Shown here: piece after piece, positions 1 through 64,000 of the stretch | Layout of the letters: each line of letters opens with the position of its first letter | Position numbering within the stretch: position 1 is the first letter of the stretch | Source of the DNA: Verrucomicrobiota bacterium | GTDB taxonomy: Bacteria > Verrucomicrobiota > Verrucomicrobiia > Palsa-1439 | DNA length: 64,000 nucleotides | Reading direction: 5' to 3' | Assembly (NCBI GenBank): GCA_003152315.1 | Contig: PLZV01000057.1 | Location: 200,065-264,064, forward strand | The notes under the pieces: generated by a model | What the model was told of the DNA's origin: nothing | The model's input: the letters and a program-made list of their open reading frames with translations, nothing else | Database searches by the model: none | Position numbers and translations under genes: made by a program

Positions 1-1827
1 GTTCACGCCTCCCACGCCGTCCAGCACTTCCGTTGCCGTGCTCTCGTGGGGCAGGCCGGTCATGTAAGTCGGCTGCCCGTTGCTGACCTGCATCGGCAGG
101 GCGCGCCCATTATGGCACGACATGCACACGGCGGAGGAACCTTTGCCCGTGAGTTGCACGGTGCCGCTCGCCAGCGTCGTGTCGCCGAGCGTCACGGTGT
201 CATAGACGCGGACCTGATGAGCCCCCGGCGGAAACCCCTGTGCATTATGCGGGTCGTGACAGACCGCGCACGTCGTCTTGCCAATCGGACCTGCGACCGC
301 CGTGAGGCCCTTGGTCCGGTCCACAAAACCTTGCGGGCTGTGACATTGGGCGGAGCAGGTATTATTGGCGGCATGCCCGAAGACCGCCGCATTGTCCGTG
401 TTGAAATGTGGCGAGCTTTGCCACTGGCCGACGCGGAAATTGTCGGAATTGTTTTCCTGGTGGCACGGCGCACAGGTCGCGGCGTCCAAGGTCGGGACGC
501 CCGGGTGCTGGCTGCCAGGGCCGTGGCAACTTTCACATTGGATGTTGCCCTTGTTCTGCAGGGACGCCGGCATGGTCGAGAAGTTACCCGCCTGTACGGG
601 CTCCGGCTGAGTCCAGCCCTGACTCGCCTGGATATCGCCAAAGCAGCCGTTTGGCTGCGTGGCCTGTTTGTCGTACCCGACCGTGTGGCAGAAGTAACAG
701 CTCTGGTTGTAAGCCGGATCCAGAACACCATCGACTCCGCGCTGGAACATTGTCGCGTGACCGGTGGCCCTCCACGGGGTGACCAGGTCGGCCAATCCCA
801 CCTGCGGATTCGGCCCATGACAATTGCCACAGGTCGATACGCCCGCGAAACTGGCCGCCGTCAACGTCAGGTTCGTGCCCGCCACGGTGTCGCTGACGAT
901 GTACTGGCCTTCGAGATCCGGCCGCAACCAGGGCGTCCGGGTATGCGCCCCGTTGAGCACCGTCGTCGAGCCGGCGGGCATCGTTACCAATGTCCACGAA
1001 TGATTCGTTTCTGACGCAGCAGCCTGCAAGTAGGTCTTCACGCCAATGGGCACTTGGGTCAGGCCGGGGGAGAGGCTGGCGACACGCACGAGCACATTAC
1101 CGGTTGCGGAATTGACGCCGTCGCTGACGACGACTTGGAAGCCGTAGGTATCCAGGTCGCCATTATTGTCTTCGCCAATCTCCAACGTGTTAAACGGGAC
1201 GACGCCAAGCGCGTCTGTCAACTCCACGAAATTGGTCAACGCATCCGTGGTGAATGTCGGCATCGCTGTGTTGGTTGCACTAAGAGCGACAGGAGGGCCT
1301 TGGAACTGTGACCACGTGTACGTTAACGGCTGGCCCAGGCCGTTGGTGGGGACAATACTGGCATCCAATGTAATCAGCGTGTTGAAGCCCGCGTCGTAGA
1401 GAATCGCTTGTGCCACGCTCGGTGCCGGCGGACTGATGGAGAATTTGATGGTCTTGGTGCCGACGCGTCGGTGATTGAACAACACACTGATGCGCAAGAC
1501 GGCGTCGCCCTGGAAATTGGCCGGCACGGCGATCGTGGCGCTGTCCACGACACTGGCGCCCATCGCGGGTGTATTGATAAGAACAGGGAACTTGGCGCGC
1601 CATCCCTTGCCGCTGACCGTCGCGCGGGCGGTTAACGCGCCGGGACTGGTCGCAGTCGCGTTCAACTGGTAGAAGACAGTCCCGCCCGATGTTGGGTTAC
1701 CGCCAATCCAGACCGGGCCGAGTTGGGCGCCTACAGGAGCCCTCGCGTGGACGGGGACCACCGTCAGCAATCCCGCGATGAACCCAAACAAAGTTATCGT
1801 GCCTCTTGGGTAGAAACCTGTCCTCAT
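1..1827 (-). CDS. Secreted multiheme c-type cytochrome with N-terminal Ig-like/beta-rich region (partial; 3' end beyond window start)
   Basis: Continuous minus-strand frame from ATG at 1825-1827 to position 1. It is absent from the ORF track because there is no in-window stop. The N-terminus MRTGFYPRGTITLFGFIAGLLTVVPVHA looks like a signal peptide. At least 7 CxxCH haem-binding motifs read on the minus strand between ~110 and ~840, e.g. CMSCH (112-126), CAVCH (256-270), CSAQCH, CAPCH, CESCH, CYFCH, CGNCH. The + ORF 46..1014 in the track is its antisense shadow. Confidence 0.75.
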   Translation of the reverse strand, partial: MRTGFYPRGTITLFGFIAGLLTVVPVHARAPVGAQLGPVWIGGNPTSGGTVFYQLNATATSPGALTARATVSGKGWRAKFPVLINTPAMGASVVDSATIAVPANFQGDAVLRISVLFNHRRVGTKTIKFSISPPAPSVAQAILYDAGFNTLITLDASIVPTNGLGQPLTYTWSQFQGPPVALSATNTAMPTFTTDALTNFVELTDALGVVPFNTLEIGEDNNGDLDTYGFQVVVSDGVNSATGNVLVRVASLSPGLTQVPIGVKTYLQAAASETNHSWTLVTMPAGSTTVLNGAHTRTPWLRPDLEGQYIVSDTVAGTNLTLTAASFAGVSTCGNCHGPNPQVGLADLVTPWRATGHATMFQRGVDGVLDPAYNQSCYFCHTVGYDKQATQPNGCFGDIQASQGWTQPEPVQAGNFSTMPASLQNKGNIQCESCHGPGSQHPGVPTLDAATCAPCHQENNSDNFRVGQWQSSPHFNTDNAAVFGHAANNTCSAQCHSPQGFVDRTKGLTAVAGPIGKTTCAVCHDPHNAQGFPPGAHQVRVYDTVTLGDTTLASGTVQLTGKGSSAVCMSCHNGRALPMQVSNGQPTYMTGLPHESTATEVLDGVGGVN

Positions 1828-2127
1828 CTCGACAATCCTCCATCGTTATCAATACGCATCTCGAATGCCAGTATCACCAACACTGCCGGAACTCATTGTC
1901 CACGAAGGTCGGATGATCATCATGCCTTCAACGCGTCGGCGGGCATCCCCCACGGCCACGCGGTTTCGCGCAGCCGACTGCGTGCTTTCACGCAAGGAAC
2001 CACAGACGGCCCAGACTTCCCTTCAAACGCATTTCCCTGGCAGCCCTCGTTCCTTGCAGACTGCGCTCAGCGAAGTTCGGTTCGGTAACCGAGATGGACA
2101 GAAGTTTCTCTGTCTGATAGGGGTGAC

Positions 2128-2616
2128 GTGCGCATGTTTATCCGAGCGCTATTTGCTTTCCTTGTCTTGCCGGGCGTCGTCGCCGGGCTGGTTCCGGTTC
2201 TGATTGCCCGGGGCGATACGCATCGTCACGACGGTTCGGCAATGGGCTTCGGCGTTCTCGCGCTCGGTGTCGTGCTCCTCCTGTGGTGCGTGCGAGACTT
2301 TTATGTCTCGGGGAAGGGGACGCTAGCGCCGTGGGATCCGCCCAAGCGTTTGGTGGTGGTTGGACTCTATCGCTTTGTCCGCAACCCCATGTATGTCGCG
2401 GTGCTGACGGTGGTGCTGGGTTGGACCCTTGTTTATGGTTCCACGTGGCTGGCTATCTATCTGGCGGCGCTGGCGATTGGATTTCACCTTCGCGTCCTGT
2501 TTTACGAGGAACCCCGGCTACGCCAGCAATTTGCAGCGGAATGGGCCGCCTATTCCGCAGCCGTGCCAAGATGGCTGCCCCGCTTGGGAACTGCAAATAG
2601 AGAAACACGCTCCTGA
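2128..2616 (+). CDS. Membrane methyltransferase of the isoprenylcysteine carboxyl methyltransferase / phospholipid methyltransferase (ICMT/PEMT) family
   Basis: 162-aa polytopic membrane protein. It carries the family-typical RNPMY motif and an EEP(R/x)L segment. Confidence 0.7.
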   Translation: MRMFIRALFAFLVLPGVVAGLVPVLIARGDTHRHDGSAMGFGVLALGVVLLLWCVRDFYVSGKGTLAPWDPPKRLVVVGLYRFVRNPMYVAVLTVVLGWTLVYGSTWLAIYLAALAIGFHLRVLFYEEPRLRQQFAAEWAAYSAAVPRWLPRLGTANRETRS

Positions 2617-2767
2617 CACCGTGCCCCCTGTCCTTTGCGTGTTGCCTTGTATGGAAAAGAATGTAGCGTTTGATCCAGTCGATGTAAGCTTGCTCAGTAC
2701 GGGAGAGGCAAAAGATGGCAACCGGGATAAGTAGTACTTTTACTGCCTGATATATGTTAGGGCAAAG

Positions 2768-3301
2768 ATGAATCGAGACAGTCCAAACGATGAGGTGAAA
2801 TATATAAAATTCGCTACGCTGATGTTTCTCAGTTTCCTTCTGTGGTCGCAGCAATCGGTAGGGTCACAGCAACAGGCCCAAGCTGCCGGCAACAATGACG
2901 CCCTGCTGGCAAAGTGTACGAAGATTCTCAACTACGGCGAGCAGCAACACCTCTACAAGCCTAGCAAGCTGGATGCGGTAAGTACCTTGGGTCTTTTGGG
3001 CGATGAGCGCGCAGTGCCCATTTTAGTCGAGCATCTCCAGAATGAAGAGAACGACAATCTACGACTACAGATCACAAAAACACTGGGGTGGATCGGCAGT
3101 ACGAATGCAGTGCCAGCGTTGGAGAACGTTTTGCACGACAAGTACCCGCTTTTGCGGCAGCAGGCGGCAACCGCTTTGAAAGACATCACCGGCAAAGATT
3201 ACGAATACGACAAGACGGGGCCGCCTGATATGAAGAAGCTGAGAGAGTTCATCCGTACATCAACAAATGCCGCAGATAAGACGACTGAGAGCAAACCCTA
3301 A
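2768..3301 (+). CDS. Secreted HEAT/PBS-lyase-like repeat protein
   Basis: N-terminal hydrophobic signal segment. Two repeats of the pattern LG(x)2GdxxAVP(I/A)LxxxLxdxxxxxR. The gene sits in a visibly AT-richer stretch (~2620-3320). Confidence 0.5.
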   Translation: MNRDSPNDEVKYIKFATLMFLSFLLWSQQSVGSQQQAQAAGNNDALLAKCTKILNYGEQQHLYKPSKLDAVSTLGLLGDERAVPILVEHLQNEENDNLRLQITKTLGWIGSTNAVPALENVLHDKYPLLRQQAATALKDITGKDYEYDKTGPPDMKKLREFIRTSTNAADKTTESKP

Positions 3302-3436
3302 CCATACGCTTCAACCAGCCGCGACCCGCTGCGTGATGCCGGAGCCGATGACGATCCACATCGATGAGTACCGAAAGAAACAATTGCCCCAGAACAGTCT
3401 TTAAGCACATGGCTGAACATTCGCAACGGGCATCGT

Positions 3437-3944
3437 ATGGACAGCTACCTTTGGTTGATTGATACGCGGACGCAGGGCCGGCGATATGACGTCACGCCGC
3501 TCTTTGCGAATTTCGAGGCGTTCTCGGCGCTGGTCGAAGACCTGATCCACCCCTTTCGCCAAAGTCGAGTTCGATTGTGTGGCGGGGATCGATGCGCTCG
3601 GCTTTATCCTGGGCGCGGCAATTGCCGTTCGCCTCAAAAAAGGTTTTGTGCCCATCCGCAAAGGAGGCAAACTACCCGTCCAAACAGACGTGGCTCGGTT
3701 TGTGGATTACACGGGGCAGGAAAAATCTCTGGAGTTGAGAGTCGGGGCTATCCAGCCGAGAACGCGTGTTCTGGTGGTGGACGAGTGGGTCGAGACCGGG
3801 GCGCAGGTCCGGGCGGCGATTGAATTACTGGAGAAGCAAGGTGGTGTGGTGATCGGTGTTGCGTCAATCAACATGGAAGACAATTCAGTCACCCGTCTGT
3901 TGCGAGGCAGGTATCATTGTCATTCGGTGTGGCGCGATGATTAA
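3437..3944 (+). pseudogene. apt: Adenine phosphoribosyltransferase (APRT) split by an apparent +1 frameshift near 3560-3570
   Basis: The N-terminal APRT-like segment (DVTPLFANFEAFSALVEDLIHPF) is in the frame of ORF 3437. The PRTase core (VAGIDALGFILGAAIAVRL...VLVVDEWVETGAQVRAAIELL) continues in the frame of ORF 3579. Deleting one base from ...ccctttCgccaaagtcgag... restores a continuous PF-AKVEFDCVAGIDA reading. Confidence 0.55.
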
Positions 3945-3978
3945 GGCCAGGATATAACTCAAAGGTAATACGATTCCG

Positions 3979-4506
3979 ATGACTTCGGTCCCCGAACAAT
4001 CAGTCCAGATAGTCCCCTACGATGAAACCTGGCCCACGCGCTTCGAACAAGAGCGCGCAATTCTGGATCGCGCGATCAAGCGTTGGGTAGTAGGCGGCAT
4101 CGAGCACGTTGGCAGTACCGCCGTGCCAGGACTCGCCGCGAAACCGGTGATCGACATCATGGTTGGGGTCGACAGTTTGGAGGCCTCGCGCGCGGCCATA
4201 CCTGTCCTCAGCGAACTCGAATATTGCTATTTCCCTTACCGCCCCGATGTGATGCACTGGTTCTGCAAACCGTCGCCTTCGTTCCGAACGCACCACCTTC
4301 ACTTGATCCCTTTCCGAAGCCGCCTGTGGCTCGAACGGCTTGCGTTCCGTGACTACCTGCGAACACATGCGGACGTTGCAGCGGAATATGCCGAACTAAA
4401 GCAACACCTCGCCGCGCTACATCACTTCGATAGAGAGGCGTACACCGACGCAAAAACCCCATTCGTGGAGCGGATCATCAAGATTGCTCTTGCGGAGAAA
4501 CGCTGA
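3979..4506 (+). CDS. GrpB family protein (UPF0157; nucleotidyltransferase-like fold)
   Basis: 175 aa with typical GrpB features: HVGSTAVPGLAAKPVIDIMVGV and the LH(L/H)HL segment. Confidence 0.75.
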   Translation: MTSVPEQSVQIVPYDETWPTRFEQERAILDRAIKRWVVGGIEHVGSTAVPGLAAKPVIDIMVGVDSLEASRAAIPVLSELEYCYFPYRPDVMHWFCKPSPSFRTHHLHLIPFRSRLWLERLAFRDYLRTHADVAAEYAELKQHLAALHHFDREAYTDAKTPFVERIIKIALAEKR

Positions 4507-4588
4507 ACTCGACATTGCTTTGGATCCGTCGATTCCGCTCTTGACGCCGTTTCGTAGCCTGATAGAAGTTCTCTCGGGACCACCGACC

Positions 4589-5446
4589 ATGCGAAAACAA
4601 ATCTTCTTCTCTCTCCTAACACTACTCGCTGTCGCCTCAGTCCTGGCCCAGGCTCCCGCGCCTCTGCCGCCGGTGCGGATCATACTGGTGGGAGACTCGA
4701 CGATGGCCGTCAGCAGCGGCTGGGGGCCCGGTTTTTCCAAGGACGTTGTTCCGGAAGTCACCTTCCTCAACATGGCCAGGGGCGGCCGCAGTTCCGGCAG
4801 CTATCGCGCGGAAGGCTCCTGGGCCAGGGTCATCGACGTGTTGAAGTCCAACGCGAACTTCAAGGCGACCTACGTCCTGATTCAGTTCGGACATAACGAT
4901 CAGCCCGGCAAGCCGGGTCGTTCAACCAATCTCACGAATGAGTTTCCCGTAAATATCCGCCAGTATGTCTCGGACGTCGTCAGCAACGGGGCCAAACCCG
5001 TGCTGATCACGCCGCTCACGCGCCGCTCCTTCAAAGATGGACAAGTGCGCAACGATTTACTGCCCTGGGCCGATGCGACGAAGAAGGTCGCCGCGGAAAT
5101 GGGCGTTCCCGTCCTCGACCTGAATGCCGACAGCGTCGCCGCAGTGCAGAAGATGGGTCCCGTCGAAGCCAACACCCTGGCGATGGCGCCGCCACCGCCA
5201 ATTGTCGCGGAAAGCGCCGCCAGCGGAAACTCCGTCCCCGCGCCCAAGACAGCAGTGCCGACCAACGCCGCTTCCGCCACGACGAATTCCGTCGCGGGGA
5301 ATGCTGTGGTGGAACGCAAAGGCGAAGCCGCTCCGGTGTTTGACTACACCCATCTCGGGGCGAAGGGATCGGCGTTCTTCGCGCGCATGGTCGCGGATGA
5401 ATTGGCGAAGGCCGTTCCCGATCTACAGCCTTACCTCAAACCTTGA
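4589..5446 (+). CDS. Secreted SGNH/GDSL hydrolase (rhamnogalacturonan acetylesterase-like) with Ala/Pro/Thr-rich low-complexity insertion
   Basis: Signal peptide MRKQIFFSLLTLLAVASVLA, then the GDSTM block and the GHND block of the SGNH family. A low-complexity APPPPIVAESAASGNSVPAPKTAVPTNAASATTNSVAGNAV insert sits before the C-terminal block. Confidence 0.7.
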   Translation: MRKQIFFSLLTLLAVASVLAQAPAPLPPVRIILVGDSTMAVSSGWGPGFSKDVVPEVTFLNMARGGRSSGSYRAEGSWARVIDVLKSNANFKATYVLIQFGHNDQPGKPGRSTNLTNEFPVNIRQYVSDVVSNGAKPVLITPLTRRSFKDGQVRNDLLPWADATKKVAAEMGVPVLDLNADSVAAVQKMGPVEANTLAMAPPPPIVAESAASGNSVPAPKTAVPTNAASATTNSVAGNAVVERKGEAAPVFDYTHLGAKGSAFFARMVADELAKAVPDLQPYLKP

Positions 5447-5470
5447 CGAAACATTGAAGGAATCCCAACG

Positions 5471-6271
5471 ATGCGCCTCAAAAAACAACTCCTCGGAGTC
5501 TCGCTGGCCCTCCTAATGATATCAACCGCTCACGCTCAGGAATCCACGAACCCACCAGCAGCCACTCTCCACCCGGCGCTGTTCCTCGTCGGCGATTCCA
5601 TCATGCGGACCGGCAACGGCACGGGCGAAAACGGTCAGTGGGGCTGGGGCTCGGAAATCATCCCGCTTTTCGACCCGGCGAAAATCCACGTCTACAACGA
5701 GGCGCACGGCGGACGCAGCAGCCGCTCCTACATCGAAGAAGGGCTCTGGGCGAAGATCCTCGACCGCCTGCAACCCGGCGATTTCATCCTGTTGCAATTC
5801 GGCCACAACGATTCCTCCAACTCGCAGAACTATCCCGACCGCGCCACGATAACCGGCGACGGCGATGAATCAGTACACTTCGGGGTTGGTGCCTCAAACA
5901 AAGTCGTCCACGCCTACGGCTGGTACCTGCGCCAGTACGTCAAAGAAGCCAAAGCCAAAGGCGCCGTCGTAATCATCTGTTCGCCGGTTCCCCGCAACAC
6001 ATGGGTCGACGGCAAGATCAAGCGCGGCTTCGACGGCTACGCCCAGTGGGCCGCCGGCGCCGCGAAAACGTCGGGCGCTCTCTTCATCGACCTCAACACC
6101 ATCGCCGCCAACCGCTACGACGCGCTCGGCAAGGAAAAGACAGCCAGTTACTTCTCGGACTACCAGCACACCAAAAAAGCCGGTGCCCGCCTGAACGCCG
6201 AGTCCGTAGTCGAAGGCCTCAAACAATTGAAAGACTGCCCCCTGGCCAAGGACTTCGCGTCCGCACCCTGA
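5471..6271 (+). CDS. Secreted SGNH/GDSL hydrolase (rhamnogalacturonan acetylesterase-like), paralog of the upstream gene
   Basis: Signal peptide, then the GDSIM block, GHND block and catalytic DxxH-like C-terminal region. It has the same architecture as 4589..5446 without the insertion. Confidence 0.75.
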   Translation: MRLKKQLLGVSLALLMISTAHAQESTNPPAATLHPALFLVGDSIMRTGNGTGENGQWGWGSEIIPLFDPAKIHVYNEAHGGRSSRSYIEEGLWAKILDRLQPGDFILLQFGHNDSSNSQNYPDRATITGDGDESVHFGVGASNKVVHAYGWYLRQYVKEAKAKGAVVIICSPVPRNTWVDGKIKRGFDGYAQWAAGAAKTSGALFIDLNTIAANRYDALGKEKTASYFSDYQHTKKAGARLNAESVVEGLKQLKDCPLAKDFASAP

Positions 6272-6312
6272 ATGTCTGGGAGCCTTCCGTCATCGCCAAG
6301 AGAGATGATGTT

Positions 6313-7119
6313 ATGAAGTATTTTAAATGCCTGCTTTTACTTGTCGCCTCCGTGCTGTTCCTGGTGTCAGTCGGCGTCCGGGCCGATGACGATTCGGTCA
6401 CGCTCAATTCGGGGGAGATCGTCACGGGGCGGATCACATCCCAAACTGACACGGACATGACCGTTGAAGTCTCCAACGAACGTCACACGATTTTCACGAC
6501 GCGAATCATCGCCAGATCCGATATCAAGGAAGTCTACAAACCCACTCCGGAGCAGCGTCAGGCAGGCGTAGCTTACCAAGCGTTGGGTCGTTACCAGTTG
6601 AATCCCAACCAGGAACTCAAGCCCACCGATTATGCGGAGGGAATCGCGGCCTTCGACAAATTTCTGGCCGCGTATCCCAACTCGGAACAAGCCACGAACA
6701 TCGTCGCGCGACAGACCGAATGGCGATTTGAAAAATTCGAAGTGGACAACGGCCGCGTCAAATTCGCCGACAAATGGATGATGCCTGATTCGAAAAAACC
6801 GCTCGCCGAAGAACAACAACGTCAAGACCTGGAGCAGAGCCTTCCGAAGCAAGTGCGAATCGTCAAGGCAGCCCGGGCACGAGTGGCAGCGGCCCAAAAA
6901 GAGCATGATTTCCTGCACAGCACCGCCGGCTACAAAGGCAAGACACTACCGCCAGACGAATACACGCGGGTCATGGCCAGATACGCCGCCAACGACGCCG
7001 AAATCCCGAAAGCCCAAGCCAATCTGACGGCAGCCCAGGCGAAATTCAACGAGCTAAATGCCCAATACCAGAAACTCGGCGGCACGGTGAATTACCAGGA
7101 GCAGATTGACGGGAAATAA
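6313..7119 (+). CDS. Hypothetical secreted protein with C-terminal coiled-coil
   Basis: In-frame ATG at 6313 gives the signal-like MKYFKCLLLLVASVLFLVSVGVRA. The C-terminal third is Q/A/K-rich with heptad-like periodicity. No family motif recognised. Confidence 0.45.
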   Translation: MKYFKCLLLLVASVLFLVSVGVRADDDSVTLNSGEIVTGRITSQTDTDMTVEVSNERHTIFTTRIIARSDIKEVYKPTPEQRQAGVAYQALGRYQLNPNQELKPTDYAEGIAAFDKFLAAYPNSEQATNIVARQTEWRFEKFEVDNGRVKFADKWMMPDSKKPLAEEQQRQDLEQSLPKQVRIVKAARARVAAAQKEHDFLHSTAGYKGKTLPPDEYTRVMARYAANDAEIPKAQANLTAAQAKFNELNAQYQKLGGTVNYQEQIDGK

Positions 7120-7225
7120 GCCGGTCTAATCCGCCACTGCGCCCTGAGATGTTGGATATGGCGTGACCGGTTGTTCCAAACGGTGACGTGAGCCGCTTGA
7201 CACCACGCCACGCCATCCGCAAACT

Positions 7226-8356
7226 GTGACCATGCCTGTAGCGGCGACAAAAACGAAATCCATCTACCTCATCGGCGGCGCGGACGAGTTTTCCATTAAA
7301 GAAACCGCGGCCAAGCTCGCCGAAAAGCTGGCGCCGAAGAAAGCGGGGGAATTTGGGTTGGAGATCATCGAAGGCTCGTTTTCGAACCAGGACGAGGCGC
7401 GCAAAATTCTCGCGCGAGTCCGCGAAGCATTGAACACCGTCGGCTTATTCGGCGGTGGCGACAAACTGGTGTGGTTGAAGAGCACCGAGCTATTGGCCGA
7501 CAACCCGACCACGCGCACGGAAGCCGTCAAGGACGCGCTGGCGGAACTGGGCGATCTGCTGAAAGGCGGTCTCGGCGAGGGTGTCATACTACTGATCAGC
7601 GCGATTGGCTGCGACCGACGCAAGTCGCTGTACAAGACAATCGAGAAAATCGGCGAGGTGCAATTCTTCGAGGCGCTCGAAGAAGGGAAGGGCGATGCCG
7701 ACGAGGACATCGAGGCATTCATCCGCGCGAAACTCCGCGCCGACGGCAAAACGATGAACCCGGAAGCCGTCCAGGTGTTTCGCGACCTGGTCGCGCCGAA
7801 CCTGCGCGAGATCGCCAACGAACTGGAAAAATTGATCACCTACGTTGGCAAACGAAACGAAATTCTACCCGAAGATGTGCGCGCGATTTGCTCGGCCTCG
7901 CGTCAGGCAGTGATTTGGGAACTGACCGACGCGCTCGGCGCACGCCGCACCGCGCACGCCATCGCCGTGCTGGAAAACCTGCTCGACTCCGGCGACCAAC
8001 CGATCGGCATCTTGATGATGTTGGTGGCGCAGTTTCGCCTGATGCTACTCGCGCGTGACCTATTGCAACGCAAGCTGATCACTGCCCGCGACGGCCAGGG
8101 CGGCAACTTCGAGTTCGTGAAGGCGTTCGAACGCCTGCCCGAGCCCGTGACCGCGCATTTTCCGCGAACGAAGGAAGGCGCGTTGCCGAATGCATGGCGG
8201 TTGTATCGCTGCGCGCTCGCCGCGAAGAATTTCTCCACTACGGAACTAATCCGCGCGATGGACTTGTTACTGGAAGCGAATCGTCAACTCGTCACAACGC
8301 AACTGGATGATCGGCTTGTCCTCGAGGAAGCCATCGCCAAAATCGCGCGGAAATAA
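7226..8356 (+). CDS. holA: DNA polymerase III delta subunit
   Basis: 376 aa. The N-terminal IYLIGGADEF block and overall length are typical of HolA. The C-terminal helical domain is consistent with the family. Confidence 0.65.
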   Translation: MTMPVAATKTKSIYLIGGADEFSIKETAAKLAEKLAPKKAGEFGLEIIEGSFSNQDEARKILARVREALNTVGLFGGGDKLVWLKSTELLADNPTTRTEAVKDALAELGDLLKGGLGEGVILLISAIGCDRRKSLYKTIEKIGEVQFFEALEEGKGDADEDIEAFIRAKLRADGKTMNPEAVQVFRDLVAPNLREIANELEKLITYVGKRNEILPEDVRAICSASRQAVIWELTDALGARRTAHAIAVLENLLDSGDQPIGILMMLVAQFRLMLLARDLLQRKLITARDGQGGNFEFVKAFERLPEPVTAHFPRTKEGALPNAWRLYRCALAAKNFSTTELIRAMDLLLEANRQLVTTQLDDRLVLEEAIAKIARK

Positions 8357-8411
8357 CCGCTAATACCTCGCCGGCTGGTAAACTTCCTTCTTTTCGACTA
8401 GGTTCGGCGCC

Positions 8412-10643
8412 ATGAAGGACCCCATCTGCGGCATGGACGTCGAGCCCGCCACTGCCGCAGGGTCGCACGTTCACGACGGGCAGACCTACTACTTCTGCAG
8501 CGCGCATTGTCTCGCGGAATTCCGCGCCGATCCCACCCGATACATTCAACCGCATCCGTCTGTGCCGCTTCCTGCCGATATTTCCGCATGGTACACCTGC
8601 CCAATGCATCCCGAGATTCGGCAGCCCGGTCCGGGTGCCTGCCCGAAATGCGGCATGGCGTTGGAACCCGAAGTGGCGAGCGGTGCAGAAGTCGAGAACC
8701 CGGAATTGGGACAAATGACGCGCCGATTCTGGGTTAGCCTCGGACTGAGCGTTCCCACTCTCGTCATCGCGATGCTTGGCCTGAAAGGACTCGCGTGGCT
8801 GCAGTTGGCGCTGGCAACGCCCGTGGTGTTGTGGGGCGGTTGGCCATTCTTTCAGCGTGGCTGGGCGTCGATCGTTCATCGCAGCCTCAACATGTTTACG
8901 CTGATCGCCCTCGGCACGGGCGTGGCATACGTGTATAGCGTCGTTGCCACGCTTGCGCCGCGGATGTTTCCCGAATCATTTCGCGGCCACAACGGTGGAG
9001 TGTCGGTGTATTTTGAGGCCGCCGCGGTAATTACAACTCTCGTCTTGCTGGGGCAGGTGCTCGAACTGCGCGCCCGCAGCAAAACATCGAGCGCCATAAA
9101 GGCGTTACTCGGACTGGCGCCGAAAACAGCGCGTGTCATCCATGATGACGCCACGGAAGCGGACGTGCCGCTGGAGCAGGTCAAACCCGACGACCGACTT
9201 CGTGTGCGCCCCGGTGAACGCGTGCCCGTGGATGGTGTCGTCTTGGAAGGTGCGAGCGCGGTTGACGAGTCAATGATCACGGGCGAGCCGATACCCGTGG
9301 AAAAGAAAACTGGCGACCGTGTGACCGGCGGCACCGTCAACGCGACGGGCGGCTTCGTGATGCGCGCCGAGCGCGTTGGCAGCGACACGCTGCTCGCCCA
9401 AATCGTTCGCATGGTCAGCGAAGCCCAGCGGAGCCGCGCGCCAATCCAGCGGTTGGCCGACGTTGTGGCTTCCTGGTTTGTCCCGGTCGTCATTGCCGCG
9501 GCGGTGATCACGTTTGTTGTGTGGGCCTGGCTCGGACCCGAACCAAAGTTTGCCTACGCCATCGTCAACGCGGTGGCCGTGCTGATCATTGCCTGTCCGT
9601 GCGCGTTGGGCCTGGCAACACCCATGTCGATCATGGTAGGCACGGGCCGTGGCGCAAGGGCGGGTGTTCTCATCAAGAATGCCGAAGCCCTGGAGGTTCT
9701 TGAGAAAGTGGACACCCTGCTTGTGGATAAAACGGGCACGCTCACCGAGGGCAAACCGAAACTCGTCACGGTCGTTGGTGAAGACGAGTCGGAAATGCTC
9801 CGTTTGGCGGCGAGCCTGGAACGCGCCAGCGAGCATCCCCTCGCTGCGGCCATCAACGCGGGCGCGGAACAGCGCGGGCTGAAGCTGTCGAGCGTCAGCG
9901 ATTTCCATTCGCTCACCGGCAAAGGAGTTGCCGGGACCATTGATGGCCACAAGATCATGATCGGCAACCAGCAACTCGGTATCGATTCCGGCAAGTTTGA
10001 CCAACGGGCGGAAAGCCTCCGTCAGGATGGCCAGACCGTCGTATTCGTTGCGGTTGATGGCCAGGTGGCAGGGCTGCTCGGCGTGGCCGATCCGATCAAG
10101 GCATCCACATCCGAAGCGATCCGGCTCTTGCAGGAGGACGGGATCAAGATTGTCATGGTGACCGGCGACAGTCGGACGACAGCGGCTGCTGTCGCACGAA
10201 AGTTGGGGATTGATGAAGTAGAAGCCGAAGTGTTGCCCGACCGAAAGCGTGAGGTGGTGCAACGACTCCAGCAGCAGGGCCGCATTGTCGCCATGGCGGG
10301 CGACGGCGTCAATGATGCGCCCGCTCTCGCCCAGGCGCAGGTTGGCATCGCGATGGGAAGCGGGACGGATGTCGCGATGGAAAGCGCCGGGATCACGCTC
10401 GTCAAGGGTGACTTGCGCGGGATTGTGAAGGCGCGGCGATTGAGTCGCGCCACCATGCGCAACATACGACAGAACCTCTTCTTCGCGTTTGTCTACAATG
10501 TGCTGGGTGTTCCCCTCGCCGCAGGCGCGCTATTTCCCGTGTTCGGCTTGCTGCTGAATCCAATGATTGCCAGCGCGGCCATGAGTCTGAGTTCCGTGTC
10601 CGTGATCAGCAACGCGCTGCGATTGCGGAAGATGAGTCTCTAG
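8412..10643 (+). CDS. copA: Copper-translocating P1B-type ATPase with N-terminal YHS and HMBD metal-binding domains
   Basis: CPC transmembrane motif ([12 protein letters not shown]), DKTGTLT phosphorylation motif and [10 protein letters not shown] hinge. N-terminal DPICGMDV...YYFCSAHC is a YHS domain. YTCPMHPE...CPKCGM is an HMBD-type domain. No classical CxxC HMA motif. Confidence 0.9.
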
Positions 10644-12340
10644 AACGGATTCAGCAATTGCGGCGGGACATCGGGTGCGCGGGCCGTCGAGTTGGTTGGC
10701 GCTGATGTAGTCAACGCCGCCATCATCAGGTTCAACATCTTATCTGCGTCCACGAATCCAACCTGCCGCAAGTCGCCGCGCTCGTGTCCATCCGGCGAGA
10801 AGAACGTCGTGGTGGGCATGCCCACGATGGCATAGTCATGGACCAGTTTATCCACGGCCTCGGACCCCTGTTTGGTCAAATCGACCTTTACCATCACGAG
10901 TTCCTTCGCCTTTTCGACCACGTGTGGATCGGTGTAGGTCTTGCTGTCCATTTCGTGGCACGGAATACACCAGTCCGCATAAAAATCCAGGAGCACCGGT
11001 TTGCCGGTGTTCACGAGTAACTCGGCGGAATAAGGTTTCCAATCAATGGGCGACTTGGCGTTCGTCCTCGTGCCGAAGATCGGCTTCACGAACCACACCG
11101 CCACGCCCAGCAGGACAATGCCGAATACCTTCTTCACCGAAACCATCCAGGCCCCCGATTTTGGCAGTTTGGTGAGGAGGCCGGAAAACGCGCCCAGGAT
11201 CACGTACGGCAACCCGAGCCCACACGCCAGCGTGAAGAACATCCACCAACCCAACCAGGGATCGCCGCGTTGCGCGACGAAAACAAAGACGCCGACAATG
11301 ATCGGCCCGACACACGGGGCAGCAATAATCCCGACAGTCGCGCCGAGGAGAAATACGCCGAGTAACCCGGCCTTCGATGACAATCCCGCGGCCTTCTGGA
11401 CGAGAAACTGTGGCGGCTGGAGTTCGTACAGCCCAAACATGCTCAACGCCAGGGCGACCATCATCCCAGCCACGCCCACCAACACCCACGGGCTCTGCAG
11501 CGCCGCACCGAATAACCCGCCCGTCAACGCCGCAGCCAACCCCAACGAGGAATACGTCAGGACGATGCCAAGAAAATACGCGAGGGCATGCGTCAGCCGC
11601 TTCTCGCCGGAACCCCCAAAGAAACTGACCGTTATCGCGATCATTGGGAAAACGCACGGGGTAAGGTTAAGCGCCAGTCCACCGATGAACAAAAAGACGA
11701 AGGTGAGAAACCACCCGCGCTCGCGCACCCGGGTGTCGACCGAGTTCTCCGTCATGGCGTTCCCTGTCGCCGCCGGTTTCGCCAACGGCGCCGCTTCGGT
11801 AACCGCGCCGAAGATATCGGGATGGACCGGCTGCGGCTTTTGCGGCGCGGAAACGATTTCGGTCTCAATGACGACGGGGATCGTCTTCGGCGCAATGCAG
11901 ACCTGATCGTTGCAGGCTTGGTAGCGCAATGAGCCTTCGAGTTTCACGGGCCCGGGCTGGGCCGCGGCGTTGACGTGTCCCTCGGCGAAAATAATCGTGT
12001 GACCCGCGTAGAGCGAGACTGGTCCGTCCGACCACGACACCTTCGTCGTTACACCTTTCGGGTAAACGATGCGGTCGATGACGATGGACGCAGTCGACGG
12101 AAGCGTGAGCGTGGTCGGGATCAGCCCTTCGGCATTCGCGGGATTGGCGTTGATGTGCCAATGCTCGGCGACATCGATGACGACCGCGACACGGAAAGGC
12201 GCGTCCGCTGCAAGTTTATCGACCGACAGAATCGCTGTGACCCTGGCCTCGCCTTGCGGCGCCCCCACTTGCCCTTCGACGGCCAGCGGCGTCAGCAAGA
12301 CCAGCGCGAGCGCGATCGAGGATGGTCGGAAACGACTCAT
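10640..12340 (-). CDS. dsbD: Thiol:disulfide interchange protein DsbD (CcdA-type membrane core plus C-terminal thioredoxin domain)
   Basis: 566 aa. N-terminal periplasmic domain, then a CcdA-like core with paired Cys motifs (TPCVFPM, APCVGP), then a C-terminal WCIPC thioredoxin motif. Its start overlaps the copA stop region on the opposite strand. Confidence 0.85.
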
Positions 12341-12879
12341 TGCTTAAAGATGGCTCTCAGGTCGGCTTGGAGAACATTCGCTTCGGTGACACCGACGTAT
12401 TTCTGGATAATGTTTTGGTTCTTGTCGATGACAAACAGGGTGGGAATGGCGGTCAGGCCGCCGAAGGCTTGAATGGTGTCGTAGTCGGGCGGGTATAACG
12501 GGAAACCCAATCCCTGCTCTTCGGCAAAGCTCTTCATCCGCTGGGCGCCGGGCTGTTCAAGGACGAGGCCCAGCACCGCCAGGTTCGTCTCGCTGTATTC
12601 CTTGAGCAGGTCGTTCAAGATGAGCGCCTGTCTCTCGCTGGGTTTGTCCCCGGTGGCAAAAAAGCAGACAATCAGCGCCTTCCCTTTGAAGTCGGCGAGC
12701 TTGACGAATTGACCCCGTCCGATCTTTAACGAGAAGGAGGGGGCGGCTGTTGCCGTGCGGGCGTCGTTCGTTGCGCCGAATGCGCGACTCAGCAGCACGA
12801 TCACCACCAACAACACAACGCAGCCCACCGCCAGCGAAATCGTCAGACGGCTCGGCCCCGCATTTGGTTTGGCATTCAT
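12337..12879 (-). CDS. TlpA/ResA-like membrane-anchored thioredoxin (redoxin family)
   Basis: In-frame ATG at 12877-12879 gives MNAKPN followed by a TM anchor. The redoxin fold has a degenerate active-site region. A 4-bp ATGA overlap with dsbD suggests an operon. Confidence 0.7.
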   Translation of the reverse strand: MNAKPNAGPSRLTISLAVGCVVLLVVIVLLSRAFGATNDARTATAAPSFSLKIGRGQFVKLADFKGKALIVCFFATGDKPSERQALILNDLLKEYSETNLAVLGLVLEQPGAQRMKSFAEEQGLGFPLYPPDYDTIQAFGGLTAIPTLFVIDKNQNIIQKYVGVTEANVLQADLRAIFKQ

Positions 12880-13083
12880 TTTTTGGGTTTTCGATACTTC
12901 CTTAATAACCCCAACTGAGAGGACGGTTCCGACCACACTATTACTAAACTCCTCCCCCGTGCGCAAGCGCGGCCTTCCGCCGAGCCAACCGACCGGGGCG
13001 CGCTTGCCGTATACCGCTCCTAATGCAAGTAATACCCCGAAAAGTGGTCTCGGCGGTGCCAAAACCCATCATAAACCCCCCGA

Positions 13084-13118
13084 AATTGGGTTCGTTTTTC
13101 CAAAACGAACCCATTTGC
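13084..13118. repeat. Palindromic pair of the recurring 10-mer GGGTTCGTTT / AAACGAACCC (5-bp spacer)
   Basis: aaatTGGGTTCGTTTttccaAAACGAACCCattt. A third copy lies at 13190-13201. Confidence 0.6.
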
Positions 13119-13453
13119 AAACGTCGCTGCAAACGGCACAAGTTATTTTCGATAAAGGTGATACATCGAAAAGTACGCGAAAACAAAATGGGTTCGTTTC
13201 GTAGAATGGCACATTTCTTTCAAGCATACCTCCGCTGAAGGCGGCCGCGTCCGCCATCGCTCCCCGACCTATGGCAGATACCGCAACTCCTTTTCGGGAT
13301 TTACTATTCATCCATTTCCCCGACCATACCCCATCCTGCACCCCATGTCCAGCCAAATTATCGGTTTACGATTTACGTCCAGTCTGCTGATAAGAAAGCC
13401 TTGTTGAGGCGTTTTGGTGTCGCGGGAAAGTCCTTATTTGCCGCGAGGACGAT

Positions 13454-13921
13454 TCATGGATGAACCTGTTCACCAACTGACTTGAACTGACGAATAGTCG
13501 GATTTGCCCGCTTGCGTTTTCCGATAATTGGTTTCAACCGGCTAAACTCAGCTTTCCACACCCCGATGAGGTTGTATTCCTTACTTAAAACTCCGAGAAG
13601 CACGTAGTCACATTCATGGTCAGAGAATCTGCTCAAACTCCCGCTATTCTTTGGCAATTCACCGTTTTCGCCACGGCGTGTTTTTATCTGAACACATCGG
13701 CCTTTCGCGTCGACGGCGTCAAAGCCCTCGGAGCGGGGGTCTTCTACCATCTTCAATCCAAGTGCTCGACAGACGAAAATCTCTCCAATTTCTCCGGTGA
13801 TGCCGAATTTACGCCCGCAGTTCGTGGCGCGTTGATAAACCAGTTCAGCCTTTATCGCGCTGGCCGCTGCATCCATGATGGCATCAGACACAACGAGGGT
13901 TTTGGTTTCGTGATGTTTCAT
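13454..13921 (-). CDS. Hypothetical protein with PD-(D/E)xK-like nuclease motif
   Basis: The start at 13919-13921 is preferred because it has an AGGCGGAG RBS. The protein carries the segments GFDAVDA...VQIKTR. It lies in an AT-rich islet. The assignment is weak. Confidence 0.35.
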   Translation of the reverse strand: MKHHETKTLVVSDAIMDAAASAIKAELVYQRATNCGRKFGITGEIGEIFVCRALGLKMVEDPRSEGFDAVDAKGRCVQIKTRRGENGELPKNSGSLSRFSDHECDYVLLGVLSKEYNLIGVWKAEFSRLKPIIGKRKRANPTIRQFKSVGEQVHP

Positions 13922-14161
13922 CTTGAATACTCCGCCTGGTTTTGATGCGCGCATAGCGTTGAATTAAAGCGGGACCAGTTTGAAGCGAGCGTAGGGTGCA
14001 GAGATGTGGAGCCGCAGCGGGAATCCGGGCTGGCCGGCGCGTATAGGAGCGGCGACACGAACAGCGACGGAACGCATGGTAGAGGCGTTTTGATGTCGTG
14101 ACGGGGGGAACTCGTGAGCAAATTATTCTGCATTTGATTTTGCACTTCGCACCGATTTATT

Positions 14162-15139
14162 TCAGCCCGTACGGATGCCATGCTCTACGATCAATTTTGC
14201 GAATTGTTCTCCATCCACAAGTTCAATACGGAGTCCCTTTTCCTCAAAGTATTGTTCGGCGGCTTGTACAGCATCTTCACCGATTGAACCAGAGGTGACT
14301 ACCATTCCCAATGTGGCTGACACGGCCTCCATGCCACCAATCAATTGCTGAACGACATCGCGCCCAACCGGCGGCTCGGGACGCCAGTGCTTTGCTTGAA
14401 CGGCTATAATCTGTTGAAACGTACCCGCGACACGAAATGTGGCAACGAGGTCAGCACCTTTGTCCTGACTTCGGGGAATGATTTGCACTTCCTCTGCACC
14501 TAACCCAAGCAGAACCGTCTGGATGAGTCGTTCAAACCCGAAACTCTCCATGCGCCCTCCCTGCAACTCAGAGAGCACTTCACGAATTAAACGGGATTGC
14601 AGATCACTCTCAAATTTGGGTGCCTGCCCTTTTCCTGCCACGGCCAAACATTCTTGGATTTCTCCAAGTAAATCAGTTGCAGTGGCAGAAGTTCCCTGGG
14701 TCTTCATCCGCGAAATGAGTGCGGAGCGGGCGATTTGACGCGGGATTGGCTTTTTCTTGTTTAGCCATTCAACGACACGGCGATAAGATGAATCATCGTC
14801 GGCCTTTGCAGAATTGTAGGTTGCTGGTCCGGTGATTTTCGCCACATAGAATTCGCTGCCATACGGAACAACAACAAGGTCATCGGGTTTCATCTCTCGT
14901 ATGAAACGCCACATGTTGCCAGCCGCGGCACCGGCTTTTCGCCGTGTGGGTTCCTCCGAGTAGTAGGTTTTGTCGAGAATTTCTCGAAACTGTATCCAGT
15001 CTAGTTTGGGGTCAAGCAACCCTTTGGCGTAAGCCCATCCAATAATAATTTGATCCTCGTGTAGGGCTTCGGGGACTTTGTCAATTCCGCTGGGTGCAAT
15101 TCGTAAGACAAATGCGGACTGTTCCTTTGTCTGGTTCAT
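14162..15139 (-). CDS. mrr: Mrr-family (type IV-like) restriction endonuclease
   Basis: 325 aa. The C-terminal Mrr_cat-like block reads DKGADLVATF...AVQAKHWR...VGRDVVQQLIGGM...MVVTSGSIGEDAVQ...LVDGEQFAKLIVEHGI. It sits in an AT-rich islet. Confidence 0.65.
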   Translation of the reverse strand: MNQTKEQSAFVLRIAPSGIDKVPEALHEDQIIIGWAYAKGLLDPKLDWIQFREILDKTYYSEEPTRRKAGAAAGNMWRFIREMKPDDLVVVPYGSEFYVAKITGPATYNSAKADDDSSYRRVVEWLNKKKPIPRQIARSALISRMKTQGTSATATDLLGEIQECLAVAGKGQAPKFESDLQSRLIREVLSELQGGRMESFGFERLIQTVLLGLGAEEVQIIPRSQDKGADLVATFRVAGTFQQIIAVQAKHWRPEPPVGRDVVQQLIGGMEAVSATLGMVVTSGSIGEDAVQAAEQYFEEKGLRIELVDGEQFAKLIVEHGIRTG

Positions 15140-15339
15140 ATCCTCAATTTTGTTCCCGATTCTCTCGGTTGTCGAGCAACGGAATTATGAACCTAAGAGG
15201 TTCAGACATTGGGTTTTGATAGTGCCGTCGAAAGGGTCTAATCATTGATACATTTGAAACATCATAGTCTTGGGTCAGAATCCTTTGCGCTGACCGTACC
15301 TTGACACTCCACTATCACCGGTATAGCCTTTACCTACTG

Positions 15340-15711
15340 ATGCGTATGCCTTTGAGACTGGTGACTGCGCTGGTGGTGATTTCCTTCATGGGTAGCTTGT
15401 TGGTTCGTGGCGAACCGGGTGAAGGGACCACGGCGTCGTGTCGTAATACGCAACTGCAACCGATCAGTTGCTGCCCGTCGGTGCATTGCCACTGTTGCTT
15501 GTCCGTGCCGGTTCAACCCGCTCCGAATTCCACGCCCGCCCGCGCCACCACTATCACAGGCCACGAGATCGTGAAAGTCGTGTCGCTTCCCGTGGACGCT
15601 AGGTTCCTCGCGAACGGCGAATATCTCAACCTGCGCACGACCGCGAGGGCCGACACCTCAATGTCCAGCGCCTCCGGCTCTTATCTCTTGACGCATGCCT
15701 TTCTGATCTGA
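15340..15711 (+). CDS. Putative small secreted Cys-rich protein (very uncertain)
   Basis: ATG at 15340 gives the signal-like MRMPLRLVTALVVISFMGSLLV, then the Cys cluster CCPSVHCHCC. It lies directly upstream of the ECF sigma gene. No homology recognised. Confidence 0.25.
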   Translation: MRMPLRLVTALVVISFMGSLLVRGEPGEGTTASCRNTQLQPISCCPSVHCHCCLSVPVQPAPNSTPARATTITGHEIVKVVSLPVDARFLANGEYLNLRTTARADTSMSSASGSYLLTHAFLI

Positions 15712-15760
15712 GACCTGATACCATACCGGTGGTGTCTCTTTCGTCCGTCTCCGATCAGTC

Positions 15761-16312
15761 ATGCAATTACACGAACAACCAGATTCCGAAGTCGTCCGGC
15801 AAATTCAGTCGGGTGACGATTCCGCATTTGACGAATTGATGGGGCGCTATAAACGGCCCGTCGTGAACTTCGTTTTCCGCATGCTCGGCAACGCGGATGA
15901 CGCCGACGATGTGGCGCAGGAAGTGTTCGTGCGCGTTTACCAGAAGCTCGACACCTACCGACCCGAGACAAAGTTCTCCACGTGGCTCTTTGCGTTGGCC
16001 CGCAACGCCGCGATCGACCGTTTGCGCTGGCGCAAGCGACATCCCACCGAGTCGATCGATCCGGATTCACCACTGGTGGCCGCAACGGATACCGCGCAGG
16101 AAGTCGACGCCCGTGAGCTTGGCGAGTTGATTGCCGCGGCAGTAAGTGAACTTCCGGAAGATCAACGGACCGTCCTGGTGCTCGCCGAGTACCAAGGAAT
16201 GTCGCATGCGGAAATCGGCGCGGTCATGCGCTGTTCGGAGAAATCGGTGGAGGCGCGTCTCTATCGCGCCAAACAAACGCTGCGGAGAGGGTTGCGTCCC
16301 CTCTTGGAATGA
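15761..16312 (+). CDS. ECF-subfamily RNA polymerase sigma-70 factor
   Basis: 183 aa. Region 2 (DDADDVAQEVFVRVY..F.TWLFALARN) and region 4 (VLVLAEYQGMSHAEIGAVMRCSEKSVEARLYRAKQ) are present. Confidence 0.85.
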   Translation: MQLHEQPDSEVVRQIQSGDDSAFDELMGRYKRPVVNFVFRMLGNADDADDVAQEVFVRVYQKLDTYRPETKFSTWLFALARNAAIDRLRWRKRHPTESIDPDSPLVAATDTAQEVDARELGELIAAAVSELPEDQRTVLVLAEYQGMSHAEIGAVMRCSEKSVEARLYRAKQTLRRGLRPLLE

Positions 16313-16579
16313 CGTGCGAGTGTAGCGCTTTAACCACGCTGACTGATTCAGTACAGCGCGCTTCCGAATCCGGGCGTCAGCGAGAAAATCTTGACGTGAC
16401 GGAATCATTTGCGCATGCGGTAGTTGCGGGATATTCACGCAAGCGTCGCGAGGTTGGCACGGCGGATGTTAATGCTCTGTCAACCGCGCGCGATGGTGCG
16501 CGACACCGAAGTGGAAGCAGTCGGTGTCGCCCCTCACCAACACCTTCGCCAAAGGCCTACCTTATCCCGTCGGAAGCTG

Positions 16580-16613
16580 AAAGCCCTCGTTGGAAACAAC
16601 GAGGGCTTTTTTT
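16580..16613 (+). terminator. Rho-independent terminator-like hairpin with T-run
   Basis: AAGCCCTCGTTG-GAAA-CAACGAGGGCTT followed by TTTTTT. It lies 270 bp after the ECF sigma stop and 20 bp before the anti-sigma start. Confidence 0.6.
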
Positions 16614-16632
16614 GCCGCCAACGTATTATTAG

Positions 16633-16971
16633 GTGATGAACCAAAATGACGACAGATTAAGTGCGCTCTTGAAGCGATGGCGCGATATCGAGCCACGAGG
16701 CAATTTCGAGGCCAACGTCTGGCGCCAGATCCGAATCGCCGCCGCGCCAGCGGTCGATACGGTCAACTGGATTGATCTAATCGGGCGCTTATTGTGGCAG
16801 CCCGCCTGGTCAGTTGTCGCAGCGATGGTGGTTGCGCTGATCGTCGGCGTCTGGGGCGGCATTGCCTCGGTTCCCCGGCAAACCGACAGGCCGACAGCGG
16901 AACTCCAATTCCTTTCCCCGGGTACGCTGGCGGGCAGCTACGCACAAATGCCAGCGAAGGTGACGAAATGA
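16633..16971 (+). CDS. Putative membrane anti-sigma factor for the adjacent ECF sigma
   Basis: 112 aa. The N-terminal LSALLKRWRDIEP motif is common in short anti-sigmas. A single TM segment follows (AWSVVAAMVVALIVGVWGGIA). Confidence 0.5.
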   Translation: MMNQNDDRLSALLKRWRDIEPRGNFEANVWRQIRIAAAPAVDTVNWIDLIGRLLWQPAWSVVAAMVVALIVGVWGGIASVPRQTDRPTAELQFLSPGTLAGSYAQMPAKVTK

Positions 16972-17435
16972 AGAAGACATTGATGGCCCTGGCGGTTTTG
17001 ACGCTCCTCGTCACCGCGGTTTCCTTCGGTGTGGCGCGCTGGTCAGTCCACTGCGCCATGGCCGCGCCAACCGTGAATCTGAACGATACGGCGTGGCTCA
17101 AGCACGAGCTGAACCTGACGGACGCGCAAACCGCCGAGGTCGGGAAACTCGAGAAGAATTACAACACGAGAATCGGGAATTGCTGCGACAAGCATTGCGA
17201 CGCGCGTCTCGCCCTGAGCAAAGAGCTGGAAAAATCGCCGGTCGATCTCCCCAAAGTCAACGCCTGCGTTGACCAAATGACCGCCGCGCAGGCCGAGTCG
17301 GAACACGCCACGCTCGATCACATTCTGGGAATTCGCGCCTTGCTGACGCCGGAACAGCAACAGCGCTATGCAAAACTTGTCAGCCAACAAGTCTGTAACG
17401 CCTGCCCAATCGATATGTCCCACAAGGCGCAATGA
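16968..17435 (+). CDS. Periplasmic CpxP/Spy/ZraP-like (LTxxQ-motif) stress or metal-sensor protein
   Basis: ATGA overlap with the anti-sigma stop. It has a signal peptide and LTDAQ and LTPEQ motifs. The family is often linked to metal-responsive envelope stress. Confidence 0.5.
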   Translation: MKKTLMALAVLTLLVTAVSFGVARWSVHCAMAAPTVNLNDTAWLKHELNLTDAQTAEVGKLEKNYNTRIGNCCDKHCDARLALSKELEKSPVDLPKVNACVDQMTAAQAESEHATLDHILGIRALLTPEQQQRYAKLVSQQVCNACPIDMSHKAQ

Positions 17436-18694
17436 AACCAATCATTGTCGCCATTCTCCTGGCAGTTGTAACCGCCACGGCCCGCGCCCAGGTGAGTAAT
17501 TCGTTGCAAGCCTGCATCGACACCGCGCTGGCCAATAATCCGGAGATCGCGGCCTCGCAGCGGAAGTGGGAAGCCGCGCGTCAGAAAATCCCACAAGCCC
17601 GCGCGCTGGATGATCCGATGATCGGCGTGATTGTCGATCGCGTGGAGACGAAGCGCTTCGATACGTTCGACGAGAATGAGTGGATGATTTCGCAGACTGT
17701 CCCGTGGTTCGGCAAGCGCGATTTACGCGGCGGCGTCGAGGCCGGCGCAGCAACACGGGCGGAGATGGATTGGCGGATGAAAAAGTTGGATGTCGTCGCG
17801 ATGGTCAAACAGGCCTACTACGATCTTTGGCAGGCCCAGCGTGAATTGGAAGTAAACGAGCGCAACCAGGAATTGTTGCGGCAGTTTGTGGAAGCGGCGC
17901 GGACGCGCTACGAGACCGGCAGCGGCACGCAGTCCGATCTCATCCGTGCGCAGAACGAATTGGCCAAGCTGGCCGAGGACCGTGTCGATCGCGTGCGCAC
18001 GCAACAACAGGCGCTGGCGGATTTGAACCAACTGCTGCGGCGTCCGCCGGAGACGCCCGTGGATATTGGCCCCGAAGTCACCGCGCCCGTCGTGGAGTTG
18101 GGCATAACCCTGGAACAACTCCAGGCGGCGGCGGAGGATCGGCCGGAATTACTTGGGGCACGTGAAGGCGCCGTCCGAAGCGCCACGGCAGCACTGGCGT
18201 TGGCGAAGAAGGGCTACTATCCCGATGTCCAGTTTCGGTTTGAAGCGCGGCAGTATAGCGGCGCGAGCGGCATCCAGGAATATGACACGGGTGTGTTCAT
18301 CAATTTCCCATGGCTTAACCACGGCAAGTACAAAGCCGCGGTCGCCGAGGCGCGAGCCAACCTCGACGCCAGCCGTGATGATTTGGACGCGATGCGCGTG
18401 CGCACCGCCTCCGAGGTAAGGAAATTATACGATGGCGTGCATACGATGCATCATCACTATGACCTGTACACAGAAAGACTGATCCCGCAGCAACGGCTCG
18501 CCGTCGAGTCCGCGCGCGCGGCGTACGAGACCGGTGCCGGCGGGTTCCTGGACTTGCTGGATGCAGACCGCATGCTGTTTGATTTGGAAATGCAGAACTT
18601 GCATCATGCCGCGGAGTTTCAGCGGCTCCTGGCCTCGTTGGAACGGACGGCCGGCGGTCGATTGTCATTGCCGCTGGTAGAGGAGAAAAAATGA
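17432..18694 (+). CDS. cusC: TolC-family outer-membrane efflux protein (CusC-like)
   Basis: 420 aa with a signal peptide and two OEP repeat halves. It is translationally coupled to the previous gene (ATGA) and to cusB. Confidence 0.8.
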   Translation: MKPIIVAILLAVVTATARAQVSNSLQACIDTALANNPEIAASQRKWEAARQKIPQARALDDPMIGVIVDRVETKRFDTFDENEWMISQTVPWFGKRDLRGGVEAGAATRAEMDWRMKKLDVVAMVKQAYYDLWQAQRELEVNERNQELLRQFVEAARTRYETGSGTQSDLIRAQNELAKLAEDRVDRVRTQQQALADLNQLLRRPPETPVDIGPEVTAPVVELGITLEQLQAAAEDRPELLGAREGAVRSATAALALAKKGYYPDVQFRFEARQYSGASGIQEYDTGVFINFPWLNHGKYKAAVAEARANLDASRDDLDAMRVRTASEVRKLYDGVHTMHHHYDLYTERLIPQQRLAVESARAAYETGAGGFLDLLDADRMLFDLEMQNLHHAAEFQRLLASLERTAGGRLSLPLVEEKK

Positions 18695-20088
18695 AACGGG
18701 GTCTTCGCTTTGTCGCCGTCGCGCTGGCGCTCGCATCGTGCGTCGCGTTGGTTTCCTGCGGAAAGAAGGGACCGGAAGGGCCGGAGGCCGCTGCCGAGGC
18801 CGGGAAACCGGCAAAGTATCACTGCCCGATGCATCCGTCCGTTACGTCGGACAAACCCGGTAACTGCCCGATCTGCAACATGAAACTGGTGCCGATTGAC
18901 AACTCGGGACATGACCGCGCGGGAGAGACCAGGGTGGCAACGAAGAAAATACTGTACCGTTCGTCGATGAACCCCAACGAGGTCAGCGACAAGCCCGGCA
19001 AGGACTCGATGGGCATGGAGATGGTACCGGTGGAGGTGACCGCGGGCGCGGGAACGGAACCACCCGGCCTGGCGTCGGTTTCAATCACGCCGGCAGCGCG
19101 CGAACGCATGGGGCTGGCTTTCAGCACGGTGGAGAGACGCTCTCTCTCTCGTGATGTTCGCACTTCCGCGCGCATCGTCCCGGATGAAGTGCGGCTCTAC
19201 CACGTCACGGTAAAGGCCGAGGGCTGGGTCGAGCATTTGCATGAGGTGACGAAGGGCGCCTTCTTCAAGAAAGGTGTGCCGTTGATGAAGATTTACAGCC
19301 CCGAACTGGTCACGGCGGGGGAGGACTATCTGGTGGCCTTGCGAAACCGTCAGAAGATTCTGGCCGCCGGCGGGTCGGCGAATCCTGACGCGGCCAGCGA
19401 TGCGGAGATGATGGTTACTTCGGCGCGGAAGCGGCTGGAACTCTTGGATTTTCCCGCGGCACAAATCGAGAGAATCGAGCGCACTGGAGAAGTGGAGAAG
19501 GAGATGACGATCTACTCGCCCGTCGACGGCTGGGTGGCGGAGATTAACATCGCGGCCGGCCACAAGATCAGGCAGGGTGAATCGCTGCTGGTCCTGGCCG
19601 ATTACTCAGTGGTGTGGGCGAACGCAGATGTGTACGAACCCGACCTGCCGTTCGTAAAGATTGGGATGCCGGTCGAATTGACGGTGCCGTACTATCCGGA
19701 TAAAGCGTTCCGCGGTGATGTGTCATTCATTTCGCCGACGCTCGATCCGGAGACCCGCACGGTGAAAGTGCGTATGAACATCCCCAACCCAAATCTGCTG
19801 CTCAAACCAGAGATGTACGCTGACGCGCGGTTGTCGTACGAACTCGGTGAAAGGCTGGCCGTGCCGGTGGGAGCCGTGATGTTTTCCGGCGACCGCGTTT
19901 ATGCGTTTCGTGACGGAGGTGATGGCCGACTGGTTCCTGTCCTGTTGAAACTGGGAGTCCGTAGCGACGGATACTTTGAAGTGCTCTCCGGGCTGAACGA
20001 AGGCGATCGCGTGGTCACATCGGCCAACTTCCTGGTGGACTCCGAATCGTCAATGAAGGCCGCCATCGAAGCGTTGGCTGGAAAATAG
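18691..20088 (+). CDS. cusB: RND efflux periplasmic adaptor (CusB-like) with N-terminal HMBD metal-binding motif
   Basis: Lipoprotein-like start, then YHCPMHPSV...CPICNM, which is the same HMBD motif as in copA. The C-terminal region is an HlyD-like barrel. Confidence 0.85.
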   Translation: MKRGLRFVAVALALASCVALVSCGKKGPEGPEAAAEAGKPAKYHCPMHPSVTSDKPGNCPICNMKLVPIDNSGHDRAGETRVATKKILYRSSMNPNEVSDKPGKDSMGMEMVPVEVTAGAGTEPPGLASVSITPAARERMGLAFSTVERRSLSRDVRTSARIVPDEVRLYHVTVKAEGWVEHLHEVTKGAFFKKGVPLMKIYSPELVTAGEDYLVALRNRQKILAAGGSANPDAASDAEMMVTSARKRLELLDFPAAQIERIERTGEVEKEMTIYSPVDGWVAEINIAAGHKIRQGESLLVLADYSVVWANADVYEPDLPFVKIGMPVELTVPYYPDKAFRGDVSFISPTLDPETRTVKVRMNIPNPNLLLKPEMYADARLSYELGERLAVPVGAVMFSGDRVYAFRDGGDGRLVPVLLKLGVRSDGYFEVLSGLNEGDRVVTSANFLVDSESSMKAAIEALAGK

Positions 20089-20091
20089 TCC

Positions 20092-23000
20092 ATGATCCGC
20101 AAGATCATCCAGTTCAGCGCCGCGAATCGCCTCCTGGTCATCATGCTGGTGGCTGCGGCGCTGGCCTACTCGTTTTACACGCTGGGCCACATCCGCCTCG
20201 ATGCCATCCCCGACCTCAGTGACACGCAGGTCATCGTCTCGACGAAATGGGACCGCAGTCCGGACATCCTCGAGGACCAGGTCACGTATCCGATCATTAC
20301 CGCATTGCTCGGCGCGCCGCGCGTGAAGGCGATTCGTGGGTTCAGCGATTTCGGGTTCTCGTATGTGTACGTGATCTTCGAAGACGGCACCGACCTCTAC
20401 TGGGCGCGCAGCCGCGTCAATGAGTACCTCTCGAAGATCGCGGGACAGTTGCCGACGGGAGTGACTCCCGAACTCGGTCCGGATGCGACGGGCGTTGGCT
20501 GGGTGTACCAATACGCGCTCGTGGACAAATCCGGCAAACACAGCCTCGCCGATTTGCGCAGTTATCAGGATTGGGTCCTGCGGTACACGCTCCAGAGCGT
20601 GCCGGGCGTAGCCGAGGTCGCCGGACTGGGCGGTTTCCAGAAACAGTACCAGGTGACCGTCGATCCCGTGCGGCTTCAGGCCTACGGCGTCGGCGTCGTG
20701 GAAATCATGGACGCGATCAAACACAGCAATAACGAAGTCGGCGGCCGCTTGATCGAGTGGAACGGCAAGGAATTCATGGTGCGCGGACGCGGCTACGTCA
20801 AGTCGACCGAGGACCTCGGCCAGGTCGCACTGAAGGTGAACAAGGAAGGCACGCCGGTACTATTGCGCGACGTGGCAAACATCGCCATCGGGCCGCAGAT
20901 TCGTCGCGGCATCGCGGACCTCAACGGCACCGGCGACGTGGTCGGCGGCATCGTCATTATGCGCCACGGGGAGAACGCACTCAACGTCATCGGACGCGTG
21001 AAGGCGAAGTTGCAGGAAATCAAGCCGTCGCTGCCGGAGGGCGTCGAGATTGTCTCGACGTACGACCGCTCCGAGTTGATCAAGAAGTCCATCCACAACC
21101 TGACGGACGACCTGGTTATGGAAATGATTATCGTCAGCTTTGTCGTTCTCTTCTTCCTCTGGCACATCCCCTCGGCGATTGTGCCGATCATCACGATCCC
21201 GATCTCGGTCGCGCTGGCGTTCATCCCGATGTACTTCATGGGCATCACCTCGAACATCATGAGCCTCGCGGGCATCGCGATTTCCATCGGCGTGCTGGTG
21301 GACGGCGCGATAGTCGAAGTCGAGAACGCCTACAAGAAACTCGAGCGCTGGCAGGAGGAGGGGCGGCAGGGTGATTTTCACAAAATTCGCCTCGAAGCGT
21401 TGCTGGAGGTCGGACCCTCGGTATTCTTCTCGCTCCTGGTAATCGCGGTGGCGTTCTTGCCCGTGTTCACGCTCGTGGACCAGGAAGGGCGCCTCTTCAA
21501 GCCGCTCGCGTACACGAAGACGCTGGCGATGGCCCTGGCTGCCCTGCTCGCCGTCACCCTCGATCCCGCCGTGCGCATGCTGTTCACACGCATGGAACCA
21601 TTCAAGGCACGCCCACGCTGGTTGGCATGGCTGCTGAACGGCGTTCTCGTCGGGAAGTATTACCCCGAAGAAAAACATCCGGTCAGCCGCGTGCTGTTTT
21701 GGTTGTACGAGAAGCCGTGTCGCTTCGTCCTGCGTTACCCGAAAACGATCATCGCGCTCGCGGCGTTGATCGTGGCGACGACCGTGCCCGTGTATTTCAA
21801 ACTGGGTTCGGAATTCATGCCGCCGCTGAATGAGGGCGCGGTCCTTTACATGCCGACGACGCTACCCGGTATCTCGGTGACGGAAGCGGCACGGTTGATG
21901 GCGTCCGAGGACCGGATTCTGAAACAATTTCCAGAGGTCATCAGCGTCCATGGCAAGGCGGGCCGGGCGGACACCTCTACCGATCCGGCGCCGTTCTCGA
22001 TGATGGAGACGGTGGTGCAACTCAAGCCGATGTCCGAGTGGAGACCGAAGCCGCGCTTCTTCTCCTCGTGGCCCGGACCGTTGCGCTCCGTACTCGGTCG
22101 CATCTGGCCCGAACACGTTTCATGGGACGACCTCATCAACGAAATGGATCGCGCGTTGCAGATTCCCGGGAGCGTCAACGCATGGACCATGCCGATCAAG
22201 AACCGCACCGACATGCTGGCCACGGGTATTCGCACGCCCGTCGGTATAAAAGTATTCGGCGCGAACCTCGATGAGATCCAGCGCATCGGCGAGAACCTCG
22301 AGGCTATTCTGCGGAAAGTGCCGGGCACGCGCAGCGTTTTTGCCGAACGCGCCGCGGGCGGTTACTTCGTGGACATCATCCCGAAACGCGAGGCAATTGC
22401 CCGTTACGGGTTGACCGTCGAAGACGTGCAGAACGTGATCATGACCGCCATCGGCGGCGAGACGATTTCGACGACGATTGAAGGCCGCGAGCGGTACACG
22501 ATCAATCTTCGTTACCCGCGCGATCTGCGCAGTGACCTCGATCAGCTCGAGCACGTGCTCGTCATGTCTTCGCTCGGACGGCAGGTGCCTCTCAAGGAGG
22601 TGGCGGATATCTCGCTCGTCAACGGCCCCTCGATGATTCGCGACGAGAATGGGATGCTGGCGGGTTACGTGTATGTGGACATCACGGGCCGCGATGTGGG
22701 CGGTTACGTCGAGGACGCCAAGCGCGCGGTCGCCGCCGAACTGAAGCTGCCGACGGGTTATTCGATTGTCTGGAGCGGCCAGTACGAGAATATGCTGCGC
22801 GTGCGCGAGCGATTGAAGGTCGTGTTGCCGCTGACCATCGTGCTGATCTTCCTGTTGTTGTACGCGAACACCAAATCGACGTTCAAGGCGGCGGTGGTCA
22901 TGCTCGCAGTTCCGTTCTCGCTCGTCGGCGCGGTGTGGTTGCTCTGGCTGCTCGGCTACAACATTTCCATCGCGGTCTGGGTGGGAATGATTGCCCTGAT

Positions 23001-23373
23001 GGGACTCGACGCGGAGACGGGCGTGTTTATGTTGTTGTTCCTGGATTTGTCCTACGACGAAGCGAAGCGCAATGGCAAGCTGCGCAATTTGTCCGACCTG
23101 CACGAAGCGATCATTCACGGCGCGGTGAAACGCATTCGCCCGAAGATGATGACGGTGGGCGCGGCCGTGATGGGCTTGATGCCGATCATGTGGTCCATAG
23201 GCAGCGGCGCGGACATGATGAAGCGCATCGCCGCCCCCATGGTCGGCGGATTGTTCACCTCGTTTCTGATGGAACTACTCGTCTATCCCGCCATCTACCT
23301 CCTGTGGAAATGGCACAAAGAAGTGAAACCGTCGCTCGCTCCGGAAGCCTTTGGGAAGATTCAGACAGAATAA
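20092..23373 (+). CDS. cusA: Heavy-metal efflux RND transporter, CusA/CzcA family
   Basis: 1093 aa with 12-TM RND topology. HME-family segments are present. Confidence 0.9.
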   Translation: MIRKIIQFSAANRLLVIMLVAAALAYSFYTLGHIRLDAIPDLSDTQVIVSTKWDRSPDILEDQVTYPIITALLGAPRVKAIRGFSDFGFSYVYVIFEDGTDLYWARSRVNEYLSKIAGQLPTGVTPELGPDATGVGWVYQYALVDKSGKHSLADLRSYQDWVLRYTLQSVPGVAEVAGLGGFQKQYQVTVDPVRLQAYGVGVVEIMDAIKHSNNEVGGRLIEWNGKEFMVRGRGYVKSTEDLGQVALKVNKEGTPVLLRDVANIAIGPQIRRGIADLNGTGDVVGGIVIMRHGENALNVIGRVKAKLQEIKPSLPEGVEIVSTYDRSELIKKSIHNLTDDLVMEMIIVSFVVLFFLWHIPSAIVPIITIPISVALAFIPMYFMGITSNIMSLAGIAISIGVLVDGAIVEVENAYKKLERWQEEGRQGDFHKIRLEALLEVGPSVFFSLLVIAVAFLPVFTLVDQEGRLFKPLAYTKTLAMALAALLAVTLDPAVRMLFTRMEPFKARPRWLAWLLNGVLVGKYYPEEKHPVSRVLFWLYEKPCRFVLRYPKTIIALAALIVATTVPVYFKLGSEFMPPLNEGAVLYMPTTLPGISVTEAARLMASEDRILKQFPEVISVHGKAGRADTSTDPAPFSMMETVVQLKPMSEWRPKPRFFSSWPGPLRSVLGRIWPEHVSWDDLINEMDRALQIPGSVNAWTMPIKNRTDMLATGIRTPVGIKVFGANLDEIQRIGENLEAILRKVPGTRSVFAERAAGGYFVDIIPKREAIARYGLTVEDVQNVIMTAIGGETISTTIEGRERYTINLRYPRDLRSDLDQLEHVLVMSSLGRQVPLKEVADISLVNGPSMIRDENGMLAGYVYVDITGRDVGGYVEDAKRAVAAELKLPTGYSIVWSGQYENMLRVRERLKVVLPLTIVLIFLLLYANTKSTFKAAVVMLAVPFSLVGAVWLLWLLGYNISIAVWVGMIALMGLDAETGVFMLLFLDLSYDEAKRNGKLRNLSDLHEAIIHGAVKRIRPKMMTVGAAVMGLMPIMWSIGSGADMMKRIAAPMVGGLFTSFLMELLVYPAIYLLWKWHKEVKPSLAPEAFGKIQTE

Positions 23374-23464
23374 CTGGAACGAGTGAATGATTTGAAGCAT
23401 CCTAGTAGCGGGTTCTTAGCAACCTTGCTTTCGCAGAAACCGAACAAACAACCAGAAGGAGGAG

Positions 23465-23839
23465 TTGATGAAAAAACTCGTTGCATTGAGTGTCGCGTTT
23501 GCCGTTGGTTTGATCATGGCGTGGAGCGTGCAGGCGGAGGATCAAAAGACCGATGCCAGCGCCCAAGTGACCGTCAAAGGCGAGGTGCTCGATATGGCTT
23601 GTTACCTCGACCACGGAGCTCACGGCGAAAAACACGCCCAGTGCGCGGCGACGTGCATTGAGTCCGGCTTGCCCGTGGGAATCAAAGGCGAAGACGGCAA
23701 GACCTATTTGCTGATCGGCGAACACAAGCCGCTCAACAAGACGCTGGCCGAGTACGCCGGCAAGACGATCACCGTCAAAGGCAAACTCGCCACCCGCGAT
23801 GGGATCAACCTGATCTCCAACGCGGAAATCCAGAAGTAG
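23465..23839 (+). CDS. Small secreted Cys/His-rich protein downstream of cusA (possible periplasmic metal-binding accessory protein)
   Basis: Signal peptide, then MACYLDHGAHGEKHAQCAATC. The protein is predicted to be beta-rich. No family recognised by eye. Confidence 0.5.
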   Translation: MMKKLVALSVAFAVGLIMAWSVQAEDQKTDASAQVTVKGEVLDMACYLDHGAHGEKHAQCAATCIESGLPVGIKGEDGKTYLLIGEHKPLNKTLAEYAGKTITVKGKLATRDGINLISNAEIQK

Positions 23840-23902
23840 TCAAGAGTCGGCAAGGTGTAACGGCCGGGCGCGCACCCTAGGCGATTTATCGCGTGTCATG
23901 GT

Positions 23903-24448
23903 TTGCGCCTTGTCGACGATGGCGAGAATAGAATGGTAGAGTTCCACGATTTCCTCCGGCAACTTAAGCAGCCCGAATACATCCACGTCCTGCTCAATCC
24001 GCTTCCTGTCTATGCCATGGCGTGCGGAATCCTGGCGCTCATCGTCGCGCTGATTCTGAGAAGCCAGCCAGCCCTCATCACGGCGCTTGTCGTGGTAATC
24101 TTCGCGGCTCTTTCCGTGTGGCCGGTTGGAGAGTACGGCGAACGAGCCTATAATCGCGTATATTCGATGTCGGATAAGGACGCACAGCAATGGCTGGATG
24201 TCCACAGGCACCGCGCCGACATCGGGTCGTGGGTGTTTTACGCGACGGCAGTCGTTGCCGTGACGGCCCTGGTGCTGCCGCGGTTCCGTCCGCGCACGCA
24301 ATTGCCGCTCGCGTTCGCGACGCTTGTCTTCACCTTTGCCTCGCTCGCGGCGGGCGCCTGGATCAGCCACGCCGGTGGGAAAGTGCGTCATTCCGAATTC
24401 CGCGACGGCCCGCCGCCCCATTCCGTCCCGCACGGGGAAGGGCACTAG
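23903..24448 (+). CDS. Hypothetical 4-TM membrane protein
   Basis: The ORF has hydrophobic segments. Start uncertain. Confidence 0.35.
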   Translation: MRLVDDGENRMVEFHDFLRQLKQPEYIHVLLNPLPVYAMACGILALIVALILRSQPALITALVVVIFAALSVWPVGEYGERAYNRVYSMSDKDAQQWLDVHRHRADIGSWVFYATAVVAVTALVLPRFRPRTQLPLAFATLVFTFASLAAGAWISHAGGKVRHSEFRDGPPPHSVPHGEGH

Positions 24449-24496
24449 CGATCATCTTTGCCGGCAAGCGATTTCACAAGCTACCATCGCGCGAGA

Positions 24497-27046
24497 TCAG
24501 TCGTCGTCTGACTTGCCCTTGCCGTGGGTGAAGACGAAGCCGGCGCGGGTGGGTGGGGGCATGGGGGAATCGTCGCCGCGAACGGAGCGCCAGATGACTT
24601 CGTTGAGGAGCAGGTCATCGGCGGCGTCTTCCTTGGAGAAATCCATCGTCCGCGACACCTTTTCGCCCCAGGATGTTTTCGTGTTCTTCTGCTGCAAATC
24701 GATCCGGGCGGGGAGGGCGGCGTAGGGCCGCACATCGGGCGTGCTTTGGAACGCGTTGAACATCGGAGTGGCGGCGGCATCAAACTGCGACATGGGTTTT
24801 AGTCCAAGAATCAATTCGATCGTCCGCAACATGCTGCTGGTGGAGTACATGGTCGAATCGACCGCATGGTGCTTCGCGTACGGGCTGACGACAAACCCCA
24901 GCGTGCGATGCGCATCGACGTGGTCGGCGCCGTTCTGCGCGTCATCTTCCAGGACGAAGATGGCGGTTTGCGACCAGAACGGTGAATGGCTGATGCCCTC
25001 GATGATCCGGCCCAACGCGGCATCATTATCGGCAACATAAGCGCTCGGCGTTCTCTTGCCCAGCCGCACGCCATTGGTATGATCGCCGGGCAGTCGGACC
25101 ACCTGCAGGCGCGGCATGTCGCCCTCGCCCTCGAATCGCTTGAGTTCCTCTAGGAAACGATCCGCCCGTTTCGCATCCGGGTATTCCAGGTCGAAGCCGC
25201 GATACTTTTCGTCGATATGCCCGCGCAGGGCTTTCACGCGCGGCACCGCCGGATCATCCGGTGTTTTCCCGTTGGCGACGAATTCGCCGTAACTGCGGTA
25301 GCTCACGCCGGCTTCCGCGGCGCGGTCCCAAAGATAACCGCCCGCGGGCGTGGCCATGGGGACAACTCCTTCCGCGGGGTAGATATACTTTCCGCGTTCG
25401 TTGTGGCCGTGCGGGTACTCGAGCCGCCACATCTTTTGCACGAAATCGGTCGCATACGCCCCCATCGTCCACTCGTGGCCGTCCGCGCTGACTTCAGCAT
25501 CGGCGTAAAAATTGTCGAAAAGGGCAAAGTCGCGGGCCAATTGATGGTGGTTCGGTGAAACTTCCTCCGGAAACAGGCAAAGCTTCGGATCGCCATTGCC
25601 TTCCGGCATGTCGCCCAGGACCTGATCGTAGGTGCGGTTCTCCTTGATGACGTAGAAGCAGTATTTGATCGGGCTCGGATCACCGGGTTTGAGTGGAATC
25701 GGGCTGTCGTTCGGACGGACGGCGGAAACCGTCGCGTCAGGTTTGAGCGGACTGCACCGATACGCTTCCACCGAATCAGCCACGAGTTGCTTTTCAAACG
25801 CCTCCCGTGCGGGCAGATCGATCACACTCAATGTGCCGTGAAGGAGTTCCGCAATGTATTGTGGCAGCGTTTCAGCGCGACTCTTCCGGCCGGGCTGGGG
25901 GCCGTTGGGGTTCGCCTTGGAAATGATTCCCTTGCCGTTGCTGACCAGTAGATGGCGGCCATCGGGCGTCACGCGAACGGAGGTGGGATACCATCCGACG
26001 GGAATGAAGCCGAGCGAATGACTGTGTCCTGGCTGGCTGACGTCGAACACCGCGAGGTTGTTGTTGTCCGCATTGGCCACGAAGAGCGTCCTCTCATCCG
26101 GCGTCAGCGCCAGGCTGTTGGGAGTGGACCCGGACGGCCAGTTGGGATACAGCGAAGCCGTCAGCGTTTCCAGTGCTTTGCCCGTCCCCGTGTCGAACAC
26201 GGTCACAGTATTCCGATTGGCGTTGGCGACGAAGAGGATCCTGCCAGAAGCTGTCAGCAGCATTTCGTTGGGATGTTCCTGGGTCGGCCAGCGGGCGGTC
26301 ACTTGCTGCGATTTCAGGTCGACAACGGCAATCTGCGCAGCGCCCCAAAGACTCACGTAGAGACGATGACTCCGGTTGTCCAGGCAGCAGGCATAGGGGA
26401 AAACGCCGACGTGATTCAGTTCGGTTTCGACTGTTTTGCCCGGCGTGGTGACGGTTTCAAATTCAGACCCCGCCGGCGTCAAAGGGATGTCGATGACTTT
26501 TCCGTTCCGTACATCGACTTCGGAAACGCTCTGACCATACAAATTCGCCACATAGACCTTTTTCGCGGCGGCATCCGGGACCAGGCCCGCGGGAATGCCC
26601 ACGTCCTTGATGTCGCGCAAGCGGATTTCGCGATGATCGGAGAGGAGCCCGTCCGTGAAATGAAAGCTATGGATCAGTTCTTCGCTGGCGCCGGTGCAGA
26701 ACAGGAGCGAGCCGTCACGGGAAAACGCGATTCCATAGAAAGCTTCTTCGAGCAGCGCGTTGGTCACCACCTTCTCGGTTACCAGGTCCACCACCATGAT
26801 TCCGTGATGGCTGTATCCCGAATGCAGAACGGCAACGTAGCGACCCTGGGGATGCACGGCGATGTTGATCGGGAAATCGCCCAATTCGATCTGTCGTCCC
26901 ATGGGGCGTAACGACCACTGGTTCGGCAGCAAAACGGAGCCGTCAGCTCGTTGACCGGGCAATTGAACCGGCGGCTTGTTGTCTTCCGCCGTCGAACCAA
27001 TTGCACTCGCGAACAAAATGACCAGACCCAATGTGAATTTCCGCAT
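24497..27046 (-). CDS. Bifunctional YncE-like beta-propeller / phosphoesterase (phospholipase C - acid phosphatase family) protein, secreted
   Basis: 849 aa. The N-terminal half has YVTN-type propeller repeats (VAVHPQGRYVAV, KVYVANLYGQSVSEVD...). The C-terminal half is a phosphoesterase-like region (ENRTYDQVLGD, PGDHTNG). Confidence 0.65.
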   Translation of the reverse strand: MRKFTLGLVILFASAIGSTAEDNKPPVQLPGQRADGSVLLPNQWSLRPMGRQIELGDFPINIAVHPQGRYVAVLHSGYSHHGIMVVDLVTEKVVTNALLEEAFYGIAFSRDGSLLFCTGASEELIHSFHFTDGLLSDHREIRLRDIKDVGIPAGLVPDAAAKKVYVANLYGQSVSEVDVRNGKVIDIPLTPAGSEFETVTTPGKTVETELNHVGVFPYACCLDNRSHRLYVSLWGAAQIAVVDLKSQQVTARWPTQEHPNEMLLTASGRILFVANANRNTVTVFDTGTGKALETLTASLYPNWPSGSTPNSLALTPDERTLFVANADNNNLAVFDVSQPGHSHSLGFIPVGWYPTSVRVTPDGRHLLVSNGKGIISKANPNGPQPGRKSRAETLPQYIAELLHGTLSVIDLPAREAFEKQLVADSVEAYRCSPLKPDATVSAVRPNDSPIPLKPGDPSPIKYCFYVIKENRTYDQVLGDMPEGNGDPKLCLFPEEVSPNHHQLARDFALFDNFYADAEVSADGHEWTMGAYATDFVQKMWRLEYPHGHNERGKYIYPAEGVVPMATPAGGYLWDRAAEAGVSYRSYGEFVANGKTPDDPAVPRVKALRGHIDEKYRGFDLEYPDAKRADRFLEELKRFEGEGDMPRLQVVRLPGDHTNGVRLGKRTPSAYVADNDAALGRIIEGISHSPFWSQTAIFVLEDDAQNGADHVDAHRTLGFVVSPYAKHHAVDSTMYSTSSMLRTIELILGLKPMSQFDAAATPMFNAFQSTPDVRPYAALPARIDLQQKNTKTSWGEKVSRTMDFSKEDAADDLLLNEVIWRSVRGDDSPMPPPTRAGFVFTHGKGKSDDD

Positions 27047-27059
27047 AAGTTCTCCGTGT

Positions 27060-28409
27060 TCAATCCTTGTAGCCGTGGGCCTTCGCGGGCCACGCGGCGA
27101 TGAACAGCAAAGTACCCAAAATGGAGATGATCAACAAACCGCGAAACGCCGCGTCCCAACCGTAATATTGCACCAGCGTACCCATGCCCCAGCCGGAAAG
27201 CAACGTGCTCGCGTAACCGAAAATGCTGGTCAAACCGATGGCGGTGGCCGCGGCGCGTTTGGTGGCGAGATTGGCGCACGCGATGGCCAGCAGGCATTGC
27301 GGGCCGTAGACAAAGAAGCCAATGGCGCACAGCAAGCTCGTGGTCAAGAGTCGCGATTGCGTGGGAACTTTCCAGAACAGCAGCACCGAAACCCCGGCCA
27401 GGGCCATGTAGATGACGCAGGCACGCACGGTGCGCCCGCCGAGAAACCGGTCCGAAAACCAGCCGCCGAACATCGCGCCAATAAAGCCGAACACTTCAAA
27501 GCCGGCGATCATCCATTTGGAGTCGACGATCTGGATGTGTTTGGCTTCCATCATGATGGTGGTTCCCCAATCGAACACGGCGTAGCGGAGCGTGTACACG
27601 AAGAAATTGGCGAGCGAGAGCAACCAAATGTATTTGTTGCAAAAGACGTGCTGCCGCACAAAGGCCTTGAAGTCCTCCTCGGAGCCGGTTTCCCCGTCCG
27701 CCATTTGTGTGCCCTCCACTTCCGGTAACCCGACCGACGGAGGAGTGTCTGGAAGCATAAACCAGATGACGATCGCCACGACAACGGCAATGGCCGCGGG
27801 AACGAAGAAACAGAGCCGCCAACCGGCGGTGACGAGAAATCCGCAAAGCAGGACAATCAGGATGCTGCCGATGTTGTGGGAAGAGTTCCAGATGGAGAAT
27901 TTGGTTGCGAGCTGTTTGGGCGGAAACCAATTGGCCATCAACCGCGCGCAGGGTGGAAATCCCATGCCTTGAAACCAGCCGTTGAGCATCCAAATGACCA
28001 GGAAGATCACCAGGGCAGAACTGAACCCGAACCAGATATTGAGGAGCGCGGAAGCAATCAGGGCTGTGGCCATGAAGACACAGGCATTCGCGCGGTCGGC
28101 CAGAAAACCATTGAGGAACTTGGAAATGCCGTACACCACTCCATGCAGCGTGAGAATCAATCCGAGGCCCTGCTTGGAGATGCCCAGTTCTTTGCCGATG
28201 ATTGGTTGGACGACGCTGAAGTTCTTGCGGACGAAATAAAACGTCGCGTAGCCGATGATGGAGAAAATCAGGACTCGCGTTTGCCAGCGCCGGTATCTCT
28301 CGGAAATCTCCTTGGGGTCCGTCAGGATGACCGCGGCCGGAGGAGCCGGCTGGAAGGCTTTCAGGAACCAACCGAGGGGTTTTGCGGCTGTCGATTGATG
28401 GTCCAGGAT
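27060..28409 (-). CDS. glpT: MFS organophosphate:phosphate antiporter (GlpT/UhpC family)
   Basis: GlpT-like sequence throughout. The frame is open up to the stop at 28413-28415, but there is no ATG/GTG/TTG upstream of the TTG at 28158-28160. The homologous N-terminal region (FLKAFQPAPP..YRRWQ..) is encoded upstream of that TTG, so the true start is non-canonical (CTG/ATC) or the sequence has an error. Confidence 0.7.
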   Translation of the reverse strand: MLDHQSTAAKPLGWFLKAFQPAPPAAVILTDPKEISERYRRWQTRVLIFSIIGYATFYFVRKNFSVVQPIIGKELGISKQGLGLILTLHGVVYGISKFLNGFLADRANACVFMATALIASALLNIWFGFSSALVIFLVIWMLNGWFQGMGFPPCARLMANWFPPKQLATKFSIWNSSHNIGSILIVLLCGFLVTAGWRLCFFVPAAIAVVVAIVIWFMLPDTPPSVGLPEVEGTQMADGETGSEEDFKAFVRQHVFCNKYIWLLSLANFFVYTLRYAVFDWGTTIMMEAKHIQIVDSKWMIAGFEVFGFIGAMFGGWFSDRFLGGRTVRACVIYMALAGVSVLLFWKVPTQSRLLTTSLLCAIGFFVYGPQCLLAIACANLATKRAAATAIGLTSIFGYASTLLSGWGMGTLVQYYGWDAAFRGLLIISILGTLLFIAAWPAKAHGYKD

Positions 28410-28731
28410 TCGCTACCTCGGAAAACACCAAGAACACACCATTGACGCAATTTCGTCAAGTTTCAAACCCAGCGGCAACTCGGGCCTCGCGCAAGGCCGC
28501 TTCTCTTCGCACCGGCTCGTGATGGTCCGCACTCCTTCGTCCGTCGAACCTCTCCTGCCACCCCCTCGTCCCCAGGACGCCGTCGGCGTCTGGATCGATG
28601 ACCACGCCAGCCTCTTCCGCGTCTGGAGCTGGTACTAGCTCTCGTCGCATGTTTTTTTCCCGCACTAGTAGAACGGGCGTACCGCCCATTTACCTCCGAC
28701 TACCGTCGCCTTCCGATGCGGCTTCCAGCCC

Positions 28732-28830
28732 AAACGAACCCGATTCTAAAAATCAAGTTGCGCCCTCTAACCAACTGAGGCCCTGCCATATACGCACGCA
28801 AATTCGCGTATTCAAATCGGGTTCGTTTCG
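28732..28830. repeat. Inverted copies of the same AAACGAACCC ... GGGTTCGTTTCG motif flanking ~77 bp
   Basis: AAACGAACCC at 28732-28741 and GGGTTCGTTTCG at 28819-28830. They lie in the intergenic region upstream of the GlpT-like gene. Confidence 0.55.
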
Positions 28831-29126
28831 CAGAAACGCATGTTTTTGCGGGGTCTTCTTCCCCGTCAAGAAACGTCGCCGACTTCTCCAATTCAAAGAA
28901 CCGAACGGATCATATCCATCTCACAACATCGTGTCGAGTAAAAAAGTATCTACTTACGATAACCAGGAGGAATCCTCACTCGGAAGGGGACGAAGCGTTG
29001 ACTTGATTGGCTTGCCCGCCACAAAGCCGTCGAGGATGTTCGCAAAGAAAAGGGATCACCAGTCCGCTCCAGAACGTGGACTGGACAGGTGCTTTCTGGC
29101 GCAAGGAAATGTAACCGGCCAACGGC

Positions 29127-31247
29127 CTAGTGGAGGACGTGGAAGTCGCCGAGGGACTGATCGTTGGGGCCGGCGGGCATCCAGTGGAAGGACGGGGTCC
29201 GGACGTTGACACTCGTGATGTGGGCGCTGGCGGCGATGCCGAAGGTGAGACCACCGTTCGCGGTCACGACGCTGGAAAGCTTAACGTCCGCAATCGTCGT
29301 GGCCGCGACATCGCTATTCACAAAACCGTTGACGGTCGAACGGATGCTGAGGGTGCGGAGATGCACTCCTTCCAGGAATGTGCCACTGGCGAGCGGGTTG
29401 CTCGGATCATCCGGCGTGTAACCGACGAAAATAGTGGAATCAATCATCTGCAAGGCGCTAAGGGAACCGATGCTGCCGTTGGCGATGGCGATAGTGGCAT
29501 TGCTGATCGCGCCGGACACGCTGAGTTGCGCGAGAGCCAGTTGATTCGTGGCGATACCCGCGCCGGAGACGGTGATCGTTCCATCACAATCGCCGGGAAT
29601 CCCATTCCGTTTGTCACCCTTGATCGAGATGTTGCCGATCCACGGTGCGTCGATGGTGGCGTCGACGCCAAAACGCGCGGCGCTCAGGCTCTTGAGCCGG
29701 CTCCCAATGGCAATGGCGCTGTTGTCGTCAAGATTGTGGGCCATGATAGTGGTTTTCTGGCTTTCAGAACCGTTGGCCGTAATGGACGCGCCGTTGAGCA
29801 GGTCGTGGATCTTCAATTGCCCCAGGTAGTCGCCCAACTGGATGCCGGTCCCGACCACGTCAAAATCCCGCGCGTCGATGAGGCGACATCCTCCCTCGCC
29901 GGTGATTTGGTCAATCTGCAGCGAACCGGTTCCCGCCCGGTTCTTCTTGACCTTGATCGTGAGAACGCTGCTCGCGTCGGTCGCGGCCAGAACCAGATCA
30001 AGGGGCTCCAGTTGCGAGACCGTCATCGCCCCCGCAAACTGCAGCTTCAGCGTCACCACGCCCCCACCCGAATTCGTGAAGGTAAACGTTTGCGGCCTGT
30101 CGTTGACGATTGTTACCACGGCGGTTGTCTGGGTTCCGAGGACAGCTCCCACGGGATTGAACAACGTCACATTGACAGTCTTGTTGCTTTGGAAGGTCAT
30201 GAATTTCTCGATGGTGAAACTGAAGCTCGATCGCGACGTGCCCGGCGCAAAGACAAGCGTGCCATGTGTGCTGAGATAGTCGACCCCGTTGCTCGCGGTG
30301 CCGTCGCTCGTGGCGTAATCGACGCTGTCTTGCGTGCTGGCATCTCCAAACCGGATCGCCGTGATTGTGGCGTGGCCCACATGTTCGTGGACGTTCTCAG
30401 CGGCCGCGCTCAACTGGATGACGTGCGGCCCCGTCGCCACAATCGTCAACGTCGCATGCACCGGGCTGCCCAGGGTGGCCCCGTCAGCGGGATTGGTGAG
30501 CGTCAGTTTCACGGTCTGGTTGGTTTCCAGTGCGCCCGGCGGCAAAATCGGAATGGTGACCGTATTCGTAAGGACGCCATTGGCAAACGTGACCGTCCCA
30601 GTTGTCGTCGTGTAATCGATACCGGCCTTCGCTGAGCCGTCGCTGGTGCTAAAATCGACTGCCACCGTCCCGTTTGTCGCGCCAACTCGGACCAGCGTGA
30701 TGGTCGCAACCGCGTCCGTATCATCCACCGAGTACGATGCCTGCGCAAACTGCAGTTGTTCCACCTCGTCATTGATAATCGTGAGCACGGCGGTTGACGG
30801 GCTGCCCAGGACAACGGGCCCGGTGGGATTGGACAGGGCGAGATTGACCGTCTGCGTGGATCCCGCCACGCCATTGTTTAACAGGCCAATGTTGACCGTG
30901 TTGGTTACGGCTTCCGTAGTATTGGTGGGGTTTTCCGCGGCGAAAGTCACAGTGTTGGAGACGGCGACGTAATCCACTCCCGCCACGGCCGTGCCATTGC
31001 TCGTCGAGAAATCTACCGAAGCTGTCGCATCCGTGCTGCCCGAGAAGATGACGGTGATGAGCGCGTTACTTTGGGACGCAGCCACCGTGTAAGCGGACTG
31101 GCTAAAGACAACGGTTCCCGTCTGCCCTCGCGCCAGACCCGGGAAAAAAACGGCGGCGCAGCCGGCGACGAGTAATGAAATGAGAAATCCGCGCGGTCTG
31201 AGAACCCCAATACCTGAGCCGAAGCCCTGACGCCGTGTATTCTGCAC
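29127..31247 (-). CDS. Secreted Calx-beta repeat protein (adhesin-like)
   Basis: 706 aa with a signal peptide. It has several repeats of the Calx-beta signature (..VDFSTSDGSAKAGIDYTTTTGTVTF.., VDYATSDGTASNGVDY..GTLVF). Confidence 0.6.
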   Translation of the reverse strand: MQNTRRQGFGSGIGVLRPRGFLISLLVAGCAAVFFPGLARGQTGTVVFSQSAYTVAASQSNALITVIFSGSTDATASVDFSTSNGTAVAGVDYVAVSNTVTFAAENPTNTTEAVTNTVNIGLLNNGVAGSTQTVNLALSNPTGPVVLGSPSTAVLTIINDEVEQLQFAQASYSVDDTDAVATITLVRVGATNGTVAVDFSTSDGSAKAGIDYTTTTGTVTFANGVLTNTVTIPILPPGALETNQTVKLTLTNPADGATLGSPVHATLTIVATGPHVIQLSAAAENVHEHVGHATITAIRFGDASTQDSVDYATSDGTASNGVDYLSTHGTLVFAPGTSRSSFSFTIEKFMTFQSNKTVNVTLFNPVGAVLGTQTTAVVTIVNDRPQTFTFTNSGGGVVTLKLQFAGAMTVSQLEPLDLVLAATDASSVLTIKVKKNRAGTGSLQIDQITGEGGCRLIDARDFDVVGTGIQLGDYLGQLKIHDLLNGASITANGSESQKTTIMAHNLDDNSAIAIGSRLKSLSAARFGVDATIDAPWIGNISIKGDKRNGIPGDCDGTITVSGAGIATNQLALAQLSVSGAISNATIAIANGSIGSLSALQMIDSTIFVGYTPDDPSNPLASGTFLEGVHLRTLSIRSTVNGFVNSDVAATTIADVKLSSVVTANGGLTFGIAASAHITSVNVRTPSFHWMPAGPNDQSLGDFHVLH

Positions 31248-31526
31248 GATCTTACTTAGCGCCTCGGGATTAAAAATGCAAACGCGGAATTAGGCAGCCA
31301 GCCCTGATGGGGTCAACACCCCATATCATTGCGCCTCGTTCCGCCCTATTGTGCTTCCACGAAACACAATCTCAAGAAGAAGACGCTGACGTTTGGCGGC
31401 CTGATCGAGAGTGTTTACGGCGCTTGCACCCAACCCCGGGCAAAAGCCCTGATGCAACTCGCCGTTAATGCGCACCTCATTACCTTTCGGGGACCACGCC
31501 GTTTCATCATTTCCTGAGGAAACCCT

Positions 31527-31715
31527 ATGAAGAGAACCACATGGCCAGCTTTGAAATTGGCGGTCTTGTTGGGCACAATCTCCGTGTTGCTGACGGGATG
31601 CTTTATCTGGCGAGACCACGATCACGACGAATCGCCTCGGCATGAGGATAACGATCATCATGATCAGGATCACCACGACGACCAGGATCATCACGATAAT
31701 GAGGACCACCAATGA
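31527..31715 (+). CDS. Small lipoprotein with His/Asp-rich (HD-repeat) metal-binding-like tail
   Basis: GAGGA RBS 8 nt upstream. Signal peptide plus lipobox (LLTGC), then HDHDESPRHEDNDHHDQDHHDDQDHHDNEDHQ. An intrinsic terminator lies 80 bp downstream on the same strand. The antisense ORF 31326..31712 is rejected. Confidence 0.5.
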   Translation: MKRTTWPALKLAVLLGTISVLLTGCFIWRDHDHDESPRHEDNDHHDQDHHDDQDHHDNEDHQ

Positions 31716-31794
31716 TGCTCAGGATCATCCCTGAGTAAGCAGCCTCAGACCGCTTGCTCGTGACTCGCCTCATTTGTGGGGGATAAAAGGTGGA

Positions 31795-31852
31795 ATAAGG
31801 GGCCAGTTCGCTTGTTGTAAGCATGTTCTGAAAAGCGGGCTGGCCCTTTTTC
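31795..31852 (+). terminator. Rho-independent terminator-like compound hairpin followed by TTTTT
   Basis: AAGGGGCCAG...CTGGCCCTTTTTCT with an inner CGCTT/AAGCG stem. Confidence 0.5.
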
Positions 31853-32022
31853 TCCATGTACCTCGGTTGGTAGAACAACGATGCACATCACCACTCTCCT
31901 GGCCACGATCTGAGATCACCGGAGTATGGCCTGGAGATGGCGCAGACACAACGGTGGGTGAAGTTGCAGGCTCCCCTCGAATAGTCGGCAGGAATTTCTC
32001 AACCCCTGTTGCCAGAAGGCCG

Positions 32023-32685
32023 TTAATGCCGGCGGCGCCGCAGGAGAACCAATCCGGCGAATCCGGCTGCCGCCAGAGCCAGCGCGCTTGGCTCGGGAAC
32101 CTGCGTGAACGTCTGGTCGATGGTCGAAATAGTCGCGAAGGCCCGCAATTCCGCACTGATCAGCACGTCCTTGGAAAGCGTCAGTAAGGGTTGGGGCGGG
32201 GTAATCGGCAAACTTGCTGACAACTGATTCGTCGTTGCCGAGGCAAAAACCTGCATCTGTCCGGCGAGCTGGTTGTTGTTGGTGAACACCTGCTCGACCA
32301 CTTGTGCCACACCCACGCCGAAGGTTACCTGTCCGTTGAAAAGAAGGTTCGCCGCCGAAATCAGATTCGGTGAGTTGGTCACGCTTACCTGGTAACCAAG
32401 ATTGAAGTCCATCGGCGTGCCACCGGAGAAGAGCGCGCCGCTGAACCGAATGCCAAAATTGCCACCTTCCAGGATTGGGGTGACGTTGACCTGACTGGCT
32501 TGATAATCGCCACTAATGCTGAAATCCGTGAAGGCCTTGTCTCCAACGATAATGGTTTGGTTGTTGGTCAGGTTCACCATGCTGATCGTTGGCCCAAGAA
32601 TTATTTGGGCCTCGGTAGCGAGCGCACACACTACGGCAAGAGCGATCGCCGCGCAGATGACCAGAGGATATTGCCCGGAGCGCAA
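32023..32685 (-). CDS. PEP-CTERM sorting-domain secreted protein
   Basis: Signal peptide. The C-terminal VPEPSALALAAAGFAGLVLLRRRRH is a PEP motif plus TM plus basic tail. Confidence 0.7.
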   Translation of the reverse strand: MRSGQYPLVICAAIALAVVCALATEAQIILGPTISMVNLTNNQTIIVGDKAFTDFSISGDYQASQVNVTPILEGGNFGIRFSGALFSGGTPMDFNLGYQVSVTNSPNLISAANLLFNGQVTFGVGVAQVVEQVFTNNNQLAGQMQVFASATTNQLSASLPITPPQPLLTLSKDVLISAELRAFATISTIDQTFTQVPEPSALALAAAGFAGLVLLRRRRH

Positions 32686-33370
32686 CAGGACAAGCCATTC
32701 GGAGACCGGCTTGTTTAATAGCTGTTTTGAATCCGCTTAGGTAGAAGAGAAGGTTTTTTATCCCAGCCATATTTCCCTTGCCCAACAGGGCATACGACAA
32801 CCCAACATCTTTCCAAGCCACTCGAATCAACTTATGACCCGATAACCTTAATTGGAGGCGCGTCGTAATAAATCCTATGGCCCAAGTCAAGTCCGAAGCG
32901 AAAATAACTGCTGTTAAGTAGTTTCCGTCGTCATCTTTACCTCTGTAAATGAGGCAAAAACCCTGTAACACATTCGGCATCAATTAAGTGGCGGATGGCA
33001 CGTACCACAGCAGAAGTGAATCATCATCGGGATAACATCACTCAGGGTACCGCCCCCAAGTCGCCCCATCGTCCCTGACTTGTTCGACACAGTGCCGCGT
33101 TTCGCCACGGCACCCAAAACGAGCCTGTAAGCCAAGAAGATGCTTGCATTTTGCTCAAAGTTGCTGACATTAATCTCCTCCCATGGCGAGGGGAGCACGC
33201 GGGTCGGGTTGGGTCGGTGGATTTATTTTGGCAACCGGCTAACGCTTTAACTCTGGCTGTTTCGACTGCGTGCAGGTCTCCTGTTCGGACTTCCTTTTCC
33301 CGCCTGTGCGGTGTGCCCTGTATTCCATGCGAGTGAATGCGGAACACGTAAGAAAAGAAAAGGAAACTTC

Positions 33371-35071
33371 ATGAAAGCAATTCGCTGGTCCATCCAATTA
33401 TCAGGTCTCATTGCCTTGTCGTTCGTCCTTACAGTGGCGGAGGCCCGTGCCGATGCCAATTCTGTCGTGCTGGAGAACGCCACCGGCGGGCCGTTTGGCG
33501 CGTTTAACGGAACCGGCCAGGTGATTGGCATGATCGAGAGCGATATACCGGACACCTCGCATGTGTACTTTGTGAAGGGGAACTTTAAGTTGGTCAATAT
33601 AGGCGACAACCCACCCCTCAACACTTGGCCGCAACTGGTTGACACTCACGCTACGGAAGTGGCTGGTGTGATGATCAGCACGGATGTAACGACAATCGGC
33701 GTCGCCCCCGGTGCGCAAGTCTATGCGGCGGGAGGCCTCGGCGGCTACTATCCGACCACCGGACCGACCAATACGGGTCTCGATTTCCAGACCAACGTCA
33801 TCAATGCGATTACGTTTCTGGCGTCACAGCCAAATCTGCACGTCATTAACATGAGTATCGGCCTCGACTCGGTCATCGATGTGAATCCTTTGGGCACGGA
33901 TGTTGTCGTCCGCACTTACAACACCTCCGGCACGAGCGTCTGGGAACGGGCCATGGACAACATTGTCTCCACAAAGTCGGTTTCGATCGTAGTGGCTGCG
34001 GGCAACGAGGCCAATCTCCGCAGTGCGGGAGCCAATAGTAGCGGAGGAACCAATACTCTCGGTGAACAAGCCGGCGCTTACAATATTATTACGGTTGGCT
34101 CCGTGACGAATGCCATAGCAGGGACGGCCACGAATGTGTCATTTTTCAGTTCTCGGGGATACCTGGCTAACGGTCGATCCGCTCTTGATATCGTCGCCCC
34201 TGGCGAAGGGATCATTATGCCAACGACCAACGTAGCCGCCGGCCTGGGCAGCACCGCCACCACAACCGCCAATGGTACCAGTTTTGCGACACCGGCTGTG
34301 GCCGCAACCATCGCGCGGCTCGTGCAGTTCGGAGGCACCTTCCTCAATTCCAACGACGTGACGGATCCACGGACGATCAAAGCTGTATTATTGAATTCGG
34401 CGACGAAATTGCCTGGTTGGGGGCAGGGTGCCGTCTTCAATGGCACTGCTGGGCTCACGGGCATGCTCACTGGCGGGGTAACGTCTGTGACGCAACCGTT
34501 GGACCCCAACCAGGGTGCCGGGTTGCTCAACGCCAACGGGGCCTACCTCCAACTGGCTGCGGGTAAGAAATCGCCTACGATCCAGCAGAACGGGCTCGTC
34601 AATATCCCCAACCCCGCCGTCCCGTTGACCGGTTGGGACCTCAATAGCGTAAAGCTAAGCTTGACCAACATCTACCAACTGAGCTCCCAGGCGGGGGGGA
34701 CCATGGCCTTGACGCTGGACTGGTATCGAGATGTTGGAGCACCAGTGGCGGGAACGAACAGCATTCTGGGCCTGGCCGATCTGAACCTGTATCTCTACAG
34801 TAGCGCGGACAACATGTACACCAACGTGCCGTTGATCGCCCAGTCTATTAGCGGAGTCGACAACGTCGAGCACCTGTGGTTCACCAATCTGCCCACGGCC
34901 TATTACCAATTCACCGTTGGTTATTCCGGCTACTCGGGTGGCGCTGCCCCAGGATCCGAGGACTACGCGCTTGCCTGGAACTTCACTGTCCCCGAGCCGA
35001 GTTCGTTGCTGCTGGCCGTGTTGGGTATATCCACCCTCTGGTGGCAGACAAAGCGCAAACGGCGAACGTGA
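33371..35071 (+). CDS. Subtilisin-like S8 serine peptidase with C-terminal PEP-CTERM anchor
   Basis: ATG at 33371 and a signal peptide. Catalytic His block HATEVAGVM and catalytic Ser block GTSFATPAVAATIARL are present. The C-terminal VPEPSSLLLAVLGISTLWWQTKRKRRT is a PEP-CTERM signal. Confidence 0.8.
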   Translation: MKAIRWSIQLSGLIALSFVLTVAEARADANSVVLENATGGPFGAFNGTGQVIGMIESDIPDTSHVYFVKGNFKLVNIGDNPPLNTWPQLVDTHATEVAGVMISTDVTTIGVAPGAQVYAAGGLGGYYPTTGPTNTGLDFQTNVINAITFLASQPNLHVINMSIGLDSVIDVNPLGTDVVVRTYNTSGTSVWERAMDNIVSTKSVSIVVAAGNEANLRSAGANSSGGTNTLGEQAGAYNIITVGSVTNAIAGTATNVSFFSSRGYLANGRSALDIVAPGEGIIMPTTNVAAGLGSTATTTANGTSFATPAVAATIARLVQFGGTFLNSNDVTDPRTIKAVLLNSATKLPGWGQGAVFNGTAGLTGMLTGGVTSVTQPLDPNQGAGLLNANGAYLQLAAGKKSPTIQQNGLVNIPNPAVPLTGWDLNSVKLSLTNIYQLSSQAGGTMALTLDWYRDVGAPVAGTNSILGLADLNLYLYSSADNMYTNVPLIAQSISGVDNVEHLWFTNLPTAYYQFTVGYSGYSGGAAPGSEDYALAWNFTVPEPSSLLLAVLGISTLWWQTKRKRRT

Positions 35072-35137
35072 CGCTGCCCGCTCGCAGTTGATTCGAGCAA
35101 CTGCCAGAGCGTAGCGTAGCGGAGGCGTGAATGGGAC

Positions 35138-36649
35138 TTACTCATCGAGGGGATGCCACCGCGACTCTTCAAACACCCAGATCTTCTTGGCCAGCAGGCA
35201 GCTCGGCCAATGGCTGCGGTTGGTCCGGATTTGGGAGGCATCACCGTAAGCGTAAATGTCGGAAACAGTTTGGAGATTTTCCTCGCCGCAAGTGGTCCAG
35301 GTTACTCTCGGGGTCTCATCAGTACGCCGCAGGAGGCGCACTAAGCGCCACGGAGAGTTCTCTTCGACACCCCAAAGCGCAGTCTCCGCGCGGAGATAGT
35401 AATAGGCTTCGTAGTCCAGCCATAATGGACTCACCAGCACGACGTGTTGCGGCGTGAGGGGGGGCAGGGAATGGAAGGCTGAGGCGGCCACGCTCTTCTC
35501 AAATTTCGTGTAGTAGTCGATCTCGCCCGTGGCGATGGTAACGCCAATGGTTACGGCGGCAATTCCACGGAGCGCGCGGGATCCGACTGCGCTCAGCCCG
35601 ATACCCGCGAGCAGGTAGAGAATGTGGGCGTTGGGAAGAAAGCCGCGAGTAAGCCAGAAAGGGTGTTTCGAAAGGGTCGAGTAGGCGAAGACCAGGGCCG
35701 GGGGAAGCGCGATGAGCGCGGCGGCAAAATACAGAATCCAACGCTGGAACTCATCGTGCCGCCACAGTTGACGAGCTCCCAGCGCGGCGCAACCGACCAT
35801 GACCGCCGTCGATACATCGCGCACCCACCACGGGATCCCGAAAGCCGGGAAGGCATCCGTGGGTCCGGTCGCCCACCAGCGAACGAGATTGACGAGATCG
35901 CTCGCCTTTGGAAACGAGACACTGCCGGACGGATTATGGCGAATCTTGTAGAAAAGTAGCACGATCGGTCCGACCCCGAGTAACACACCGGCCAACGCCG
36001 CCAGCACCGGTTTTGGTTGTACCGGAAACGGACGACCACGGAGGCGCTGCCAGATCCAATAGACCGCGAAAAACCCGATTTGCAGGAAAGCCGCCAGCAA
36101 ACCGTAAGCATAGGTCCACGCCAGGCCGGTCGTGGCGGCAACCCACCCGATCAGGTGCGCCGGTTTCCCTTCGAGCGCTTCGACAAGCTCGGTGAAGGCC
36201 AGCACGAACAAGAAGGCGAGCAGTGCGTACATCCGTGCTTCCTGGGCGTAATAGATATCGAACGGTGAGACCGCGGCGAGCAGTCCGACATAGCAGGCGG
36301 CGCGATGTCCCCAACGCCGGTACACGAAGGTCATCATGACGGCCAGGGTGGCGACGGAGCAAAGAACACTGACGAACCGCAGGCCAAACTCCGTGTCGGG
36401 GAGTACCCACAGGCTGGCTTTCAGCAAGTAGTAGTAGAGCGGCGGGTGAACATCGTACAAAGACAGACGGGTCACGCCACGAAAGCTCATTTGGGCCGCG
36501 ATCCACGAAAACCCTTCATCCACCCACACGCTTCGCCGTCCCAGATTCAGGAATCGCAGGGCCGTCCCAAAAAGGAAGATGCCGAGCAAGCTCCAACGGA
36601 CCCCAAGCATTCGCTTCGCTGGCTTGTTTTCGATCATCTTGCCGGTCAA
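35138..36649 (-). CDS. GT-C glycosyltransferase family 39 (ArnT / dolichyl-phosphate-mannose mannosyltransferase-like)
   Basis: 503 aa polytopic protein. The first-loop motif VWVDEGFSW and the PMT_2-like hydrophobic profile are present. Confidence 0.65.
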   Translation of the reverse strand: MTGKMIENKPAKRMLGVRWSLLGIFLFGTALRFLNLGRRSVWVDEGFSWIAAQMSFRGVTRLSLYDVHPPLYYYLLKASLWVLPDTEFGLRFVSVLCSVATLAVMMTFVYRRWGHRAACYVGLLAAVSPFDIYYAQEARMYALLAFLFVLAFTELVEALEGKPAHLIGWVAATTGLAWTYAYGLLAAFLQIGFFAVYWIWQRLRGRPFPVQPKPVLAALAGVLLGVGPIVLLFYKIRHNPSGSVSFPKASDLVNLVRWWATGPTDAFPAFGIPWWVRDVSTAVMVGCAALGARQLWRHDEFQRWILYFAAALIALPPALVFAYSTLSKHPFWLTRGFLPNAHILYLLAGIGLSAVGSRALRGIAAVTIGVTIATGEIDYYTKFEKSVAASAFHSLPPLTPQHVVLVSPLWLDYEAYYYLRAETALWGVEENSPWRLVRLLRRTDETPRVTWTTCGEENLQTVSDIYAYGDASQIRTNRSHWPSCLLAKKIWVFEESRWHPLDE

Positions 36650-36832
36650 CCGTGCCAGACGGTCAAGGCAAAGTCACGTTTGTTTGGGATGCGGACATTC
36701 AAGGCACACTGCCTTGTGGAATCGGGTGGCCGAAATGGTTGGCTCCGCGACGAAAGGGACACGGGGGCAGGGTACCGCTCCGGTTCCTCCGCAACACCCA
36801 ACTGCCATCACGAGCCGGTGAGCTGGTGACAT

Positions 36833-37312
36833 TCAACGCGCCGTTCGCATTGCATCTTCCATGAACGTCAGAATTGCTGTTTTCACCGCCTCCGACGTAA
36901 TCCCCTCAAGCGTCCAGGTTTCAGTCGTGTCCGGGCGGTACCCACCGCCTGGTACACCCGCTACGTGGGTTATGCAGGTGATCCCTGAATACCCGGCTAG
37001 AGGCATAATCGTCAATCTGCCCCCATTGCCAATCCCCACCGTCACTCCCTCATTATTATCGCCACCGCACTTCTCAGCGGAGATTCCAATCCCTTCCTTA
37101 CCGGCGAGGGACTTAAAAAACTCTATCGAGGGTTCTATAATCTCAGCATTGATCCGTTCAAATGCCGCTTTTCGTTCCTTCAACTCACGCTCTTCCCTCT
37201 CAGCCTCCGTATCTCGCTCCGACTTCTTTTTGCCCACTTCCTGCCCCAACGCTTCCATTTTCTTCTCAATCTCTTTGTCATCCATGTTCCACCTCTTGCC
37301 GATACATACCAC
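36833..37312 (-). CDS. Hypothetical protein (charged coiled N-terminus, Gly-rich C-terminus)
   Basis: ORF only. No motif recognised. Confidence 0.35.
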   Translation of the reverse strand: MVCIGKRWNMDDKEIEKKMEALGQEVGKKKSERDTEAEREERELKERKAAFERINAEIIEPSIEFFKSLAGKEGIGISAEKCGGDNNEGVTVGIGNGGRLTIMPLAGYSGITCITHVAGVPGGGYRPDTTETWTLEGITSEAVKTAILTFMEDAMRTAR

Positions 37313-37527
37313 CGAAGTGTCCCAATACCAAGACCGCTTCTATCAAAGGGACGCAGGGTCAGAGTGCCGCCCAGTTCCCCAGGTAGTTTTCAGGCGACCA
37401 GACCCCACACCCTCAGCTTGATCCACCGCCGTGCGTAGTTCCTCAACGCCTCATCGGAGGATGCCGTACCCGTTTCGATTTACTTGCGTGGCGGCGTAAA
37501 CGTGGCATAATGCCGGACGCAAATTTC

Positions 37528-37603
<76 letters not shown>

Positions 37604-37912
37604 GATTTTTGGTCGTGCTAGGCGGGGAGTTAGCGGTTCCCTGCACCAGCAACCCGCTACAGCTGGGCCGAATTCCTCGCCGAGGCGGCGATGTGGGCGA
37701 GCAAACCGCGGGGCGGCGTCGAAGGCCGGGTCCGATGCAATGGTTGCTTGCGAACCCCGCCAGGGTCGGAAGACAGCAACGGTAAGCTTGATGTTCCATG
37801 TGCCGTCGGGGTGCCTGGCTGGAGCTTTAACCGCGGCGCGCGAACCGATGTCGTTTGTCGAAGCGAGGTGCACGGCCATTCTTTCGGTGTGGAGACTGTT
37901 TGAGGTAAATTC

Positions 37913-39574
37913 ATGGCGCAGCAATATCAGGTCCTGGCGCGAAAATGGCGCCCGCAGCAGTTCGACGACGTCGTGGGGCAGGAGCACGTCACCACCACGT
38001 TGAAGAACGCCATCGGACAGAACCGCCTCGCGCACGCCTACCTCTTCGTCGGGCCGCGCGGCATCGGCAAAACTTCCACCGCCCGCATCTTCGCCAAGGC
38101 GCTCAACTGCGTGAAGGGGCCGACCGCCACGCCCTGCGACAAGTGCGACAACTGCCTGGAAATCACCGAGGGGCGGTCGCTCGACGTGCTGGAAATCGAC
38201 GGCGCCTCCAATAACGGCGTCGAACAGGTCCGCGAACTGCGCGACACCGTCCGCTATGCGCCGGCCCGCGGCAAGTTCAAGATTTACATTATCGACGAAG
38301 TCCACATGCTCACCACACAGGCCTTCAACGCGCTCCTTAAGACCCTCGAGGAGCCGCCGGCGCACGTGAAATTCATTTTTGCGACGACCGAGCCGCAAAA
38401 GGTGCTGCCGACGATTCTCTCGCGCTGCCAGCGGTTCGACCTGCGCCGGATTCCCGCGAACCTCATCGTCAAGCACCTCAAAGAGATCGCGAAAAAAGAG
38501 AAGGTGGCGATCGACGACGATGCGCTGGCGGCCATCGCGCGCGGCGCGGAAGGCGGCCTGCGCGACGCGGAAAGCACGCTCGACCAGCTCATCGCGTTTT
38601 GCGGCAACAAGATTGCCGAGGCGGACGTGCTGTCGGTTTTCGGGCTCGTCGCCCACGACCGGATCGCGGCCCTCACCGATGCGGTCCTCGATGGCCAGAC
38701 GACGAAGGCGCTCCAGGTGTTGAAGGACCTCGACGACGCCGGCAAGGATCTGCAACGGCTCGCGACGGATTTGCTCGATCATTTTCGCAATCTGCTCGTC
38801 GTGACGTTGGGCGCGGAGGGGGTCGCGTCCTTGCAATTGCCCGAATCCGAAATGGAACTGCTCGCGGCGCAGGCCAAACGCACGGATTCCGACGCGGTGC
38901 TGCGAATCATCGATGCGCTGGCTGCCGCCGAGGGGCGCCTTCGCTACGCGTTATCCAAGCGTGTGCTTTTCGAGATCGCGCTGGTCAAGGCCGTCAAGGC
39001 TCGCGACATGGTTGGGATCGATGGCTTGCTGAAGAAATTGAACGAGTTGAAGAGCGGACTGCAGTCAAGCCCCCGTATGGGCGATGTTTCTATCGCGAAA
39101 GTTGCTTCCGTAGCACCCCCGACTCGCATCCGGGAGGCCACTCCCGCGAATTCGCCCGCCACCATCGAGGAAGCATGGGCCTACGCGCTGGAACATCTTG
39201 GGAAGGTCACGCCGCTGGCGAAGAGTTATCTGGTCGGGACGCGGGTATTTGGTCTTAAGGGCAATGTGCTGGTCGTGCGCTTCGATCCCGAGTTCGCCGA
39301 TCGCAAGGAATTCGCCGATCATCCCCGCAACATCGAAATCTTGCAGGCGAGCTTGAAGGAAAAGTTGCGGATGGACGTCGCGCTGAAATTCGAGGTTGGG
39401 GAAGTCTCAACCGCGCCGGCGCCGAAGGCCGCCGCGGCTTCGCCGGCAAAGCTGGGAGCGCCTGCCAAAGCGACTCCGCCGGCAAAAATGAACGTAGATG
39501 ACTTTAAGAATGACCCATTGATCAAGAAGGCGCTGGAGATTTTCAAAGGAACAATCGTCGAAGTCAGAAAATAG
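37913..39574 (+). CDS. dnaX: DNA polymerase III subunits gamma/tau
   Basis: Walker A GPRGIGKTSTARIFAK, zinc module CDKCDNC, Walker B IYIIDEVHML, sensor TILSRCQRF. Confidence 0.9.
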   Translation: MAQQYQVLARKWRPQQFDDVVGQEHVTTTLKNAIGQNRLAHAYLFVGPRGIGKTSTARIFAKALNCVKGPTATPCDKCDNCLEITEGRSLDVLEIDGASNNGVEQVRELRDTVRYAPARGKFKIYIIDEVHMLTTQAFNALLKTLEEPPAHVKFIFATTEPQKVLPTILSRCQRFDLRRIPANLIVKHLKEIAKKEKVAIDDDALAAIARGAEGGLRDAESTLDQLIAFCGNKIAEADVLSVFGLVAHDRIAALTDAVLDGQTTKALQVLKDLDDAGKDLQRLATDLLDHFRNLLVVTLGAEGVASLQLPESEMELLAAQAKRTDSDAVLRIIDALAAAEGRLRYALSKRVLFEIALVKAVKARDMVGIDGLLKKLNELKSGLQSSPRMGDVSIAKVASVAPPTRIREATPANSPATIEEAWAYALEHLGKVTPLAKSYLVGTRVFGLKGNVLVVRFDPEFADRKEFADHPRNIEILQASLKEKLRMDVALKFEVGEVSTAPAPKAAAASPAKLGAPAKATPPAKMNVDDFKNDPLIKKALEIFKGTIVEVRK

Positions 39575-39613
39575 TGGCGCGGGCGTCTCGCCCGTGTATT
39601 CGCGGAGGACTAT

Positions 39614-39925
39614 ATGGCCGGACTAGGGAAATTTCTGAAACAAGCCCAGAAGATGCAGGCCGAAATGACGCGCGTGCAGGAGGAGCTGGCGAAACGCGAA
39701 GTCGAAGCCTCGGCGGGTGGGGGAGCCGTGAAGGCCACCGCGCGCTGTGACGGCACGATTGTATCCGTCAAGATCGACCCCAAAGTCGTCGATCCGAAGG
39801 ACGTCGAGATGCTCGAGGACCTGATCCTCGGGGCCGTGACCAACGCCTTACAATCGGCGAAAAAGACCCAGGACGAAGAGTTGGCAAAGGTCACCGCCGG
39901 CATGAACCTCCCCGGCATGATGTAG
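39614..39925 (+). CDS. ybaB: Nucleoid-associated protein YbaB/EbfC
   Basis: 103 aa. KQAQKMQAEMTRVQEEL and the family-typical GGGAVKAT...G segment. Confidence 0.9.
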   Translation: MAGLGKFLKQAQKMQAEMTRVQEELAKREVEASAGGGAVKATARCDGTIVSVKIDPKVVDPKDVEMLEDLILGAVTNALQSAKKTQDEELAKVTAGMNLPGMM

Positions 39926-39938
39926 CGGCGCGACGCCG

Positions 39939-40535
39939 ATGGATTATCCCCAGCCCGTTCAGAACCTGATCACCCAGGTGTCCCGCCTGCCCGGTATCGG
40001 CAAGCGGAGCGCGGAGCGCATCGCCTTGCACCTGCTAAAGGCCAACGGCGACACGAATCGCCTCCTCGCGCAAGCGATCCTCGATGCGAAGGCGAAGATC
40101 CGCAATTGCTCACGCTGCGGTGGCTATACCGAAAACGATCCCTGCGAAATTTGCGACAGCCCGCGCCGCGAGCAGTCCTCCATCTGCGTGGTGGAAGGTC
40201 CCAACGACATCCTCACGTTGGAACGCGCGGGCGTGCACAAGGGTGTTTACCACGCGCTGATGGGGAGGGTCTCACCGCTTAACGGTATCGGCCCCGAGCA
40301 ACTCCGCATCGCGGCGTTGCTGGAACGAGTGTCACGGGACAAACCGACAGAGGTCATTCTGGCGTTGGGGGCGGATGTGGAAAGTGAAGCGACGGTAAAC
40401 CACCTCATCGACCTGCTCAAACCGCTCGGCGTTTCTGTCAGCCGCATCGCGTTGGGGTTGCCCGTCGGTAGCGCCCTGGAAACCGCCGATGAAGTTACGC
40501 TCTCCCGCGCGCTGGAAGGCCGGCGAAAAGTTTAA
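39939..40535 (+). CDS. recR: Recombination protein RecR
   Basis: HhH (LPGIGKRSAERIALHLL), C4 zinc finger (CSRCGGYTENDPCEIC) and Toprim domain. Confidence 0.9.
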   Translation: MDYPQPVQNLITQVSRLPGIGKRSAERIALHLLKANGDTNRLLAQAILDAKAKIRNCSRCGGYTENDPCEICDSPRREQSSICVVEGPNDILTLERAGVHKGVYHALMGRVSPLNGIGPEQLRIAALLERVSRDKPTEVILALGADVESEATVNHLIDLLKPLGVSVSRIALGLPVGSALETADEVTLSRALEGRRKV

Positions 40536-40767
40536 CCCGCGAACACTCTGTATCTTGGGACGTTGCCGTTCAGTGAGTGCGTCGTCGTAGTGACGCCAGC
40601 CCTAAGAGTCCCATAGCCGCAAGGAACAACGTCGACGGTTCAGGGACAAACTGGACCGTAATGTCCGTCGGATCATAGCCCACAATGTAATTCAGCGTGA
40701 CCGTGCCAAACGCAAAGAACAGGCCCCACAACTCTGTGGGGCCCGCTCAACTATCAGGTGAAACCGA

Positions 40768-41613
40768 TTAGGCTTTGCGACGGCGCACGGCCAGCGCGCC
40801 CAGCAAACCGGTGATGACGAGCACGATGGTGGAAGGCTCGGGCACCGCGATCGTATATTGATCAAGGACGGTTGCGTTGTATTGGGCTGTGGAACTGTAG
40901 GTTCCTTGAATGTTCCCTTGAACCACCAGTGAGTCATAGGCGGTCTGATTGCCGCTGGTGCCCGTGCTGCAAATGTCGAAATCAAAAGTTGTTCCGGCAG
41001 TGAGAGCAAAACCTGCGGCGAAGTCACTCAGCGGGACGGTTAAGTTGATGGAATTCGAAATGGTGGTCGAGGGCTGCATGCTCAATGGCTGGCCGCTGGC
41101 CACCGTATTGATTTTCGACCAGGTCAAACTAACGCCGTTCGTATTCCAAGCGTAATCGTTAAACCCGTAGCTGGTGTAGGGACTGGCGCCAGATCCGGAG
41201 CCACCGGCCCCGAATATTCCTACGAAATCCTGCATTCCGCCGAAAGAACTGTCGAAGGATATGGAACGGCCATACGCATTGCCGTGGGTCGTGGCATTGG
41301 CGGAGGTGTCGCCACCGGCGGAAGGATTGCCGGATGTGATGCCGATAATGTAATTAAATGCGCCGCCGGTTGAAAGGTTGGCTCCCGGATTCATGTTGAG
41401 TGTGATATAGAGATTGTTCGCGTCATTGGAGATGGTTGCGGACGAGATATCGCGCAGGAGGCTGGCGCTGCCCTGCCCGTCGCCCAGCACGTCGGTGTAA
41501 GTTGTGCCAGAGCCACCCGACTGATTGATAGTGCCCGCCGACGCCGAAAAAACGGCAAAACCCATCACGCCCAAGCCGACTGTGAATGCTTTAAATAGTT
41601 TCCCGATCTTCAT
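40768..41613 (-). CDS. PEP-CTERM sorting-domain secreted protein
   Basis: ATG at 41611-41613 with a GGGAG RBS and a signal peptide. Gly/Ser/Thr-rich body. The C-terminal VPEPSTIVLVITGLLGALAVRRRKA is a PEP-CTERM signal. Confidence 0.65.
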   Translation of the reverse strand: MKIGKLFKAFTVGLGVMGFAVFSASAGTINQSGGSGTTYTDVLGDGQGSASLLRDISSATISNDANNLYITLNMNPGANLSTGGAFNYIIGITSGNPSAGGDTSANATTHGNAYGRSISFDSSFGGMQDFVGIFGAGGSGSGASPYTSYGFNDYAWNTNGVSLTWSKINTVASGQPLSMQPSTTISNSINLTVPLSDFAAGFALTAGTTFDFDICSTGTSGNQTAYDSLVVQGNIQGTYSSTAQYNATVLDQYTIAVPEPSTIVLVITGLLGALAVRRRKA

Positions 41614-41843
41614 AGTTTTATCGCTCCCTAGAGTGTTGCTGAATGCCCAAGTCTCCATCGCATAACAACTGGATTCTTTTCCCAAACTCGCCAAACACCG
41701 AAACCTACCGCTTCTCCACCCCCCACTTATACCGTAGAACGGTTTATCAAGTCAACGCCGCTCTTTATACATTTTCGGCCTTTTCCTATACAACTTCTGT
41801 GGTCTTGTCGCCCTCCCGACCCTTGGATACAGTGTTCCAGCTC

Positions 41844-42863
41844 ATGAAGGTCCGTGGCAAAAACTACCGTGCCGTGTGGATGGAAGGTCGCGACGTCGTC
41901 GTGATCAACCAACCGTTGCTGCCACACCGATTTGGGCTGCTGCGCCTGAAGAACCACCGTGAAACCGCCCATGCCATCAAGACCATGATCATTCGCGGCG
42001 CGGGCACCATCGGCGCTACCGCCGCCTACGGCATGGCCCAGGCCTGGTTGGAAGGTGTGGATCTAAACCGCGCCTATCGTACCATTTTGGAGACCCGCCC
42101 GACAGCGGCGGATTTGAAACACGCGCTGGACCGCGTCCGCGCCCGGGCCAGCTCCGCGAAAGAAGCCGTCGCCGAGGCGGAAGCTATCGCCGACGAATAT
42201 GTCGCCCGCGCCAAACGGATCGCCGAAGTTGGCTTGCCGCTCATCAAAAGCGGCTCGCGCATCCTTACCCACTGCAACGCCGGCTGGCTCGCCTTGGTGG
42301 ACTGGGGTAGCGCGCCCGCTCCGATCTATCTCGCGCATCGCCGCGGTCGAAAGGTGTTCGTCTGGGTGGACGAGACCCGCCCGCGGAATCAGGGCGCGAA
42401 CCTCACGAGTTGGGAATTCCTGCAGGAGGGCGTCCCGCACAAGATCATCGCCGACAATGCCGGCGGGTTTTACATGCAACGCGGCGAAGTGGATCTGTGC
42501 ATTGTCGGCGCGGACCGCATCGCGGCCAACGGCGACGTCGCCAACAAAATCGGCACGTACCAGAAAGCCGTTCTCGCCTGCGAGAACGGCATTCCCTTCT
42601 ACGTGGCCGCGCCGAGTTCGACGATCGACTGGAAGTGCCCGAGCGGGGCCGGCATTCCGATTGAGGAACGGGACGAGGACGAAGTGCATTACATATCTGG
42701 AAAGACGACCGGTGCCAGGCTGGAGCGCATCCGCATCTCGCCGGCAAAATCCCGCGCCGGCAACCCCGCCTTCGATGTGACCCCCGCGAAATACATCACC
42801 GGAATCATCACGGAGCAGGGGATCATGAAGCCGGGCGAACTACGCAAGCGGTTTCGGAAATAA
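41844..42863 (+). CDS. mtnA: S-methyl-5-thioribose-1-phosphate isomerase (eIF-2B alpha/beta/delta-like family)
   Basis: ATG at 41844. MtnA-typical GAGTIGATAAYG and the CNAG..ALVDWGSA segment are present. Confidence 0.8.
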   Translation: MKVRGKNYRAVWMEGRDVVVINQPLLPHRFGLLRLKNHRETAHAIKTMIIRGAGTIGATAAYGMAQAWLEGVDLNRAYRTILETRPTAADLKHALDRVRARASSAKEAVAEAEAIADEYVARAKRIAEVGLPLIKSGSRILTHCNAGWLALVDWGSAPAPIYLAHRRGRKVFVWVDETRPRNQGANLTSWEFLQEGVPHKIIADNAGGFYMQRGEVDLCIVGADRIAANGDVANKIGTYQKAVLACENGIPFYVAAPSSTIDWKCPSGAGIPIEERDEDEVHYISGKTTGARLERIRISPAKSRAGNPAFDVTPAKYITGIITEQGIMKPGELRKRFRK

Positions 42864-42870
42864 CACAGCC

Positions 42871-43434
42871 ATGGGTGAGGTCTATACAGGAACGAAGTTT
42901 CGCACCGTCTTCGCGCGGCGCGCGGTCTCGGGCGATGAGCGGTTGGGCGAGTTGCTGAAGTGGTGCCGCCGCTGGGCCGCACTGGGCTTGGTGGGCGACA
43001 CGGTCGGCAACCTCAGCTTCCGCACGGTCAACGGTTTCATCATCAACCGCACCGCGGGCGATCTGGGCGGGATCACGCGCCAGGAATTTGTCGAGGTGCT
43101 CGAAGCCGACCGCGACGCGCGCCAGTTGACGGTGGCGGGCCTGTACGAACCTTCCAGCGAGAGCCTGATGCACGCGGGGATCTACGCGGCGCGGCCCGAG
43201 GTGGACGCAGTGTTTCACGGTCACAGTGAGAAGCTGCTCGCGGCGGCGGAGCGGTTGGGTCTGCCAGTTACGGCGCGCGAACAACCCTACGGCACGACCG
43301 AGTTGGTCGCCGAGATTTTGCAGGTGCTGGACGGCCATAAACTCGTCATCATGCGCCAGCACGGATTCGTTTCACTCGGCGGGACGATGGCAGAGGCGGG
43401 ACGCAATGCGGAGGAAATCTTGCAGCGGTTATGA
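42871..43434 (+). CDS. mtnB: Class II aldolase/adducin-family protein, probable methylthioribulose-1-phosphate dehydratase
   Basis: The HxH metal-site block (VFHGHSEK) is present and the gene is adjacent to mtnA. Confidence 0.6.
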   Translation: MGEVYTGTKFRTVFARRAVSGDERLGELLKWCRRWAALGLVGDTVGNLSFRTVNGFIINRTAGDLGGITRQEFVEVLEADRDARQLTVAGLYEPSSESLMHAGIYAARPEVDAVFHGHSEKLLAAAERLGLPVTAREQPYGTTELVAEILQVLDGHKLVIMRQHGFVSLGGTMAEAGRNAEEILQRL

Positions 43435-44042
43435 ACGGGATCGATGCGATCATTTTTGATTTGGGCAACGTGTTGCTGGCGTTCGACGAATCGCGCGCCG
43501 TGGAACGCCTCGCCGCGCGCACGGGCAAGACGCGGCAGCAGATTGAGGAGTACGCGCGTGGCACGCCGCACGTGACCGAATTGGCGCTCGGCAAAGTGAC
43601 GAAGCTGCGGTTCTTCCGCACCGTCGCCAAAGATCTGGCCTTCGACGGCACGTACCAGGAGTTCGCGTTGCTTTGGTCCGACATCTTTACGCCCATCGAA
43701 CCGATGATCGCGCTGGCCGAATCGCTCAAGAACCGCCTGCCGCGCCTGCTCCTCTCGAACACCAACGCCATCCACATGGACTACGTCTTCGAGCACTACC
43801 CGTTTCTGCAGGACTTCGACGCGCATGTGCTCTCGCACGAAGTCGGTCTGCTGAAACCCGACCCCGCGATCTTCCAACACGCGCTGCGCACGTCCGGCCT
43901 GGCCGCCGCCCGCACCGTTTTTCTCGACGACATCGCCGCCAACGCCGAGGCCGCCCGCCACGCCGGGATGCAGGCCATCCATTATAAAAGCCCCGATCAG
44001 GCGCGCGCAGAGTTGACGAAACTCGGTGTGTCGCCTATATAA
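43431..44042 (+). CDS. HAD-IA family hydrolase
   Basis: Motif I IIFDLGNVL, motif II SNTN, motif III/IV FLDDIAAN. It is not the DIEGTT-type enolase-phosphatase. Confidence 0.7.
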   Translation: MNGIDAIIFDLGNVLLAFDESRAVERLAARTGKTRQQIEEYARGTPHVTELALGKVTKLRFFRTVAKDLAFDGTYQEFALLWSDIFTPIEPMIALAESLKNRLPRLLLSNTNAIHMDYVFEHYPFLQDFDAHVLSHEVGLLKPDPAIFQHALRTSGLAAARTVFLDDIAANAEAARHAGMQAIHYKSPDQARAELTKLGVSPI

Positions 44043-44062
44043 CAAGGCCACCACTTTCCGGT

Positions 44063-44137
44063 TCCGCAGTAGCTCAATGGTGGAGCAGCGCACTGTTAAT
44101 GCGCGGGTTGTAGGTTCGAGTCCTACCTGCGGAGCCA
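44063..44137 (+). tRNA. tRNA-Asn (anticodon GTT)
   Basis: Acceptor TCCGCAG/CTGCGGA, D stem GCTC/GAGC, anticodon stem GCGCA/TGCGC with loop CTGTTAA, T arm GTAGG-TTCGAGT-CCTAC. Discriminator G and CCA. Confidence 0.9.
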
Positions 44138-44331
44138 ATTTCCATCTCGTTGCGCCGCAACGAGGGTTGCCCTCGCAGGTGGGTCAAAAGGGTCAACTGT
44201 CAGGGAAAGTGCCAGGGAAACCGTCGCGAAGCAGCCCTTACGGGGCAATTCGCGCCAATCCGGCCATACCCCGCCAGAACCCCTTAACGCGAAATTTCGC
44301 GCGCCTCTATTATCCTCAAACGGAGAGAGGC

Positions 44332-45402
44332 ATGAAATATCGTTACTGGAAATTCAACCGGAAAGGCACCTGGTACGTCGAAGACGCCGTCACCGGTAAA
44401 CAGGAGAGCCTGCGCACCTCGGACGAGAAGGAAGCGGAGCAACTGCGACACGCCAAGAACGAGGCCACGCGTGACCGCGCGCTTAGCCTGGCGTTGGGGC
44501 GCGCGTATCTCGGCGCGCACGATCCGAAAATGGCGAAGCGTACCTGGGCGGACGTCATGGCGGAGATGTCCAATCACGGGGAGCAAACCACACAGGACCG
44601 CTGTCGGCGTGCCATGCGCAGCAAACCGTTCGACCGGATCCGCCACCAGCAGTTGGTCGAGGCGACCGCCAAGGATCTCTTGGACGTGCTTCGATCGGGA
44701 ACGTCCTCGACGAACCACTTCCTGCGGCGATTGCACAATCTGGCCATCGACCTGGGCTGGCTGCCATGGGTGGTGCTTGCGCCCAAACTGTGGCCCAAGA
44801 TTGAAGCGAAACCCAAGCGAAGTATTACGCATGACGAGCACGTACGCATCGTTTCCGACGACGAGAATCTGGAACGAAGCCTGTATTACGAGGTGCTGTG
44901 GGAGATCGGTGCCTCGCAAAGTGACGGCGCCAAGCTGACGGCGGAAAACGTTGACTGGTGCACCGGCCGGATGGCGTACATCAGGAGCAAGACGAAAACG
45001 AATTGCACGCTGGAAATCGGGCAACGACTTAAAGCCATTCTGAAACAGTTGCCGCCATACGGACTGCTGTTTCCCAATATCGCTCGGGTACCGGCCAAGG
45101 ACCGTGCGGGCGAATTTCGTCGTCGCTGCCGGCGTCTGGGGATCAAGGGCGTGACGCTTCATTCCTACCGGTATGCGTGGGCAGAGCGGGCCGAGACATG
45201 TGGCTACCCGGAGAGGTATTCGCAACAGGCCCTCGGCCATGCCAGCAAGGCTGTCCACCGAGCCTATGGCAGACACGCTCAAGTGACCCTTCCCTCCCTG
45301 GAGGAGTACGAGCAGGCATGCACGGAGCGGAAGATTATTCCGATCAGACGCCAAAACGGTGACGCTGTCGGGATGTCACGCGTAAATGTCAGGCGGCGGT
45401 GA
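44332..45402 (+). CDS. int: Tyrosine-type site-specific recombinase/integrase
   Basis: ATG at 44332. The C-terminal catalytic region has R...HxxR...Y spacing (LHSYRYAWAERA...LGHASKAVHRAY). It is located next to the tRNA. Confidence 0.8.
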   Translation: MKYRYWKFNRKGTWYVEDAVTGKQESLRTSDEKEAEQLRHAKNEATRDRALSLALGRAYLGAHDPKMAKRTWADVMAEMSNHGEQTTQDRCRRAMRSKPFDRIRHQQLVEATAKDLLDVLRSGTSSTNHFLRRLHNLAIDLGWLPWVVLAPKLWPKIEAKPKRSITHDEHVRIVSDDENLERSLYYEVLWEIGASQSDGAKLTAENVDWCTGRMAYIRSKTKTNCTLEIGQRLKAILKQLPPYGLLFPNIARVPAKDRAGEFRRRCRRLGIKGVTLHSYRYAWAERAETCGYPERYSQQALGHASKAVHRAYGRHAQVTLPSLEEYEQACTERKIIPIRRQNGDAVGMSRVNVRRR

Positions 45403-45733
45403 GCGCCATTTTCGCGCACGGCTTTTCGTTCTTGGATTTCCAGTGCTTCGACACGGCCTTGGTGGCCTTGCTCAACCAGACGGTATCCTTCGTAAGCCCC
45501 TCGACATAGACAGCTGAGAAGTATTTGGGGGCATTGGGCGCGGGGGAGCCAAGCGGCTTGAGAAGGCCTGCCCTAATCAGGATAGGAATATCATGGCTTT
45601 CAAACCCCAGCACCCACCCCGCCTCTTCTGAGGTGAGCCGCGCGGGCCAGTGAGCCAGCTTCAATATATCCTCGCGTGTCGCCAAATCCGCCTCGCATCT
45701 ATACCCGTAGGTCGTTTGCCTGCGGTCGCGCAA
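45389..45733 (-). CDS. Hypothetical protein
   Basis: ORF only. It overlaps the integrase 3' end by 14 bp. Confidence 0.3.
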   Translation of the reverse strand: MRDRRQTTYGYRCEADLATREDILKLAHWPARLTSEEAGWVLGFESHDIPILIRAGLLKPLGSPAPNAPKYFSAVYVEGLTKDTVWLSKATKAVSKHWKSKNEKPCAKMALTAA

Positions 45734-46017
45734 CTAGCTCCATGAGGGAGCTTGTGCGACATGCAAATTCTACCGCAAGATGAGGCGCTTGGCGAGAATT
45801 AAATAAGTCGTAAACCTCTGAACAATATACCATTGCGAAGCTAGATGTCAAGCTCGCTTTTGGTCCGGTCGAGAAGCTGCGCGAAGCCGAAACGAACCTA
45901 CGCAAAGCAGATGGGCGGCGGCAAATGCTCAGGGGATGGGCAGGCCTAGCTTGAGCATTTGCGCAAGATGTCTGACAATTACGAGCCGCACCAAAATTAG
46001 CGACTGACCGCTCTTAA

Positions 46018-49000
46018 TCAGGCCGCGGTTTGCCGAATTTTGAAGATTAGTTTCCAGAACTCGACAGCGACCTGCAACGGTAGGCGGTACGCCAATGTGG
46101 TAAACCCCGGCTGTAGATTATTTGCTACGGCAGGCCACTCGACTATACCTTCAAAGAGAAAATCTGCCATTTCGCGGGCCGCTGTCGCTGGGTCGTGGAA
46201 TCTAAGCGCAAGTAGTTCGGCACATTCAATGAATGTCGCCATATGGTTGGGTTTTGTTTGCATTTCTTTTTCTGACAAAGCAATGCGATGAAACAATTTC
46301 TGTACCTCTGCCTTCACCCGCTTTGCTGCCTCCCGATCATCTAAGCGGTTAACTTGGTTTATAATCGTAAAGAGCGCCACCCTCAAACTGCTTGGCTCCA
46401 ACGCCTCTAGGTCGACAAAATTGATGCTCATTATAAAGGTTCGTACTTTATCTCGTAGTGAATCTGGTGCTTTCGTTCGGCCAAGTGTGCCAAAGGCGAT
46501 GACCCATTTGCTTGGCTGATCTGGTTTTCCAAGCAAGTCCGACAATACTGCCTCTGCGTTTGTCAGAATTTGATTTGAACCAAGCAACTTCGCTGGCTCC
46601 GGACCGATTAACGAGGCCAGCGTTTCGCCTTGGTCGCCCCCAAGAAAAGACCCGAGGGCGTTTTCCTGCAGGGCAGGGTCAGCTAGGAATTCGATCCGCT
46701 GTACCCACTTGTCTTCAACTTTGAAAAAGCACAACCCTACTGCTTTCTCTTCCAGTCCGGGGAAGTCAGTGGAGCGGATTCGGGCTTGGGTGAGCGCCGC
46801 AGCAATGCCGCGCGATAAAAATGTCGAACGATTTATTTGGCGCGGATGGGCAACGTCACCGCGCAACTCGTCTCGTGACCCAAATAACTCGTTGGGCACG
46901 GGTTGTGCGGCTTTCTCGAAGAACTCCGCTACTTTCTCCTTAGAACTGCGTTTCCGTAGCAACGTATATAAACGAGTGGCATGAAGCCAACTTGCCGAGA
47001 GAATCGCGAACGAAGACCAATTCTTCGTATCATGGCGGTGTTCTAAATGTAAAACGGTCCAACGCAGAATCTTATCGAGGGCAGAATAATCTATTTCACC
47101 TTCCGGTCCCAAAAGAGAATCGAGAAGTCGCTGAGCGATGGGTCTGCGTTCCGAGCCACCGCTCAAGGCAATACCAAGCAAGTGTAACCGTGACACGGGA
47201 GAAACTGAATGGCTTAATGCATCCTCTAGCCAGGCCGATTGCTCAGTGAGCGACAGTTTTGCGTGCGCCTCCCATATGGCGCCTGGAACAGCTATTGGTA
47301 GTGAAGCGACCCGCAAAAAGGCTTCGGCGAACCCTTCTTCATCTACGAGAGATTTTGCTGCGGCTTCAAACGCTGTCGCGGATTGGCCGGGCTTTGTCTC
47401 TTGGGGCAGACGGAGATGATTCAATAAACCCTGGGATGGGGGCGGCTCAAAATCTGAGAGGTGCAATGATTTCCGCTCGGCCAACTGGGCTTCGAGGTTG
47501 GCATAGAAGGAAGCCGCAGAATTGTTCCTCCAGTGGCGTATTCGTGTGATTCGTTCGGATGGATCGCCCAGTCGCGCCAGACGCTGCACTTGTCTCTCGT
47601 GAGTCTGGGCGTTGCAATCAAACCATTCGCGGTGTGTTATAAGAACTTTTTCCCGTGTCAAAACATCGGGCCTCAAAACCTCAAACAGTGGGTCAGACAT
47701 CCTAAATGTTTTTTCTGGCGTGCCAGTGCTTAATCGTAGCGTTTCACCATCTGCGTCGGAAATGAAGCGCATGGTGAATTCTTGCAGTGGATCGCGTGCC
47801 GTTATTCTTTCTACGCTTCCCTGCACCGCTTTCTTTGCGGCTTGCCAAAACTCCTTATCTTCAAATTTAAAATTGGCAACGACTACAACACGATGCTCTT
47901 TTATCCCGATCCTCTTCAGTGCCCTGGACGAAATGCTCATGTGACTTCGGATTGTTTCTGGCAAGTTGGCATACAGGTCCGACAAGAGAACCTGCAGAAC
48001 TTTGTCCCGTTTCTTTGACTTCGACTTAGCGGGAGACATGGCCTCAAAAAGCCTGCTGAGCTGCCTCCCAAGGGTCTTGTTGGATTCCCAATCTGTTGAG
48101 AAGCGGTTCTGTAACCAATCAAAATAGCCTGCGCGCAGCATCGGACCCTTTTCGTCTGTGCTGCTTAGTCTTGTCGGAGCCTGAATGTACAAGAGTGCAA
48201 TGGTCCCCCCCATTAACTCACGTTCCTGGGCACTATGAGGAGCAAGACCGATTAATCGAGGGGTTGCGCCGCAATCATACCAGAGATTATAAAGTATCCA
48301 ATCCGCGCGCGCTATAGCTGCGCCATCGGTAATCTTCTCATCACACCAGAGGGAGCGAATCGCTTCCCCAGCGGCAGCAAAGAGACCAGTCAAAACATTT
48401 ATCTCACCCGGTTGGCTCCCTTTTCCCATCTGCGCCGGCATACGCAGAGAGTCTCTGTCCTGTAAACACGACGCTACGTAACGCCGTAATACCGACAATT
48501 CTGGAGTTTCGATGATTTTGCCGTCCCTTTCAGTTGCATTATGGAGATCAAAAAGAATCTCCTCTTTCTCGAGGGGGACGTATCTGAAGTTCCCTTTACG
48601 AAGCTGATGTAGTTTCCGGAAGTAACTAGTTTGGTCGAGAACTTTCCGCCTGCGCAATTCATTCAGTATTTCAAGTAGGCCGACCACCGGCAGTTCACCA
48701 CACTTGGAAAACGCATTTATAAACCGGTCGTCAATCCAGACATAGCTTCCTGATGCGCTTTTGGCGTGCAACAATTCTTCCAAACAGGCAGCGTCGGGAC
48801 CCCACGTTTGAGTTGCGCGATCCGGTTTCAAGCTATTACTGACCCCGATAAACTTGTATCTGTCAGCGGCTAAACCGAGGTTTATTCGGTCACGCAATTG
48901 GCGCAGCCATTCTTGAAGATTTCTCTGTTCTTCCACGCGTTTGAGCCCGGCTCTGATATTCGCCGCTTCCCTCGGTTCGATATACACTTGGAAATTCTTG

Positions 49001-50763
49001 CAAGTCTCCCGTAGAATGTCCGCACTTGCGAGCGTTTCGGCAATATTTCCATAAAGAAACAGCGCCGTGCCCGTCGTTAGCATTGAAGGATGTTCCCTGC
49101 TGGCGATCACGGATAGGTGTTGCTGCGCCACCTGTTGCACTTCTTGAGTCAGCTTTCCCTCAGCGGTGAGAGATGTGAGTATGCTGCCACAGCCGGTTAC
49201 AAACTGACTCTCTTCTTCACCGAGTTGAATGATTTCCAGTTCGACACCGCGCTGAAGCGGAAGATAATCAACCAACCTGCCGCCCGCTTGTTTAGCTTGC
49301 TGAAATAAATCAAGCCACTCTATCCCTACTTTGGTTAGCAGCGGATTGTCACGGCTGGCGGATGTATTAACTGGATTTGCAATCCTCAATTCTCCGGACT
49401 CCAGCAGAGCCTGAACCTTTCGCATCGCGTCGATAATACTCGGTTGGTGAGGCACAGCGTCTTCAATTTGTCGATGCAATGCGTGTGTGATGCTCGGCGG
49501 CAAATACAATGGGGCAAATTCTTTTTCGACGATGTCAAGTATGTCCAATTCTGCTGCCAAAAGAACAGAGCTTATGTCTAAGTAAAGGCGGCTCGGAGAA
49601 AGGGTGCCCGAGGTGGCGCCACGCCCGCCGTATCTAATAAAAACTGGCGATGACTGCCCCAACATTTCGTCGCTGCTGTGGAAACGTTCGTGGTAAATCG
49701 CTCCGAGCGCTTTGTTTACGATATGGAGTGGAACACGACCCTGCCGGTATAGTTGGTTCACTTCCGTTAGCCGCGCTCGTTCCGTTTCTCCCTGTTTCAA
49801 CAAATCGGCTAGAGTGACGGTCCAAATGGGGCCATCTTTTCGTTCCGCTGCCTTCGTAAAATCCGGATGAAGCGTTTCAAGCATGTCTTCCCGGTTCAAA
49901 CGAAACGCTAGATCGTAGGCAGTAACTACAAACTCGGCCGAACGCTCGCCACTCTTAACGGCTTTGGAAAGTAGTTCCTGCGCCAGCGGTGAATCCTCTA
50001 CGTAGGTCGCACGAGCCAGTTGTAGAAGCTGCTTTGGGTCGGCATCCTTCCGTGAAAGAATAGCTCGCGCTCCTTCTATCACTCCCTTCGTATCACCGGC
50101 AGCCAGTCTTAGACCAACTAGTTGGTTCAAGTCCTCCAGTAAACCGGTCTCCCGTGCCACCTGCTCAGCCTCGCGGAGCGCTTCGTTAATTAAGCCGAGT
50201 TGTTTTTCGCATTCCACTCGCCAACGCTTTAGATCAATCGGTAATTCCCCATTCGGAAAGAGACGCTCATTGGTGTTGAGCAAGTTCAAGCACTGTTCGT
50301 GTCTCGCGGCGTTGAACACGCCCATGAGCGCAATCCTTAATGCAGCGGGCGTACCTACCAGAGTGAGTAGGTCGTCAGCATGATCGGCAACAAATATCCA
50401 CTCCTTCTGTTGTAGTTTCACTTCACACAACTCGAATAGGTGCAACCCATCCTTTGTTCTGGTGTACAAATCCTCAAGATACGCACCGAGACGGCTTGGG
50501 TCCTTTGTTTGCTTGGCGATTTCTCGTAGAGCGACCGTTTCTAGGGCTATTCGATGTTCTGGGTCATTGATATTCGCAGCGAGAGAGAGGGCCGCTTCCG
50601 GATCACCGCCGGCAATCACGGCTTGTCCTTTCCAAAACAACCAGACACTTTCTTCGCCATCATCCACAAACTTCTGGCGTGACTCATCGACGACTTTCCC
50701 GAGTTGCGCCGCATCGCCTTTGCTGAGTAGCAACGTGAACAGACCGGCCAGCTGAGCTTTCAT
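46018..50763 (-). CDS. Giant (1581 aa) uncharacterized protein; no P-loop, protease or nuclease motif recognisable by eye
   Basis: Single uninterrupted ORF. A 4-bp ATGA overlap with the upstream PNP-TPR gene suggests translational coupling. Its composition looks AT-richer than the core. Confidence 0.7.
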   Translation of the reverse strand: MKAQLAGLFTLLLSKGDAAQLGKVVDESRQKFVDDGEESVWLFWKGQAVIAGGDPEAALSLAANINDPEHRIALETVALREIAKQTKDPSRLGAYLEDLYTRTKDGLHLFELCEVKLQQKEWIFVADHADDLLTLVGTPAALRIALMGVFNAARHEQCLNLLNTNERLFPNGELPIDLKRWRVECEKQLGLINEALREAEQVARETGLLEDLNQLVGLRLAAGDTKGVIEGARAILSRKDADPKQLLQLARATYVEDSPLAQELLSKAVKSGERSAEFVVTAYDLAFRLNREDMLETLHPDFTKAAERKDGPIWTVTLADLLKQGETERARLTEVNQLYRQGRVPLHIVNKALGAIYHERFHSSDEMLGQSSPVFIRYGGRGATSGTLSPSRLYLDISSVLLAAELDILDIVEKEFAPLYLPPSITHALHRQIEDAVPHQPSIIDAMRKVQALLESGELRIANPVNTSASRDNPLLTKVGIEWLDLFQQAKQAGGRLVDYLPLQRGVELEIIQLGEEESQFVTGCGSILTSLTAEGKLTQEVQQVAQQHLSVIASREHPSMLTTGTALFLYGNIAETLASADILRETCKNFQVYIEPREAANIRAGLKRVEEQRNLQEWLRQLRDRINLGLAADRYKFIGVSNSLKPDRATQTWGPDAACLEELLHAKSASGSYVWIDDRFINAFSKCGELPVVGLLEILNELRRRKVLDQTSYFRKLHQLRKGNFRYVPLEKEEILFDLHNATERDGKIIETPELSVLRRYVASCLQDRDSLRMPAQMGKGSQPGEINVLTGLFAAAGEAIRSLWCDEKITDGAAIARADWILYNLWYDCGATPRLIGLAPHSAQERELMGGTIALLYIQAPTRLSSTDEKGPMLRAGYFDWLQNRFSTDWESNKTLGRQLSRLFEAMSPAKSKSKKRDKVLQVLLSDLYANLPETIRSHMSISSRALKRIGIKEHRVVVVANFKFEDKEFWQAAKKAVQGSVERITARDPLQEFTMRFISDADGETLRLSTGTPEKTFRMSDPLFEVLRPDVLTREKVLITHREWFDCNAQTHERQVQRLARLGDPSERITRIRHWRNNSAASFYANLEAQLAERKSLHLSDFEPPPSQGLLNHLRLPQETKPGQSATAFEAAAKSLVDEEGFAEAFLRVASLPIAVPGAIWEAHAKLSLTEQSAWLEDALSHSVSPVSRLHLLGIALSGGSERRPIAQRLLDSLLGPEGEIDYSALDKILRWTVLHLEHRHDTKNWSSFAILSASWLHATRLYTLLRKRSSKEKVAEFFEKAAQPVPNELFGSRDELRGDVAHPRQINRSTFLSRGIAAALTQARIRSTDFPGLEEKAVGLCFFKVEDKWVQRIEFLADPALQENALGSFLGGDQGETLASLIGPEPAKLLGSNQILTNAEAVLSDLLGKPDQPSKWVIAFGTLGRTKAPDSLRDKVRTFIMSINFVDLEALEPSSLRVALFTIINQVNRLDDREAAKRVKAEVQKLFHRIALSEKEMQTKPNHMATFIECAELLALRFHDPATAAREMADFLFEGIVEWPAVANNLQPGFTTLAYRLPLQVAVEFWKLIFKIRQTAA

Positions 50764-52700
50764 TGTGACACCTCCAATTCAACTGCAACTTCGCGAATAT
50801 TCTCCTCTAGGTTGCTGATGTAATCTCTGGCTGAAGCCCAAAGAATGGCAATCGGATGAGTGGGGTCTCTCTCCAATAACTCGGCGCAGTACTTTTGCGC
50901 CTCTGCATGTTTTTCAGCATCATTGGCAAGACATGCAAGTCGCCATCCCTCAATTTCTCGTCGCGCTATCGGCTCCATACCATTCGGATTCAATAACTCG
51001 GCGAAAAGTGCTTCGGATTTCCTTAGCTGTTTTAGAGTGTCCTTGTCTCGCTTTACTAATTTGAGATCGGCCGGAACTGGCCAAAATTTTGGAATACGTT
51101 TGAATAAAGCCGGGGACAGACTATCAAAGTAACCGATGATCGCTGACGCGAACCTCACGCTAAACCATTGGGGGTGCTCAGTAACGGCCAACTGAATCTC
51201 TCGCTGAGCGTCTGTCAGCCTTCCCTCTCCTAATAATGCGAGTGCATACAAACGTCTAGATTCCGTATCCGGCGTAATACCAATGGGCGGTTTTGGATAT
51301 TCATCGAGTACATCCCGTGATTTTCCAGAGTCCAATAAAAAGGCGAGCTTAACATTCCAAGCGTCCAGGCTTTTGACTTCCTGAAGGTTTGCCAGAGCGG
51401 TGCGTGCGCCTTTTTCGTGATAGGTGATTAGCGCTTGCAACACCGGCATGCCTCTGTCTCCGTCTTGTTTCTGAGCCTCAAGGGCCAAGGTTTTGGCAAT
51501 GTTTACATCGCTATCTAGAGCGAGAACTAAACTTGCTTCCAATCGAAGCGCTATCGCGCGAGTGGTGGGAGTCAAGATCTTCCAATCTTGGCCTTCCTTC
51601 AATGCCTTTAGTTTTTCCATGGCTTCGCGTCCACCGCTGACTCGCCACCCCTCACGAATTGACTCGATGTCACGGACACGGGCGGCGCTCAATGCTTGTG
51701 CTAGCTTTTCAAATTGGTCGTTGATGAATTCGGAAGCAAGCGGCGAGAGTAAACGTTTTTTTCCGTCCTCATCTTCCTGCGGCGAAATGGTGGCGGCTGA
51801 AATACTGCTTTGAGTTATTGAGTTTGGACGAAGGAGGTCTATATCACACCCGTCATAAAGAAAAAGGTCCAGATATACGGCAGCAGCGCAAGAGGCTAAA
51901 TCGTGAAACCTGTCCCCCTTGAATTCGTCGGCGAAGTCCGAAATGCCTCGTATCACCATCCATGGTTTGGGTGGGTCCCGATCCTCACACGCCCTAGAAA
52001 AGCCGCCCGCTTCCATTTCTGCGGCCCGGATGCCTTGGTGATACTTGCTCATCTTATCAAAAGCCGAACCGTCTCGAAGTAAGTCATCGGCAGAAGCTAT
52101 TGTGCAATCGCGAATGGTAGGAATTGTTGCCACGTTGTCGCGGTATACATCTTCCTCACCTTTAGGCAGTTCTATTGCTTTCCCAAATTGATTTGTGAAT
52201 TGAACTGCAAAGCTCTGACCGTCGAGACGAAAATTCTGAATCATCTGCGTGACGGGGGGACGGAGGGCTCTATTAACGGGACGAGGATGTCTCTCGCCAT
52301 TTTCGACAACATTTATGCTCAAGTCCGCGATATCGCGAGCCACCGCCACGTCACCAATTTTTAACTTTCCTCGCCAACCCGCTGCAATGCCTAAGAGAAT
52401 TAGGATGGCAGGGTCATAATATGTGAGTAGGCGCGTTGTCGCTGCGCTGGCGCTGGCTTGCGAGGCGCTCCCAATGCAGTGAACCACAATTGTTAGATCG
52501 CGATCTTGAAGCTTTGAGTAGCGGGTGGTTTCCCAGTACAGGAAACCGTCTTTAGGAATTCGATCTCGTGATTCGATCTTTAGTACGCGCTGAACTGCGT
52601 GCAGTTCCGTCCCGATGACGGTCAAGACAGCCACGTCGATTGTTTTAACTTCGTGCACGGGTCGTGTAACGCGCTCCTCCAAACCCATAAAATACAGCAT
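50760..52700 (-). CDS. PNP/MTAN-like nucleoside phosphorylase/nucleosidase domain fused to C-terminal TPR-like helical domain
   Basis: The N-terminal ~270 aa align by eye with E. coli MTA/SAH nucleosidase (Pfs) motifs. VAVLTVIGTELHAV matches IGIIGAMEEE. CIGSASQASASAATTRLL matches SGIGKVAAALGATLLL. ILILLGIAAG...KIGDVAVARD matches VIINTGSAGGL..KVGDIVVSDE. AAEMEAGGFSRAC matches AVEMEATAIAHVC. MVIRGISDFAD matches VVVRAISDVAD. The C-terminal ~370 aa are helical-repeat-like. Confidence 0.7.
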   Translation of the reverse strand: MLYFMGLEERVTRPVHEVKTIDVAVLTVIGTELHAVQRVLKIESRDRIPKDGFLYWETTRYSKLQDRDLTIVVHCIGSASQASASAATTRLLTYYDPAILILLGIAAGWRGKLKIGDVAVARDIADLSINVVENGERHPRPVNRALRPPVTQMIQNFRLDGQSFAVQFTNQFGKAIELPKGEEDVYRDNVATIPTIRDCTIASADDLLRDGSAFDKMSKYHQGIRAAEMEAGGFSRACEDRDPPKPWMVIRGISDFADEFKGDRFHDLASCAAAVYLDLFLYDGCDIDLLRPNSITQSSISAATISPQEDEDGKKRLLSPLASEFINDQFEKLAQALSAARVRDIESIREGWRVSGGREAMEKLKALKEGQDWKILTPTTRAIALRLEASLVLALDSDVNIAKTLALEAQKQDGDRGMPVLQALITYHEKGARTALANLQEVKSLDAWNVKLAFLLDSGKSRDVLDEYPKPPIGITPDTESRRLYALALLGEGRLTDAQREIQLAVTEHPQWFSVRFASAIIGYFDSLSPALFKRIPKFWPVPADLKLVKRDKDTLKQLRKSEALFAELLNPNGMEPIARREIEGWRLACLANDAEKHAEAQKYCAELLERDPTHPIAILWASARDYISNLEENIREVAVELEVSQ

Positions 52701-52720
52701 GAAACGGAGTAGTTCCAGCG

Positions 52721-53101
52721 CTACTGGTCTCGCAGCCAGACAAGAATCTCGCTCGCCGATTTAGGAAACAACACACGTACCGCTAGGGCAATTTCATCTC
52801 TATCAGAGGGGTGGCGGCGCCACCGGAGTCTTAGCTCCAGCATCCACTCGTAAAAGGGTTCCCGCTCTCTATCCCTGAGATCAATCTCCTTCTTCTGCTG
52901 TCTCAACCCGACTCGGATCTCTGCCTCTTCGAGACGGTATAGTACCTTGCCGCTCAACGCACGTTTCCCGGTCTTCACATAGTGAAGCATTACTTTACTC
53001 ACGCCGAGTTCCTGCGAAACCCGCTCCCACGTCCATCCCTGTTTGAGGCGAAGGCGCTGGATTCGTGGGAAAATTAACTTTAATTCACTTTTCACTTGCA
53101 A
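52721..53101 (-). CDS. XRE-type helix-turn-helix transcriptional regulator
   Basis: HTH block LRLKQGWTWERVSQELGVSKVMLHYVKTGKRALS. The start is TTG at 53099-53101 or GTG two codons in. It is the first gene of the minus-strand operon. Confidence 0.55.
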   Translation of the reverse strand: MQVKSELKLIFPRIQRLRLKQGWTWERVSQELGVSKVMLHYVKTGKRALSGKVLYRLEEAEIRVGLRQQKKEIDLRDREREPFYEWMLELRLRWRRHPSDRDEIALAVRVLFPKSASEILVWLRDQ

Positions 53102-53113
53102 TATAGTTAATCT

Positions 53114-53365
53114 ATGTTAACTTCTCCTATGTTAGCAGAGCGACATATGCAACACCAGTCGAAACGAAGTGACCGCGAGTACTTGACCTCCACGGAGGTC
53201 GCTGACCTGTTGAGGGTGTCCTTGCGGACAGTAGTCAATCTGCGTCGTCGCCGTGTCATTCCGCACCTCAAGATTGGCAGGTTGGTGCGCTTCTCCCGTG
53301 AGCAAGTGGAGTTAGCGCTGAGATCATACACGGTCACCCAAGTGCAGACTCATGTAGGCGAATAA
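53114..53365 (+). CDS. xis: Excisionase / AlpA-MerR-like HTH DNA-binding protein (start ambiguous: 53114, 53129 or 53147)
   Basis: The block YLTSTEVADLLRVSLRTVVNLRRRRVIPHLKIGRLVRF is typical of excisionase-family HTH. It lies immediately upstream of the integrase. Confidence 0.55.
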   Translation: MLTSPMLAERHMQHQSKRSDREYLTSTEVADLLRVSLRTVVNLRRRRVIPHLKIGRLVRFSREQVELALRSYTVTQVQTHVGE

Positions 53366-53378
53366 AGTCTTGGAACGA

Positions 53379-54572
53379 ATGACAACCAGCGTGGCAATCA
53401 AAGTCAATCGGCGAGGCAAGGTTTGGCCGCTGATTTACCGGCGCCGGTATCCCTCTGGCTTGGCGTCCTTCGTTGTTGATGCGGGGAAGCAGTCAGATGG
53501 AAGACGGATTCGTCGGACGTTCCCAACGCGAGGGGAGGCGGAGACTTTTGCCGAGCAGAGGCGGACCGAGAGGGCGAACGAGGGTACCATGACGAACGCT
53601 GTTCCGTGGGAGATTCGCCGGGAGGCAGCCATCTGCGCGGCCAAACTCTCGCCGTATCGTGCGAAACTTACTGAGGCAGTCGATTACTATGTTCAACAAG
53701 TGCTGCAGTACCGGACTTCACCCAGCGTGTCAGACGTGATCAAGCGAATGCTCGATGAACTGAAGGCCGGAGGACGGCGCGAAACAGCCATCCGCACGTT
53801 GCGCTGTTTCCTCGGTGGAGCCTTTACCCTCCAGTTTGGTGAGCGACAGTTGTCGACGGTTGCCCTGGACGAACTCAACGTCATCTGTTTGGTGCCCGAT
53901 CTGCAACCCCGCACCCGTCTGAATCGCATTCGGATGGTTTCGCAACTTTACAACTACGCGGTCAAGCACGGCTGGGTCAGTGGCAATCTGGCCGAACGCA
54001 TCGTCAGGCCTATTCTGGAGAAGAAGGAACCGGGTTATCTCGATGTAGATGCTGCGCGACGCTTCCTCGAACACGCGGATGAATTTGGTTTGTTGCCCTA
54101 CGCGGCCATCGGTCTGTTCGCGGGTGTTCGCAGCGCTGAATTGCTCCGCCTGGACTGGTCGGCAGTCAATCTTATCGACCGGGAGATCACCATCGGATCG
54201 GAGATCGCCAAGACGCGATCGCGCCGCGTCATCCCGTATGGTGACGACCTCGCGGCTTGGCTCAAGCGATGTGCGCGCTGCAGCGGACCGGTGGTGAATC
54301 CCAATAATTTTGAAGGCAACTTTGGCAGGCTCAAACGCGCGGCCGGAATCAAAAATTGGCCACAGAACGCGCTCCGCCACAGCTTTGCGAGCTATCATGT
54401 CGCCCAGTATCGGGATCCGGTACGGACGGCCTATCTGCTGGGGCATCGGGGTGGCACCGATATGCTCGACAGCCATTACCGCGGACTCGTTAGCAGCGCC
54501 AAGGCAAAGGAATTCTGGGCGCTGCGTCCCAGTGGCCAGATGGTGCAGGCCGCGCTAAGGGACGCGGCGTAG
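53379..54572 (+). CDS. int: Tyrosine-type site-specific recombinase/integrase (second copy)
   Basis: ATG at 53379. The catalytic region carries RSAELLRLDW...HSFASYHVAQ...GHRGGTDMLDSHYRG. Confidence 0.8.
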   Translation: MTTSVAIKVNRRGKVWPLIYRRRYPSGLASFVVDAGKQSDGRRIRRTFPTRGEAETFAEQRRTERANEGTMTNAVPWEIRREAAICAAKLSPYRAKLTEAVDYYVQQVLQYRTSPSVSDVIKRMLDELKAGGRRETAIRTLRCFLGGAFTLQFGERQLSTVALDELNVICLVPDLQPRTRLNRIRMVSQLYNYAVKHGWVSGNLAERIVRPILEKKEPGYLDVDAARRFLEHADEFGLLPYAAIGLFAGVRSAELLRLDWSAVNLIDREITIGSEIAKTRSRRVIPYGDDLAAWLKRCARCSGPVVNPNNFEGNFGRLKRAAGIKNWPQNALRHSFASYHVAQYRDPVRTAYLLGHRGGTDMLDSHYRGLVSSAKAKEFWALRPSGQMVQAALRDAA

Positions 54573-54584
54573 GGAGATATTCTC

Positions 54585-56828
54585 ATGGCGAACCTTGACG
54601 AAAAACTTGATCGGGAGACGATCCGTGTGGCAGCGCTGACTAGGCGCATGTGCGTAGAAGTGGGCTGCGGCCGACTTTGTCCAGAAGCGTATGCGGTCGG
54701 GATTCTCTCGTTTGGTCCAAATGCCGCCACCCAAGCGGCAGTCGAGATCGGCGGGAACCTTAACGTGCTAACCGACCGCTGTCGGAAAGTATTGGAATCC
54801 CGTATGAGTATTCATGAGAATCCGGCGGGCGGCTATTTTCAAGTCAGTCTCGATGATTCGTGCGGTGCTATGTGGCGTACGGCGGCGCAGTATCGGACGA
54901 CAGCGCGAGCACCACGTATCGGAGCGTTCCATGTTCTGCTCGCCATCCTTAAAACAACCCCGGCCGTCGCCTCGGTCTTCGAAGGCGTTGGGATCGGGTT
55001 GCCGGCTTTGGAAGCGAAGCTGCGCATCCGCCCCCGACAGGAAAGTCCGCGCGCACCCGCGGCCGGGTTGCCGGCCAGTATTGGTAACCGGCCCGACGAA
55101 CTACCGGTGCGGACTGATAACCCGTTGGCAGCATTCTGCATTGACCTCACGGCTATGGCCGCCGCCGGCCAACTCGACCCGGTAGTTGGTCGTGGGCGCG
55201 AGATCGACCGTATCATCACCACGCTGTGTCGGAAGAAAAAGAACAACCCGTTATTGGTGGGCGCGGAGGGGACAGGTAAGACGGCCATAGTCGAGGCCCT
55301 CGCTCAACGTCTCATCCTCGGCCACGTACCGCATCAAATTGACGGACGACGAATCTACTCGGTAGACATGGCGCGGCTCGTTGCCGGCACACTATATCGT
55401 GGCCAGTTTGAGGAGCGTCTCAAGGCGTTGCTGGATGCCGCTCGACAGAACCGCAACTGCATTTTGTTCGTCGACGAGGCGCACACGATTATTGGTGCCG
55501 GCAGTGCCGTCGGGACTCTCGACGCCAGTAACATCCTGAAACCGGCGCTGGCCCGCGGAGAGATCACCTGTATTGCTGCCACGACCGAGACCGAGTACCG
55601 GAAGTACTTCCGCAAAGACAAGGCGCTCGATCGTCGGTTCCAGCGCATTGCAGTCAACGAGCCAACGACGGAGGAAACAGTTGCCGTGTTGAAAGGACTG
55701 CGCGTCTCACTGCAGCGGTACCACCACTGCACGATCACCGATGAAGCGCTCACGGCGGCAGTCGAGTTGTCCGGGCGCCACATCACCGACCGTTCTTTCC
55801 CCGATAAAGCGATCGACGTCATCGATGAAATGGGAGCCCGGTTCGGCGCGACCGGACTACCATTGGGCCGGGAGCAAGTGGCCCGCACGGTCGCCGACCA
55901 ACTCGGGGTTCCGTTGGAGACGGTCTTGCCAAACGATTCTCACCGCGGGCATCTCGTCGAAACCGAACTAAGGCGATTGGTGGCCGGGCAGGGGAGTGCG
56001 ATCGAAGCCGTAGTGCAGGCGGTGCGTCGCGCGTTCTTGCCCTTGCGCGATCCGCTCCGTCCGCTGGCGAGCCTGGTCTTTGGCGGGCCGTCCAGTGTCG
56101 GCAAGTCCTACATCTCGCAGATTGTCAGTCGGCACCTCTATGCTTCGGCACCCCTCATCCGCATCAATTTGGCGGAGTACGCCGAGAAACACAATGTCAG
56201 TCGGCTGTTTGGTTCACCGCCGGGCTATATTGGGCACGGCGACAGCAATCAACTCACCGACCGGGTCATGCGCCATCCGCACAGTGTGGTGCTGTTCGAC
56301 AATCTCGACAAGGCGCACCCCGAAGTGTTGATGGCGATCATGGAATTGCTCGACGCCGGCATACTCACGGACGGGCAGGGGAATGAGGTAAGTTTTCGGA
56401 GCGCGTTCATCATCCTGACGACGGTCGCTGGCAGCACTGGGTCGGTGAAGGAGGCAGTTGGGTTCGGGACGGCGAAGTCTGACCGTAACCGTCGCCATCT
56501 CATAGAAGCCTGCCGGAACCTTTTTGGCGACGAGTTTGTCAATCGAATCGACGACTTTATCCCGTTCACTCCACTGGGGCCGTACGAACTGGCGGGAGTT
56601 GCCCGCTTGACGTTCGAGGAGGTTTCCCGGCGGTTGGCCGGGAATGGCGTGACGTTGCGATGTGATGACGAGGTGTTCCAGCAGCTTGGACGCGAGAACG
56701 GCCATGCGCGCGCTGTGCGCGCGGCTATCAGGAACGAGATAGAACCGCTCATCTGCGATATTCTCGCCTGCGTACACACGCTAGGCGTCCACGTTCGATG
56801 GAAGGACGGTCGCTATGTCGTCGAGTGA
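54585..56828 (+). CDS. ClpA/ClpC-like double-AAA+ ATPase with Clp_N repeat domain; D2 Walker B Glu replaced (DNLD instead of DEIE)
   Basis: N-terminal Clp_N-like repeats. D1 has Walker A GAEGTGKT and Walker B ILFVDEAH. D2 has P-loop GGPSSVGKS and Walker B VVLFDNLDKAH. There is no ClpB-type middle domain. Confidence 0.8.
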   Translation: MANLDEKLDRETIRVAALTRRMCVEVGCGRLCPEAYAVGILSFGPNAATQAAVEIGGNLNVLTDRCRKVLESRMSIHENPAGGYFQVSLDDSCGAMWRTAAQYRTTARAPRIGAFHVLLAILKTTPAVASVFEGVGIGLPALEAKLRIRPRQESPRAPAAGLPASIGNRPDELPVRTDNPLAAFCIDLTAMAAAGQLDPVVGRGREIDRIITTLCRKKKNNPLLVGAEGTGKTAIVEALAQRLILGHVPHQIDGRRIYSVDMARLVAGTLYRGQFEERLKALLDAARQNRNCILFVDEAHTIIGAGSAVGTLDASNILKPALARGEITCIAATTETEYRKYFRKDKALDRRFQRIAVNEPTTEETVAVLKGLRVSLQRYHHCTITDEALTAAVELSGRHITDRSFPDKAIDVIDEMGARFGATGLPLGREQVARTVADQLGVPLETVLPNDSHRGHLVETELRRLVAGQGSAIEAVVQAVRRAFLPLRDPLRPLASLVFGGPSSVGKSYISQIVSRHLYASAPLIRINLAEYAEKHNVSRLFGSPPGYIGHGDSNQLTDRVMRHPHSVVLFDNLDKAHPEVLMAIMELLDAGILTDGQGNEVSFRSAFIILTTVAGSTGSVKEAVGFGTAKSDRNRRHLIEACRNLFGDEFVNRIDDFIPFTPLGPYELAGVARLTFEEVSRRLAGNGVTLRCDDEVFQQLGRENGHARAVRAAIRNEIEPLICDILACVHTLGVHVRWKDGRYVVE

Positions 56829-57237
56829 AGTCAGCAATCATCGCTGCCAGACCGTCGGGTTCCCCAGCGCGTTGTTGGTGCGGGTGGTGAAGGCCAACGC
56901 GACGATCACGTACGAAGGGATAAGTCCCGACGGTGATCTCACGTTCACAGTACCTATGCGGGACTTCGGGCTGAGTCGCACCGTGATGGCGCGTACCCCG
57001 ACCGCGCAAACGAGCTTCTTCGTGAACCTGGTGGGCGAGCTGTTGGTGCGCAAGAACATCGCGGTGTTTGCCGAGGTGCTAGAGAAGCTGGATCCGAAAG
57101 ACTACGACCGGATGGTCAATTGTTTCCGGCACCGGCACTTTGGGATGACGGTGGAGACGAATGATCTGCTCCGCTTCCGGTTCCACAGCTCGCTGGTGCA
57201 GCACATCCTGACCGAAGATCTGGAAGGTGTCGTATGA
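56815..57237 (+). CDS. Hypothetical 140-aa protein, translationally coupled to the ClpA-like gene
   Basis: 14-bp overlap with the upstream gene. The stop overlaps the next ATG (ATGA). Confidence 0.45.
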   Translation: MSSSEVSNHRCQTVGFPSALLVRVVKANATITYEGISPDGDLTFTVPMRDFGLSRTVMARTPTAQTSFFVNLVGELLVRKNIAVFAEVLEKLDPKDYDRMVNCFRHRHFGMTVETNDLLRFRFHSSLVQHILTEDLEGVV

Positions 57238-57386
57238 GCGTCGATCAGTTCCGGCATGAATACTTCCCAATCCCGCACCTGCACCAAGCCTTCGCTCTCC
57301 TGTCGTCCCGGTTTCTGGCTGCCCGGAAGAATCACATCGACAACAGCAACGGGGAGCTTGCTGGTTTCCTGCAGGATGCGCGATGA
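57234..57386 (+). CDS. Putative 50-aa micro-ORF bridging the 140-aa gene and the beta-CASP nuclease gene
   Basis: Its ATG overlaps the previous TGA (gtATGAgc) and its TGA overlaps the next ATG (cgATGAgc). It is absent from the ORF track because it is under 60 aa. It encodes MSVDQFRHEYFPIPHLHQAFALLSSRFLAARKNHIDNSNGELAGFLQDAR. Confidence 0.3.
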   Translation: MSVDQFRHEYFPIPHLHQAFALLSSRFLAARKNHIDNSNGELAGFLQDAR

Positions 57387-59044
57387 GCGTGACCATCACG
57401 TGCTTCGGGGGCGCCGGTGAAATCGGCGGGAACAAGATGCTAATCGAAGATGGCGGGAAGCGTCTGATGCTGGACTTCGGTATGTCGTTTGGCCGAACCG
57501 GCGATTACTTCGACGGGGTGTTTCTCACCAAACGTGCTGGACGCGGTTTGCTTGACCCGTTGTCGTTAGGATTGGTGCCCCCGCTCCGCGGATTGCTCCG
57601 TGACGACCTCGTCCCAGTTATGGGCGCGCGCGATAAAGAAATGTTTTGGCGGCATTGGCAGGAGAAATTCCCGGTGGCATATCGGGACCTGCGTCGTGAT
57701 GGTCTGGCCGTCGATGCGATCTTGGTGAGCCATGCGCATCTCGATCACATTGCTGACTTGGAATATGTCGCGGCGGAGATTCCCCTGGCCGGCACGTGCA
57801 CAACCGCATTCATTAGCAAGGTGCTACAAGACGTTGGGGGCGGATCCGGCGCGGCCTATCTTCAGCCTGCCGCTGTGAATGGCGGCGGTGTCCTGCACAC
57901 CGATCGTGGTGCACCCAGTCAACGCCGTCCGTGGCGGTTCCTAGATGGGGTGCCCGGCGGTGAATCTGTCGATGATCCGCTCGCCACGGCGCAATCGTTT
58001 TGGGATGCGTCCGGCAGTAAGGGACGCGAGCTAGTGGTCGCTCCCTGTCATGCGTTTGATGGGCACGTCGGTCCGTGGCGAATTCGTTGGTGGCCTGTGG
58101 ACCATTCAATCCCAGGGGGAGCCATGTTTGCAATTGAGACGGACGCGGGGTGGGTGGGGTACAGCGGCGATATCCGGTTCCATGGCCAGCTTGGCCCGCT
58201 GACGTGGCAGGCAGCCGAGGAATTGGCAGGGCTCAAACCGGTCGCATTGTTGTGCGAGGGCACCCGATTGACTGAACCTAATGCAACAACCGAAGCACAA
58301 GTGTACGAGAACTGCTTGCGTGTGGTGCAGAATGCGGCAGGCAAATTAGCTGTGGCGGATTTCGCACCTCGTAACATCGCGCGGTTTGAGATCTTCGCGC
58401 GGATTGCAGAACAAACCGGACGTCGCCTACTCGTGCAACCCAAGGATGCCTATTTGCTGAGAGCCGCGCATTTGGCCGATCCAGACTCGAATGATCTGAT
58501 GGCGCCGACACACATAGGAATCTACGATGACCCGAAGGCCGTCTATCGGAAGTACGAGGCCGCAGTGCGGGCGCGGTACTCAGATCGCGTCGTGTCACCA
58601 GATGAAGTTCGGCAACACTTTGGCGATTACATCCTGGCATTCAGCTTGACGGACATGGCTGATTTGCTCGACTTGGAATACCTCGTTGGCCGTCAGCTTA
58701 GCGGTGTGTACATTTTCTCAAATAGTCCCGCCTATGACGATGAACAACAAGTCGATCTGGTCCGCTTGTGGAATTGGGCGCAGTACTTAGGGCTGACCGT
58801 CGTCGGACTGGAACCCCGGCGCGACGCTGACGGCCGGGTCGTGGCCATGGACGTCCAGCGCGGCTATCATGCGTCCGGCCACGCTGGAGGCAATGAACTA
58901 AAAGAATTCGTGCAGCGTATCGCACCGCGAACATTGATACCCATCCACACACAGGCCGCCCATCTTTGGCCGCACATGCTTGCCCACCAGTTCATTCAGG
59001 TTGTCATGCCACGAACTGGAGAAATCGTGATTCTGAGTCGCTGA
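57383..59044 (+). CDS. MBL-fold metallo-hydrolase of the beta-CASP nuclease family (RNase J / CPSF-like)
   Basis: MBL motif 2 HAHLDH (LVSHAHLDHIADL). The C-terminal beta-CASP motif C is HASGHA (YHASGHAGGNEL). Confidence 0.75.
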   Translation: MSVTITCFGGAGEIGGNKMLIEDGGKRLMLDFGMSFGRTGDYFDGVFLTKRAGRGLLDPLSLGLVPPLRGLLRDDLVPVMGARDKEMFWRHWQEKFPVAYRDLRRDGLAVDAILVSHAHLDHIADLEYVAAEIPLAGTCTTAFISKVLQDVGGGSGAAYLQPAAVNGGGVLHTDRGAPSQRRPWRFLDGVPGGESVDDPLATAQSFWDASGSKGRELVVAPCHAFDGHVGPWRIRWWPVDHSIPGGAMFAIETDAGWVGYSGDIRFHGQLGPLTWQAAEELAGLKPVALLCEGTRLTEPNATTEAQVYENCLRVVQNAAGKLAVADFAPRNIARFEIFARIAEQTGRRLLVQPKDAYLLRAAHLADPDSNDLMAPTHIGIYDDPKAVYRKYEAAVRARYSDRVVSPDEVRQHFGDYILAFSLTDMADLLDLEYLVGRQLSGVYIFSNSPAYDDEQQVDLVRLWNWAQYLGLTVVGLEPRRDADGRVVAMDVQRGYHASGHAGGNELKEFVQRIAPRTLIPIHTQAAHLWPHMLAHQFIQVVMPRTGEIVILSR

Positions 59045-59502
59045 CAGGCACACCGAAGGCATCGCGAAACTCTTCTAGGAATTGAATGCGACGGCCGACA
59101 GCGGCAAGGCCCCAGGAACCGCCCCGATGTCTGTCCTTGGTCCTGCCAGCGGCGCGCCCTTCTTGCATTGGCATAAAAGCCGTCCGCAGTTACCAACGCG
59201 AGCCGTTTGACCCCAGTCGGTCATCTAATAACAAACGACGGTAAATCAAAAGAGCCTTGGGCCCGTTCGCACAGCATGAGCATGACTACTGCATTTTTTA
59301 ATTGACTATTCAGCTAAAAAATGCAATACTATGACTCATGATGTAAAAAGCCCAGCGCTTGGCGTAGCCGCCTTACGCTGGGCTTAAACAAGGCCAGCAG
59401 AGCTGACCCGTGTGAACAATGGGACTTTAGCTCATGCGTGGCCGTATGACAAGAACGGATTGGCGATCGGCTACGGTCGCCAGTCACTTGGAGAACAGAA
59501 GC

Positions 59503-59841
59503 ATGAGTAAAATCGAAGACCTAACATTAACCGGGAAATCTGGAACAAAGTACACGTTCCAGATGTACCCTTGGGAGACGGAATTCCGAGCCCTTGGCGG
59601 TGTCTATATCATCACCAAGCGGACGGCGACCCGCGGTGGGGGGACGCATTCGCTTATCTACATTGGACATACTGGAAACCTGGCTGAACGTTTCAACAAC
59701 CATCACAAGGCCGACTGTTGGGAGCGGCATGGCGCCAATTGCATTGGCATACTGCTAGAAGAGAGCGAGACGAAACGCCTCGAGATCGAAGCCGACCTCC
59801 TGGCGGCGTACGATTGGCCCTGCAACGAGGTGGGTCAGTAA
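59503..59841 (+). CDS. GIY-YIG nuclease-family small protein
   Basis: ATG at 59503. It has GVYIIT, then R, then LIYIGHTGNLAERFNNH, matching GIY-(10-11)-YIG, Arg and Asn spacing. Confidence 0.5.
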   Translation: MSKIEDLTLTGKSGTKYTFQMYPWETEFRALGGVYIITKRTATRGGGTHSLIYIGHTGNLAERFNNHHKADCWERHGANCIGILLEESETKRLEIEADLLAAYDWPCNEVGQ

Positions 59842-59901
59842 GATGAGACCCTAGGCGACCGCCGATTCCCGTCGGCGGTCGCCAAGCCGAAAGTTTAAAA
59901 A

Positions 59902-60495
59902 ATGAAGAATCTTGGAGAGATCGCGGAAGTCCGAGCGGGATACACGGTTCGCAAACCGGAGAAGGGCGTACCCACGGTCAGGTATCGAGTGTTGCAAATC
60001 AAAGACGTGACGGCGGACGCCGCATTGGACACCGCGAATCTGGCGACCATGAACTTGCCGCCAGTATCGGACCGCTATTTTTTGAAACACGGGGACATTC
60101 TCTTCTGCGCGCGCGGCGCGCGCAATCGAGCAGCCGTGAGCGAGGTCGAGATGGAACAAGTCGTTGTCGGCGCCCAGTTCTTCGTGATTCAGGTTAAGGG
60201 GGATCGCCTGTTGCCCCGGTATGTAGCCTGGTACATCAACCAGCCGACCGCGCAGCAGTACTTCAGTGAGCGCGCCTCTGGAAGTTACGTGCGGATGATC
60301 CTCGTCGATGATCTGCTGCATCTACCTGTACCGGTCCCGCCACTGAAAGTTCAGCAGCAGATTGCTGCGTTGCATCAACTGGGGTTGCGGGAGCAGAATC
60401 TCCTCGAACGGCTCCGTGTGAAGCGGATGGAACTGCTTAACGGGTTATGCATCGACGTTGCCGGAGGACACAAGCGAATTTCGAAAGGAGTCTAA
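59902..60495 (+). CDS. hsdS: Type I restriction-modification specificity subunit (short, single target-recognition domain)
   Basis: The N-terminal LGEIAEVRAGYT and the C-terminal conserved helical region (LPVPPLKVQQQIAALHQL) are typical of HsdS. It sits immediately upstream of hsdM. Confidence 0.6.
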   Translation: MKNLGEIAEVRAGYTVRKPEKGVPTVRYRVLQIKDVTADAALDTANLATMNLPPVSDRYFLKHGDILFCARGARNRAAVSEVEMEQVVVGAQFFVIQVKGDRLLPRYVAWYINQPTAQQYFSERASGSYVRMILVDDLLHLPVPVPPLKVQQQIAALHQLGLREQNLLERLRVKRMELLNGLCIDVAGGHKRISKGV

Positions 60496-60497
60496 AT

Positions 60498-62045
60498 ATG
60501 AGTGGCACTATTTCCCAAGATCAAATCAACCGGGCTGCATGGGCGGCGTGTGATACATTCCGGGGCACGCTCGATCCGGCCAACTACAAGGACTACATAT
60601 TGACAATGTTGTTCTTGAAGTATCTGTCCGACCTGTGGTTGGACAAGAAGGAAGAATACGAGCGACGTTACGACGACGACAAAGAGCGGGTCGAGCGGGC
60701 GCTTAGTCGCGAGCGGTTCATCGTACCAGAGGTGATCCTCCGGGACGATCAGAACTCCAAGAAAATTGTTGATCGTTTCCCCGCCACCTATTACAGCCTG
60801 TACGAGCGCCGTGATCGGACCAACATCGGCGAATTGATCAACATCACCTTGGAGCGCATTGAAGAAGCGAACAAGGAGAAGCTGGAAAACGTCTTCCGCA
60901 ACATAGATTTCAACAGCGAGCCATTCCTGGGTCAGACCCGTGAACGCAACCGCTGCTTAAAAAGCCTGCTGGAGGACTTCCACCGGGACGAACTTAACTT
61001 CCGCAAGGATCACGTCGGCCACCTCGATATCCTTGGCAACACGTACGAATACCTAATCGGCAATTTCGCTGCCGATGCCGGGAAAAAGGCCGGGGAGTTT
61101 TATACCCCCGCCTATGTGTCTATTCTACTGGCGAAACTGGTTCGGCCAAAACCGGGAGATCGTATCGGCGATCCAGCTTGCGGTTCTGGTTCACTCTTAC
61201 TCAAGGTGGCGAACGAGGTGCCGGATGGGAACTGCTCTCTGTACGGCCAGGAGATGAACGGCAGTACATGGGCGCTTTGCCGGATGAATATGTTCCTTCA
61301 CGAACGCGACAGCGCCCGTATTGAATGGGGCGATACGTTGAACAACCCGAAGCTCATTGAGAATGACGCACTGATGAAATTCAACGTGGTCGTGGCCAAT
61401 CCTCCATTCTCTCTCGACAAATGGGGTGCGGAAGATGCCTCGGGCGACAAGTTCAATCGCTTTTGGCGCGGCGTCCCGCCAAAATCCAAAGCTGACTATG
61501 CGTTCATCAGCCATATGATCGAGACGGCTGTGGAAGGCGACGGCCGGGTCGCTGTGGTCGCGCCGCACGGGGTGCTGTTTCGCGCCGGCGCCGAAGGCAA
61601 GATCCGGCAAAAGCTCATTGAAGAGAACCTGCTGGAGGCGGCCATCGGATTGCCGGCCAATTTGTTCTTCGGAACCGGTATTCCCGTTGCGGTCCTACTC
61701 TTCAACAAGGGTAAGAAGACTACGGATACACTGTTCGTGGATGCCAGCCGCGAATTCGAGGACGGCAAGAACCAGAACAAACTGCGCGCGCAAGACATCG
61801 ATAAGATCATCAGCACCGTCCGGGTGTTCAAGACCGTCGAGAAGTACGCCTACCGGGCCACGCTCGCCGAAATCCGCGAGAACGATTTCAATCTCAACAT
61901 CCCGCGGTACGTGGACACTTTTGAGCAGGAGACAGAAGTGGATGTTATTGCAGTGCAACGAGAAATCGATGATTTGGAGAAGGAACTTGCCGAAGTGCGC
62001 AAGGAGATGACTAGACATCTCGCTGAACTTGGATTTGCGAAATAA
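60498..62045 (+). CDS. hsdM: Type I restriction-modification DNA methyltransferase subunit
   Basis: HsdM_N region. The SAM-binding motif DPACGSGSLL and the catalytic motif VVANPPFS are present. Confidence 0.9.
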   Translation: MSGTISQDQINRAAWAACDTFRGTLDPANYKDYILTMLFLKYLSDLWLDKKEEYERRYDDDKERVERALSRERFIVPEVILRDDQNSKKIVDRFPATYYSLYERRDRTNIGELINITLERIEEANKEKLENVFRNIDFNSEPFLGQTRERNRCLKSLLEDFHRDELNFRKDHVGHLDILGNTYEYLIGNFAADAGKKAGEFYTPAYVSILLAKLVRPKPGDRIGDPACGSGSLLLKVANEVPDGNCSLYGQEMNGSTWALCRMNMFLHERDSARIEWGDTLNNPKLIENDALMKFNVVVANPPFSLDKWGAEDASGDKFNRFWRGVPPKSKADYAFISHMIETAVEGDGRVAVVAPHGVLFRAGAEGKIRQKLIEENLLEAAIGLPANLFFGTGIPVAVLLFNKGKKTTDTLFVDASREFEDGKNQNKLRAQDIDKIISTVRVFKTVEKYAYRATLAEIRENDFNLNIPRYVDTFEQETEVDVIAVQREIDDLEKELAEVRKEMTRHLAELGFAK

Positions 62046-62095
62046 CATAGATAATGCTATGTATTGTACGTGATATACGCGAAATAAGTAACAAT

Positions 62096-62701
62096 ATGCC
62101 GAATATGCTTACATTAGACGTCATAGAGAAAGCCCTAAGGTTGCTTTCGCAGCGTCTTGACCTGATCCAGAGCGACCCGCTGCAACTTGTTGTTTGTGGC
62201 GGCACCGCTCTCATTGCTACCAATCTTCGGCAAGGCACTACAAAGGATGTAGACATTGTAGCACTAATCAATGCACACAACGAGCTTCTCAGCCCGGCTC
62301 CATTGCCAGCGGTCCTTCTTGAACAAGCCGACCAAGTCGCGCGCGACCTTGGATTGTTTGACAACTGGCTCAACAATGGGCCCAGTAGCGGCGATGGCGG
62401 GTTGTATCAGATGGGGCTCCCGGACGGATTCGTCGCCCGGCTCACGCCACGAAAGTTTGGATCTCGCCTGACGGTCCATTTCATTGGGCGACTCGACCAG
62501 ATTCATTTCAAACTCTACGCTGTTGCCGATCAACAAGGCGGCGTTCATGTGGCCGACCTCCGCGCCCTCAAACCTGCCGACGCTGAACTCGAATCCGCTG
62601 CCCGTTGGGCAATGACGCACGACGTTTCCGATAATTTCAAAATGGTCTTGAAGGAGACTCTCAGAGAACTCGGCCATGAATCAGTCGCTCAAAGAATTTA
62701 A
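62096..62701 (+). CDS. Nucleotidyltransferase-fold protein resembling AbiEii/DUF1814-type toxins (start uncertain, 62054 or 62096)
   Basis: The segment VCGGTALIATNLRQGTTKDVDIV is GG-x14-DVD, which fits a minimal NTase motif. It is embedded between hsdM and the second hsdS. Confidence 0.4.
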   Translation: MPNMLTLDVIEKALRLLSQRLDLIQSDPLQLVVCGGTALIATNLRQGTTKDVDIVALINAHNELLSPAPLPAVLLEQADQVARDLGLFDNWLNNGPSSGDGGLYQMGLPDGFVARLTPRKFGSRLTVHFIGRLDQIHFKLYAVADQQGGVHVADLRALKPADAELESAARWAMTHDVSDNFKMVLKETLRELGHESVAQRI

Positions 62702-63689
62702 ACAACAATACCGAGGGCTTTTGCTGAACTTCATCTGGCGGCAGTGGTCGGCCCTGGGAGTGGCCGGCCACTCAGCAGGCGAAGACACCTGGGTGATCGA
62801 CCCCGAGCCACTACTCTTGTTCACATGCACCATTGGCCGTCACGATCCTCGTGTGTTCGACGAAGTGCTCGATTGGCTCCAGGAGAATGGCCGGTTCATC
62901 AACATTCTCCGTCTCAAACGGATCCTTGGGAAAGAGAAATTCGCTGGCGCCAGCGTGCTGGCCGCCATCGCGGGACAAATGAGCAAAGGCACCGGCGTCG
63001 CCAAATGGAAACTATTGGCCGAGCATTCCAGACGCTCCACAAAGCCGGAGCCGTTGTTTTTCCAAGAGGACGGCCACCCGCTACCAGTCGTGGGCGAGCC
63101 TGAGCCGCAATTCTTGCAGTACGGTTTCAAGCGCGGACCACTGCGCCTGCGCGGCTACTCCCAGAAGTTCCGGCCGACGGAACGGACGAACCTCACCCTG
63201 CAACTTCGGGCGCTGCTTGGCGTGAATAGCCGGTGTGAAGTCGTCCTCTATCTATTAACGCACGATTCGGCGCACCCGTCGCAAATCGCCCAGGACGCGT
63301 ACTACTTCGAGCGGGCCGTCCAGAACACGTTGGTGGACATGAGCCAGTCGGGCGTCATTCAGTTGCGAACTTCCGGCCGCGAGAAGCATTATTGGCTCAA
63401 GCACGAGCACTGGGCAACGCTGTTGAACCGCCCCGATCCGTCTCCGAGATGGGTTACCTGGCCGCCCTTATTCAGCGCGCTGGAACGCATCTGGCTCAAA
63501 GTAAGTGACCGACAACTGTCGACGCTCGATCCGTTGCTCCAATCGTCGGAACTGCGGCAGCTGATGGTCGAAGTGCGCCCGTCTATCGAACGCGCCGGAT
63601 TCGATAGGGGGTTGTCCGATGACCGCCAATATCTCGGCGAGAAATACCTACCGGTGTTCTTGGACGACATCACCAGGCTTCTTGGCTAA
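62676..63689 (+). CDS. Hypothetical protein (possible partner of the NTase-like gene)
   Basis: The ORF overlaps the upstream gene by 26 bp. No motif recognised. Confidence 0.4.
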   Translation: MNQSLKEFKQQYRGLLLNFIWRQWSALGVAGHSAGEDTWVIDPEPLLLFTCTIGRHDPRVFDEVLDWLQENGRFINILRLKRILGKEKFAGASVLAAIAGQMSKGTGVAKWKLLAEHSRRSTKPEPLFFQEDGHPLPVVGEPEPQFLQYGFKRGPLRLRGYSQKFRPTERTNLTLQLRALLGVNSRCEVVLYLLTHDSAHPSQIAQDAYYFERAVQNTLVDMSQSGVIQLRTSGREKHYWLKHEHWATLLNRPDPSPRWVTWPPLFSALERIWLKVSDRQLSTLDPLLQSSELRQLMVEVRPSIERAGFDRGLSDDRQYLGEKYLPVFLDDITRLLG

Positions 63690-63691
63690 CC

Positions 63692-64000
63692 ATGGACGCG
63701 CCCACTCTCCATGCCAGCCGCAAGACGAAGAAGACGCAGTTCGGGGAAATTCCTGTCGATTGGGGTGTGTCGAAATTGGATCACGTCGCGATCGTTCAAA
63801 CCGGCTTGGCTAAAGGGAAGAAGGGCATCAAGAATCCCGCAGTGTTGCCGTACTTGCGCGTCGCCAACGTGCAGGACGGCTATTTCGATTTGGCTGAGAT
63901 AAAAACAATCACAGTCGAGCGGTCCGAGATTAATCGCTACAGCCTGCGAAAGAACGACGTTCTTCTGACCGAAGGAGGCGACCTTGATAAGCTCGGACGG
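63692..64000 (+). CDS. hsdS: Type I restriction-modification specificity subunit, N-terminal part (truncated by window end)
   Basis: ATG at 63692. It is not in the ORF track because there is no stop in the window. The segments FGEIPVDWGVSKLDHVAIVQTG...PYLRVANVQDGYFDL are typical of an HsdS TRD start. Confidence 0.6.
   Translation, partial: MDAPTLHASRKTKKTQFGEIPVDWGVSKLDHVAIVQTGLAKGKKGIKNPAVLPYLRVANVQDGYFDLAEIKTITVERSEINRYSLRKNDVLLTEGGDLDKLGR

Follow-up and report, generated by a model that had tools for sequence, protein, structure and literature searches.

Candidate CnrYXH-type control of a Cus copper/silver efflux pump and a candidate new RNA family at a Verrucomicrobiota locus

Organization of the copper efflux locus

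We analyzed a 64,000-nt stretch of a Verrucomicrobiota contig (PLZV01000057.1; hereafter, the window), in which positions 8412 to 23839 carry the following features.

8412..10643, plus strand: copA, P1B-type Cu(I) ATPase, YHS and HMBD at the N terminus (Pfam; NCBIfam TIGR01511)
10640..12340, minus strand: DsbD/ScsB-like membrane thiol:disulfide reductase (DsbD_TM, Thioredoxin, and a weak DsbD_N match in Pfam)
12337..13062, minus strand: thioredoxin-fold protein, AhpC/TSA-Redoxin (Pfam)
13063..15300, no strand: low-GC insertion with DUF6998 and Mrr genes (Pfam, GC content)
13454-13954, minus strand: DUF6998 gene (Pfam)
14162-15139, minus strand: Mrr-type restriction endonuclease gene (Pfam)
15301..15329, plus strand: predicted sigma-70-type promoter of orf123-sigma, TTGACA-17 nt-TAGCCT (conservation)
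15340..15711, plus strand: orf123, secreted Cys/His-rich protein (alignment, position before the sigma gene)
15761..16312, plus strand: ECF sigma factor, 183 aa (Sigma70_r2 and r4_2 in Pfam)
16313..16435, plus strand: unstructured, sequence-conserved blocks 5' of the RNA core (alignment)
16436..16613, plus strand: conserved structured RNA core, ~175 nt (covariation, covariance model, MFE)
16580..16613, plus strand: intrinsic terminator, stem GCCCTCGTTG / CAACGAGGGC, GAAA loop, T7 tract (sequence)
16601..16627, plus strand: CnrH-like ECF promoter motif, GAGGG 16601-16605, 16 nt, CGTATT 16622-16627
16636..16971, plus strand: putative anti-sigma factor, 111 aa (role from position and topology; family alignment)
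16968..17435, plus strand: CnrX/NccX-like membrane-anchored periplasmic sensor (PDB sequence matches, AF2, Foldseek, alignment)
17432..18694, plus strand: cusC-like outer-membrane factor (OEP domains)
18691..20088, plus strand: cusB-like adaptor, two HMBD stretches at the N terminus (HlyD_D23, HMBD)
20092..23373, plus strand: cusA, Cu(I)/Ag(I)-type heavy-metal RND pump (alignment to E. coli CusA)
23468..23839, plus strand: orf124, secreted OB-fold protein (conservation, AF2)

The initial annotation treated copA, dsbD-tlpA, and cusCBA as contiguous; in fact, the 2.2-kb DUF6998/Mrr insertion and orf123 intervene before the regulatory genes. With 50% GC against about 60% on either side, the insertion stands between the regulators and the genes for DsbD and the thioredoxin-fold protein. 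It is found in near-identical metagenome contigs, is missing from syntenic loci (L003, L007, L009, and others), and lies outside the copper system. Downstream of it, an ECF sigma factor, a single-pass membrane protein, and a Metal_resist/LTXXQ protein do precede cusCBA as first described, with domains assigned by Pfam. The proposed ATGA chaining holds for the overlaps at 16968, 17432, and 18691, and cusA begins 3 nt past cusB as stated, but the sigma gene is unchained and lies 323 nt from the anti-sigma gene. These 323 nt are conserved non-coding DNA. Public gene callers place no gene there, and we rejected a 107-aa ORF filling the gap, as its frame is not kept between loci and variation lacks 3-nt periodicity.

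The order of sigma gene, small membrane protein, LTXXQ-type protein, and cusCBA recurs in at least 15 loci from Verrucomicrobiota, Lentisphaerota, and other MAGs, and this synteny persists down to 32 to 45% identity of the LTXXQ-type protein. The operon has no sigma gene within 10 kb in three separate sets of loci (L001/L002/L006, L010, and L018), an observation that we counted against the CnrYXH-type reading developed below.

The Cus pump and its neighbors

The pump is of the Cu(I)/Ag(I) type. CusA scores 1061 bits to E. coli CusA and 483 bits to the Zn pump ZneA, and the positions aligned to M573, M623, and M672, the Cu(I)/Ag(I) methionine triad, are all Met. CusB matches the CusB NCBIfam model at 175 bits, and its two HMBD stretches bear out the HMBD motif reported earlier. 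The orf124 protein, which is kept downstream of cusA and in several contigs lies directly 3' of the sigma-RNA unit, carries a conserved Met/Cys/His-rich helical insert, DMACYLDHGAHGEKHAQCAATC. Its AF2 model is an OB barrel with weak SilF matches, and none of at least 1381 homologs has a Pfam domain. In function, it may correspond to CusF as a metal-binding partner in the periplasm.

CopA exceeds the TIGR01511 cutoff (627 versus 397 bits) and has CPC at residue 395 and DKTGT at 439; Pfam agrees with the earlier description of YHS and HMBD in place of an HMA domain. The DsbD-like protein has one CIPC motif, and its gene is syntenic in related loci. The name tlpA does not suit the adjacent gene, whose product has an AhpC/TSA-Redoxin fold with zero CxxC motifs; its real start is probably downstream of that of the longest ORF, and public gene calls range from 180 to 209 aa.

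Sigma factor, putative anti-sigma factor, and CnrX-like sensor

The 183-aa sigma factor has no C-terminal extension. Against PDB sequences it scores about 113 bits to AlgU/RpoE/SigW-like proteins and 60 bits to CnrH, and this closer resemblance to the former was counted against a CnrYXH-type reading. Directly 5' of the sigma gene in related loci lies orf123, with a C...CC...HCHC motif, an invariant C-terminal YLxTHAFLI, and no Pfam domain in any of 39 homologs. The two genes are probably cotranscribed. Upstream of the pair, TTGAC(A/G)-N17-TAnnnT is kept in 12/12 aligned loci and would act as a sigma-70-type promoter; with its end only ~10 nt from the ATG, it would leave a very short leader.

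The LTXXQ-type protein had been labeled CpxP/Spy/ZraP-like. By sequence and predicted fold, it is instead a homolog of CnrX and NccX, which it matches among PDB sequences at E values of about 1e-3. Its AF2 model (pLDDT 88.9) retrieves only CnrX/NccX structures in the Foldseek top 15, above Spy, CpxP, and ZraP, and, like NccX, the protein carries a transmembrane helix at its N terminus. The alignment shows C73, H76, C77, M104, Q108, and E112 as invariant and H118 as nearly invariant. Of the five CnrX ligands, a single one is kept (H119, here H118), and C-x2-H-C plus a Met is invariant instead; the loss of the other four we counted against the CnrYXH-type reading. From conservation and modeled helix geometry, we guess that C73, H76, and C77, with M104 nearby, form the metal site.

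The 111-aa membrane protein appears, from its position and topology, to be an anti-sigma factor. Its ~55-aa cytoplasmic N terminus (LLxxWxxxEPxxxFxxxVWRRI) is followed by one transmembrane helix and then by a periplasmic tail in which ELQFLxxGTLAGxY is conserved; the conserved start is ATG 16636 rather than GTG 16633. In related loci, its gene always adjoins the CnrX-like gene. It has no match in PDB or Pfam and no detectable similarity to CnrY or any anti-sigma domain, a further point that we counted against the CnrYXH-type reading.

We considered whether the LTXXQ-type protein is simply coexpressed with the pump and, as ZraP, Spy, or CpxP would, buffers metal or acts as a chaperone in the periplasm, with the 111-aa protein an accessory subunit and the sigma factor controlled otherwise. 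Weak NCBIfam matches to Spy, CpxP, and ZraP, the failure of the 111-aa protein to fit any anti-sigma family, and the several loci with this pair and cusCBA but no adjacent sigma gene would fit such a role. However, the nearest proteins by both sequence and fold are sensors, CnrX and NccX, and not chaperones, and the protein is membrane anchored like NccX. The 111-aa protein is strictly paired with it and has CnrY-like topology (short cytoplasmic N terminus, one transmembrane helix, short conserved periplasmic tail), and an ECF-type promoter motif precedes the pair. Thus, we consider a buffering role quite unlikely and favor a CnrX-like sensor acting with an anti-sigma factor.

An ECF-type promoter motif before the anti-sigma gene

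Each locus has a single plus-strand match to GAGGG-N16-CGTAT, immediately before the anti-sigma gene, a small Cys-rich ORF, or, in one locus (L033), copA. The 16-nt spacing is fixed, and the motif also occurs in loci lacking the RNA described below or an adjacent sigma gene. In the window it overlaps the 3' arm and T tract of a terminator; it is not merely half of that hairpin, because loci without a preceding hairpin have it at the same position. The ATG lies 9 nt past the -10 element, so the anti-sigma mRNA would be nearly leaderless. The motif resembles cnrYp, the experimentally mapped CnrH promoter (-35 CCGAGG, -10 CCGTATA), and matches the reverse complement of the quoted ECF291 consensus (PMC13492112). 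GAGGG is an unusual -35 sequence for an ECF promoter, a feature counted against the CnrYXH-type reading.

The initial annotation proposed looking for an ECF-type promoter shared by the anti-sigma gene and copA, and held that an ECF module governs the whole supercluster in place of CusRS. The promoter motif was found before the anti-sigma gene, whereas neither copA nor dsbD is preceded by GAGGG-N16-CGTA in the window. Conserved gene order, the ECF-type motif, and a lack of two-component genes among the checked ORFs of at least 220 aa around the locus agree with ECF control in place of CusRS. Given the absence of the motif before copA, the evidence backs such control of anti-sigma-sensor-cusCBA, and control of the entire cluster is unsupported.

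A conserved structured RNA between the sigma and anti-sigma genes

A conserved RNA and its terminator in the sigma/anti-sigma gap had been missed. The 5' part (16313..16435) has an RNAalifold energy of about 0 and contains the block TTTAACCAC...TGATTCA (16327-16350) and GGAAT-N17-GTT at fixed spacing (16401-16425). Among the 43 non-redundant sequences in which the GTT anchor could be located, most, distant ones included, preserve the GAAT-N17-GTT spacing, and the element may serve the RNA as an ECF-type promoter.

The core that follows contains a long-range helix pairing GCGAUGGUG (16490-16498) with CACCUUCGC (16541-16549), a variable hairpin (16503-16528), a conserved CCUCACC (16532-16538), and an invariant UAUCCCGUCGGAAGCUGAA (16563-16581). 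In the alignment, 92.9% of cells are paired and 18 pairs changed on both sides, with 0 of 500 shuffles scoring as high. This covariation involves the long-range helix, the variable hairpin, and the terminator, whose stem covaries over 40 sequences (99% paired), and G-U pairs favor the plus strand. The covariance-model match is 184 bits, the MFE z-score is -5.9, and the region has no coding signal. No Rfam family matches by sequence or structure, and we propose the RNA as a candidate new family. The invariant 19-mer is carried by 49 metagenome contigs, and in most of about 50 further contigs the RNA lies 3' of a sigma gene; L027, L035, L044, and L058 have the RNA without a linked sigma gene.

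This RNA is most likely a small regulatory RNA. Possible sources are an ECF-like promoter of its own (GGAAT-N17-GTT), the sigma 3' untranslated region (3'UTR), or both. Small RNAs that depend on ECF or stress sigma factors or derive from 3'UTRs include MicA, RybB, and MicL for sigma-E and CpxQ from the cpxP 3'UTR, and CcsR1-4 are tandem small RNAs with C/U-rich anti-SD motifs. Like these, the RNA is small, terminator ended, and adjacent to an envelope-stress regulator, a likeness that we take as a lead rather than a test. It shares C/U-rich conserved segments (CCUCACC, plus CCCUCCUUA in most members), a tandem paralog in one lineage (L058), and a candidate ECF-type promoter. Unlike these RNAs, it has a more complex fold than is typical and no Rfam homology. 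Target searches with the RNA found nothing.

Alternatively, the RNA could be a cis-acting attenuator or riboswitch in which a ligand, perhaps a metal ion, allows readthrough into anti-sigma-sensor-cusCBA from the sigma or an internal promoter, with GAGGG...CGTAT as expression platform rather than promoter. The terminator ends ~20 nt before the ATG, leaving no room for a conventional leader, and in L058 the terminator of the paralog directly adjoins the ATG of the following gene. The helices of this complex fold overlap and are not all compatible with one simple nested structure, and many contigs have copper-related genes downstream. Several arrangements argue against this mechanism. Seven loci (L020, L025, L026, L017, L018, L005, and L023) have the motif before the anti-sigma gene without RNA or hairpin, and in L013 the RNA stays beside the sigma gene, 4.4 kb from an anti-sigma gene with its own motif copy. 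In the clade of the window the terminator 3' arm doubles as the promoter -35 element, whereas in the L016/L019 clade the terminator and GAGGG motif are separate. We found no anti-terminator covarying with the terminator stem, and tandem paralogs are more typical of trans-acting small RNAs. We therefore regard attenuation as very unlikely and continue to view the RNA as a small RNA, whose strong terminator would insulate the inducible operon from sigma transcription.

A model for signaling across the envelope

We propose, with a probability of roughly 65%, that the locus encodes a CnrYXH-type trans-envelope signaling module that has come to serve a Cu(I)/Ag(I) Cus pump. From the observed homologies, synteny, motif conservation, and RNA covariation, we infer the following binding, induction, and transcription steps. 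The sigma factor and orf123 would be made constitutively from the sigma-70-type promoter, and the single-pass anti-sigma factor would hold sigma at the membrane while its periplasmic tail docks on the sensor. Metal binding at the thiolate-rich site (C73, H76, C77, and nearby M104), whose chemistry would suit Cu(I)/Ag(I), would remodel the sensor and free sigma. Freed sigma would then fire the GAGGG-N16-CGTAT promoter, yielding a nearly leaderless mRNA for the anti-sigma factor, the sensor, cusCBA, and probably orf124. Because the anti-sigma gene sits in this sigma-driven transcript, its product would give negative feedback. CopA and the DsbD-like reductase, whose genes lack the motif, are probably supporting neighbors that export cytoplasmic copper and keep periplasmic cysteines reduced.

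The module could respond to another signal, such as Zn/Cd/Hg, metals that likewise prefer thiolates, Ni/Co as in Cnr, or periplasmic thiol/disulfide stress via the sensor cysteines. Cys/His sites also bind Zn, Cd, and Hg, the DsbD-like reductase and thioredoxin-fold genes are conserved neighbors, and the candidate promoter of the RNA has what we take to be the form of SigR/SigH-class thiol-stress ECF promoters. Such signals appear unlikely given a pump with the CusA methionine triad that is much nearer CusA than ZneA, a neighboring CopA-type ATPase, the same promoter motif before copA in L033, and the lack of conservation of the CnrX Ni/Co ligand set, and we favor Cu(I)/Ag(I).

Comparison with known systems

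An envelope-stress-style ECF route had seemed unusual for cus genes. Since the sensor is CnrX/NccX-like, the arrangement is instead that of the known CnrYXH paradigm for heavy-metal RND pumps. As in CnrYXH-CnrCBA and NccYXH-NccCBA of Cupriavidus metallidurans (ECF291), a sigma factor, a small single-pass anti-sigma factor, and a membrane-anchored sensor of the four-helix CnrX fold are encoded directly upstream of an RND CBA pump. The order here is H-(RNA)-Y-X-CBA rather than Y-X-H-CBA, with a structured RNA between sigma gene and operon, and the phylum is Verrucomicrobiota. The pump is CusA-type with a Met triad rather than of the Ni/Co type, the sensor retains only the H119 equivalent of the CnrX ligand set alongside its invariant C-x2-H-C plus Met, and the anti-sigma factor lacks sequence similarity to CnrY. 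Unlike cnrH, the sigma gene would lie outside the ECF-driven transcript, under a sigma-70-type promoter and without autoregulation, a difference also counted against the CnrYXH-type reading.

The locus shares with E. coli CusRS-CusCFBA the tripartite CusC/CusB/CusA pump for Cu(I)/Ag(I) with its Met triad. It differs in having no nearby CusRS among the checked ORFs of at least 220 aa, HMBD modules in CusB, and, instead of CusF, the unrelated OB-fold orf124 after cusA. Copper-responsive ECF sigma factors are known from Myxococcus xanthus, namely CorE and CarQ; CorE works without an anti-sigma factor and senses cytoplasmic copper directly, by means of a Cys-rich extension at its C terminus. By sequence comparison, the sigma factor here would likewise serve copper-handling genes, but unlike CorE it lacks an extension and is paired with a membrane anti-sigma factor and a periplasmic sensor. 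We know of no member of ECF281 or ECF290 characterized for copper. These groups of ECF classification 2.0 are catalogued with an anti-sigma factor at +1 and, at +2 of the ECF sigma gene, a "heavy-metal resistance" protein (PF13801), a genomic pattern that the locus shares; their anti-sigma factors are described as zinc-finger or RskA-like (PMC7826278). Neither domain was detected here.

CnrYXH-type control is thus already known; at this locus, it appears to have been moved onto a Cus pump and is accompanied by a candidate new RNA family.

Organization of the copper locus

Combining an ORF listing with Pfam and NCBIfam scans gave the following gene map, in which X denotes a gene for an LTXXQ-type, membrane-anchored periplasmic protein, and orf123 and orf124 encode small secreted proteins on either side of the regulatory and pump genes.

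Genes of the copper locus (window coordinates)
7226-8356: holA
8412-10643: copA, with YHS, HMBD and P1B-ATPase domains and without an HMA domain
10640-12340, minus strand: DsbD-like gene
12337-13062, minus strand: AhpC/TSA-Redoxin fold gene
13454-13954, minus strand: DUF6998 gene
14162-15139, minus strand: Mrr-type restriction endonuclease gene
15340-15711: orf123
15761-16312: ECF sigma gene
323 nt: gap between the sigma and anti-sigma genes
16636-16971: 111-aa single-pass membrane protein (putative anti-sigma)
16968-17435: X, Metal_resist/LTXXQ protein
17432-18694: cusC
18691-20088: cusB, with two HMBD stretches
20092-23373: cusA
23468-23839: orf124

The cus side is laid out as the initial annotation described it, with ATGA overlaps at the anti-sigma/X, X/cusC and cusC/cusB junctions and 3 nt between cusB and cusA. 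Domain scans likewise bear out the description of CopA as having YHS and HMBD modules and no HMA domain, and that of an HMBD motif in CusB, where two stretches were found. The sigma gene, previously taken to be chained to the anti-sigma gene, is separated from it by the 323-nt gap. Nor are copA, dsbD and the cus genes contiguous, being interrupted at 13063-15300, with the thioredoxin-fold gene on one side and the orf123 promoter on the other. This stretch, which carries the DUF6998 and Mrr genes, has 50% GC, versus ~60% in its flanks, and is present in several near-identical metagenome contigs; we interpret it as an insertion because syntenic MAG loci are without it. The thioredoxin-fold protein beside DsbD (12337-13062), formerly labelled TlpA, reads CFFATGDKPS where a CxxC active site is expected and is therefore not a canonical TlpA.

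Elsewhere in the window, 37528-37875 contains a tRNA gene directly followed by the large SRP RNA, just upstream of dnaX, and a second tRNA lies at 44063-44134, all ordinary housekeeping RNAs. On the minus strand, 46018-52700 contains two long ORFs, of 1581 aa and 646 aa, and its GC content of ~51% is below that of the rest of the window.

The putative periplasmic sensor resembles CnrX and NccX

In the CnrYXH system, the sigma factor CnrH, the anti-sigma factor CnrY and the periplasmic sensor CnrX control the CnrCBA RND pump (PMC6851896). The earlier label of X as CpxP/Spy/ZraP-like is correct at the level of the superfamily (PF07813, PF13801), but X is membrane-anchored and is closer to CnrX and NccX by sequence and fold. 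NccX (4clv, E = 8.7e-4) and CnrX (E of ~1e-3) were the sole meaningful matches when X was compared with PDB sequences using phmmer. An AlphaFold (AF2) model built from 21 homologues (pLDDT 88.9) contains an N-terminal transmembrane helix (residues 2-31) followed by a helical hairpin domain. Each of the best 15 Foldseek matches to this model is a chain of CnrX (TM-score normalised to the target, 0.75-0.82) or of NccX (0.57), and the sequence and fold searches alike rank these proteins above Spy, CpxP and ZraP. Because X is closest to CnrX and NccX on both counts, the regulatory module is best read, from sequence and model, as an instance of the CnrYXH paradigm.

The CnrX ligand set H42/H46/E63/H119/M123 is not kept in the X family. 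Only H118, the equivalent of H119, is nearly invariant; the H46 equivalent aligns in the window X but is unconserved across the family, and the E63 and M123 positions are substituted. The invariant residues in the family alignment are C73, H76, C77, M104, Q108 and E112. C73, H76 and C77 share one face of helix 52-87, and M104 and Q108 occupy the antiparallel helix 94-125, about as far from the hairpin turn as the first three residues. Since these placements correspond, we propose that X contains a putative Cys2-His(-Met) site that would suit Cu(I)/Ag(I).

Sigma factor, putative anti-sigma factor and predicted promoters

The 183-aa sigma factor contains Sigma70_r2 and r4_2 domains (Pfam) and matches CnrH with E = 2.6e-15, but AlgU/RpoE/SigW-like sigmas score above CnrH. 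The 111-aa protein has a conserved, predicted cytoplasmic N-terminus (LLxxWxxxEPxxxFxxxVWRRI), one transmembrane helix and a conserved, predicted periplasmic tail (ELQFLxxGTLAGxY). Its size and topology fit the short, single-pass CnrY type, in which the sigma-binding cytoplasmic N-terminus comprises ~45 aa, and its gene adjoins X in every case in our synteny scan. Searches with the single sequence and with a 19-member profile matched no PDB chain, CnrY included, and a Pfam search gave no convincing anti-sigma family match; its assignment as a putative anti-sigma factor comes from context. A 107-aa ORF at 16309-16632 was rejected as the anti-sigma gene, or as a real gene: its frame is unconserved, codon periodicity is absent, its composition is odd, and public gene callers skip it.

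We scanned all related loci, found in other genomes and metagenome contigs and designated by L numbers, with the regular expression GAGGG.{16}CGT[AT]. It matches once per locus, on the gene strand and directly before the anti-sigma ATG, with the exceptions that it precedes a small Cys-rich ORF in L014, L016 and L019 and copA in L033; just two matches occur elsewhere in all loci together. In the window, GAGGG lies at 16601-16605, CGTATT at 16622-16627 and the anti-sigma ATG at 16636, a distance that implies a nearly leaderless mRNA. This predicted sigma-dependent promoter before the anti-sigma-X-CBA genes is conserved in all loci and resembles the CnrH-dependent cnrYp, for which a 2026 C. metallidurans transcription-start study gives a -35 element CCGAGG and a -10 element that overlaps CCGTATA, and which earlier primer-extension and run-off experiments had verified (PMC13492112). 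The ECF Hub consensus for ECF291, quoted in the same study as ATACGC / CCCTCA, has the reverse complement TGAGGG...GCGTAT and would correspond to the present motif if, as we infer, its strand is flipped. The initial annotation had called for a search for a shared ECF promoter upstream of the anti-sigma gene and of copA. Such a motif precedes the anti-sigma gene but, even with one mismatch allowed, is absent upstream of copA and dsbD in the window.

Upstream of orf123-sigma, all 12 of 12 aligned loci contain TTGAC(A/G)-N17-TAnnnT (15301-15329 in the window), by sequence a housekeeping-type promoter, which suggests that the sigma factor is probably made constitutively and is not autoregulated. 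In addition, the sigma gene lies upstream of the motif with a terminator between, outside the motif-driven operon and in an arrangement other than an autoregulated yxh operon. A sigma-54 reading of TTGGCAC-N5-ATGTT was not adopted because the -12 GC is missing. Within 15301-15340 and 16622-16636, the two predicted promoters end ~10 nt before their own ATG, so each transcript of the regulatory locus would have little or no leader.

Thus, the locus shares with CnrYXH an ECF sigma factor, an anchored sensor of the CnrX/NccX fold and a predicted sigma-type promoter before the regulator and pump genes, but it keeps neither the CnrX ligand set nor the autoregulated yxh operon. In our assessment, the protein module is a variant of CnrYXH. 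In the ECF classification 2.0, ECF281 and ECF290 have an anti-sigma gene at +1 and a PF13801 protein at +2, and ECF291, the group of CnrH, has the full pump operon (PMC7826278). Reviews list only CarQ and the cytoplasmic CorE type as copper-responsive ECF sigmas (PMC6851896, PMC10141476), and periplasmic metal sensing through an anti-sigma factor is known for Ni/Co only, in Cnr and Ncc. Our full-text literature searches found neither a CnrX-like copper sensor nor any description of the intergenic RNA presented below.

The pump and its neighbors

The window CusA matches E. coli CusA with 1061 bits and ZneA with 483 bits. All three positions aligned to M573/M623/M672 are Met (LYMPT at 585, FSMMET at 635 and RTDMLAT at 705), and CopA passes the NCBIfam copper P-type ATPase model. 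We therefore regard the pump, as predicted from these signatures, as a copper/silver pump. It shares the Met triad with Cus-type systems, whereas their CusRS two-component control and CusF chaperone were not found here: a partial check of ORFs of ≥220 aa around the locus revealed no response regulator or histidine kinase, and orf124 encodes an OB-fold protein unrelated to CusF. As a candidate CusF/SilF homologue, orf124 was rejected, its similarity being of the generic OB-fold type (E of ~0.1 for SilF).

The orf124 product (23468-23839) is secreted and has an OB fold, into which an invariant helical segment rich in Met, Cys and His (DMACYLDHGAHGEKHAQCAATC) is inserted. Its family comprises at least 1381 proteins, none with a Pfam domain, and its gene follows cusA in the window and comes straight after the sigma-RNA unit in several contigs; it may be a periplasmic copper-binding protein. 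The product of orf123 (15340-15711) is a secreted, Cys/His-rich protein of 123 aa with the pattern C...CC...HCHC and an invariant C-terminal YLxTHAFLI. Its gene is always directly upstream of the ECF sigma gene, and none of its 39 homologues has a Pfam domain; it could be part of the signalling module. Copper-induced dsbDEG is known from the literature (as quoted in PMC10141476), and DsbD with the thioredoxin-fold protein plausibly keeps the periplasmic cysteines of X, orf123 and orf124 reduced under copper stress.

Conservation across related loci

A scan of one genome per species yielded 23 loci with relatives of X, every one from Verrucomicrobiota, Lentisphaerota or an unclassified MAG. By tblastn with the window's proteins, the close clade has the order orf123-sigma-(gap)-anti-sigma-X-cusC-cusB-cusA-orf124, with DsbD and thioredoxin-fold genes upstream and divergently transcribed. 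We detected copA in only four X loci (L003, L016, L023 and, as a short fragment, L009), beside dsbD or a few kb upstream. In the distant members L020, L025 and L026, the sigma and anti-sigma genes are directly adjacent, and the L001/L002/L006 group, L010 and L018 lack a sigma gene in the 10 kb upstream.

In some clades, a small secreted Cys-rich ORF of ~120 aa (CxMC...CxxC...HTC) is located between the RNA/promoter and the anti-sigma gene (L014, 9196-9590; L016, 9272-9617; L019, 4012-4370). In L014, the terminator-plus-promoter unit is duplicated, with one copy on each side of this ORF. L003 contains, between holA and copA, a 780-aa DUF2231-HMBD membrane protein (362-2704) that is missing in the window.

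A candidate structured RNA family between the sigma and anti-sigma genes

Across loci that keep the whole of a ~175-nt element in the sigma/anti-sigma gap, the gap shows 75-85% nucleotide identity, with no ORF conservation and no codon periodicity. It ends in a strong terminator composed of GCCCTCGTTG, GAAA, CAACGAGGGC and T7 (16583-16613). Rfam gave no match in the window at the gathering threshold and, at E up to 10, only terminator-like fragments.

We assessed the structure that we derived on 40 non-redundant sequences. In it, 92.9% of cells are paired and 18 pairs are changed on both sides; none of 500 shuffles reaches any of five measures, and slid controls pair only 34-55%. A long-range helix, GCGAUGGUG/CACCAUCGC, has both-sided changes in seven of its eight pairs, covariation is also present in a variable hairpin and in the terminator, and G-U pairs indicate the plus strand. 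Some covariation also occurs in a local hairpin flanking the 5' strand of the long-range helix, which implies a pseudoknot or alternative folds. RNAalifold proposed a different helix, GGAUGUU/AACACC; we prefer GCGAUGGUG/CACCAUCGC because L028 compensates the latter and breaks the former. A 5' helix, CGACG/CGUCG, was discarded, being only 81% paired with no pair changed on both sides. The folding z-score of the window element is -5.9. On these sequence comparisons, the intergenic RNA is well supported as a candidate new family of structured RNAs.

Searching with a covariance model located one copy in the window (16436-16620) and none in loci whose sigma and anti-sigma genes adjoin. An invariant 19-mer, TATCCCGTCGGAAGCTGAA (16563-16581), occurs in 49 metagenome contigs and, in nearly all that reach far enough, lies ~160-335 nt 3' of, and on the same strand as, an orthologous sigma gene. 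What comes after the element differs among contigs and can be anti-sigma-X-cusCBA, the small Cys-rich ORF, orf124, copA or an unrelated gene. In L013, the element stays beside the sigma gene, and the anti-sigma gene is 4.4 kb away. The element is kept in L027, L035 and L044 though orf123-sigma is lost, and it occurs in an unrelated context in L048, L058 and L061. L058 has two tandem, diverged copies (10821-10991 and 11022-11163) with no sigma gene in context, flanked by histidine kinase/regulator-like and O-methyltransferase-like genes as judged by eye from translations; the terminator of the second copy abuts the next gene's ATG. L028 and L066 share a REP-like hairpin, GTAGCCGCACCCTTTAYGGGTGCGC, which is inserted after the sigma stop codon, ahead of the RNA element, and may be a dispersed repeat of both genomes.

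The 5' 120-130 nt of the gap contains conserved blocks but no consensus structure. Within it, GGAAT-N17-GTT (16401-16425) has a fixed spacing in most of the 43 sequences with a locatable GTT anchor, distant ones included. This sequence has the form of an ECF-type promoter, from which the RNA would start near 16432-16440.

At the other end of the element, the descending arm and T tract of the terminator coincide, in loci of the window clade, with the predicted -35 element and spacer of the CnrH-like promoter. The motif is not simply half a terminator, being present without a preceding hairpin in L020, L005, L017, L018, L023, L025 and L026, and in the L016/L019 clade terminator and motif are adjacent yet separate. 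A search for RNA targets, using a crude RNAduplex comparison with the translation-initiation regions of the locus genes and complementary 10-mers, found nothing above background.

Proposed mechanism and implications

We propose that a sigma-70 promoter would drive orf123-sigma, that this transcription would stop at the RNA terminator, and that the RNA would be made additionally, or instead, from its own promoter. The 111-aa protein would sequester the sigma factor, and the CnrX-like sensor X would detect periplasmic Cu(I)/Ag(I). Freed sigma could then fire GAGGG-N16-CGTAT to produce mRNA for the anti-sigma factor, the sensor, cusCBA and probably orf124.

We put at roughly one in four the chance that the ~175-nt RNA represents a new riboregulator class for metal/envelope stress in Verrucomicrobiota. 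It might be an ECF-driven small RNA serving as the repressor arm of the copper response or, more boldly, an element that responds to metal and, through its terminator, controls whether transcription of the constitutive sigma gene continues into the anti-sigma/sensor/pump operon; in both cases, its DNA would have been co-opted so that a single sequence acts as terminator arm and as the -35 element of a CnrH-like promoter. A terminator that overlaps a promoter -35 element is an unusual case of dual-use sequence.

If the proposed mechanism is true, a CnrX scaffold has acquired a Cys/His/Met site with which it reports periplasmic Cu(I)/Ag(I), providing a natural sensor pair in which to examine how a single fold encodes metal selectivity. 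The compact set of sigma factor, anti-sigma factor and GAGGG-N16-CGTAT promoter would then be usable as an orthogonal copper biosensor, and a CnrX-like module would replace CusRS in a poorly studied phylum.

What the first reader, a model, noticed from the sequence alone, without database searches (positions are those of the whole stretch)
13084..13210. Recurring 10-12-mer GGGTTCGTTT(CG) / (CG)AAACGAACCC at several intergenic sites
The motif occurs as a 5-bp-spaced perfect palindrome at 13088-13112 and again at 13190-13201. It occurs as an inverted pair ~77 bp apart at 28732-28741 and 28819-28830. A one-mismatch copy, CGAAACGAACCT, lies at 45888-45899 next to the giant-protein gene. A specific 10-mer is expected to occur far less than once by chance in 128 kb of two-strand sequence, so five or six copies are highly non-random.

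The copies fall in AT-rich intergenic spacers: upstream of tlpA-dsbD, upstream of the GlpT-like gene, and at an island junction. The palindromic arrangement suggests a dimeric transcription-factor operator. The inverted pair flanking 77 bp could instead be the terminal inverted repeats of a miniature element.
Basis: seen in the sequence. Interest (0 to 1): 0.55.

Follow-up and report, generated by a model that had tools for sequence, protein, structure and literature searches.

The report
Cross-phylum repeat tied to unknown gene
The recurring 10-mer is the core of a short sequence shared by bacteria of many phyla that almost always sits just after one uncharacterised gene family. In this window it lies in two gene-less copies of that unit, each with a predicted promoter, so it is a dispersed accessory element rather than a switch for the neighbouring genes.

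Summary
GGGTTCGTTT occurs 5 times where 0.18 are expected, always between genes. The 45888 copy has one mismatch and is at chance level.

The interpretation changes. The 10-mer is the core of a 19-25 nt motif, AAWYGGGTTCGTTT(G/C)GCA(A/G)AAA. I found it in Verrucomicrobia, Planctomycetota, Acidobacteriota, Alphaproteobacteria, Chloroflexota and Zixibacteria.

In 75 of 80 metagenome loci the motif lies on the opposite strand within 110 nt after the stop codon of an uncharacterised, all-helical ~300-aa protein family ("gene X"). Its far edge is typically 27-43 nt from the stop. The family has no Pfam model and about 35,000 clusters at 50% identity.

In Verrucomicrobia the motif forms a module: copy 1, then 76 nt, then an inverted copy 2, with or without a third copy that makes a hairpin. 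Gene-less modules carry a conserved promoter-like box, TATCG-N5-CGATA..TGGACA-N17-TATAGT.

The window holds two such units on the minus strand, at about 13070-13378 and 28715-28965. They lie upstream of tlpA-dsbD and of a GlpT-like gene. The closest relatives lack them at these positions.

Best reading: gene-less members of a dispersed accessory element family, probably transcribed, whose motif is a protein recognition site. The mechanism is inferred. A transcription-factor operator and a classic MITE are both poorly supported.

The parts
13070..13378 (-). Unit 1, whole: upstream box, predicted promoter, leader, motif copy 1, 76-nt-spaced copy 2, and copy 3 forming a hairpin. It lies upstream of and co-oriented with tlpA (start 12879) and dsbD.
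   Evidence: An nhmmer profile built from other genomes hits 13075-13213 (-) with E = 6e-33. The promoter box is shown.
13355..13375 (-). Imperfect palindromic box TAAATCGTAAACCGATAATTT. It is the local version of the family's TATCG-N5-CGATA box just upstream of the -35 element.
   Evidence: Sequence. The box is conserved at about 20 non-orthologous loci.
13323..13351 (-). Predicted sigma-70-type promoter TGGACA-17 nt-TATGGT, reading towards the motif copies and tlpA.
   Evidence: This box type occurs in the window only here and at 28909-28937.
13186..13212 (+). Motif copy 1, the 'full' type found next to gene X: AAAATGGGTTCGTTTCGTAGAATGGCA. It reads on the + strand, so it is reverse-complemented in the unit.
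   Evidence: It matches the 3' flank of gene X in L230.
13117..13185 (.). Spacer between copy 2 and copy 1. The start-to-start distance of 76 nt is conserved across the family.
13084..13116 (.). Copies 2 and 3 overlapping as a perfect hairpin: AAATTGGGTTCGTTTT-TCC-AAAACGAACCCATTT.
   Evidence: One search gives -12.4 kcal/mol and z = -4.7. The same hairpin is present in L045, L048, L054, L061, L134, L145, L139, L129, L095, L225, L228, L230, L235 and L240.
28715..28965 (-). Unit 2, whole: box, predicted promoter, leader, copy 1, and 76-nt-spaced copy 2, with no third copy. It lies upstream of and co-oriented with the GlpT-like MFS gene.
   Evidence: The nhmmer profile hits 28730-28847 (-) with E = 1.5e-16. 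A homologous unit lies upstream of the MFS gene in L244, and none in L242 or L243.
28909..28961 (-). Box TATCGTAAGTAGATAC followed by predicted promoter TCGACA-17 nt-TATGAT (-35 at 28932-28937, -10 at 28909-28914).
   Evidence: (10 of 12 consensus matches).
28815..28848 (+). Motif copy 1, the 'full' Verrucomicrobial type: AAATCGGGTTCGTTTCGCAGAAACGCATGTTTTT. It contains the small hairpin CGTTTC-GCA-GAAACG.
   Evidence: The sequence is identical in L055, L068, L095, L097, L102, L117 and L130.
28729..28746 (-). Motif copy 2: GAATCGGGTTCGTTTGGG on the - strand.
   Evidence: It is 76 nt start-to-start from copy 1.
12979..15284 (.). A 2.3-kb, lower-GC segment absent from the closest relative. It carries an Mrr-like endonuclease gene (14162-15139), a DUF6998 gene (13454-13954) and unit 1.
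   Evidence: blastn against L238: window 16616-15285 and 12978-10642 match segments of L238 that lie 10 nt apart. GC content. Pfam matches.
45888..45899 (-). One-mismatch 12-mer CGAAACGAACCT. I do not count it as part of the family.
   Evidence: One-mismatch hits are at chance level, and the module profile does not hit here.

Best explanation
**What it is.** The five copies belong to two members of a dispersed, non-coding unit of about 250-300 bp, found in many Verrucomicrobia. Each unit consists of:
- a conserved promoter-like box;
- a variable leader;
- a motif copy;
- a spacer of fixed length (76 nt start-to-start);
- an inverted second copy, sometimes with a third copy that makes a perfect hairpin.

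**How it relates to gene X.** The motif core, TGGGTTCGTTT(G/C)GCA(A/G)AAA, is shared across at least six phyla. It is physically coupled to the 3' end of a very large, uncharacterised, all-helical protein family ('gene X'). I read the window units as gene-less, non-autonomous relatives of the gene-X cassette. The relationship would be like REPINs to RAYT genes, or MITEs and PATEs to their IS elements.

**Most likely mechanism (inferred).** The unit is transcribed from its own promoter on the minus strand. In that RNA, copies 1 and 2 can pair into a 13-18 bp stem closing a loop of about 66 nt. The sharply bounded motif is the recognition site, on DNA or RNA, of a trans-acting protein, most plausibly gene X or its operon partners encoded elsewhere in the genome. 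That protein would maintain or spread the units.

**Effect on neighbours.** Any effect on tlpA-dsbD or the GlpT-like gene would be incidental read-through from the unit's promoter, not dedicated regulation.

**Shown:** the family, its architecture, the coupling to gene X, presence and absence among relatives, and the conserved promoter-like box.
**Inferred:** transcription, protein binding, and mobility.
For: **Family and motif.**
My arithmetic gives about 17 expected by chance. The hits came from many phyla, often several per genome.
- The information profile has sharp edges on both sides.
- The copies occur as arrays, hairpins and fixed-spacing pairs.

**Coupling to gene X.**
- The motif lies within 110 nt after the stop codon in 75 of 80 metagenome loci. 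In 42 of 44 unique sequences its far edge is 27-43 nt from the stop, with a mode of 31 nt, on the opposite strand.
- Three of three independent look-ups showed the same arrangement.
- The coupling holds down to 41-45% protein identity.
- Gene-X loci L225, L228, L230 and L235 carry exactly the site-1 architecture.

**Size and novelty of the gene X family.**
- 34,875 clusters at 50% identity with E <= 1e-3.
- No match in Pfam, NCBIfam, PADLOC, PHROGs or the PDB.

**Dispersal.**
- Modules of one subfamily are 64-83% identical at non-orthologous loci in different genomes.
- Unit 1 lies in a 2.3-kb segment missing from the closest relative, L238.
- Unit 2 is absent from L242 and L243 but present in L244.
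- Several contigs end in or right next to the motif: L004, L151, L199 and L221.
- The Phycisphaerales repeat unit ends at the outer edge of a motif copy.

**Promoter.**
- The box TATCG-N5-CGATA..TGGACA-N17-TATAGT was found upstream of most (about 17 of 21) gene-less Verrucomicrobial modules, always oriented towards the module. It also lies 300 nt upstream of gene X in L236.
- In the window this box occurs only at the two sites.

**Pairing of copies 1 and 2.**
- The variable bases flanking the core co-vary between the two copies: 3.75 consecutive complementary bases against 1.92 +/- 0.38 in 2000 partner shuffles.
- RNAalifold and both single-sequence folds place the copy 1:copy 2 stem.
Against: - I found no exact empty site and no target-site duplication. 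The comparisons show replaced or inserted segments larger than the unit.
- Gene X is absent from this window. It has no recognisable catalytic or DNA-binding domain.
- Units within one genome have diverged spacers, so there was no recent burst of copying.
- In other phyla the second copy often has the same orientation at a similar ~80-nt spacing. The RNA stem therefore cannot be universal.
- Folding z-scores are only about -2.1.
- The promoters are consensus predictions, and I had no expression data.
- No terminator is evident after copy 2 at site 2.
Confidence: 0.55

Rival explanations
1. A family of small regulatory RNA genes kept by the host, with no mobility involved. Each unit would make an sRNA of about 200-250 nt whose conserved motif is a seed or a protein-binding site. 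The gene X mRNA would carry the same element in its 3' UTR.
For: - The promoter box is conserved, which argues for selection on expression.
- The geometry is fixed and the flanks co-vary.
- The motif and the spacing are conserved while the spacers diverge.
- A copy 1:copy 2 stem is predicted.
Against: - Units come and go between close relatives.
- There is no Rfam family.
- No conserved structure is predicted in the spacer.
- No clear terminator is present.
- Same-orientation arrays with 19-110 nt spacing in other phyla do not look like sRNA genes.
- This reading overlaps the best explanation rather than excluding it.
Confidence: 0.2
2. A classic miniature inverted-repeat element. The inverted copies would be terminal repeats cut and pasted by a DDE transposase.
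For: - The family is dispersed and multi-copy, and presence varies between relatives.
- In Phycisphaerales a segment of about 260 nt is bounded by outward-facing motif copies, and the repeat ends at the motif edge.
- The site-1 hairpin has outward-facing edges.
Against: - At the 76-nt pairs the conserved edges face inward.
- No target-site duplication is visible at 28732/28830 or at the unit ends.
- No transposase is associated. Neighbour clustering found only gene X.
- The one DDE transposase seen, in L145, is an IS5-like insertion inside a unit.
- Same-orientation arrays do not fit a cut-and-paste element.
Confidence: 0.1
3. An operator for a dimeric transcription factor that controls tlpA-dsbD, the GlpT-like gene and other targets.
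For: - There is a perfect palindrome upstream of tlpA-dsbD, and both units lie upstream of and co-oriented with the next gene.
- More distant relatives, L240 and L244, also carry a unit upstream of tlpA and of the MFS gene.
Against: - Across 20 modules, position and orientation relative to genes are random, and 5 of 20 lie between convergent genes.
- The neighbouring genes are unrelated between genomes.
- The closest relatives lack the unit.
- The L240 module belongs to a different sublineage from the window's: 68% identity, which is no higher than to non-orthologous copies.
- The motif itself is asymmetric with sharp edges.
- Its consistent position is 3' of a gene.
Confidence: 0.07
4. Intrinsic terminators or attenuator hairpins at gene ends.
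For: - Hairpins are present at 13088-13112, and CGTTTC-GCA-GAAACG followed by CATGTTTTT at 28824-28848 was flagged by the terminator scan.
- The motif lies immediately after the stop codon of gene X.
Against: - Many copies next to gene X have no hairpin at all, for example GGGTTCGTTTGGCAAAAATGCCC.
- The site-1 hairpin is not followed by a run of T on either strand.
- A terminator would not explain a conserved single-stranded-looking core shared across phyla.
- Orientation relative to genes is random.
Confidence: 0.04
5. A recombination site of a cassette system, comparable to integron attC. Genes would be followed by a folded inverted-repeat site, and gene-less sites would correspond to empty cassettes.
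For: - An inverted repeat of about 100 nt lies directly 3' of an ORF.
- The units sit in variable, defence-island-like regions.
- Flank co-variation is consistent with a folded single strand.
Against: - No integrase is associated.
- The core does not fit the attC R''/R' consensus beyond AAC...GTT. That comparison rests on my knowledge of the consensus, and I did not run an attC model.
- Identical site sequences across phyla and same-orientation arrays at 19-40 nt spacing are unlike attC.
- The units carry their own promoter.
Confidence: 0.04

Closest known systems
REP/REPIN elements and their RAYT (Y1 HUH) genes
   Same: Both have short conserved sequences of about 25 nt dispersed between genes. 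Both occur singly, in clusters, or as inverted doublets roughly 70-80 nt apart that can fold into a long hairpin. Both are tied to one cognate gene that is flanked by the repeat, and both show no fixed relation to neighbouring genes.
   Different: The cognate gene here is an all-helical protein with no HUH/Y1 domain. The only RAYT-like gene I saw, in L150, is flanked by a different repeat. REP sequences are species-specific, whereas this core is shared across at least six phyla. These units also carry a conserved promoter-like box.
MITEs and other non-autonomous derivatives of IS elements
   Same: Gene-less, multi-copy relatives of a gene-carrying unit share its end sequences. Presence varies between relatives, and assemblies break at the repeat.
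   Different: No transposase and no target-site duplication were found. The conserved motif edge faces inward in the 76-nt pairs. The motif is found at only one end (3') of the gene-carrying unit.
IS200/IS605-type TnpB or IscB with their omega/reRNA, and gene-less PATE derivatives
   Same: A protein gene is immediately followed by a conserved non-coding element at its 3' end. Many gene-less copies of that element elsewhere are transcribed.
   Different: Gene X shows no RuvC or any other known fold. No LE/RE hairpin pair was found. No guide-like variable segment was demonstrated.
parS/ParB-type centromere sites
   Same: A short site is conserved across phyla, present in several copies per genome, encoded next to its presumed binding-protein operon, and sometimes arranged as arrays of repeats.
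   Different: The motif is asymmetric. The copies are scattered rather than origin-proximal, as far as contigs show. No ParA/ParB homology was found, and no partition NTPase is recognisable in the operon.
Operator sites of a transcription factor regulon
   Same: Both are intergenic, sometimes palindromic, and recur upstream of several operons.
   Different: There is no promoter-side preference, no conserved target genes, and the closest relatives lack the unit. The strongest association is with the 3' end of a gene.

Membership tests
REP/REPIN-RAYT | The repeat flanks a RAYT (Y1 HUH transposase, PF01797) gene. | tested here: not met
   Neighbour clustering of 105 genome loci and 84 gene-X loci found no Y1_Tnp association. 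The single Y1_Tnp, in L150, is flanked by a different TCGCGGAGCGA-type repeat.
REP/REPIN-RAYT | Inverted doublets of a ~25-nt repeat at fixed spacing that can form a long hairpin. | tested here: met
   25 doublets have 75-80 nt start-to-start spacing (plus L240). The flanks are complementary. The copy 1:copy 2 stem is predicted.
REP/REPIN-RAYT | The repeat sequence is specific to a species or genus. | tested here: not met
   The same core occurs in Verrucomicrobia, Planctomycetota, Acidobacteriota, Alphaproteobacteria, Chloroflexota and Zixibacteria.
MITE (DDE cut-and-paste) | Terminal inverted repeats with outward-facing ends, flanked by a target-site duplication. | tested here: not met
   At 28732/28830 and 13113/13189 the sharp motif edge faces inward. 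The flanks TTCCAGCC and CAGAAACG are not duplicated. No duplication is seen at the segment junctions.
MITE (DDE cut-and-paste) | A related autonomous element encodes a transposase with the same ends. | tested here: not met
   The only related gene-carrying unit encodes gene X, with KTSC and a 330-aa ORF. None matches a transposase family.
Transcription-factor operator | Sites lie on the promoter side of the regulated genes, and the targets are conserved in relatives. | tested here: not met
   Placement is random in 20 modules. The flanking genes are unrelated between genomes. The unit is absent from the closest relatives at both loci.
Transcription-factor operator | A cognate DNA-binding regulator binds the site. 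| not testable with these tools
   This needs a pull-down or EMSA.
Any Rfam RNA family (release 15) | A covariance-model match at or near the gathering score. | tested here: not met
   Only SRP RNA and two tRNAs match in the window. Nothing matches at E <= 10 in 12800-13500 or at E <= 1 in eight array loci.
tRNA or tRNA-like gene (because of GGGTTCG and a D-arm-like CCTCAGTTGGTTAGAGG in the site-2 spacer) | A cloverleaf recognised by ARAGORN or Rfam tRNA. | tested here: not met
   ARAGORN and Rfam find only tRNA-Thr and tRNA-Asn.
Intrinsic terminator | A GC-rich hairpin directly followed by a run of T. | tested here: inconclusive
   28824-28848 (+) fits the scan. The 13088-13112 hairpin has no T run. 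Many family members lack any hairpin.
Integron attC | An associated IntI integrase, or arrays of ORF+attC cassettes with RYYYAAC...GTTRRRY core sites. | tested here: inconclusive
   No integrase was found among the neighbours. Only AAC...GTT is shared with the core-site consensus as I recall it. I did not run an attC model.
CRISPR array | Near-identical direct repeats at regular spacing, with cas genes. | tested here: not met
   Array copies are degenerate and spaced irregularly at 19-110 nt. The window pairs are inverted. No cas-like neighbours were found.

The most novel reading that the evidence does not exclude
Gene X, with its KTSC and coiled-coil partners, and the motif-bearing non-coding units together form a previously undescribed RNA- or DNA-guided or RNA-partnered accessory system. 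It would be spread across at least six bacterial phyla. A helical protein with no known fold relatives would recognise a ~19-nt sequence encoded at its own 3' end. It would also recognise dozens of gene-less loci with predicted promoters, either to mobilise them or to use their transcripts.
Probability: 0.3. Interest if true: 0.85.

Novelty: new variant of a known kind. Interest (0 to 1): 0.7.

Why it matters
A 19-25 nt non-coding sequence that stays nearly invariant from Verrucomicrobia to Acidobacteria, Alphaproteobacteria and Chloroflexota is unusual. Apart from universal signals such as parS, I know of few comparable cases.

It is welded to one of the larger protein families that has no Pfam model or solved structure: about 35,000 clusters at 50% identity. 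This gives that family its first functional handle, namely a defined nucleic-acid partner. The hypothesis can be tested directly by binding assays, transcript mapping and mobility assays.

There are practical consequences. The repeat coincides with several contig ends in metagenome assemblies, consistent with it breaking assemblies. It marks variable regions of soil and peat bacteria. It also places predicted promoters upstream of host genes, here tlpA-dsbD and a GlpT-like transporter.

Tried and rejected
- **Start of a short conserved peptide (ATG/TTG-GGT-TCG-TTT = MGSF).** Rejected. The ORFs from that codon have a median length of 26 aa, nothing is conserved after residue 7, and some copies have TCG or ACG at that position.
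- **Small ORFs spanning the units (95 aa and 63 aa on the minus strand).** Rejected. The motif is read in different frames at the two sites (my reading).
- **Known RNA family or tRNA.** No hits.
- **Sigma-54 or ECF promoter within the motif, and an IHF site in the spacer.** The spacings and invariant bases do not fit. This was checked by eye against the consensus sequences as I recall them.
- **RAYT link.** The only Y1_Tnp seen has different flanking repeats.
- **Phage origin.** A 15-base version of the pattern gave 40 mostly chance hits in viral contigs. Gene X has one distant viral relative, which lacks the motif.
- **Remnant of gene X next to the window units.** None was found by tblastn or by a profile search of six-frame translations.
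- **Literature.** Searches with the sequence strings and with 'KTSC' gave nothing relevant.
- **Orthology of the window unit 1 with the L240 unit upstream of tlpA.** Not supported. Identity is 68%, no higher than to non-orthologous copies.
- **AFDB fold library.** It was unavailable.
Full report
**1. The observation.**

The sequence is as described. GGGTTCGTTT occurs exactly five times: 13088 (+), 13103 (-), 13190 (+), 28732 (-) and 28819 (+). Shuffles give 0.18 +/- 0.41, and none of 100 reached five. Even the 8-mer GTTCGTTT occurs only at these sites plus 45890.

The 45888-45899 copy has one mismatch. One-mismatch hits are at chance frequency: 9 found against 5.8 expected. A profile of the element built without the window hits only 13075-13213 (E = 6e-33) and 28730-28847 (E = 1.5e-16). 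I therefore drop the 45888 copy.

The copies share more than ten bases. 13171-13216 and 28800-28845 are 74% identical over 46 nt. The 13088-13112 palindrome is an 11-12 bp stem with a 3-nt loop.

**2. Local context.**

The window comes from an uncultured Verrucomicrobiae bacterium. Near-identical contigs occur in several metagenomes, and the closest DsbD and MFS homologues are annotated Verrucomicrobiae.

- Site 1 lies between a DUF6998 gene (13454-13954, -) and tlpA (start 12879) with dsbD. It sits within a copper/metal-resistance neighbourhood.
- Site 2 lies between the 3' end of a Calx-beta gene (29127) and a GlpT-like MFS gene.

**3. The 10-mer is the core of a cross-phylum motif.**

I scanned one genome per species for AAWYGGGTTCGTTTN5AAACG. 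My arithmetic gives about 17 expected by chance. Among the 80 titled hits:

| Group | Hits |
|---|---|
| Verrucomicrobia | ~12 |
| Planctomycetota | ~20 |
| Acidobacteriota | ~17 |
| Alpha- and other Proteobacteria | ~14 |
| Anaerolineae | 5 |
| Zixibacteria | 4 |

Several genomes contributed more than one hit. Information content drops to zero immediately outside about 25 nt. The sequence is not a conserved coding start, matches no Rfam family, and appears in no paper I could search.

The copies occur in three arrangements:
- same-orientation arrays with irregular 19-110 nt spacing, for example eight or more copies in L070;
- perfect hairpins made of two overlapping copies;
- in Verrucomicrobia, inverted pairs with a fixed 76 (75-80) nt start-to-start spacing.

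Both window sites are such pairs: 13113-/13189+ and 28742-/28818+. Site 1 has an extra copy that makes the hairpin.

**4. The one consistent partner is a gene, at its 3' end.**

I clustered all ORFs near the 105 genome hits. Only one recurrent family emerged, an unannotated protein with an N-terminus like KQIAANRRNAxKSTGPRTxxGKxxSxxNAxKHG. I then tested the link in the other direction:

- Three independent members taken from the protein database each have the motif just after the stop codon.
- Of 80 metagenome loci encoding the family, 75 have a copy within 110 nt of the stop, on the opposite strand.
- In 42 of 44 unique sequences the far edge of the motif is 27-43 nt from the stop, with a mode of 31 nt.
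- The logo from these copies, which is not biased by my search pattern, is AAnWTGGGTTCGTTTGGCAAAAA.
- A second copy often follows about 80 nt further on, in either orientation.
- In L225, L228, L230 and L235 the 3' flank is reverse-complement copy, 76-78 nt, forward copy, then an overlapping reverse-complement copy. This is exactly the architecture of window site 1 read on the minus strand.

The family, which I call gene X, is very large. It has 4,079 hits in the word-indexed search and 34,875 clusters at 50% identity with E <= 1e-3. It has no match in Pfam, NCBIfam, PADLOC or PHROGs. Its predicted fold is all-helical, with a low-confidence basic N-terminus (mean pLDDT 72.7). It has no informative PDB relatives.

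Gene X is usually preceded by a small KTSC-domain ORF (39 of 84 loci) and a coiled-coil ORF of about 330 aa. It often lies among restriction and toxin-antitoxin genes. The window itself has no gene X or remnant of one.

**5. The Verrucomicrobial unit carries a conserved promoter-like box.**

I oriented the gene-less modules as they lie after gene X. Most of them (about 17 of 21 examined) have, 105-460 nt upstream of copy 1, the box TATCGTAAATCGATA-TTTT-GC-TGGACA-N17-(GG)TATAGT, always pointing at the module. L236 has the same box 300 nt upstream of gene X. In L145 an IS5-like transposase gene has landed between the box and the module.

In the window this box occurs only twice:
- 13351-13323 (TGGACA-17-TATGGT);
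- 28937-28909 (TCGACA-17-TATGAT).

Both are on the minus strand. The window therefore holds two complete units, at about 13070-13378 and 28715-28965. Each would be read towards the next host gene.

RNAalifold on 14 modules predicts only the copy 1:copy 2 stem, with no conserved structure in the 66-nt loop. Single-sequence folds of both predicted transcripts contain that stem, with z about -2.1.

The variable bases adjoining the core (ATTT/AAAT, GATT/AATC, ACCG/CGGT) match between the two copies far more often than between shuffled partners: 3.75 against 1.92 +/- 0.38 consecutive complementary bases, and the observed value was reached at most once in 2000 shuffles (maximum 3.77). This fits selection for pairing. 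It also fits co-duplication of the two copies.

**6. The units are dispersed, not conserved regulatory regions.**

- None of the module-bearing loci in other genomes encodes relatives of the window's flanking genes.
- Modules of the site-1 subfamily are nonetheless 64-83% identical, spacer included.
- In the closest relative (L238, 78% nucleotide identity) the ECF-sigma side and the tlpA side are 10 nt apart and there is no motif. The window has 2.3 kb extra (12979-15284), carrying Mrr, DUF6998 and unit 1.
- A more distant relative, L240, has a unit upstream of tlpA. It belongs to a different sublineage, 68% identical to the window's and 82% to L134.
- At site 2, L242 (MFS 92% identical) has a GT87 gene and no motif where the window has 622 nt containing unit 2. 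L243 has neither. L244 has GT87 plus a homologous unit.
- Orientation relative to flanking genes is random, and a quarter of modules lie between convergent genes.
- Several contigs end in or right next to the motif.
- In a Phycisphaerales genome with at least six copies of a short gene-X variant, the repeated segment ends at the outer edge of a motif copy.

**7. Interpretation.**

These points are shown:
- a cross-phylum motif with sharp edges;
- its tight coupling to the 3' end of gene X;
- a defined composite unit in Verrucomicrobia with a conserved promoter-like box;
- two such units in the window;
- gain and loss among relatives.

These points are inferred:
- the units are gene-less relatives of the gene-X cassette;
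- they are transcribed;
- the motif is the recognition site of a trans-acting protein, most plausibly gene X or its partners, which maintains or spreads them.

The closest analogy is REPIN-RAYT, then MITE/PATE with their IS elements. Membership fails on the defining gene: there is no HUH or DDE enzyme. It also fails on species-specificity, and no target-site duplication is seen.

The operator hypothesis is not supported, and the MITE-terminal-repeat hypothesis holds only loosely. Weak points of my reading are listed here:
- no exact empty site;
- no expression or binding data;
- an associated protein with no recognisable activity;
- same-orientation copy pairs in other phyla, which mean the RNA stem cannot be the universal feature.

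**8. Verdict.**

The finding is real and more interesting than proposed. It is not a local regulatory palindrome. It is two members of an apparently undescribed, widely distributed repeat family linked to a very large uncharacterised protein family.

Noticed in passing
window 12979-15284: A 2.3-kb segment of lower GC (0.50-0.53) is absent from the closest relative, L238. It carries an Mrr-like restriction endonuclease gene and a DUF6998 gene, so it looks like a small defence-type insertion between the ECF-sigma/Cus cluster and tlpA-dsbD.
   Followed up: partly
window 28413-28415 and 27060-28160 (-): The GlpT-like MFS gene has an in-frame TAG where the 92%-identical orthologue P0242 has Trp (ERWQIL against PR*RIL). 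The next canonical start is 85 codons downstream. The gene may be disrupted at its N-terminus, may use a non-canonical start, or the orthologue's start may be mis-called.
   Followed up: partly
window 28505-29127 against L242 2634-3934: The window lacks the GT87 glycosyltransferase gene that lies between the Calx-beta and MFS genes in relatives L242 and L244. In its place are 622 nt that contain unit 2.
   Followed up: partly
window 44063-54572: tRNA-Asn is followed by a tyrosine-integrase gene (within the ORF 44026-45402). Next comes a low-GC (~0.51) block holding a 1581-aa protein with a faint HTH_upstream_double_PIN match and a 646-aa PNP_UDP_1 protein, and then a second integrase gene (53370-54572). 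This is probably an integrated island.
   Followed up: no
window 37528-37875: tRNA-Thr is immediately followed by a large (Bacillus-type) SRP RNA, 162 bits, in a Verrucomicrobial genome.
   Followed up: no
window 28757-28776 (-): The spacer of unit 2 contains CCTCAGTTGGTTAGAGG, a perfect tRNA D-arm look-alike, about 20 nt before the GGGTTCG of copy 2. Neither ARAGORN nor Rfam calls a tRNA there.
   Followed up: yes
window 13233-13300 (-); L134, L095, L096, L097, L145: The leaders of many units contain a second, GC-rich Verrucomicrobial repeat of the type ATCCGCCTTCGCCAAGGCTTCGGCGCGAC or GCGACGGCGGAT. Its relation to the unit is unknown.
   Followed up: no
L150 1100-2280: A split RAYT-like Y1_Tnp gene in a Chthoniobacter MAG is flanked by TCGCGGAGCGA-type palindromic repeats. 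This is a separate REP system lying next to a gene-X cassette.
   Followed up: partly
L078, L083, L089, L109, L123, L126, L146, L148: In Zixibacteria and PVC MAGs the motif sits 7-8 nt after a TATAAT box inside a conserved repeat of about 180 nt with different downstream genes. There the motif strand, not its complement, would be transcribed. A hairpin and a run of U follow directly.
   Followed up: partly
L004 start; L151, L199, L221 ends: Metagenome contigs repeatedly begin or end in or right next to the motif. This is consistent with the repeat breaking assemblies.
   Followed up: no
L145 2092-3408: An IS5/IS1182-like DDE transposase gene (DDE_Tnp_1 plus DUF772) is inserted between the promoter box and the motif module of one unit.
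   Followed up: yes
L152-L157, and gene-X loci in general: Gene X is usually preceded, with overlapping stop and start codons, by a 64-79 aa KTSC-domain ORF and a coiled-coil ORF of about 330 aa. A Kinase-PolyVal ORF lies further upstream in L154-L157, and Type ISP restriction genes or toxin-antitoxin genes lie nearby (L152, L154).
   Followed up: partly

Follow-up and report, generated by a model that had tools for sequence, protein, structure and literature searches.

Peptides rich in His and Asp bind Zn, Ni, Co, and Cu ions, as expected from coordination chemistry. The small His-rich bacterial proteins SmbP (Nitrosomonas europaea) and Hpn (Helicobacter pylori) have a proposed role in the buffering of Cu, Ni, or Zn. 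Neither the soluble periplasmic SmbP, which is built of helical repeats, nor the cytoplasmic Hpn is a lipoprotein. Small periplasmic accessory proteins encoded divergently from their own two-component system are known from zraP–zraSR and cpxP–cpxRA. Hydrophilins are characterized by a Gly content above 6% and a high hydrophilicity. The literature on histidine-rich lipoproteins and on leaderless transcription in Verrucomicrobia was searched, and no description of a family of tiny His/Asp lipoproteins was found.

The gene described here lies in a stretch of 64,000 nucleotides from a Verrucomicrobiota bacterium, the whole of which is referred to as the window (Table 1). The ORF of 62 aa that an earlier note on this DNA had called is recovered with an identical sequence; its full translation is MKRTTWPALKLAVLLGTISVLLTGCFIWRDHDHDESPRHEDNDHHDQDHHDDQDHHDNEDHQ. 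Membrane attachment was judged by a lipoprotein rule of the PROSITE PS51257 type, coded as a K/R within the first seven residues, an uncharged h-region, and a Cys at position 15 to 35 within the lipobox pattern [LIVMFWSTAG]2-[LIVMFYSTAGCQ]-[AGS]-C. The window protein features K2 and R3, residues 15 to 20 are uncharged, and the sequence L-L-T-G-C25 follows the pattern, so that the signal peptide and the lipobox Cys named in the earlier note are both recovered, the latter as Cys25 in LTGC; the rule also holds for 28 of 35 family members. Lipid anchoring at Cys25 is predicted from this lipobox. The predicted mature peptide consists of CFIWR and DHDHDESPRHEDNDHHDQDHHDDQDHHDNEDHQ. Its 38 residues include 12 D, 3 E, 10 H, and 2 R, corresponding to 26% His and 32% Asp. 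The tail is of low complexity and probably disordered.

Table 1. Coordinates of the features at the lipoprotein locus and in its surroundings, with the targets of the promoter module in related loci
Feature	Position or locus	Strand	Basis or remark
Heavy-metal efflux cluster: ECF sigma, Spy/CpxP-like, TolC, CusB, CusA/CzcA	15761–23373		
Calx-beta protein gene	29127–31247	-	flanks locus
14-bp near-palindrome GGGGTCAACACCCC, candidate dimeric-regulator site	31309–31322	.	center at about -43.5 from first start-codon position
Antisense ORF, 128 aa	31326–31712	-	disrupted or differing greatly in length in most relatives
-10-like hexamer TATTGT (TAnnnT)	31347–31352	+	-12 to -7 relative to 31359; putative promoter element
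Conserved 52-aa ORF (T/MKHNLKKKTLTFGGLIESVYGAC...FIIS), first cistron	31359–31517	+	start ACG in window, ATG in relatives
Start codon ACG of 52-aa ORF	31359–31361	+	
Stop codon of 52-aa ORF	31515–31517	+	overlaps GAGGA
GAGGA, Shine–Dalgarno-like	31516–31520	+	6 nt 5' of lipoprotein ATG; overlaps TGA of 52-aa ORF
Prolipoprotein gene, 62 aa, ATG start	31527–31715	+	ORF list, codon-position bias, lipobox rule, family
Signal peptide, lipoprotein aa 1–24	31527–31598	+	
Lipobox Cys25 codon	31599–31601	+	followed by aromatic collar F-I-W-R
D/H-rich tail, lipoprotein aa 30–62 (33 residues)	31614–31712	+	
18-nt tandem repeat, 2.6 copies, codes DQDHHD units	31665–31711	+	TRF
Intrinsic-terminator-like hairpin and T5	31800–31851	+	arms 31800–31813 and 31833–31846; loop 31814–31832; TTTTT 31847–31851
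PEP-CTERM protein gene	32023–32685	-	flanks locus
S8 peptidase with PEP-CTERM	33311–35071		flanks locus
Module target: His/Asp or Arg/Asp tiny lipoproteins			
Module target: 52-aa family members	L006, L012, L008, two in L024		
Module target: 120-aa lipoprotein	L008		
Module target: 201-aa protein, sub-threshold sigma-70 similarity	L008		via mini-ORF MKANYK*
Module target: mini-ORF 5' of DUF3568 gene	L024		
Module target: PAS-kinase/RR/RR operon	L024, L025		palindrome shared divergently with lipoprotein gene

Relatives of the gene were found by a word-indexed protein search, which yielded two, and by back-translated pattern scans, which yielded three loci in MAGs of uncultured Verrucomicrobiae and six metagenome loci. 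The relatives found in this way, for which the earlier note had suggested searching, are tiny lipoproteins with a conserved His/Asp tail. Twelve orthologs from Verrucomicrobiae MAGs and metagenomes share the sequence M-x3-5-KWSALKLAVLLGTxSVLLTGCFIWR followed by the H/D tail. Behind FIWR, the relatives feature an in-frame [DG]HD and then an H/D/Q-rich tail with two to four DQDHH units, depending on the locus. In the codon alignment, pairwise differences at the first, second, and third codon position amount to 259/257/494 in the signal-peptide part and to 208/220/728 in the tail. The length of every indel is divisible by three. Tail substitutions among the orthologs are dominated by synonymous CAC/CAT and GAC/GAT exchanges, and the number of repeats shifts in frame. 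The third-position bias, together with the dominance of these exchanges, shows that the tail is maintained as protein. In the relatives, the tract always stands in frame behind a signal peptide and not, as the earlier note had weighed, as a simple repeat in noncoding DNA. As judged by these comparisons, the ORF is confirmed as a genuine, conserved, and unannotated plus-strand gene of soil Verrucomicrobiae.

In most relatives, the minus-strand ORF opposite to it is either interrupted or differs greatly in length, which identifies it as a shadow ORF, in agreement with the earlier note. In six syntenic contigs (L012–L017), the gene caller placed its annotation on a 48-aa antisense ORF and not on the lipoprotein gene; hence, the family is probably under-counted. 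It is highly improbable that the tract is no functional protein at all but a drifting simple repeat, the leader of a His-codon attenuator, or the shadow of a minus-strand gene. The variable copy number of the 18-nt tandem repeat would fit such a view, as would the 128-aa minus-strand ORF in the window, the choice of the minus strand by gene callers in L012–L017, and a 1-nt frameshift in L007. However, the strong third-position bias and the in-frame indels among the 12 orthologs contradict it, as do the conservation of signal peptide and lipobox, the broken antisense ORF in most relatives, and a terminator directly after the gene with no downstream his or other biosynthetic genes. Rfam searched over 31200–32000 returned nothing credible at the gathering threshold or at E ≤ 10. 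Attenuation of the hisL type, which calls for a short ORF rich in the regulatory codon, a matching biosynthetic operon behind it, and alternative terminator and antiterminator folds, was rejected since no co-oriented biosynthetic gene follows—the downstream neighbor lies on the minus strand—and since the conserved signal peptide and lipobox speak against it; the Rfam match to Thr_leader (E = 8.6) is noise.

The region upstream of the lipoprotein gene carries the conserved 52-aa ORF, to which the proteins P0003 and P0004 are 90% and 83% identical when the ATG of the query is restored and 90% and 82% identical when the translation of the window itself is used. The two-gene form, consisting of the 52-aa ORF and the lipoprotein gene, is found in syntenic position in L006 and L012–L017. 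L008 and L024 carry divergent homologs of the 52-aa ORF, and in L004 it is shortened to 19 aa. Most other loci are devoid of it, and their lipoprotein starts at exactly the same position with alike first codons (MNHN... vs MKHN...). L007 lacks the 52-aa ORF although its flanking proteins are 97% identical to those of the window; in this locus, a 1-nt frameshift is located just past the lipoprotein start codon. Pfam and NCBIfam returned no match for the 52-aa ORF. Its AlphaFold2 model, computed from only three sequences, features two helices at a pLDDT of 61 and is too poor for a fold search.

Because GAGGA overlaps the stop codon of the 52-aa ORF, the lipoprotein gene is not a stand-alone unit; as judged by this arrangement, it is the second cistron behind the 52-aa ORF in the window. 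GAGGA is conserved in L006 but in neither L012 nor L004, and in most relatives the lipoprotein gene lacks a Shine–Dalgarno sequence altogether. The earlier note had credited the gene with its own ribosome-binding site and terminator. For the window this holds; the gene is, however, the second cistron of a putative promoter module that is shared with other genes, and an own ribosome-binding site does not extend to most relatives.

The transcript of the lipoprotein gene is predicted to end at a hairpin with a stem of 14 bp and a loop of 19 nt. Intrinsic terminators have a GC-rich stem with a run of T immediately behind it on the strand that is transcribed, and here the stem leads straight into TTTTT. 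The 155-nt stretch 31716–31870 that contains the hairpin folds with z = -2.98. Across the sequences of eight relatives, the hairpin is 97% paired and features one compensatory change of an A:U to a G:C pair. It accompanies the lipoprotein gene in the window, L002, L004, L006, L007, L009, L010, and L012, including loci with a different gene downstream, which upholds the terminator seen in the earlier note. A pattern scan missed the hairpin because its loop limit was 8 nt; the 19-nt loop is atypically long and conserved.

The palindrome and the -10-like hexamer form a putative promoter module that recurs in relatives. In 22 instances from relatives, the first base of the palindrome is located 48 to 51 nt 5' of the start codon. 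The start-codon-anchored alignment of these instances features a consensus TA at -12/-11; the information-content threshold is exceeded at -11 (A), -7 (T), and +1 to +5 (ATGAA). L022 carries a perfect palindrome, GGGGTGATCACCCC. The palindrome is enriched in L024, with seven strand matches against 0.06 expected, and in L008, with eight against 0.14 expected. The window carries a single copy; a search of the window for a weakly sigma-like protein, a PAS kinase, and further palindromes yielded none. An ECF-sigma promoter was rejected. Such promoters require a -35 element with a conserved AAC, a -10 element with CGT, and a spacer of 16 to 17 nt; here, L022 (GGGGTGATCACCCC) and L024 (GGGGTGATGACCCC) carry other letters in place of AAC but retain the palindrome, CGT is not conserved, and the spacer is approximately 19 nt long.

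The module precedes at least six kinds of gene in the 22 instances (Table 1). The neighbors in L024 encode BON, DUF3568, and DUF2950 proteins and two-component systems. The 201-aa protein of L008 is tentatively regarded as sigma-like, as it has only sub-threshold matches to Sigma70_r2 and ECF and no PDB relative. Since TAnnnT occupies positions -12 to -7 relative to the start codon in the 22 instances, transcripts probably start at or beside the AUG, which would give leaderless mRNAs. Promoters of such mRNAs have a -10 hexamer that ends approximately 6 to 7 nt 5' of the start codon, and the genes lack a Shine–Dalgarno sequence. In the window, the start codon of the module reads ACG, and a Shine–Dalgarno sequence of its own precedes the lipoprotein gene. 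The occurrence of the same module in front of micro-proteins, a PAS-kinase/RR operon, and the weakly sigma-like gene suggests that the lipoprotein gene belongs to a small regulon, which is probably of the envelope-stress type and under the control of a palindrome-binding regulator.

The divergent arrangement in L024 and L025, in which the lipoprotein gene and a PAS-HK/RR/RR operon have their start codons 49 and 48 nt to either side of one palindrome, could also point to an accessory regulator—that is, a lipoprotein that modulates or reports to the PAS histidine kinase as in cpxP–cpxRA, zraP–zraSR, or NlpE, with the His/Asp tail sensing pH or cations. L008 would fit as well, as a related HK/RR and the weakly sigma-like gene are found 3 to 5 kb away with the same palindrome. 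Such a role is quite improbable, though: a kinase or regulator is absent nearby in the window and in most orthologous loci, and a shared operator is equally expected of an ordinary regulon target. In addition, searches of Pfam and NCBIfam revealed no homology to CpxP, ZraP, Spy, or NlpE.

Taken together with the conserved junction and tail, the database searches indicate an undescribed family of tiny lipoproteins of 48 to 71 aa in uncultured Verrucomicrobiae. Pfam, NCBIfam, and PDB returned zero matches above cut-off for the window protein, with 22 family members also searched. When 1.84 billion representative proteins were searched exhaustively with an HMM, 16 matched at E < 1e-3, all of them lipoproteins of 48 to 69 aa except for one repeat artifact (P0006) and two somewhat longer proteins. 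The tiny lipoproteins matched in this way feature charged tails behind the same type of signal peptide and the G-C-F junction. Among 5.8 billion proteins, a profile search gave 26 clusters, none of which is meaningfully annotated. Sub-threshold matches are either compositional, to His-rich stretches of RcnA, DmeF, ZnuA, and ZrgA, or at the level of the signal peptide, to LptM and entericidin A. The best match, NF007454, reaches 15.2 bits against a cut-off of 195; matches to ZnuA and DmeF have E = 0.009 to 0.2, and Pfam ZrgA appears with E = 0.009 in 4 of 22 members.

In the window, L003, L004, L007, L010, and L012, the lipoprotein locus is located between a phosphoesterase/MFS transporter/Calx-beta block and tRNA/SRP RNA/dnaX, and dnaX is 91 to 95% identical. 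The lipoprotein gene is a stable chromosomal gene of the clade. More distant members of the family have unrelated neighbors. An AI-2E transporter is adjacent in two unrelated contexts (L008/L011 and L020/L021), which are too few to interpret. A link to the CusA/CzcA cluster was rejected: it lies 8 kb off with unrelated genes between, and CzcA has no match in the syntenic L003.

These surroundings bear on the proposal that the protein is a dedicated transition-metal buffer, store, or chaperone, whose (D-H-H)n tail would chelate Zn2+, Ni2+, Co2+, or Cu2+ in the periplasm. As a whole, this proposal is somewhat unlikely but a serious rival; the tail would either protect from excess metal or hand metal over to transporters, comparable to the His-rich loops of ZnuA or RcnA or to SmbP. 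In chemical terms, the tail of the window clade is an excellent chelator. The tail composition of 26% His and 32% Asp is what such a protein would have, the sole database resemblances are to His-rich stretches of RcnA, DmeF, ZnuA, and ZrgA, far below cut-off, and the window does contain the efflux cluster with its ECF sigma, Spy/CpxP-like, TolC, CusB, and CusA/CzcA genes. This cluster is, however, distant, separated from the locus by unrelated genes, and not syntenic in L003. Approximately 12 distinct genomic contexts were inspected, and none has a metal transporter or metal sensor adjoining the lipoprotein gene. The shared promoter element precedes kinase, BON-neighborhood, and micro-protein genes, not metal genes. 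In the family, His is swapped for the non-ligating Arg with the charge balance kept, which is not predicted by metal chelation. The periplasmic metal buffer or store of the earlier note is therefore not established: its link to metal proteins is a far-sub-threshold similarity in composition, a metal transporter or regulator is never a conserved neighbor, and distant members carry Arg in place of His.

The exchange of His for Arg was followed by counting residues over 35 mature peptides. The number of acidic residues minus Arg/Lys ranges from 1 to 15. When His is counted with Arg and Lys, the difference narrows to -3 to +4, with a mean of 0.4 and an sd of 1.9. Null tails drawn from the pooled composition have an sd of 4.8, and 0 of 5000 draws are as tight as observed; this charge-balance statistic ignores kinship and thus the phylogenetic non-independence of the members. 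The fraction of His is anticorrelated with that of Arg+Lys (r = -0.73, 35 members), and members span from almost no Arg in the window clade to almost no His, for example in P0029, CFYGRDRDRDRDDRRDHERHEEREHRE. This trade-off at kept charge balance suggests that His takes the place of Arg and Lys as a basic residue. Computed from textbook pKa values, the net charge of the window peptide is approximately -13 at pH 7.5 and approximately 0 at pH 4.5, whereas that of RD-type members stays near neutral. Opposite charges in the tail do not alternate more than in shuffled sequences. The mature peptide of the window contains no Gly, unlike a hydrophilin, and some distant members contain eight to nine.

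The reading that is favored, albeit tentatively, is a tail acting as a pH-titratable, cation-binding polyampholyte of an envelope-stress regulon. It is preferred on account of the family-wide His/Arg exchange, the lack of conserved metal-gene neighbors, and the kinds of gene that are putatively co-regulated. Translation of the lipoprotein in the window would rely on its own GAGGA, and the transcript would end at the conserved hairpin. Sec export and processing by Lgt/LspA at Cys25 would yield a lipid-anchored peptide of 38 residues, composed of the conserved aromatic collar C-F-I-W-R and a tail in which 15 D/E and 10 H plus 2 R are roughly balanced. His would serve as the titratable cationic partner of Asp, and the membrane-tethered tail would act at the membrane surface as a proton buffer and a binder of divalent cations. 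In vitro, transition metals would surely bind as well, as one aspect of this polyampholyte function rather than in a dedicated store. Several features sit less well with the polyampholyte: with 10 His and 12 Asp, the window peptide is compositionally like the metal-binding loops of ZnuA, RcnA, DmeF, and ZrgA; a CusA/CzcA-type efflux cluster lies 8 kb off; charge alternation is no greater than in shuffled tails; and the window member, being devoid of Gly, does not qualify as a classical hydrophilin. In view of the composition and the efflux cluster, a metal role of this clade is possible. Between the distant RD-rich members and the His-rich clade, the function may differ.

On a larger scale, the pieces could be combined into a regulon of soil and peat Verrucomicrobiae, an unlikely picture in its entirety. 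It would comprise leaderless micro-protein genes, a GGGGTG-N2-CACCCC operator, its own PAS-kinase/RR operon, and, as hallmark products, lipid-anchored polyampholytes selected for charge neutrality, of which the His/Asp form would be a pH-switchable proton/cation buffer coating the membrane surface. If this were true, the products of the regulon would represent a new class of envelope-protective lipopeptide.

The locus is of use in several respects. For annotation, the family is missing from Pfam and NCBIfam, and the antisense shadow ORF is often called instead, which makes it a concrete case for the annotation of small genes. For regulation, the palindrome, the -10 box, and the AUG constitute a testable code for a poorly studied phylum that is tied to candidate regulators. 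For chemistry, the His/Asp tail, as a natural peptide of 33 residues attached to a lipid, could be a minimal model of disordered peptides that respond to pH and metals. In acid-soil bacteria, the tail may help to explain how protons and cations are handled in the periplasm; if it is merely another metal-binding tail, the biological impact is modest.

Compared with the His-rich loops of ZnuA, RcnA, DmeF, and ZrgA, the tail features the same runs in which His alternates with Asp/Glu and which face the periplasm or lie at the membrane. The similarity amounts to 10 to 15 bits against cut-offs of 195 to 268, which indicates composition and not homology. In addition, these loops are parts of large folded transporters or binding proteins, whereas here nothing but the tail makes up the mature protein, which is predicted to be lipid-anchored. 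SmbP and Hpn have no sequence similarity to the window family that was detected in Pfam, NCBIfam, or PDB, and the window family differs from them in keeping its acid/base balance and in tolerating the exchange of His to Arg. LptM (YifL) and entericidin A/B are alike in size and design, with precursors of 45 to 70 aa that consist of a lipobox signal peptide and a short tail. Matches to LptM and entericidin (E = 0.006 to 0.04) are far below cut-off and located in the signal peptide, and the tails of these proteins are not H/D or R/D polyampholytes. L024 and L025 resemble zraP–zraSR and cpxP–cpxRA in having a tiny lipoprotein gene divergent from a kinase/regulator operon around one operator-like palindrome. 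They differ by the lack of homology and by a product that is soluble in the known systems and predicted to be lipid-anchored here, and the arrangement is missing from the window. By analogy, the protein would work most like the ZnuA/RcnA loops or SmbP/Hpn and is built like LptM and entericidin, but as judged by homology it belongs to none of these families. What seems to be new, as judged by sequence comparison, is a family of minimal, putatively lipid-anchored His/Asp peptides with a regulatory module of its own.

The lipoprotein gene encodes a 62-aa prolipoprotein with a His/Asp-rich tail. Directly past its stop codon, window positions 31713-31738 (TGATGCTCAGGATCATCCCTGAGTAA) are homologous to the coding end ...DGQDHP* in L002 and L007, two related loci. 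The end point of the protein is set by a 1-nt indel, so both frameshifting and the number of repeats contribute to variation at the C-terminus. At the other end, the orthologous gene in L007 (4935-4951) carries an additional A in the A-run straight after the ATG, and its start is consequently no longer in frame; the flanking proteins of L007 are 97% identical to those of the window. The additional A could be an assembly error, the mark of a pseudogene or a slippage-prone site. In six syntenic contigs (L012-L017, approximately 6193-6339, minus strand), public gene calls give a 48-aa antisense ORF of I/V/M runs and not the lipoprotein gene—a systematic mis-call because of the GAY/CAY repeat. Downstream, the terminator hairpin has a 19-nt loop (31814-31832, GTTGTAAGCATGTTCTGAA) that is nearly invariant across seven relatives and is more conserved than both the hairpin stem and the coding sequence.

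The 52-aa ORF on the 5' side belongs to no known family. Its product yields a poor AlphaFold2 model of two helices (pLDDT 61). In the window, this ORF starts with ACG in place of ATG and is thus either a recent pseudogene or subject to non-canonical initiation. Several small genes that are unrelated to one another have the palindrome approximately 50 nt 5' of their start codons, as do a PAS kinase operon and a weakly sigma-like gene. The start codon is itself part of the palindrome module, and mini-ORFs of 6 to 12 codons sometimes result ahead of longer genes.

Features of the window around and beyond the lipoprotein gene
Feature	Position	Strand	Remark
Heavy-metal efflux cluster	15761-23373	+	
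Calx-beta repeat protein	29127-31247	-	flanks lipoprotein locus
Palindrome GGGGTG-N2-CACCCC	31309-31322		also in L008, L022, L024, L026
52-aa micro-protein ORF, family MKHNLKKKTLTFGGLIESVYGAC...	31359-31517	+	conserved, cytoplasmic; immediately 5' of lipoprotein gene
PEP-CTERM protein	32023-32685	-	flanks lipoprotein locus
S8 peptidase with PEP-CTERM anchor	33311-35071	+	flanks lipoprotein locus
tRNA, bacterial large SRP RNA (162 bits), second tRNA	37528-37875 and 44063-44134		
dnaX	37913-39574		after tRNA/SRP RNA
recR	39939-40535		after tRNA/SRP RNA

The PEP-CTERM/S8/PMT block (32-36.6 kb) is missing in L003, L004, and L012—the last of which features an integrase in its place—and the region beside the tRNA/SRP RNA is therefore variable. 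An AI-2E family transporter gene adjoins tiny-lipoprotein family members in L008 (8246-10051), L011 (375-2177), and L020 (4660-5703). Since this pairing occurs in only two unrelated genomic contexts, the cases are too few for an association to be called.

The heavy-metal efflux cluster is neither adjacent to the lipoprotein gene nor syntenic with it. It comprises an ECF sigma factor, a Spy/CpxP-like periplasmic protein, a TolC-like protein, a CusB/CzcB-like adaptor, and an RND pump that matches the CusA/CzcA family with 1084 bits.
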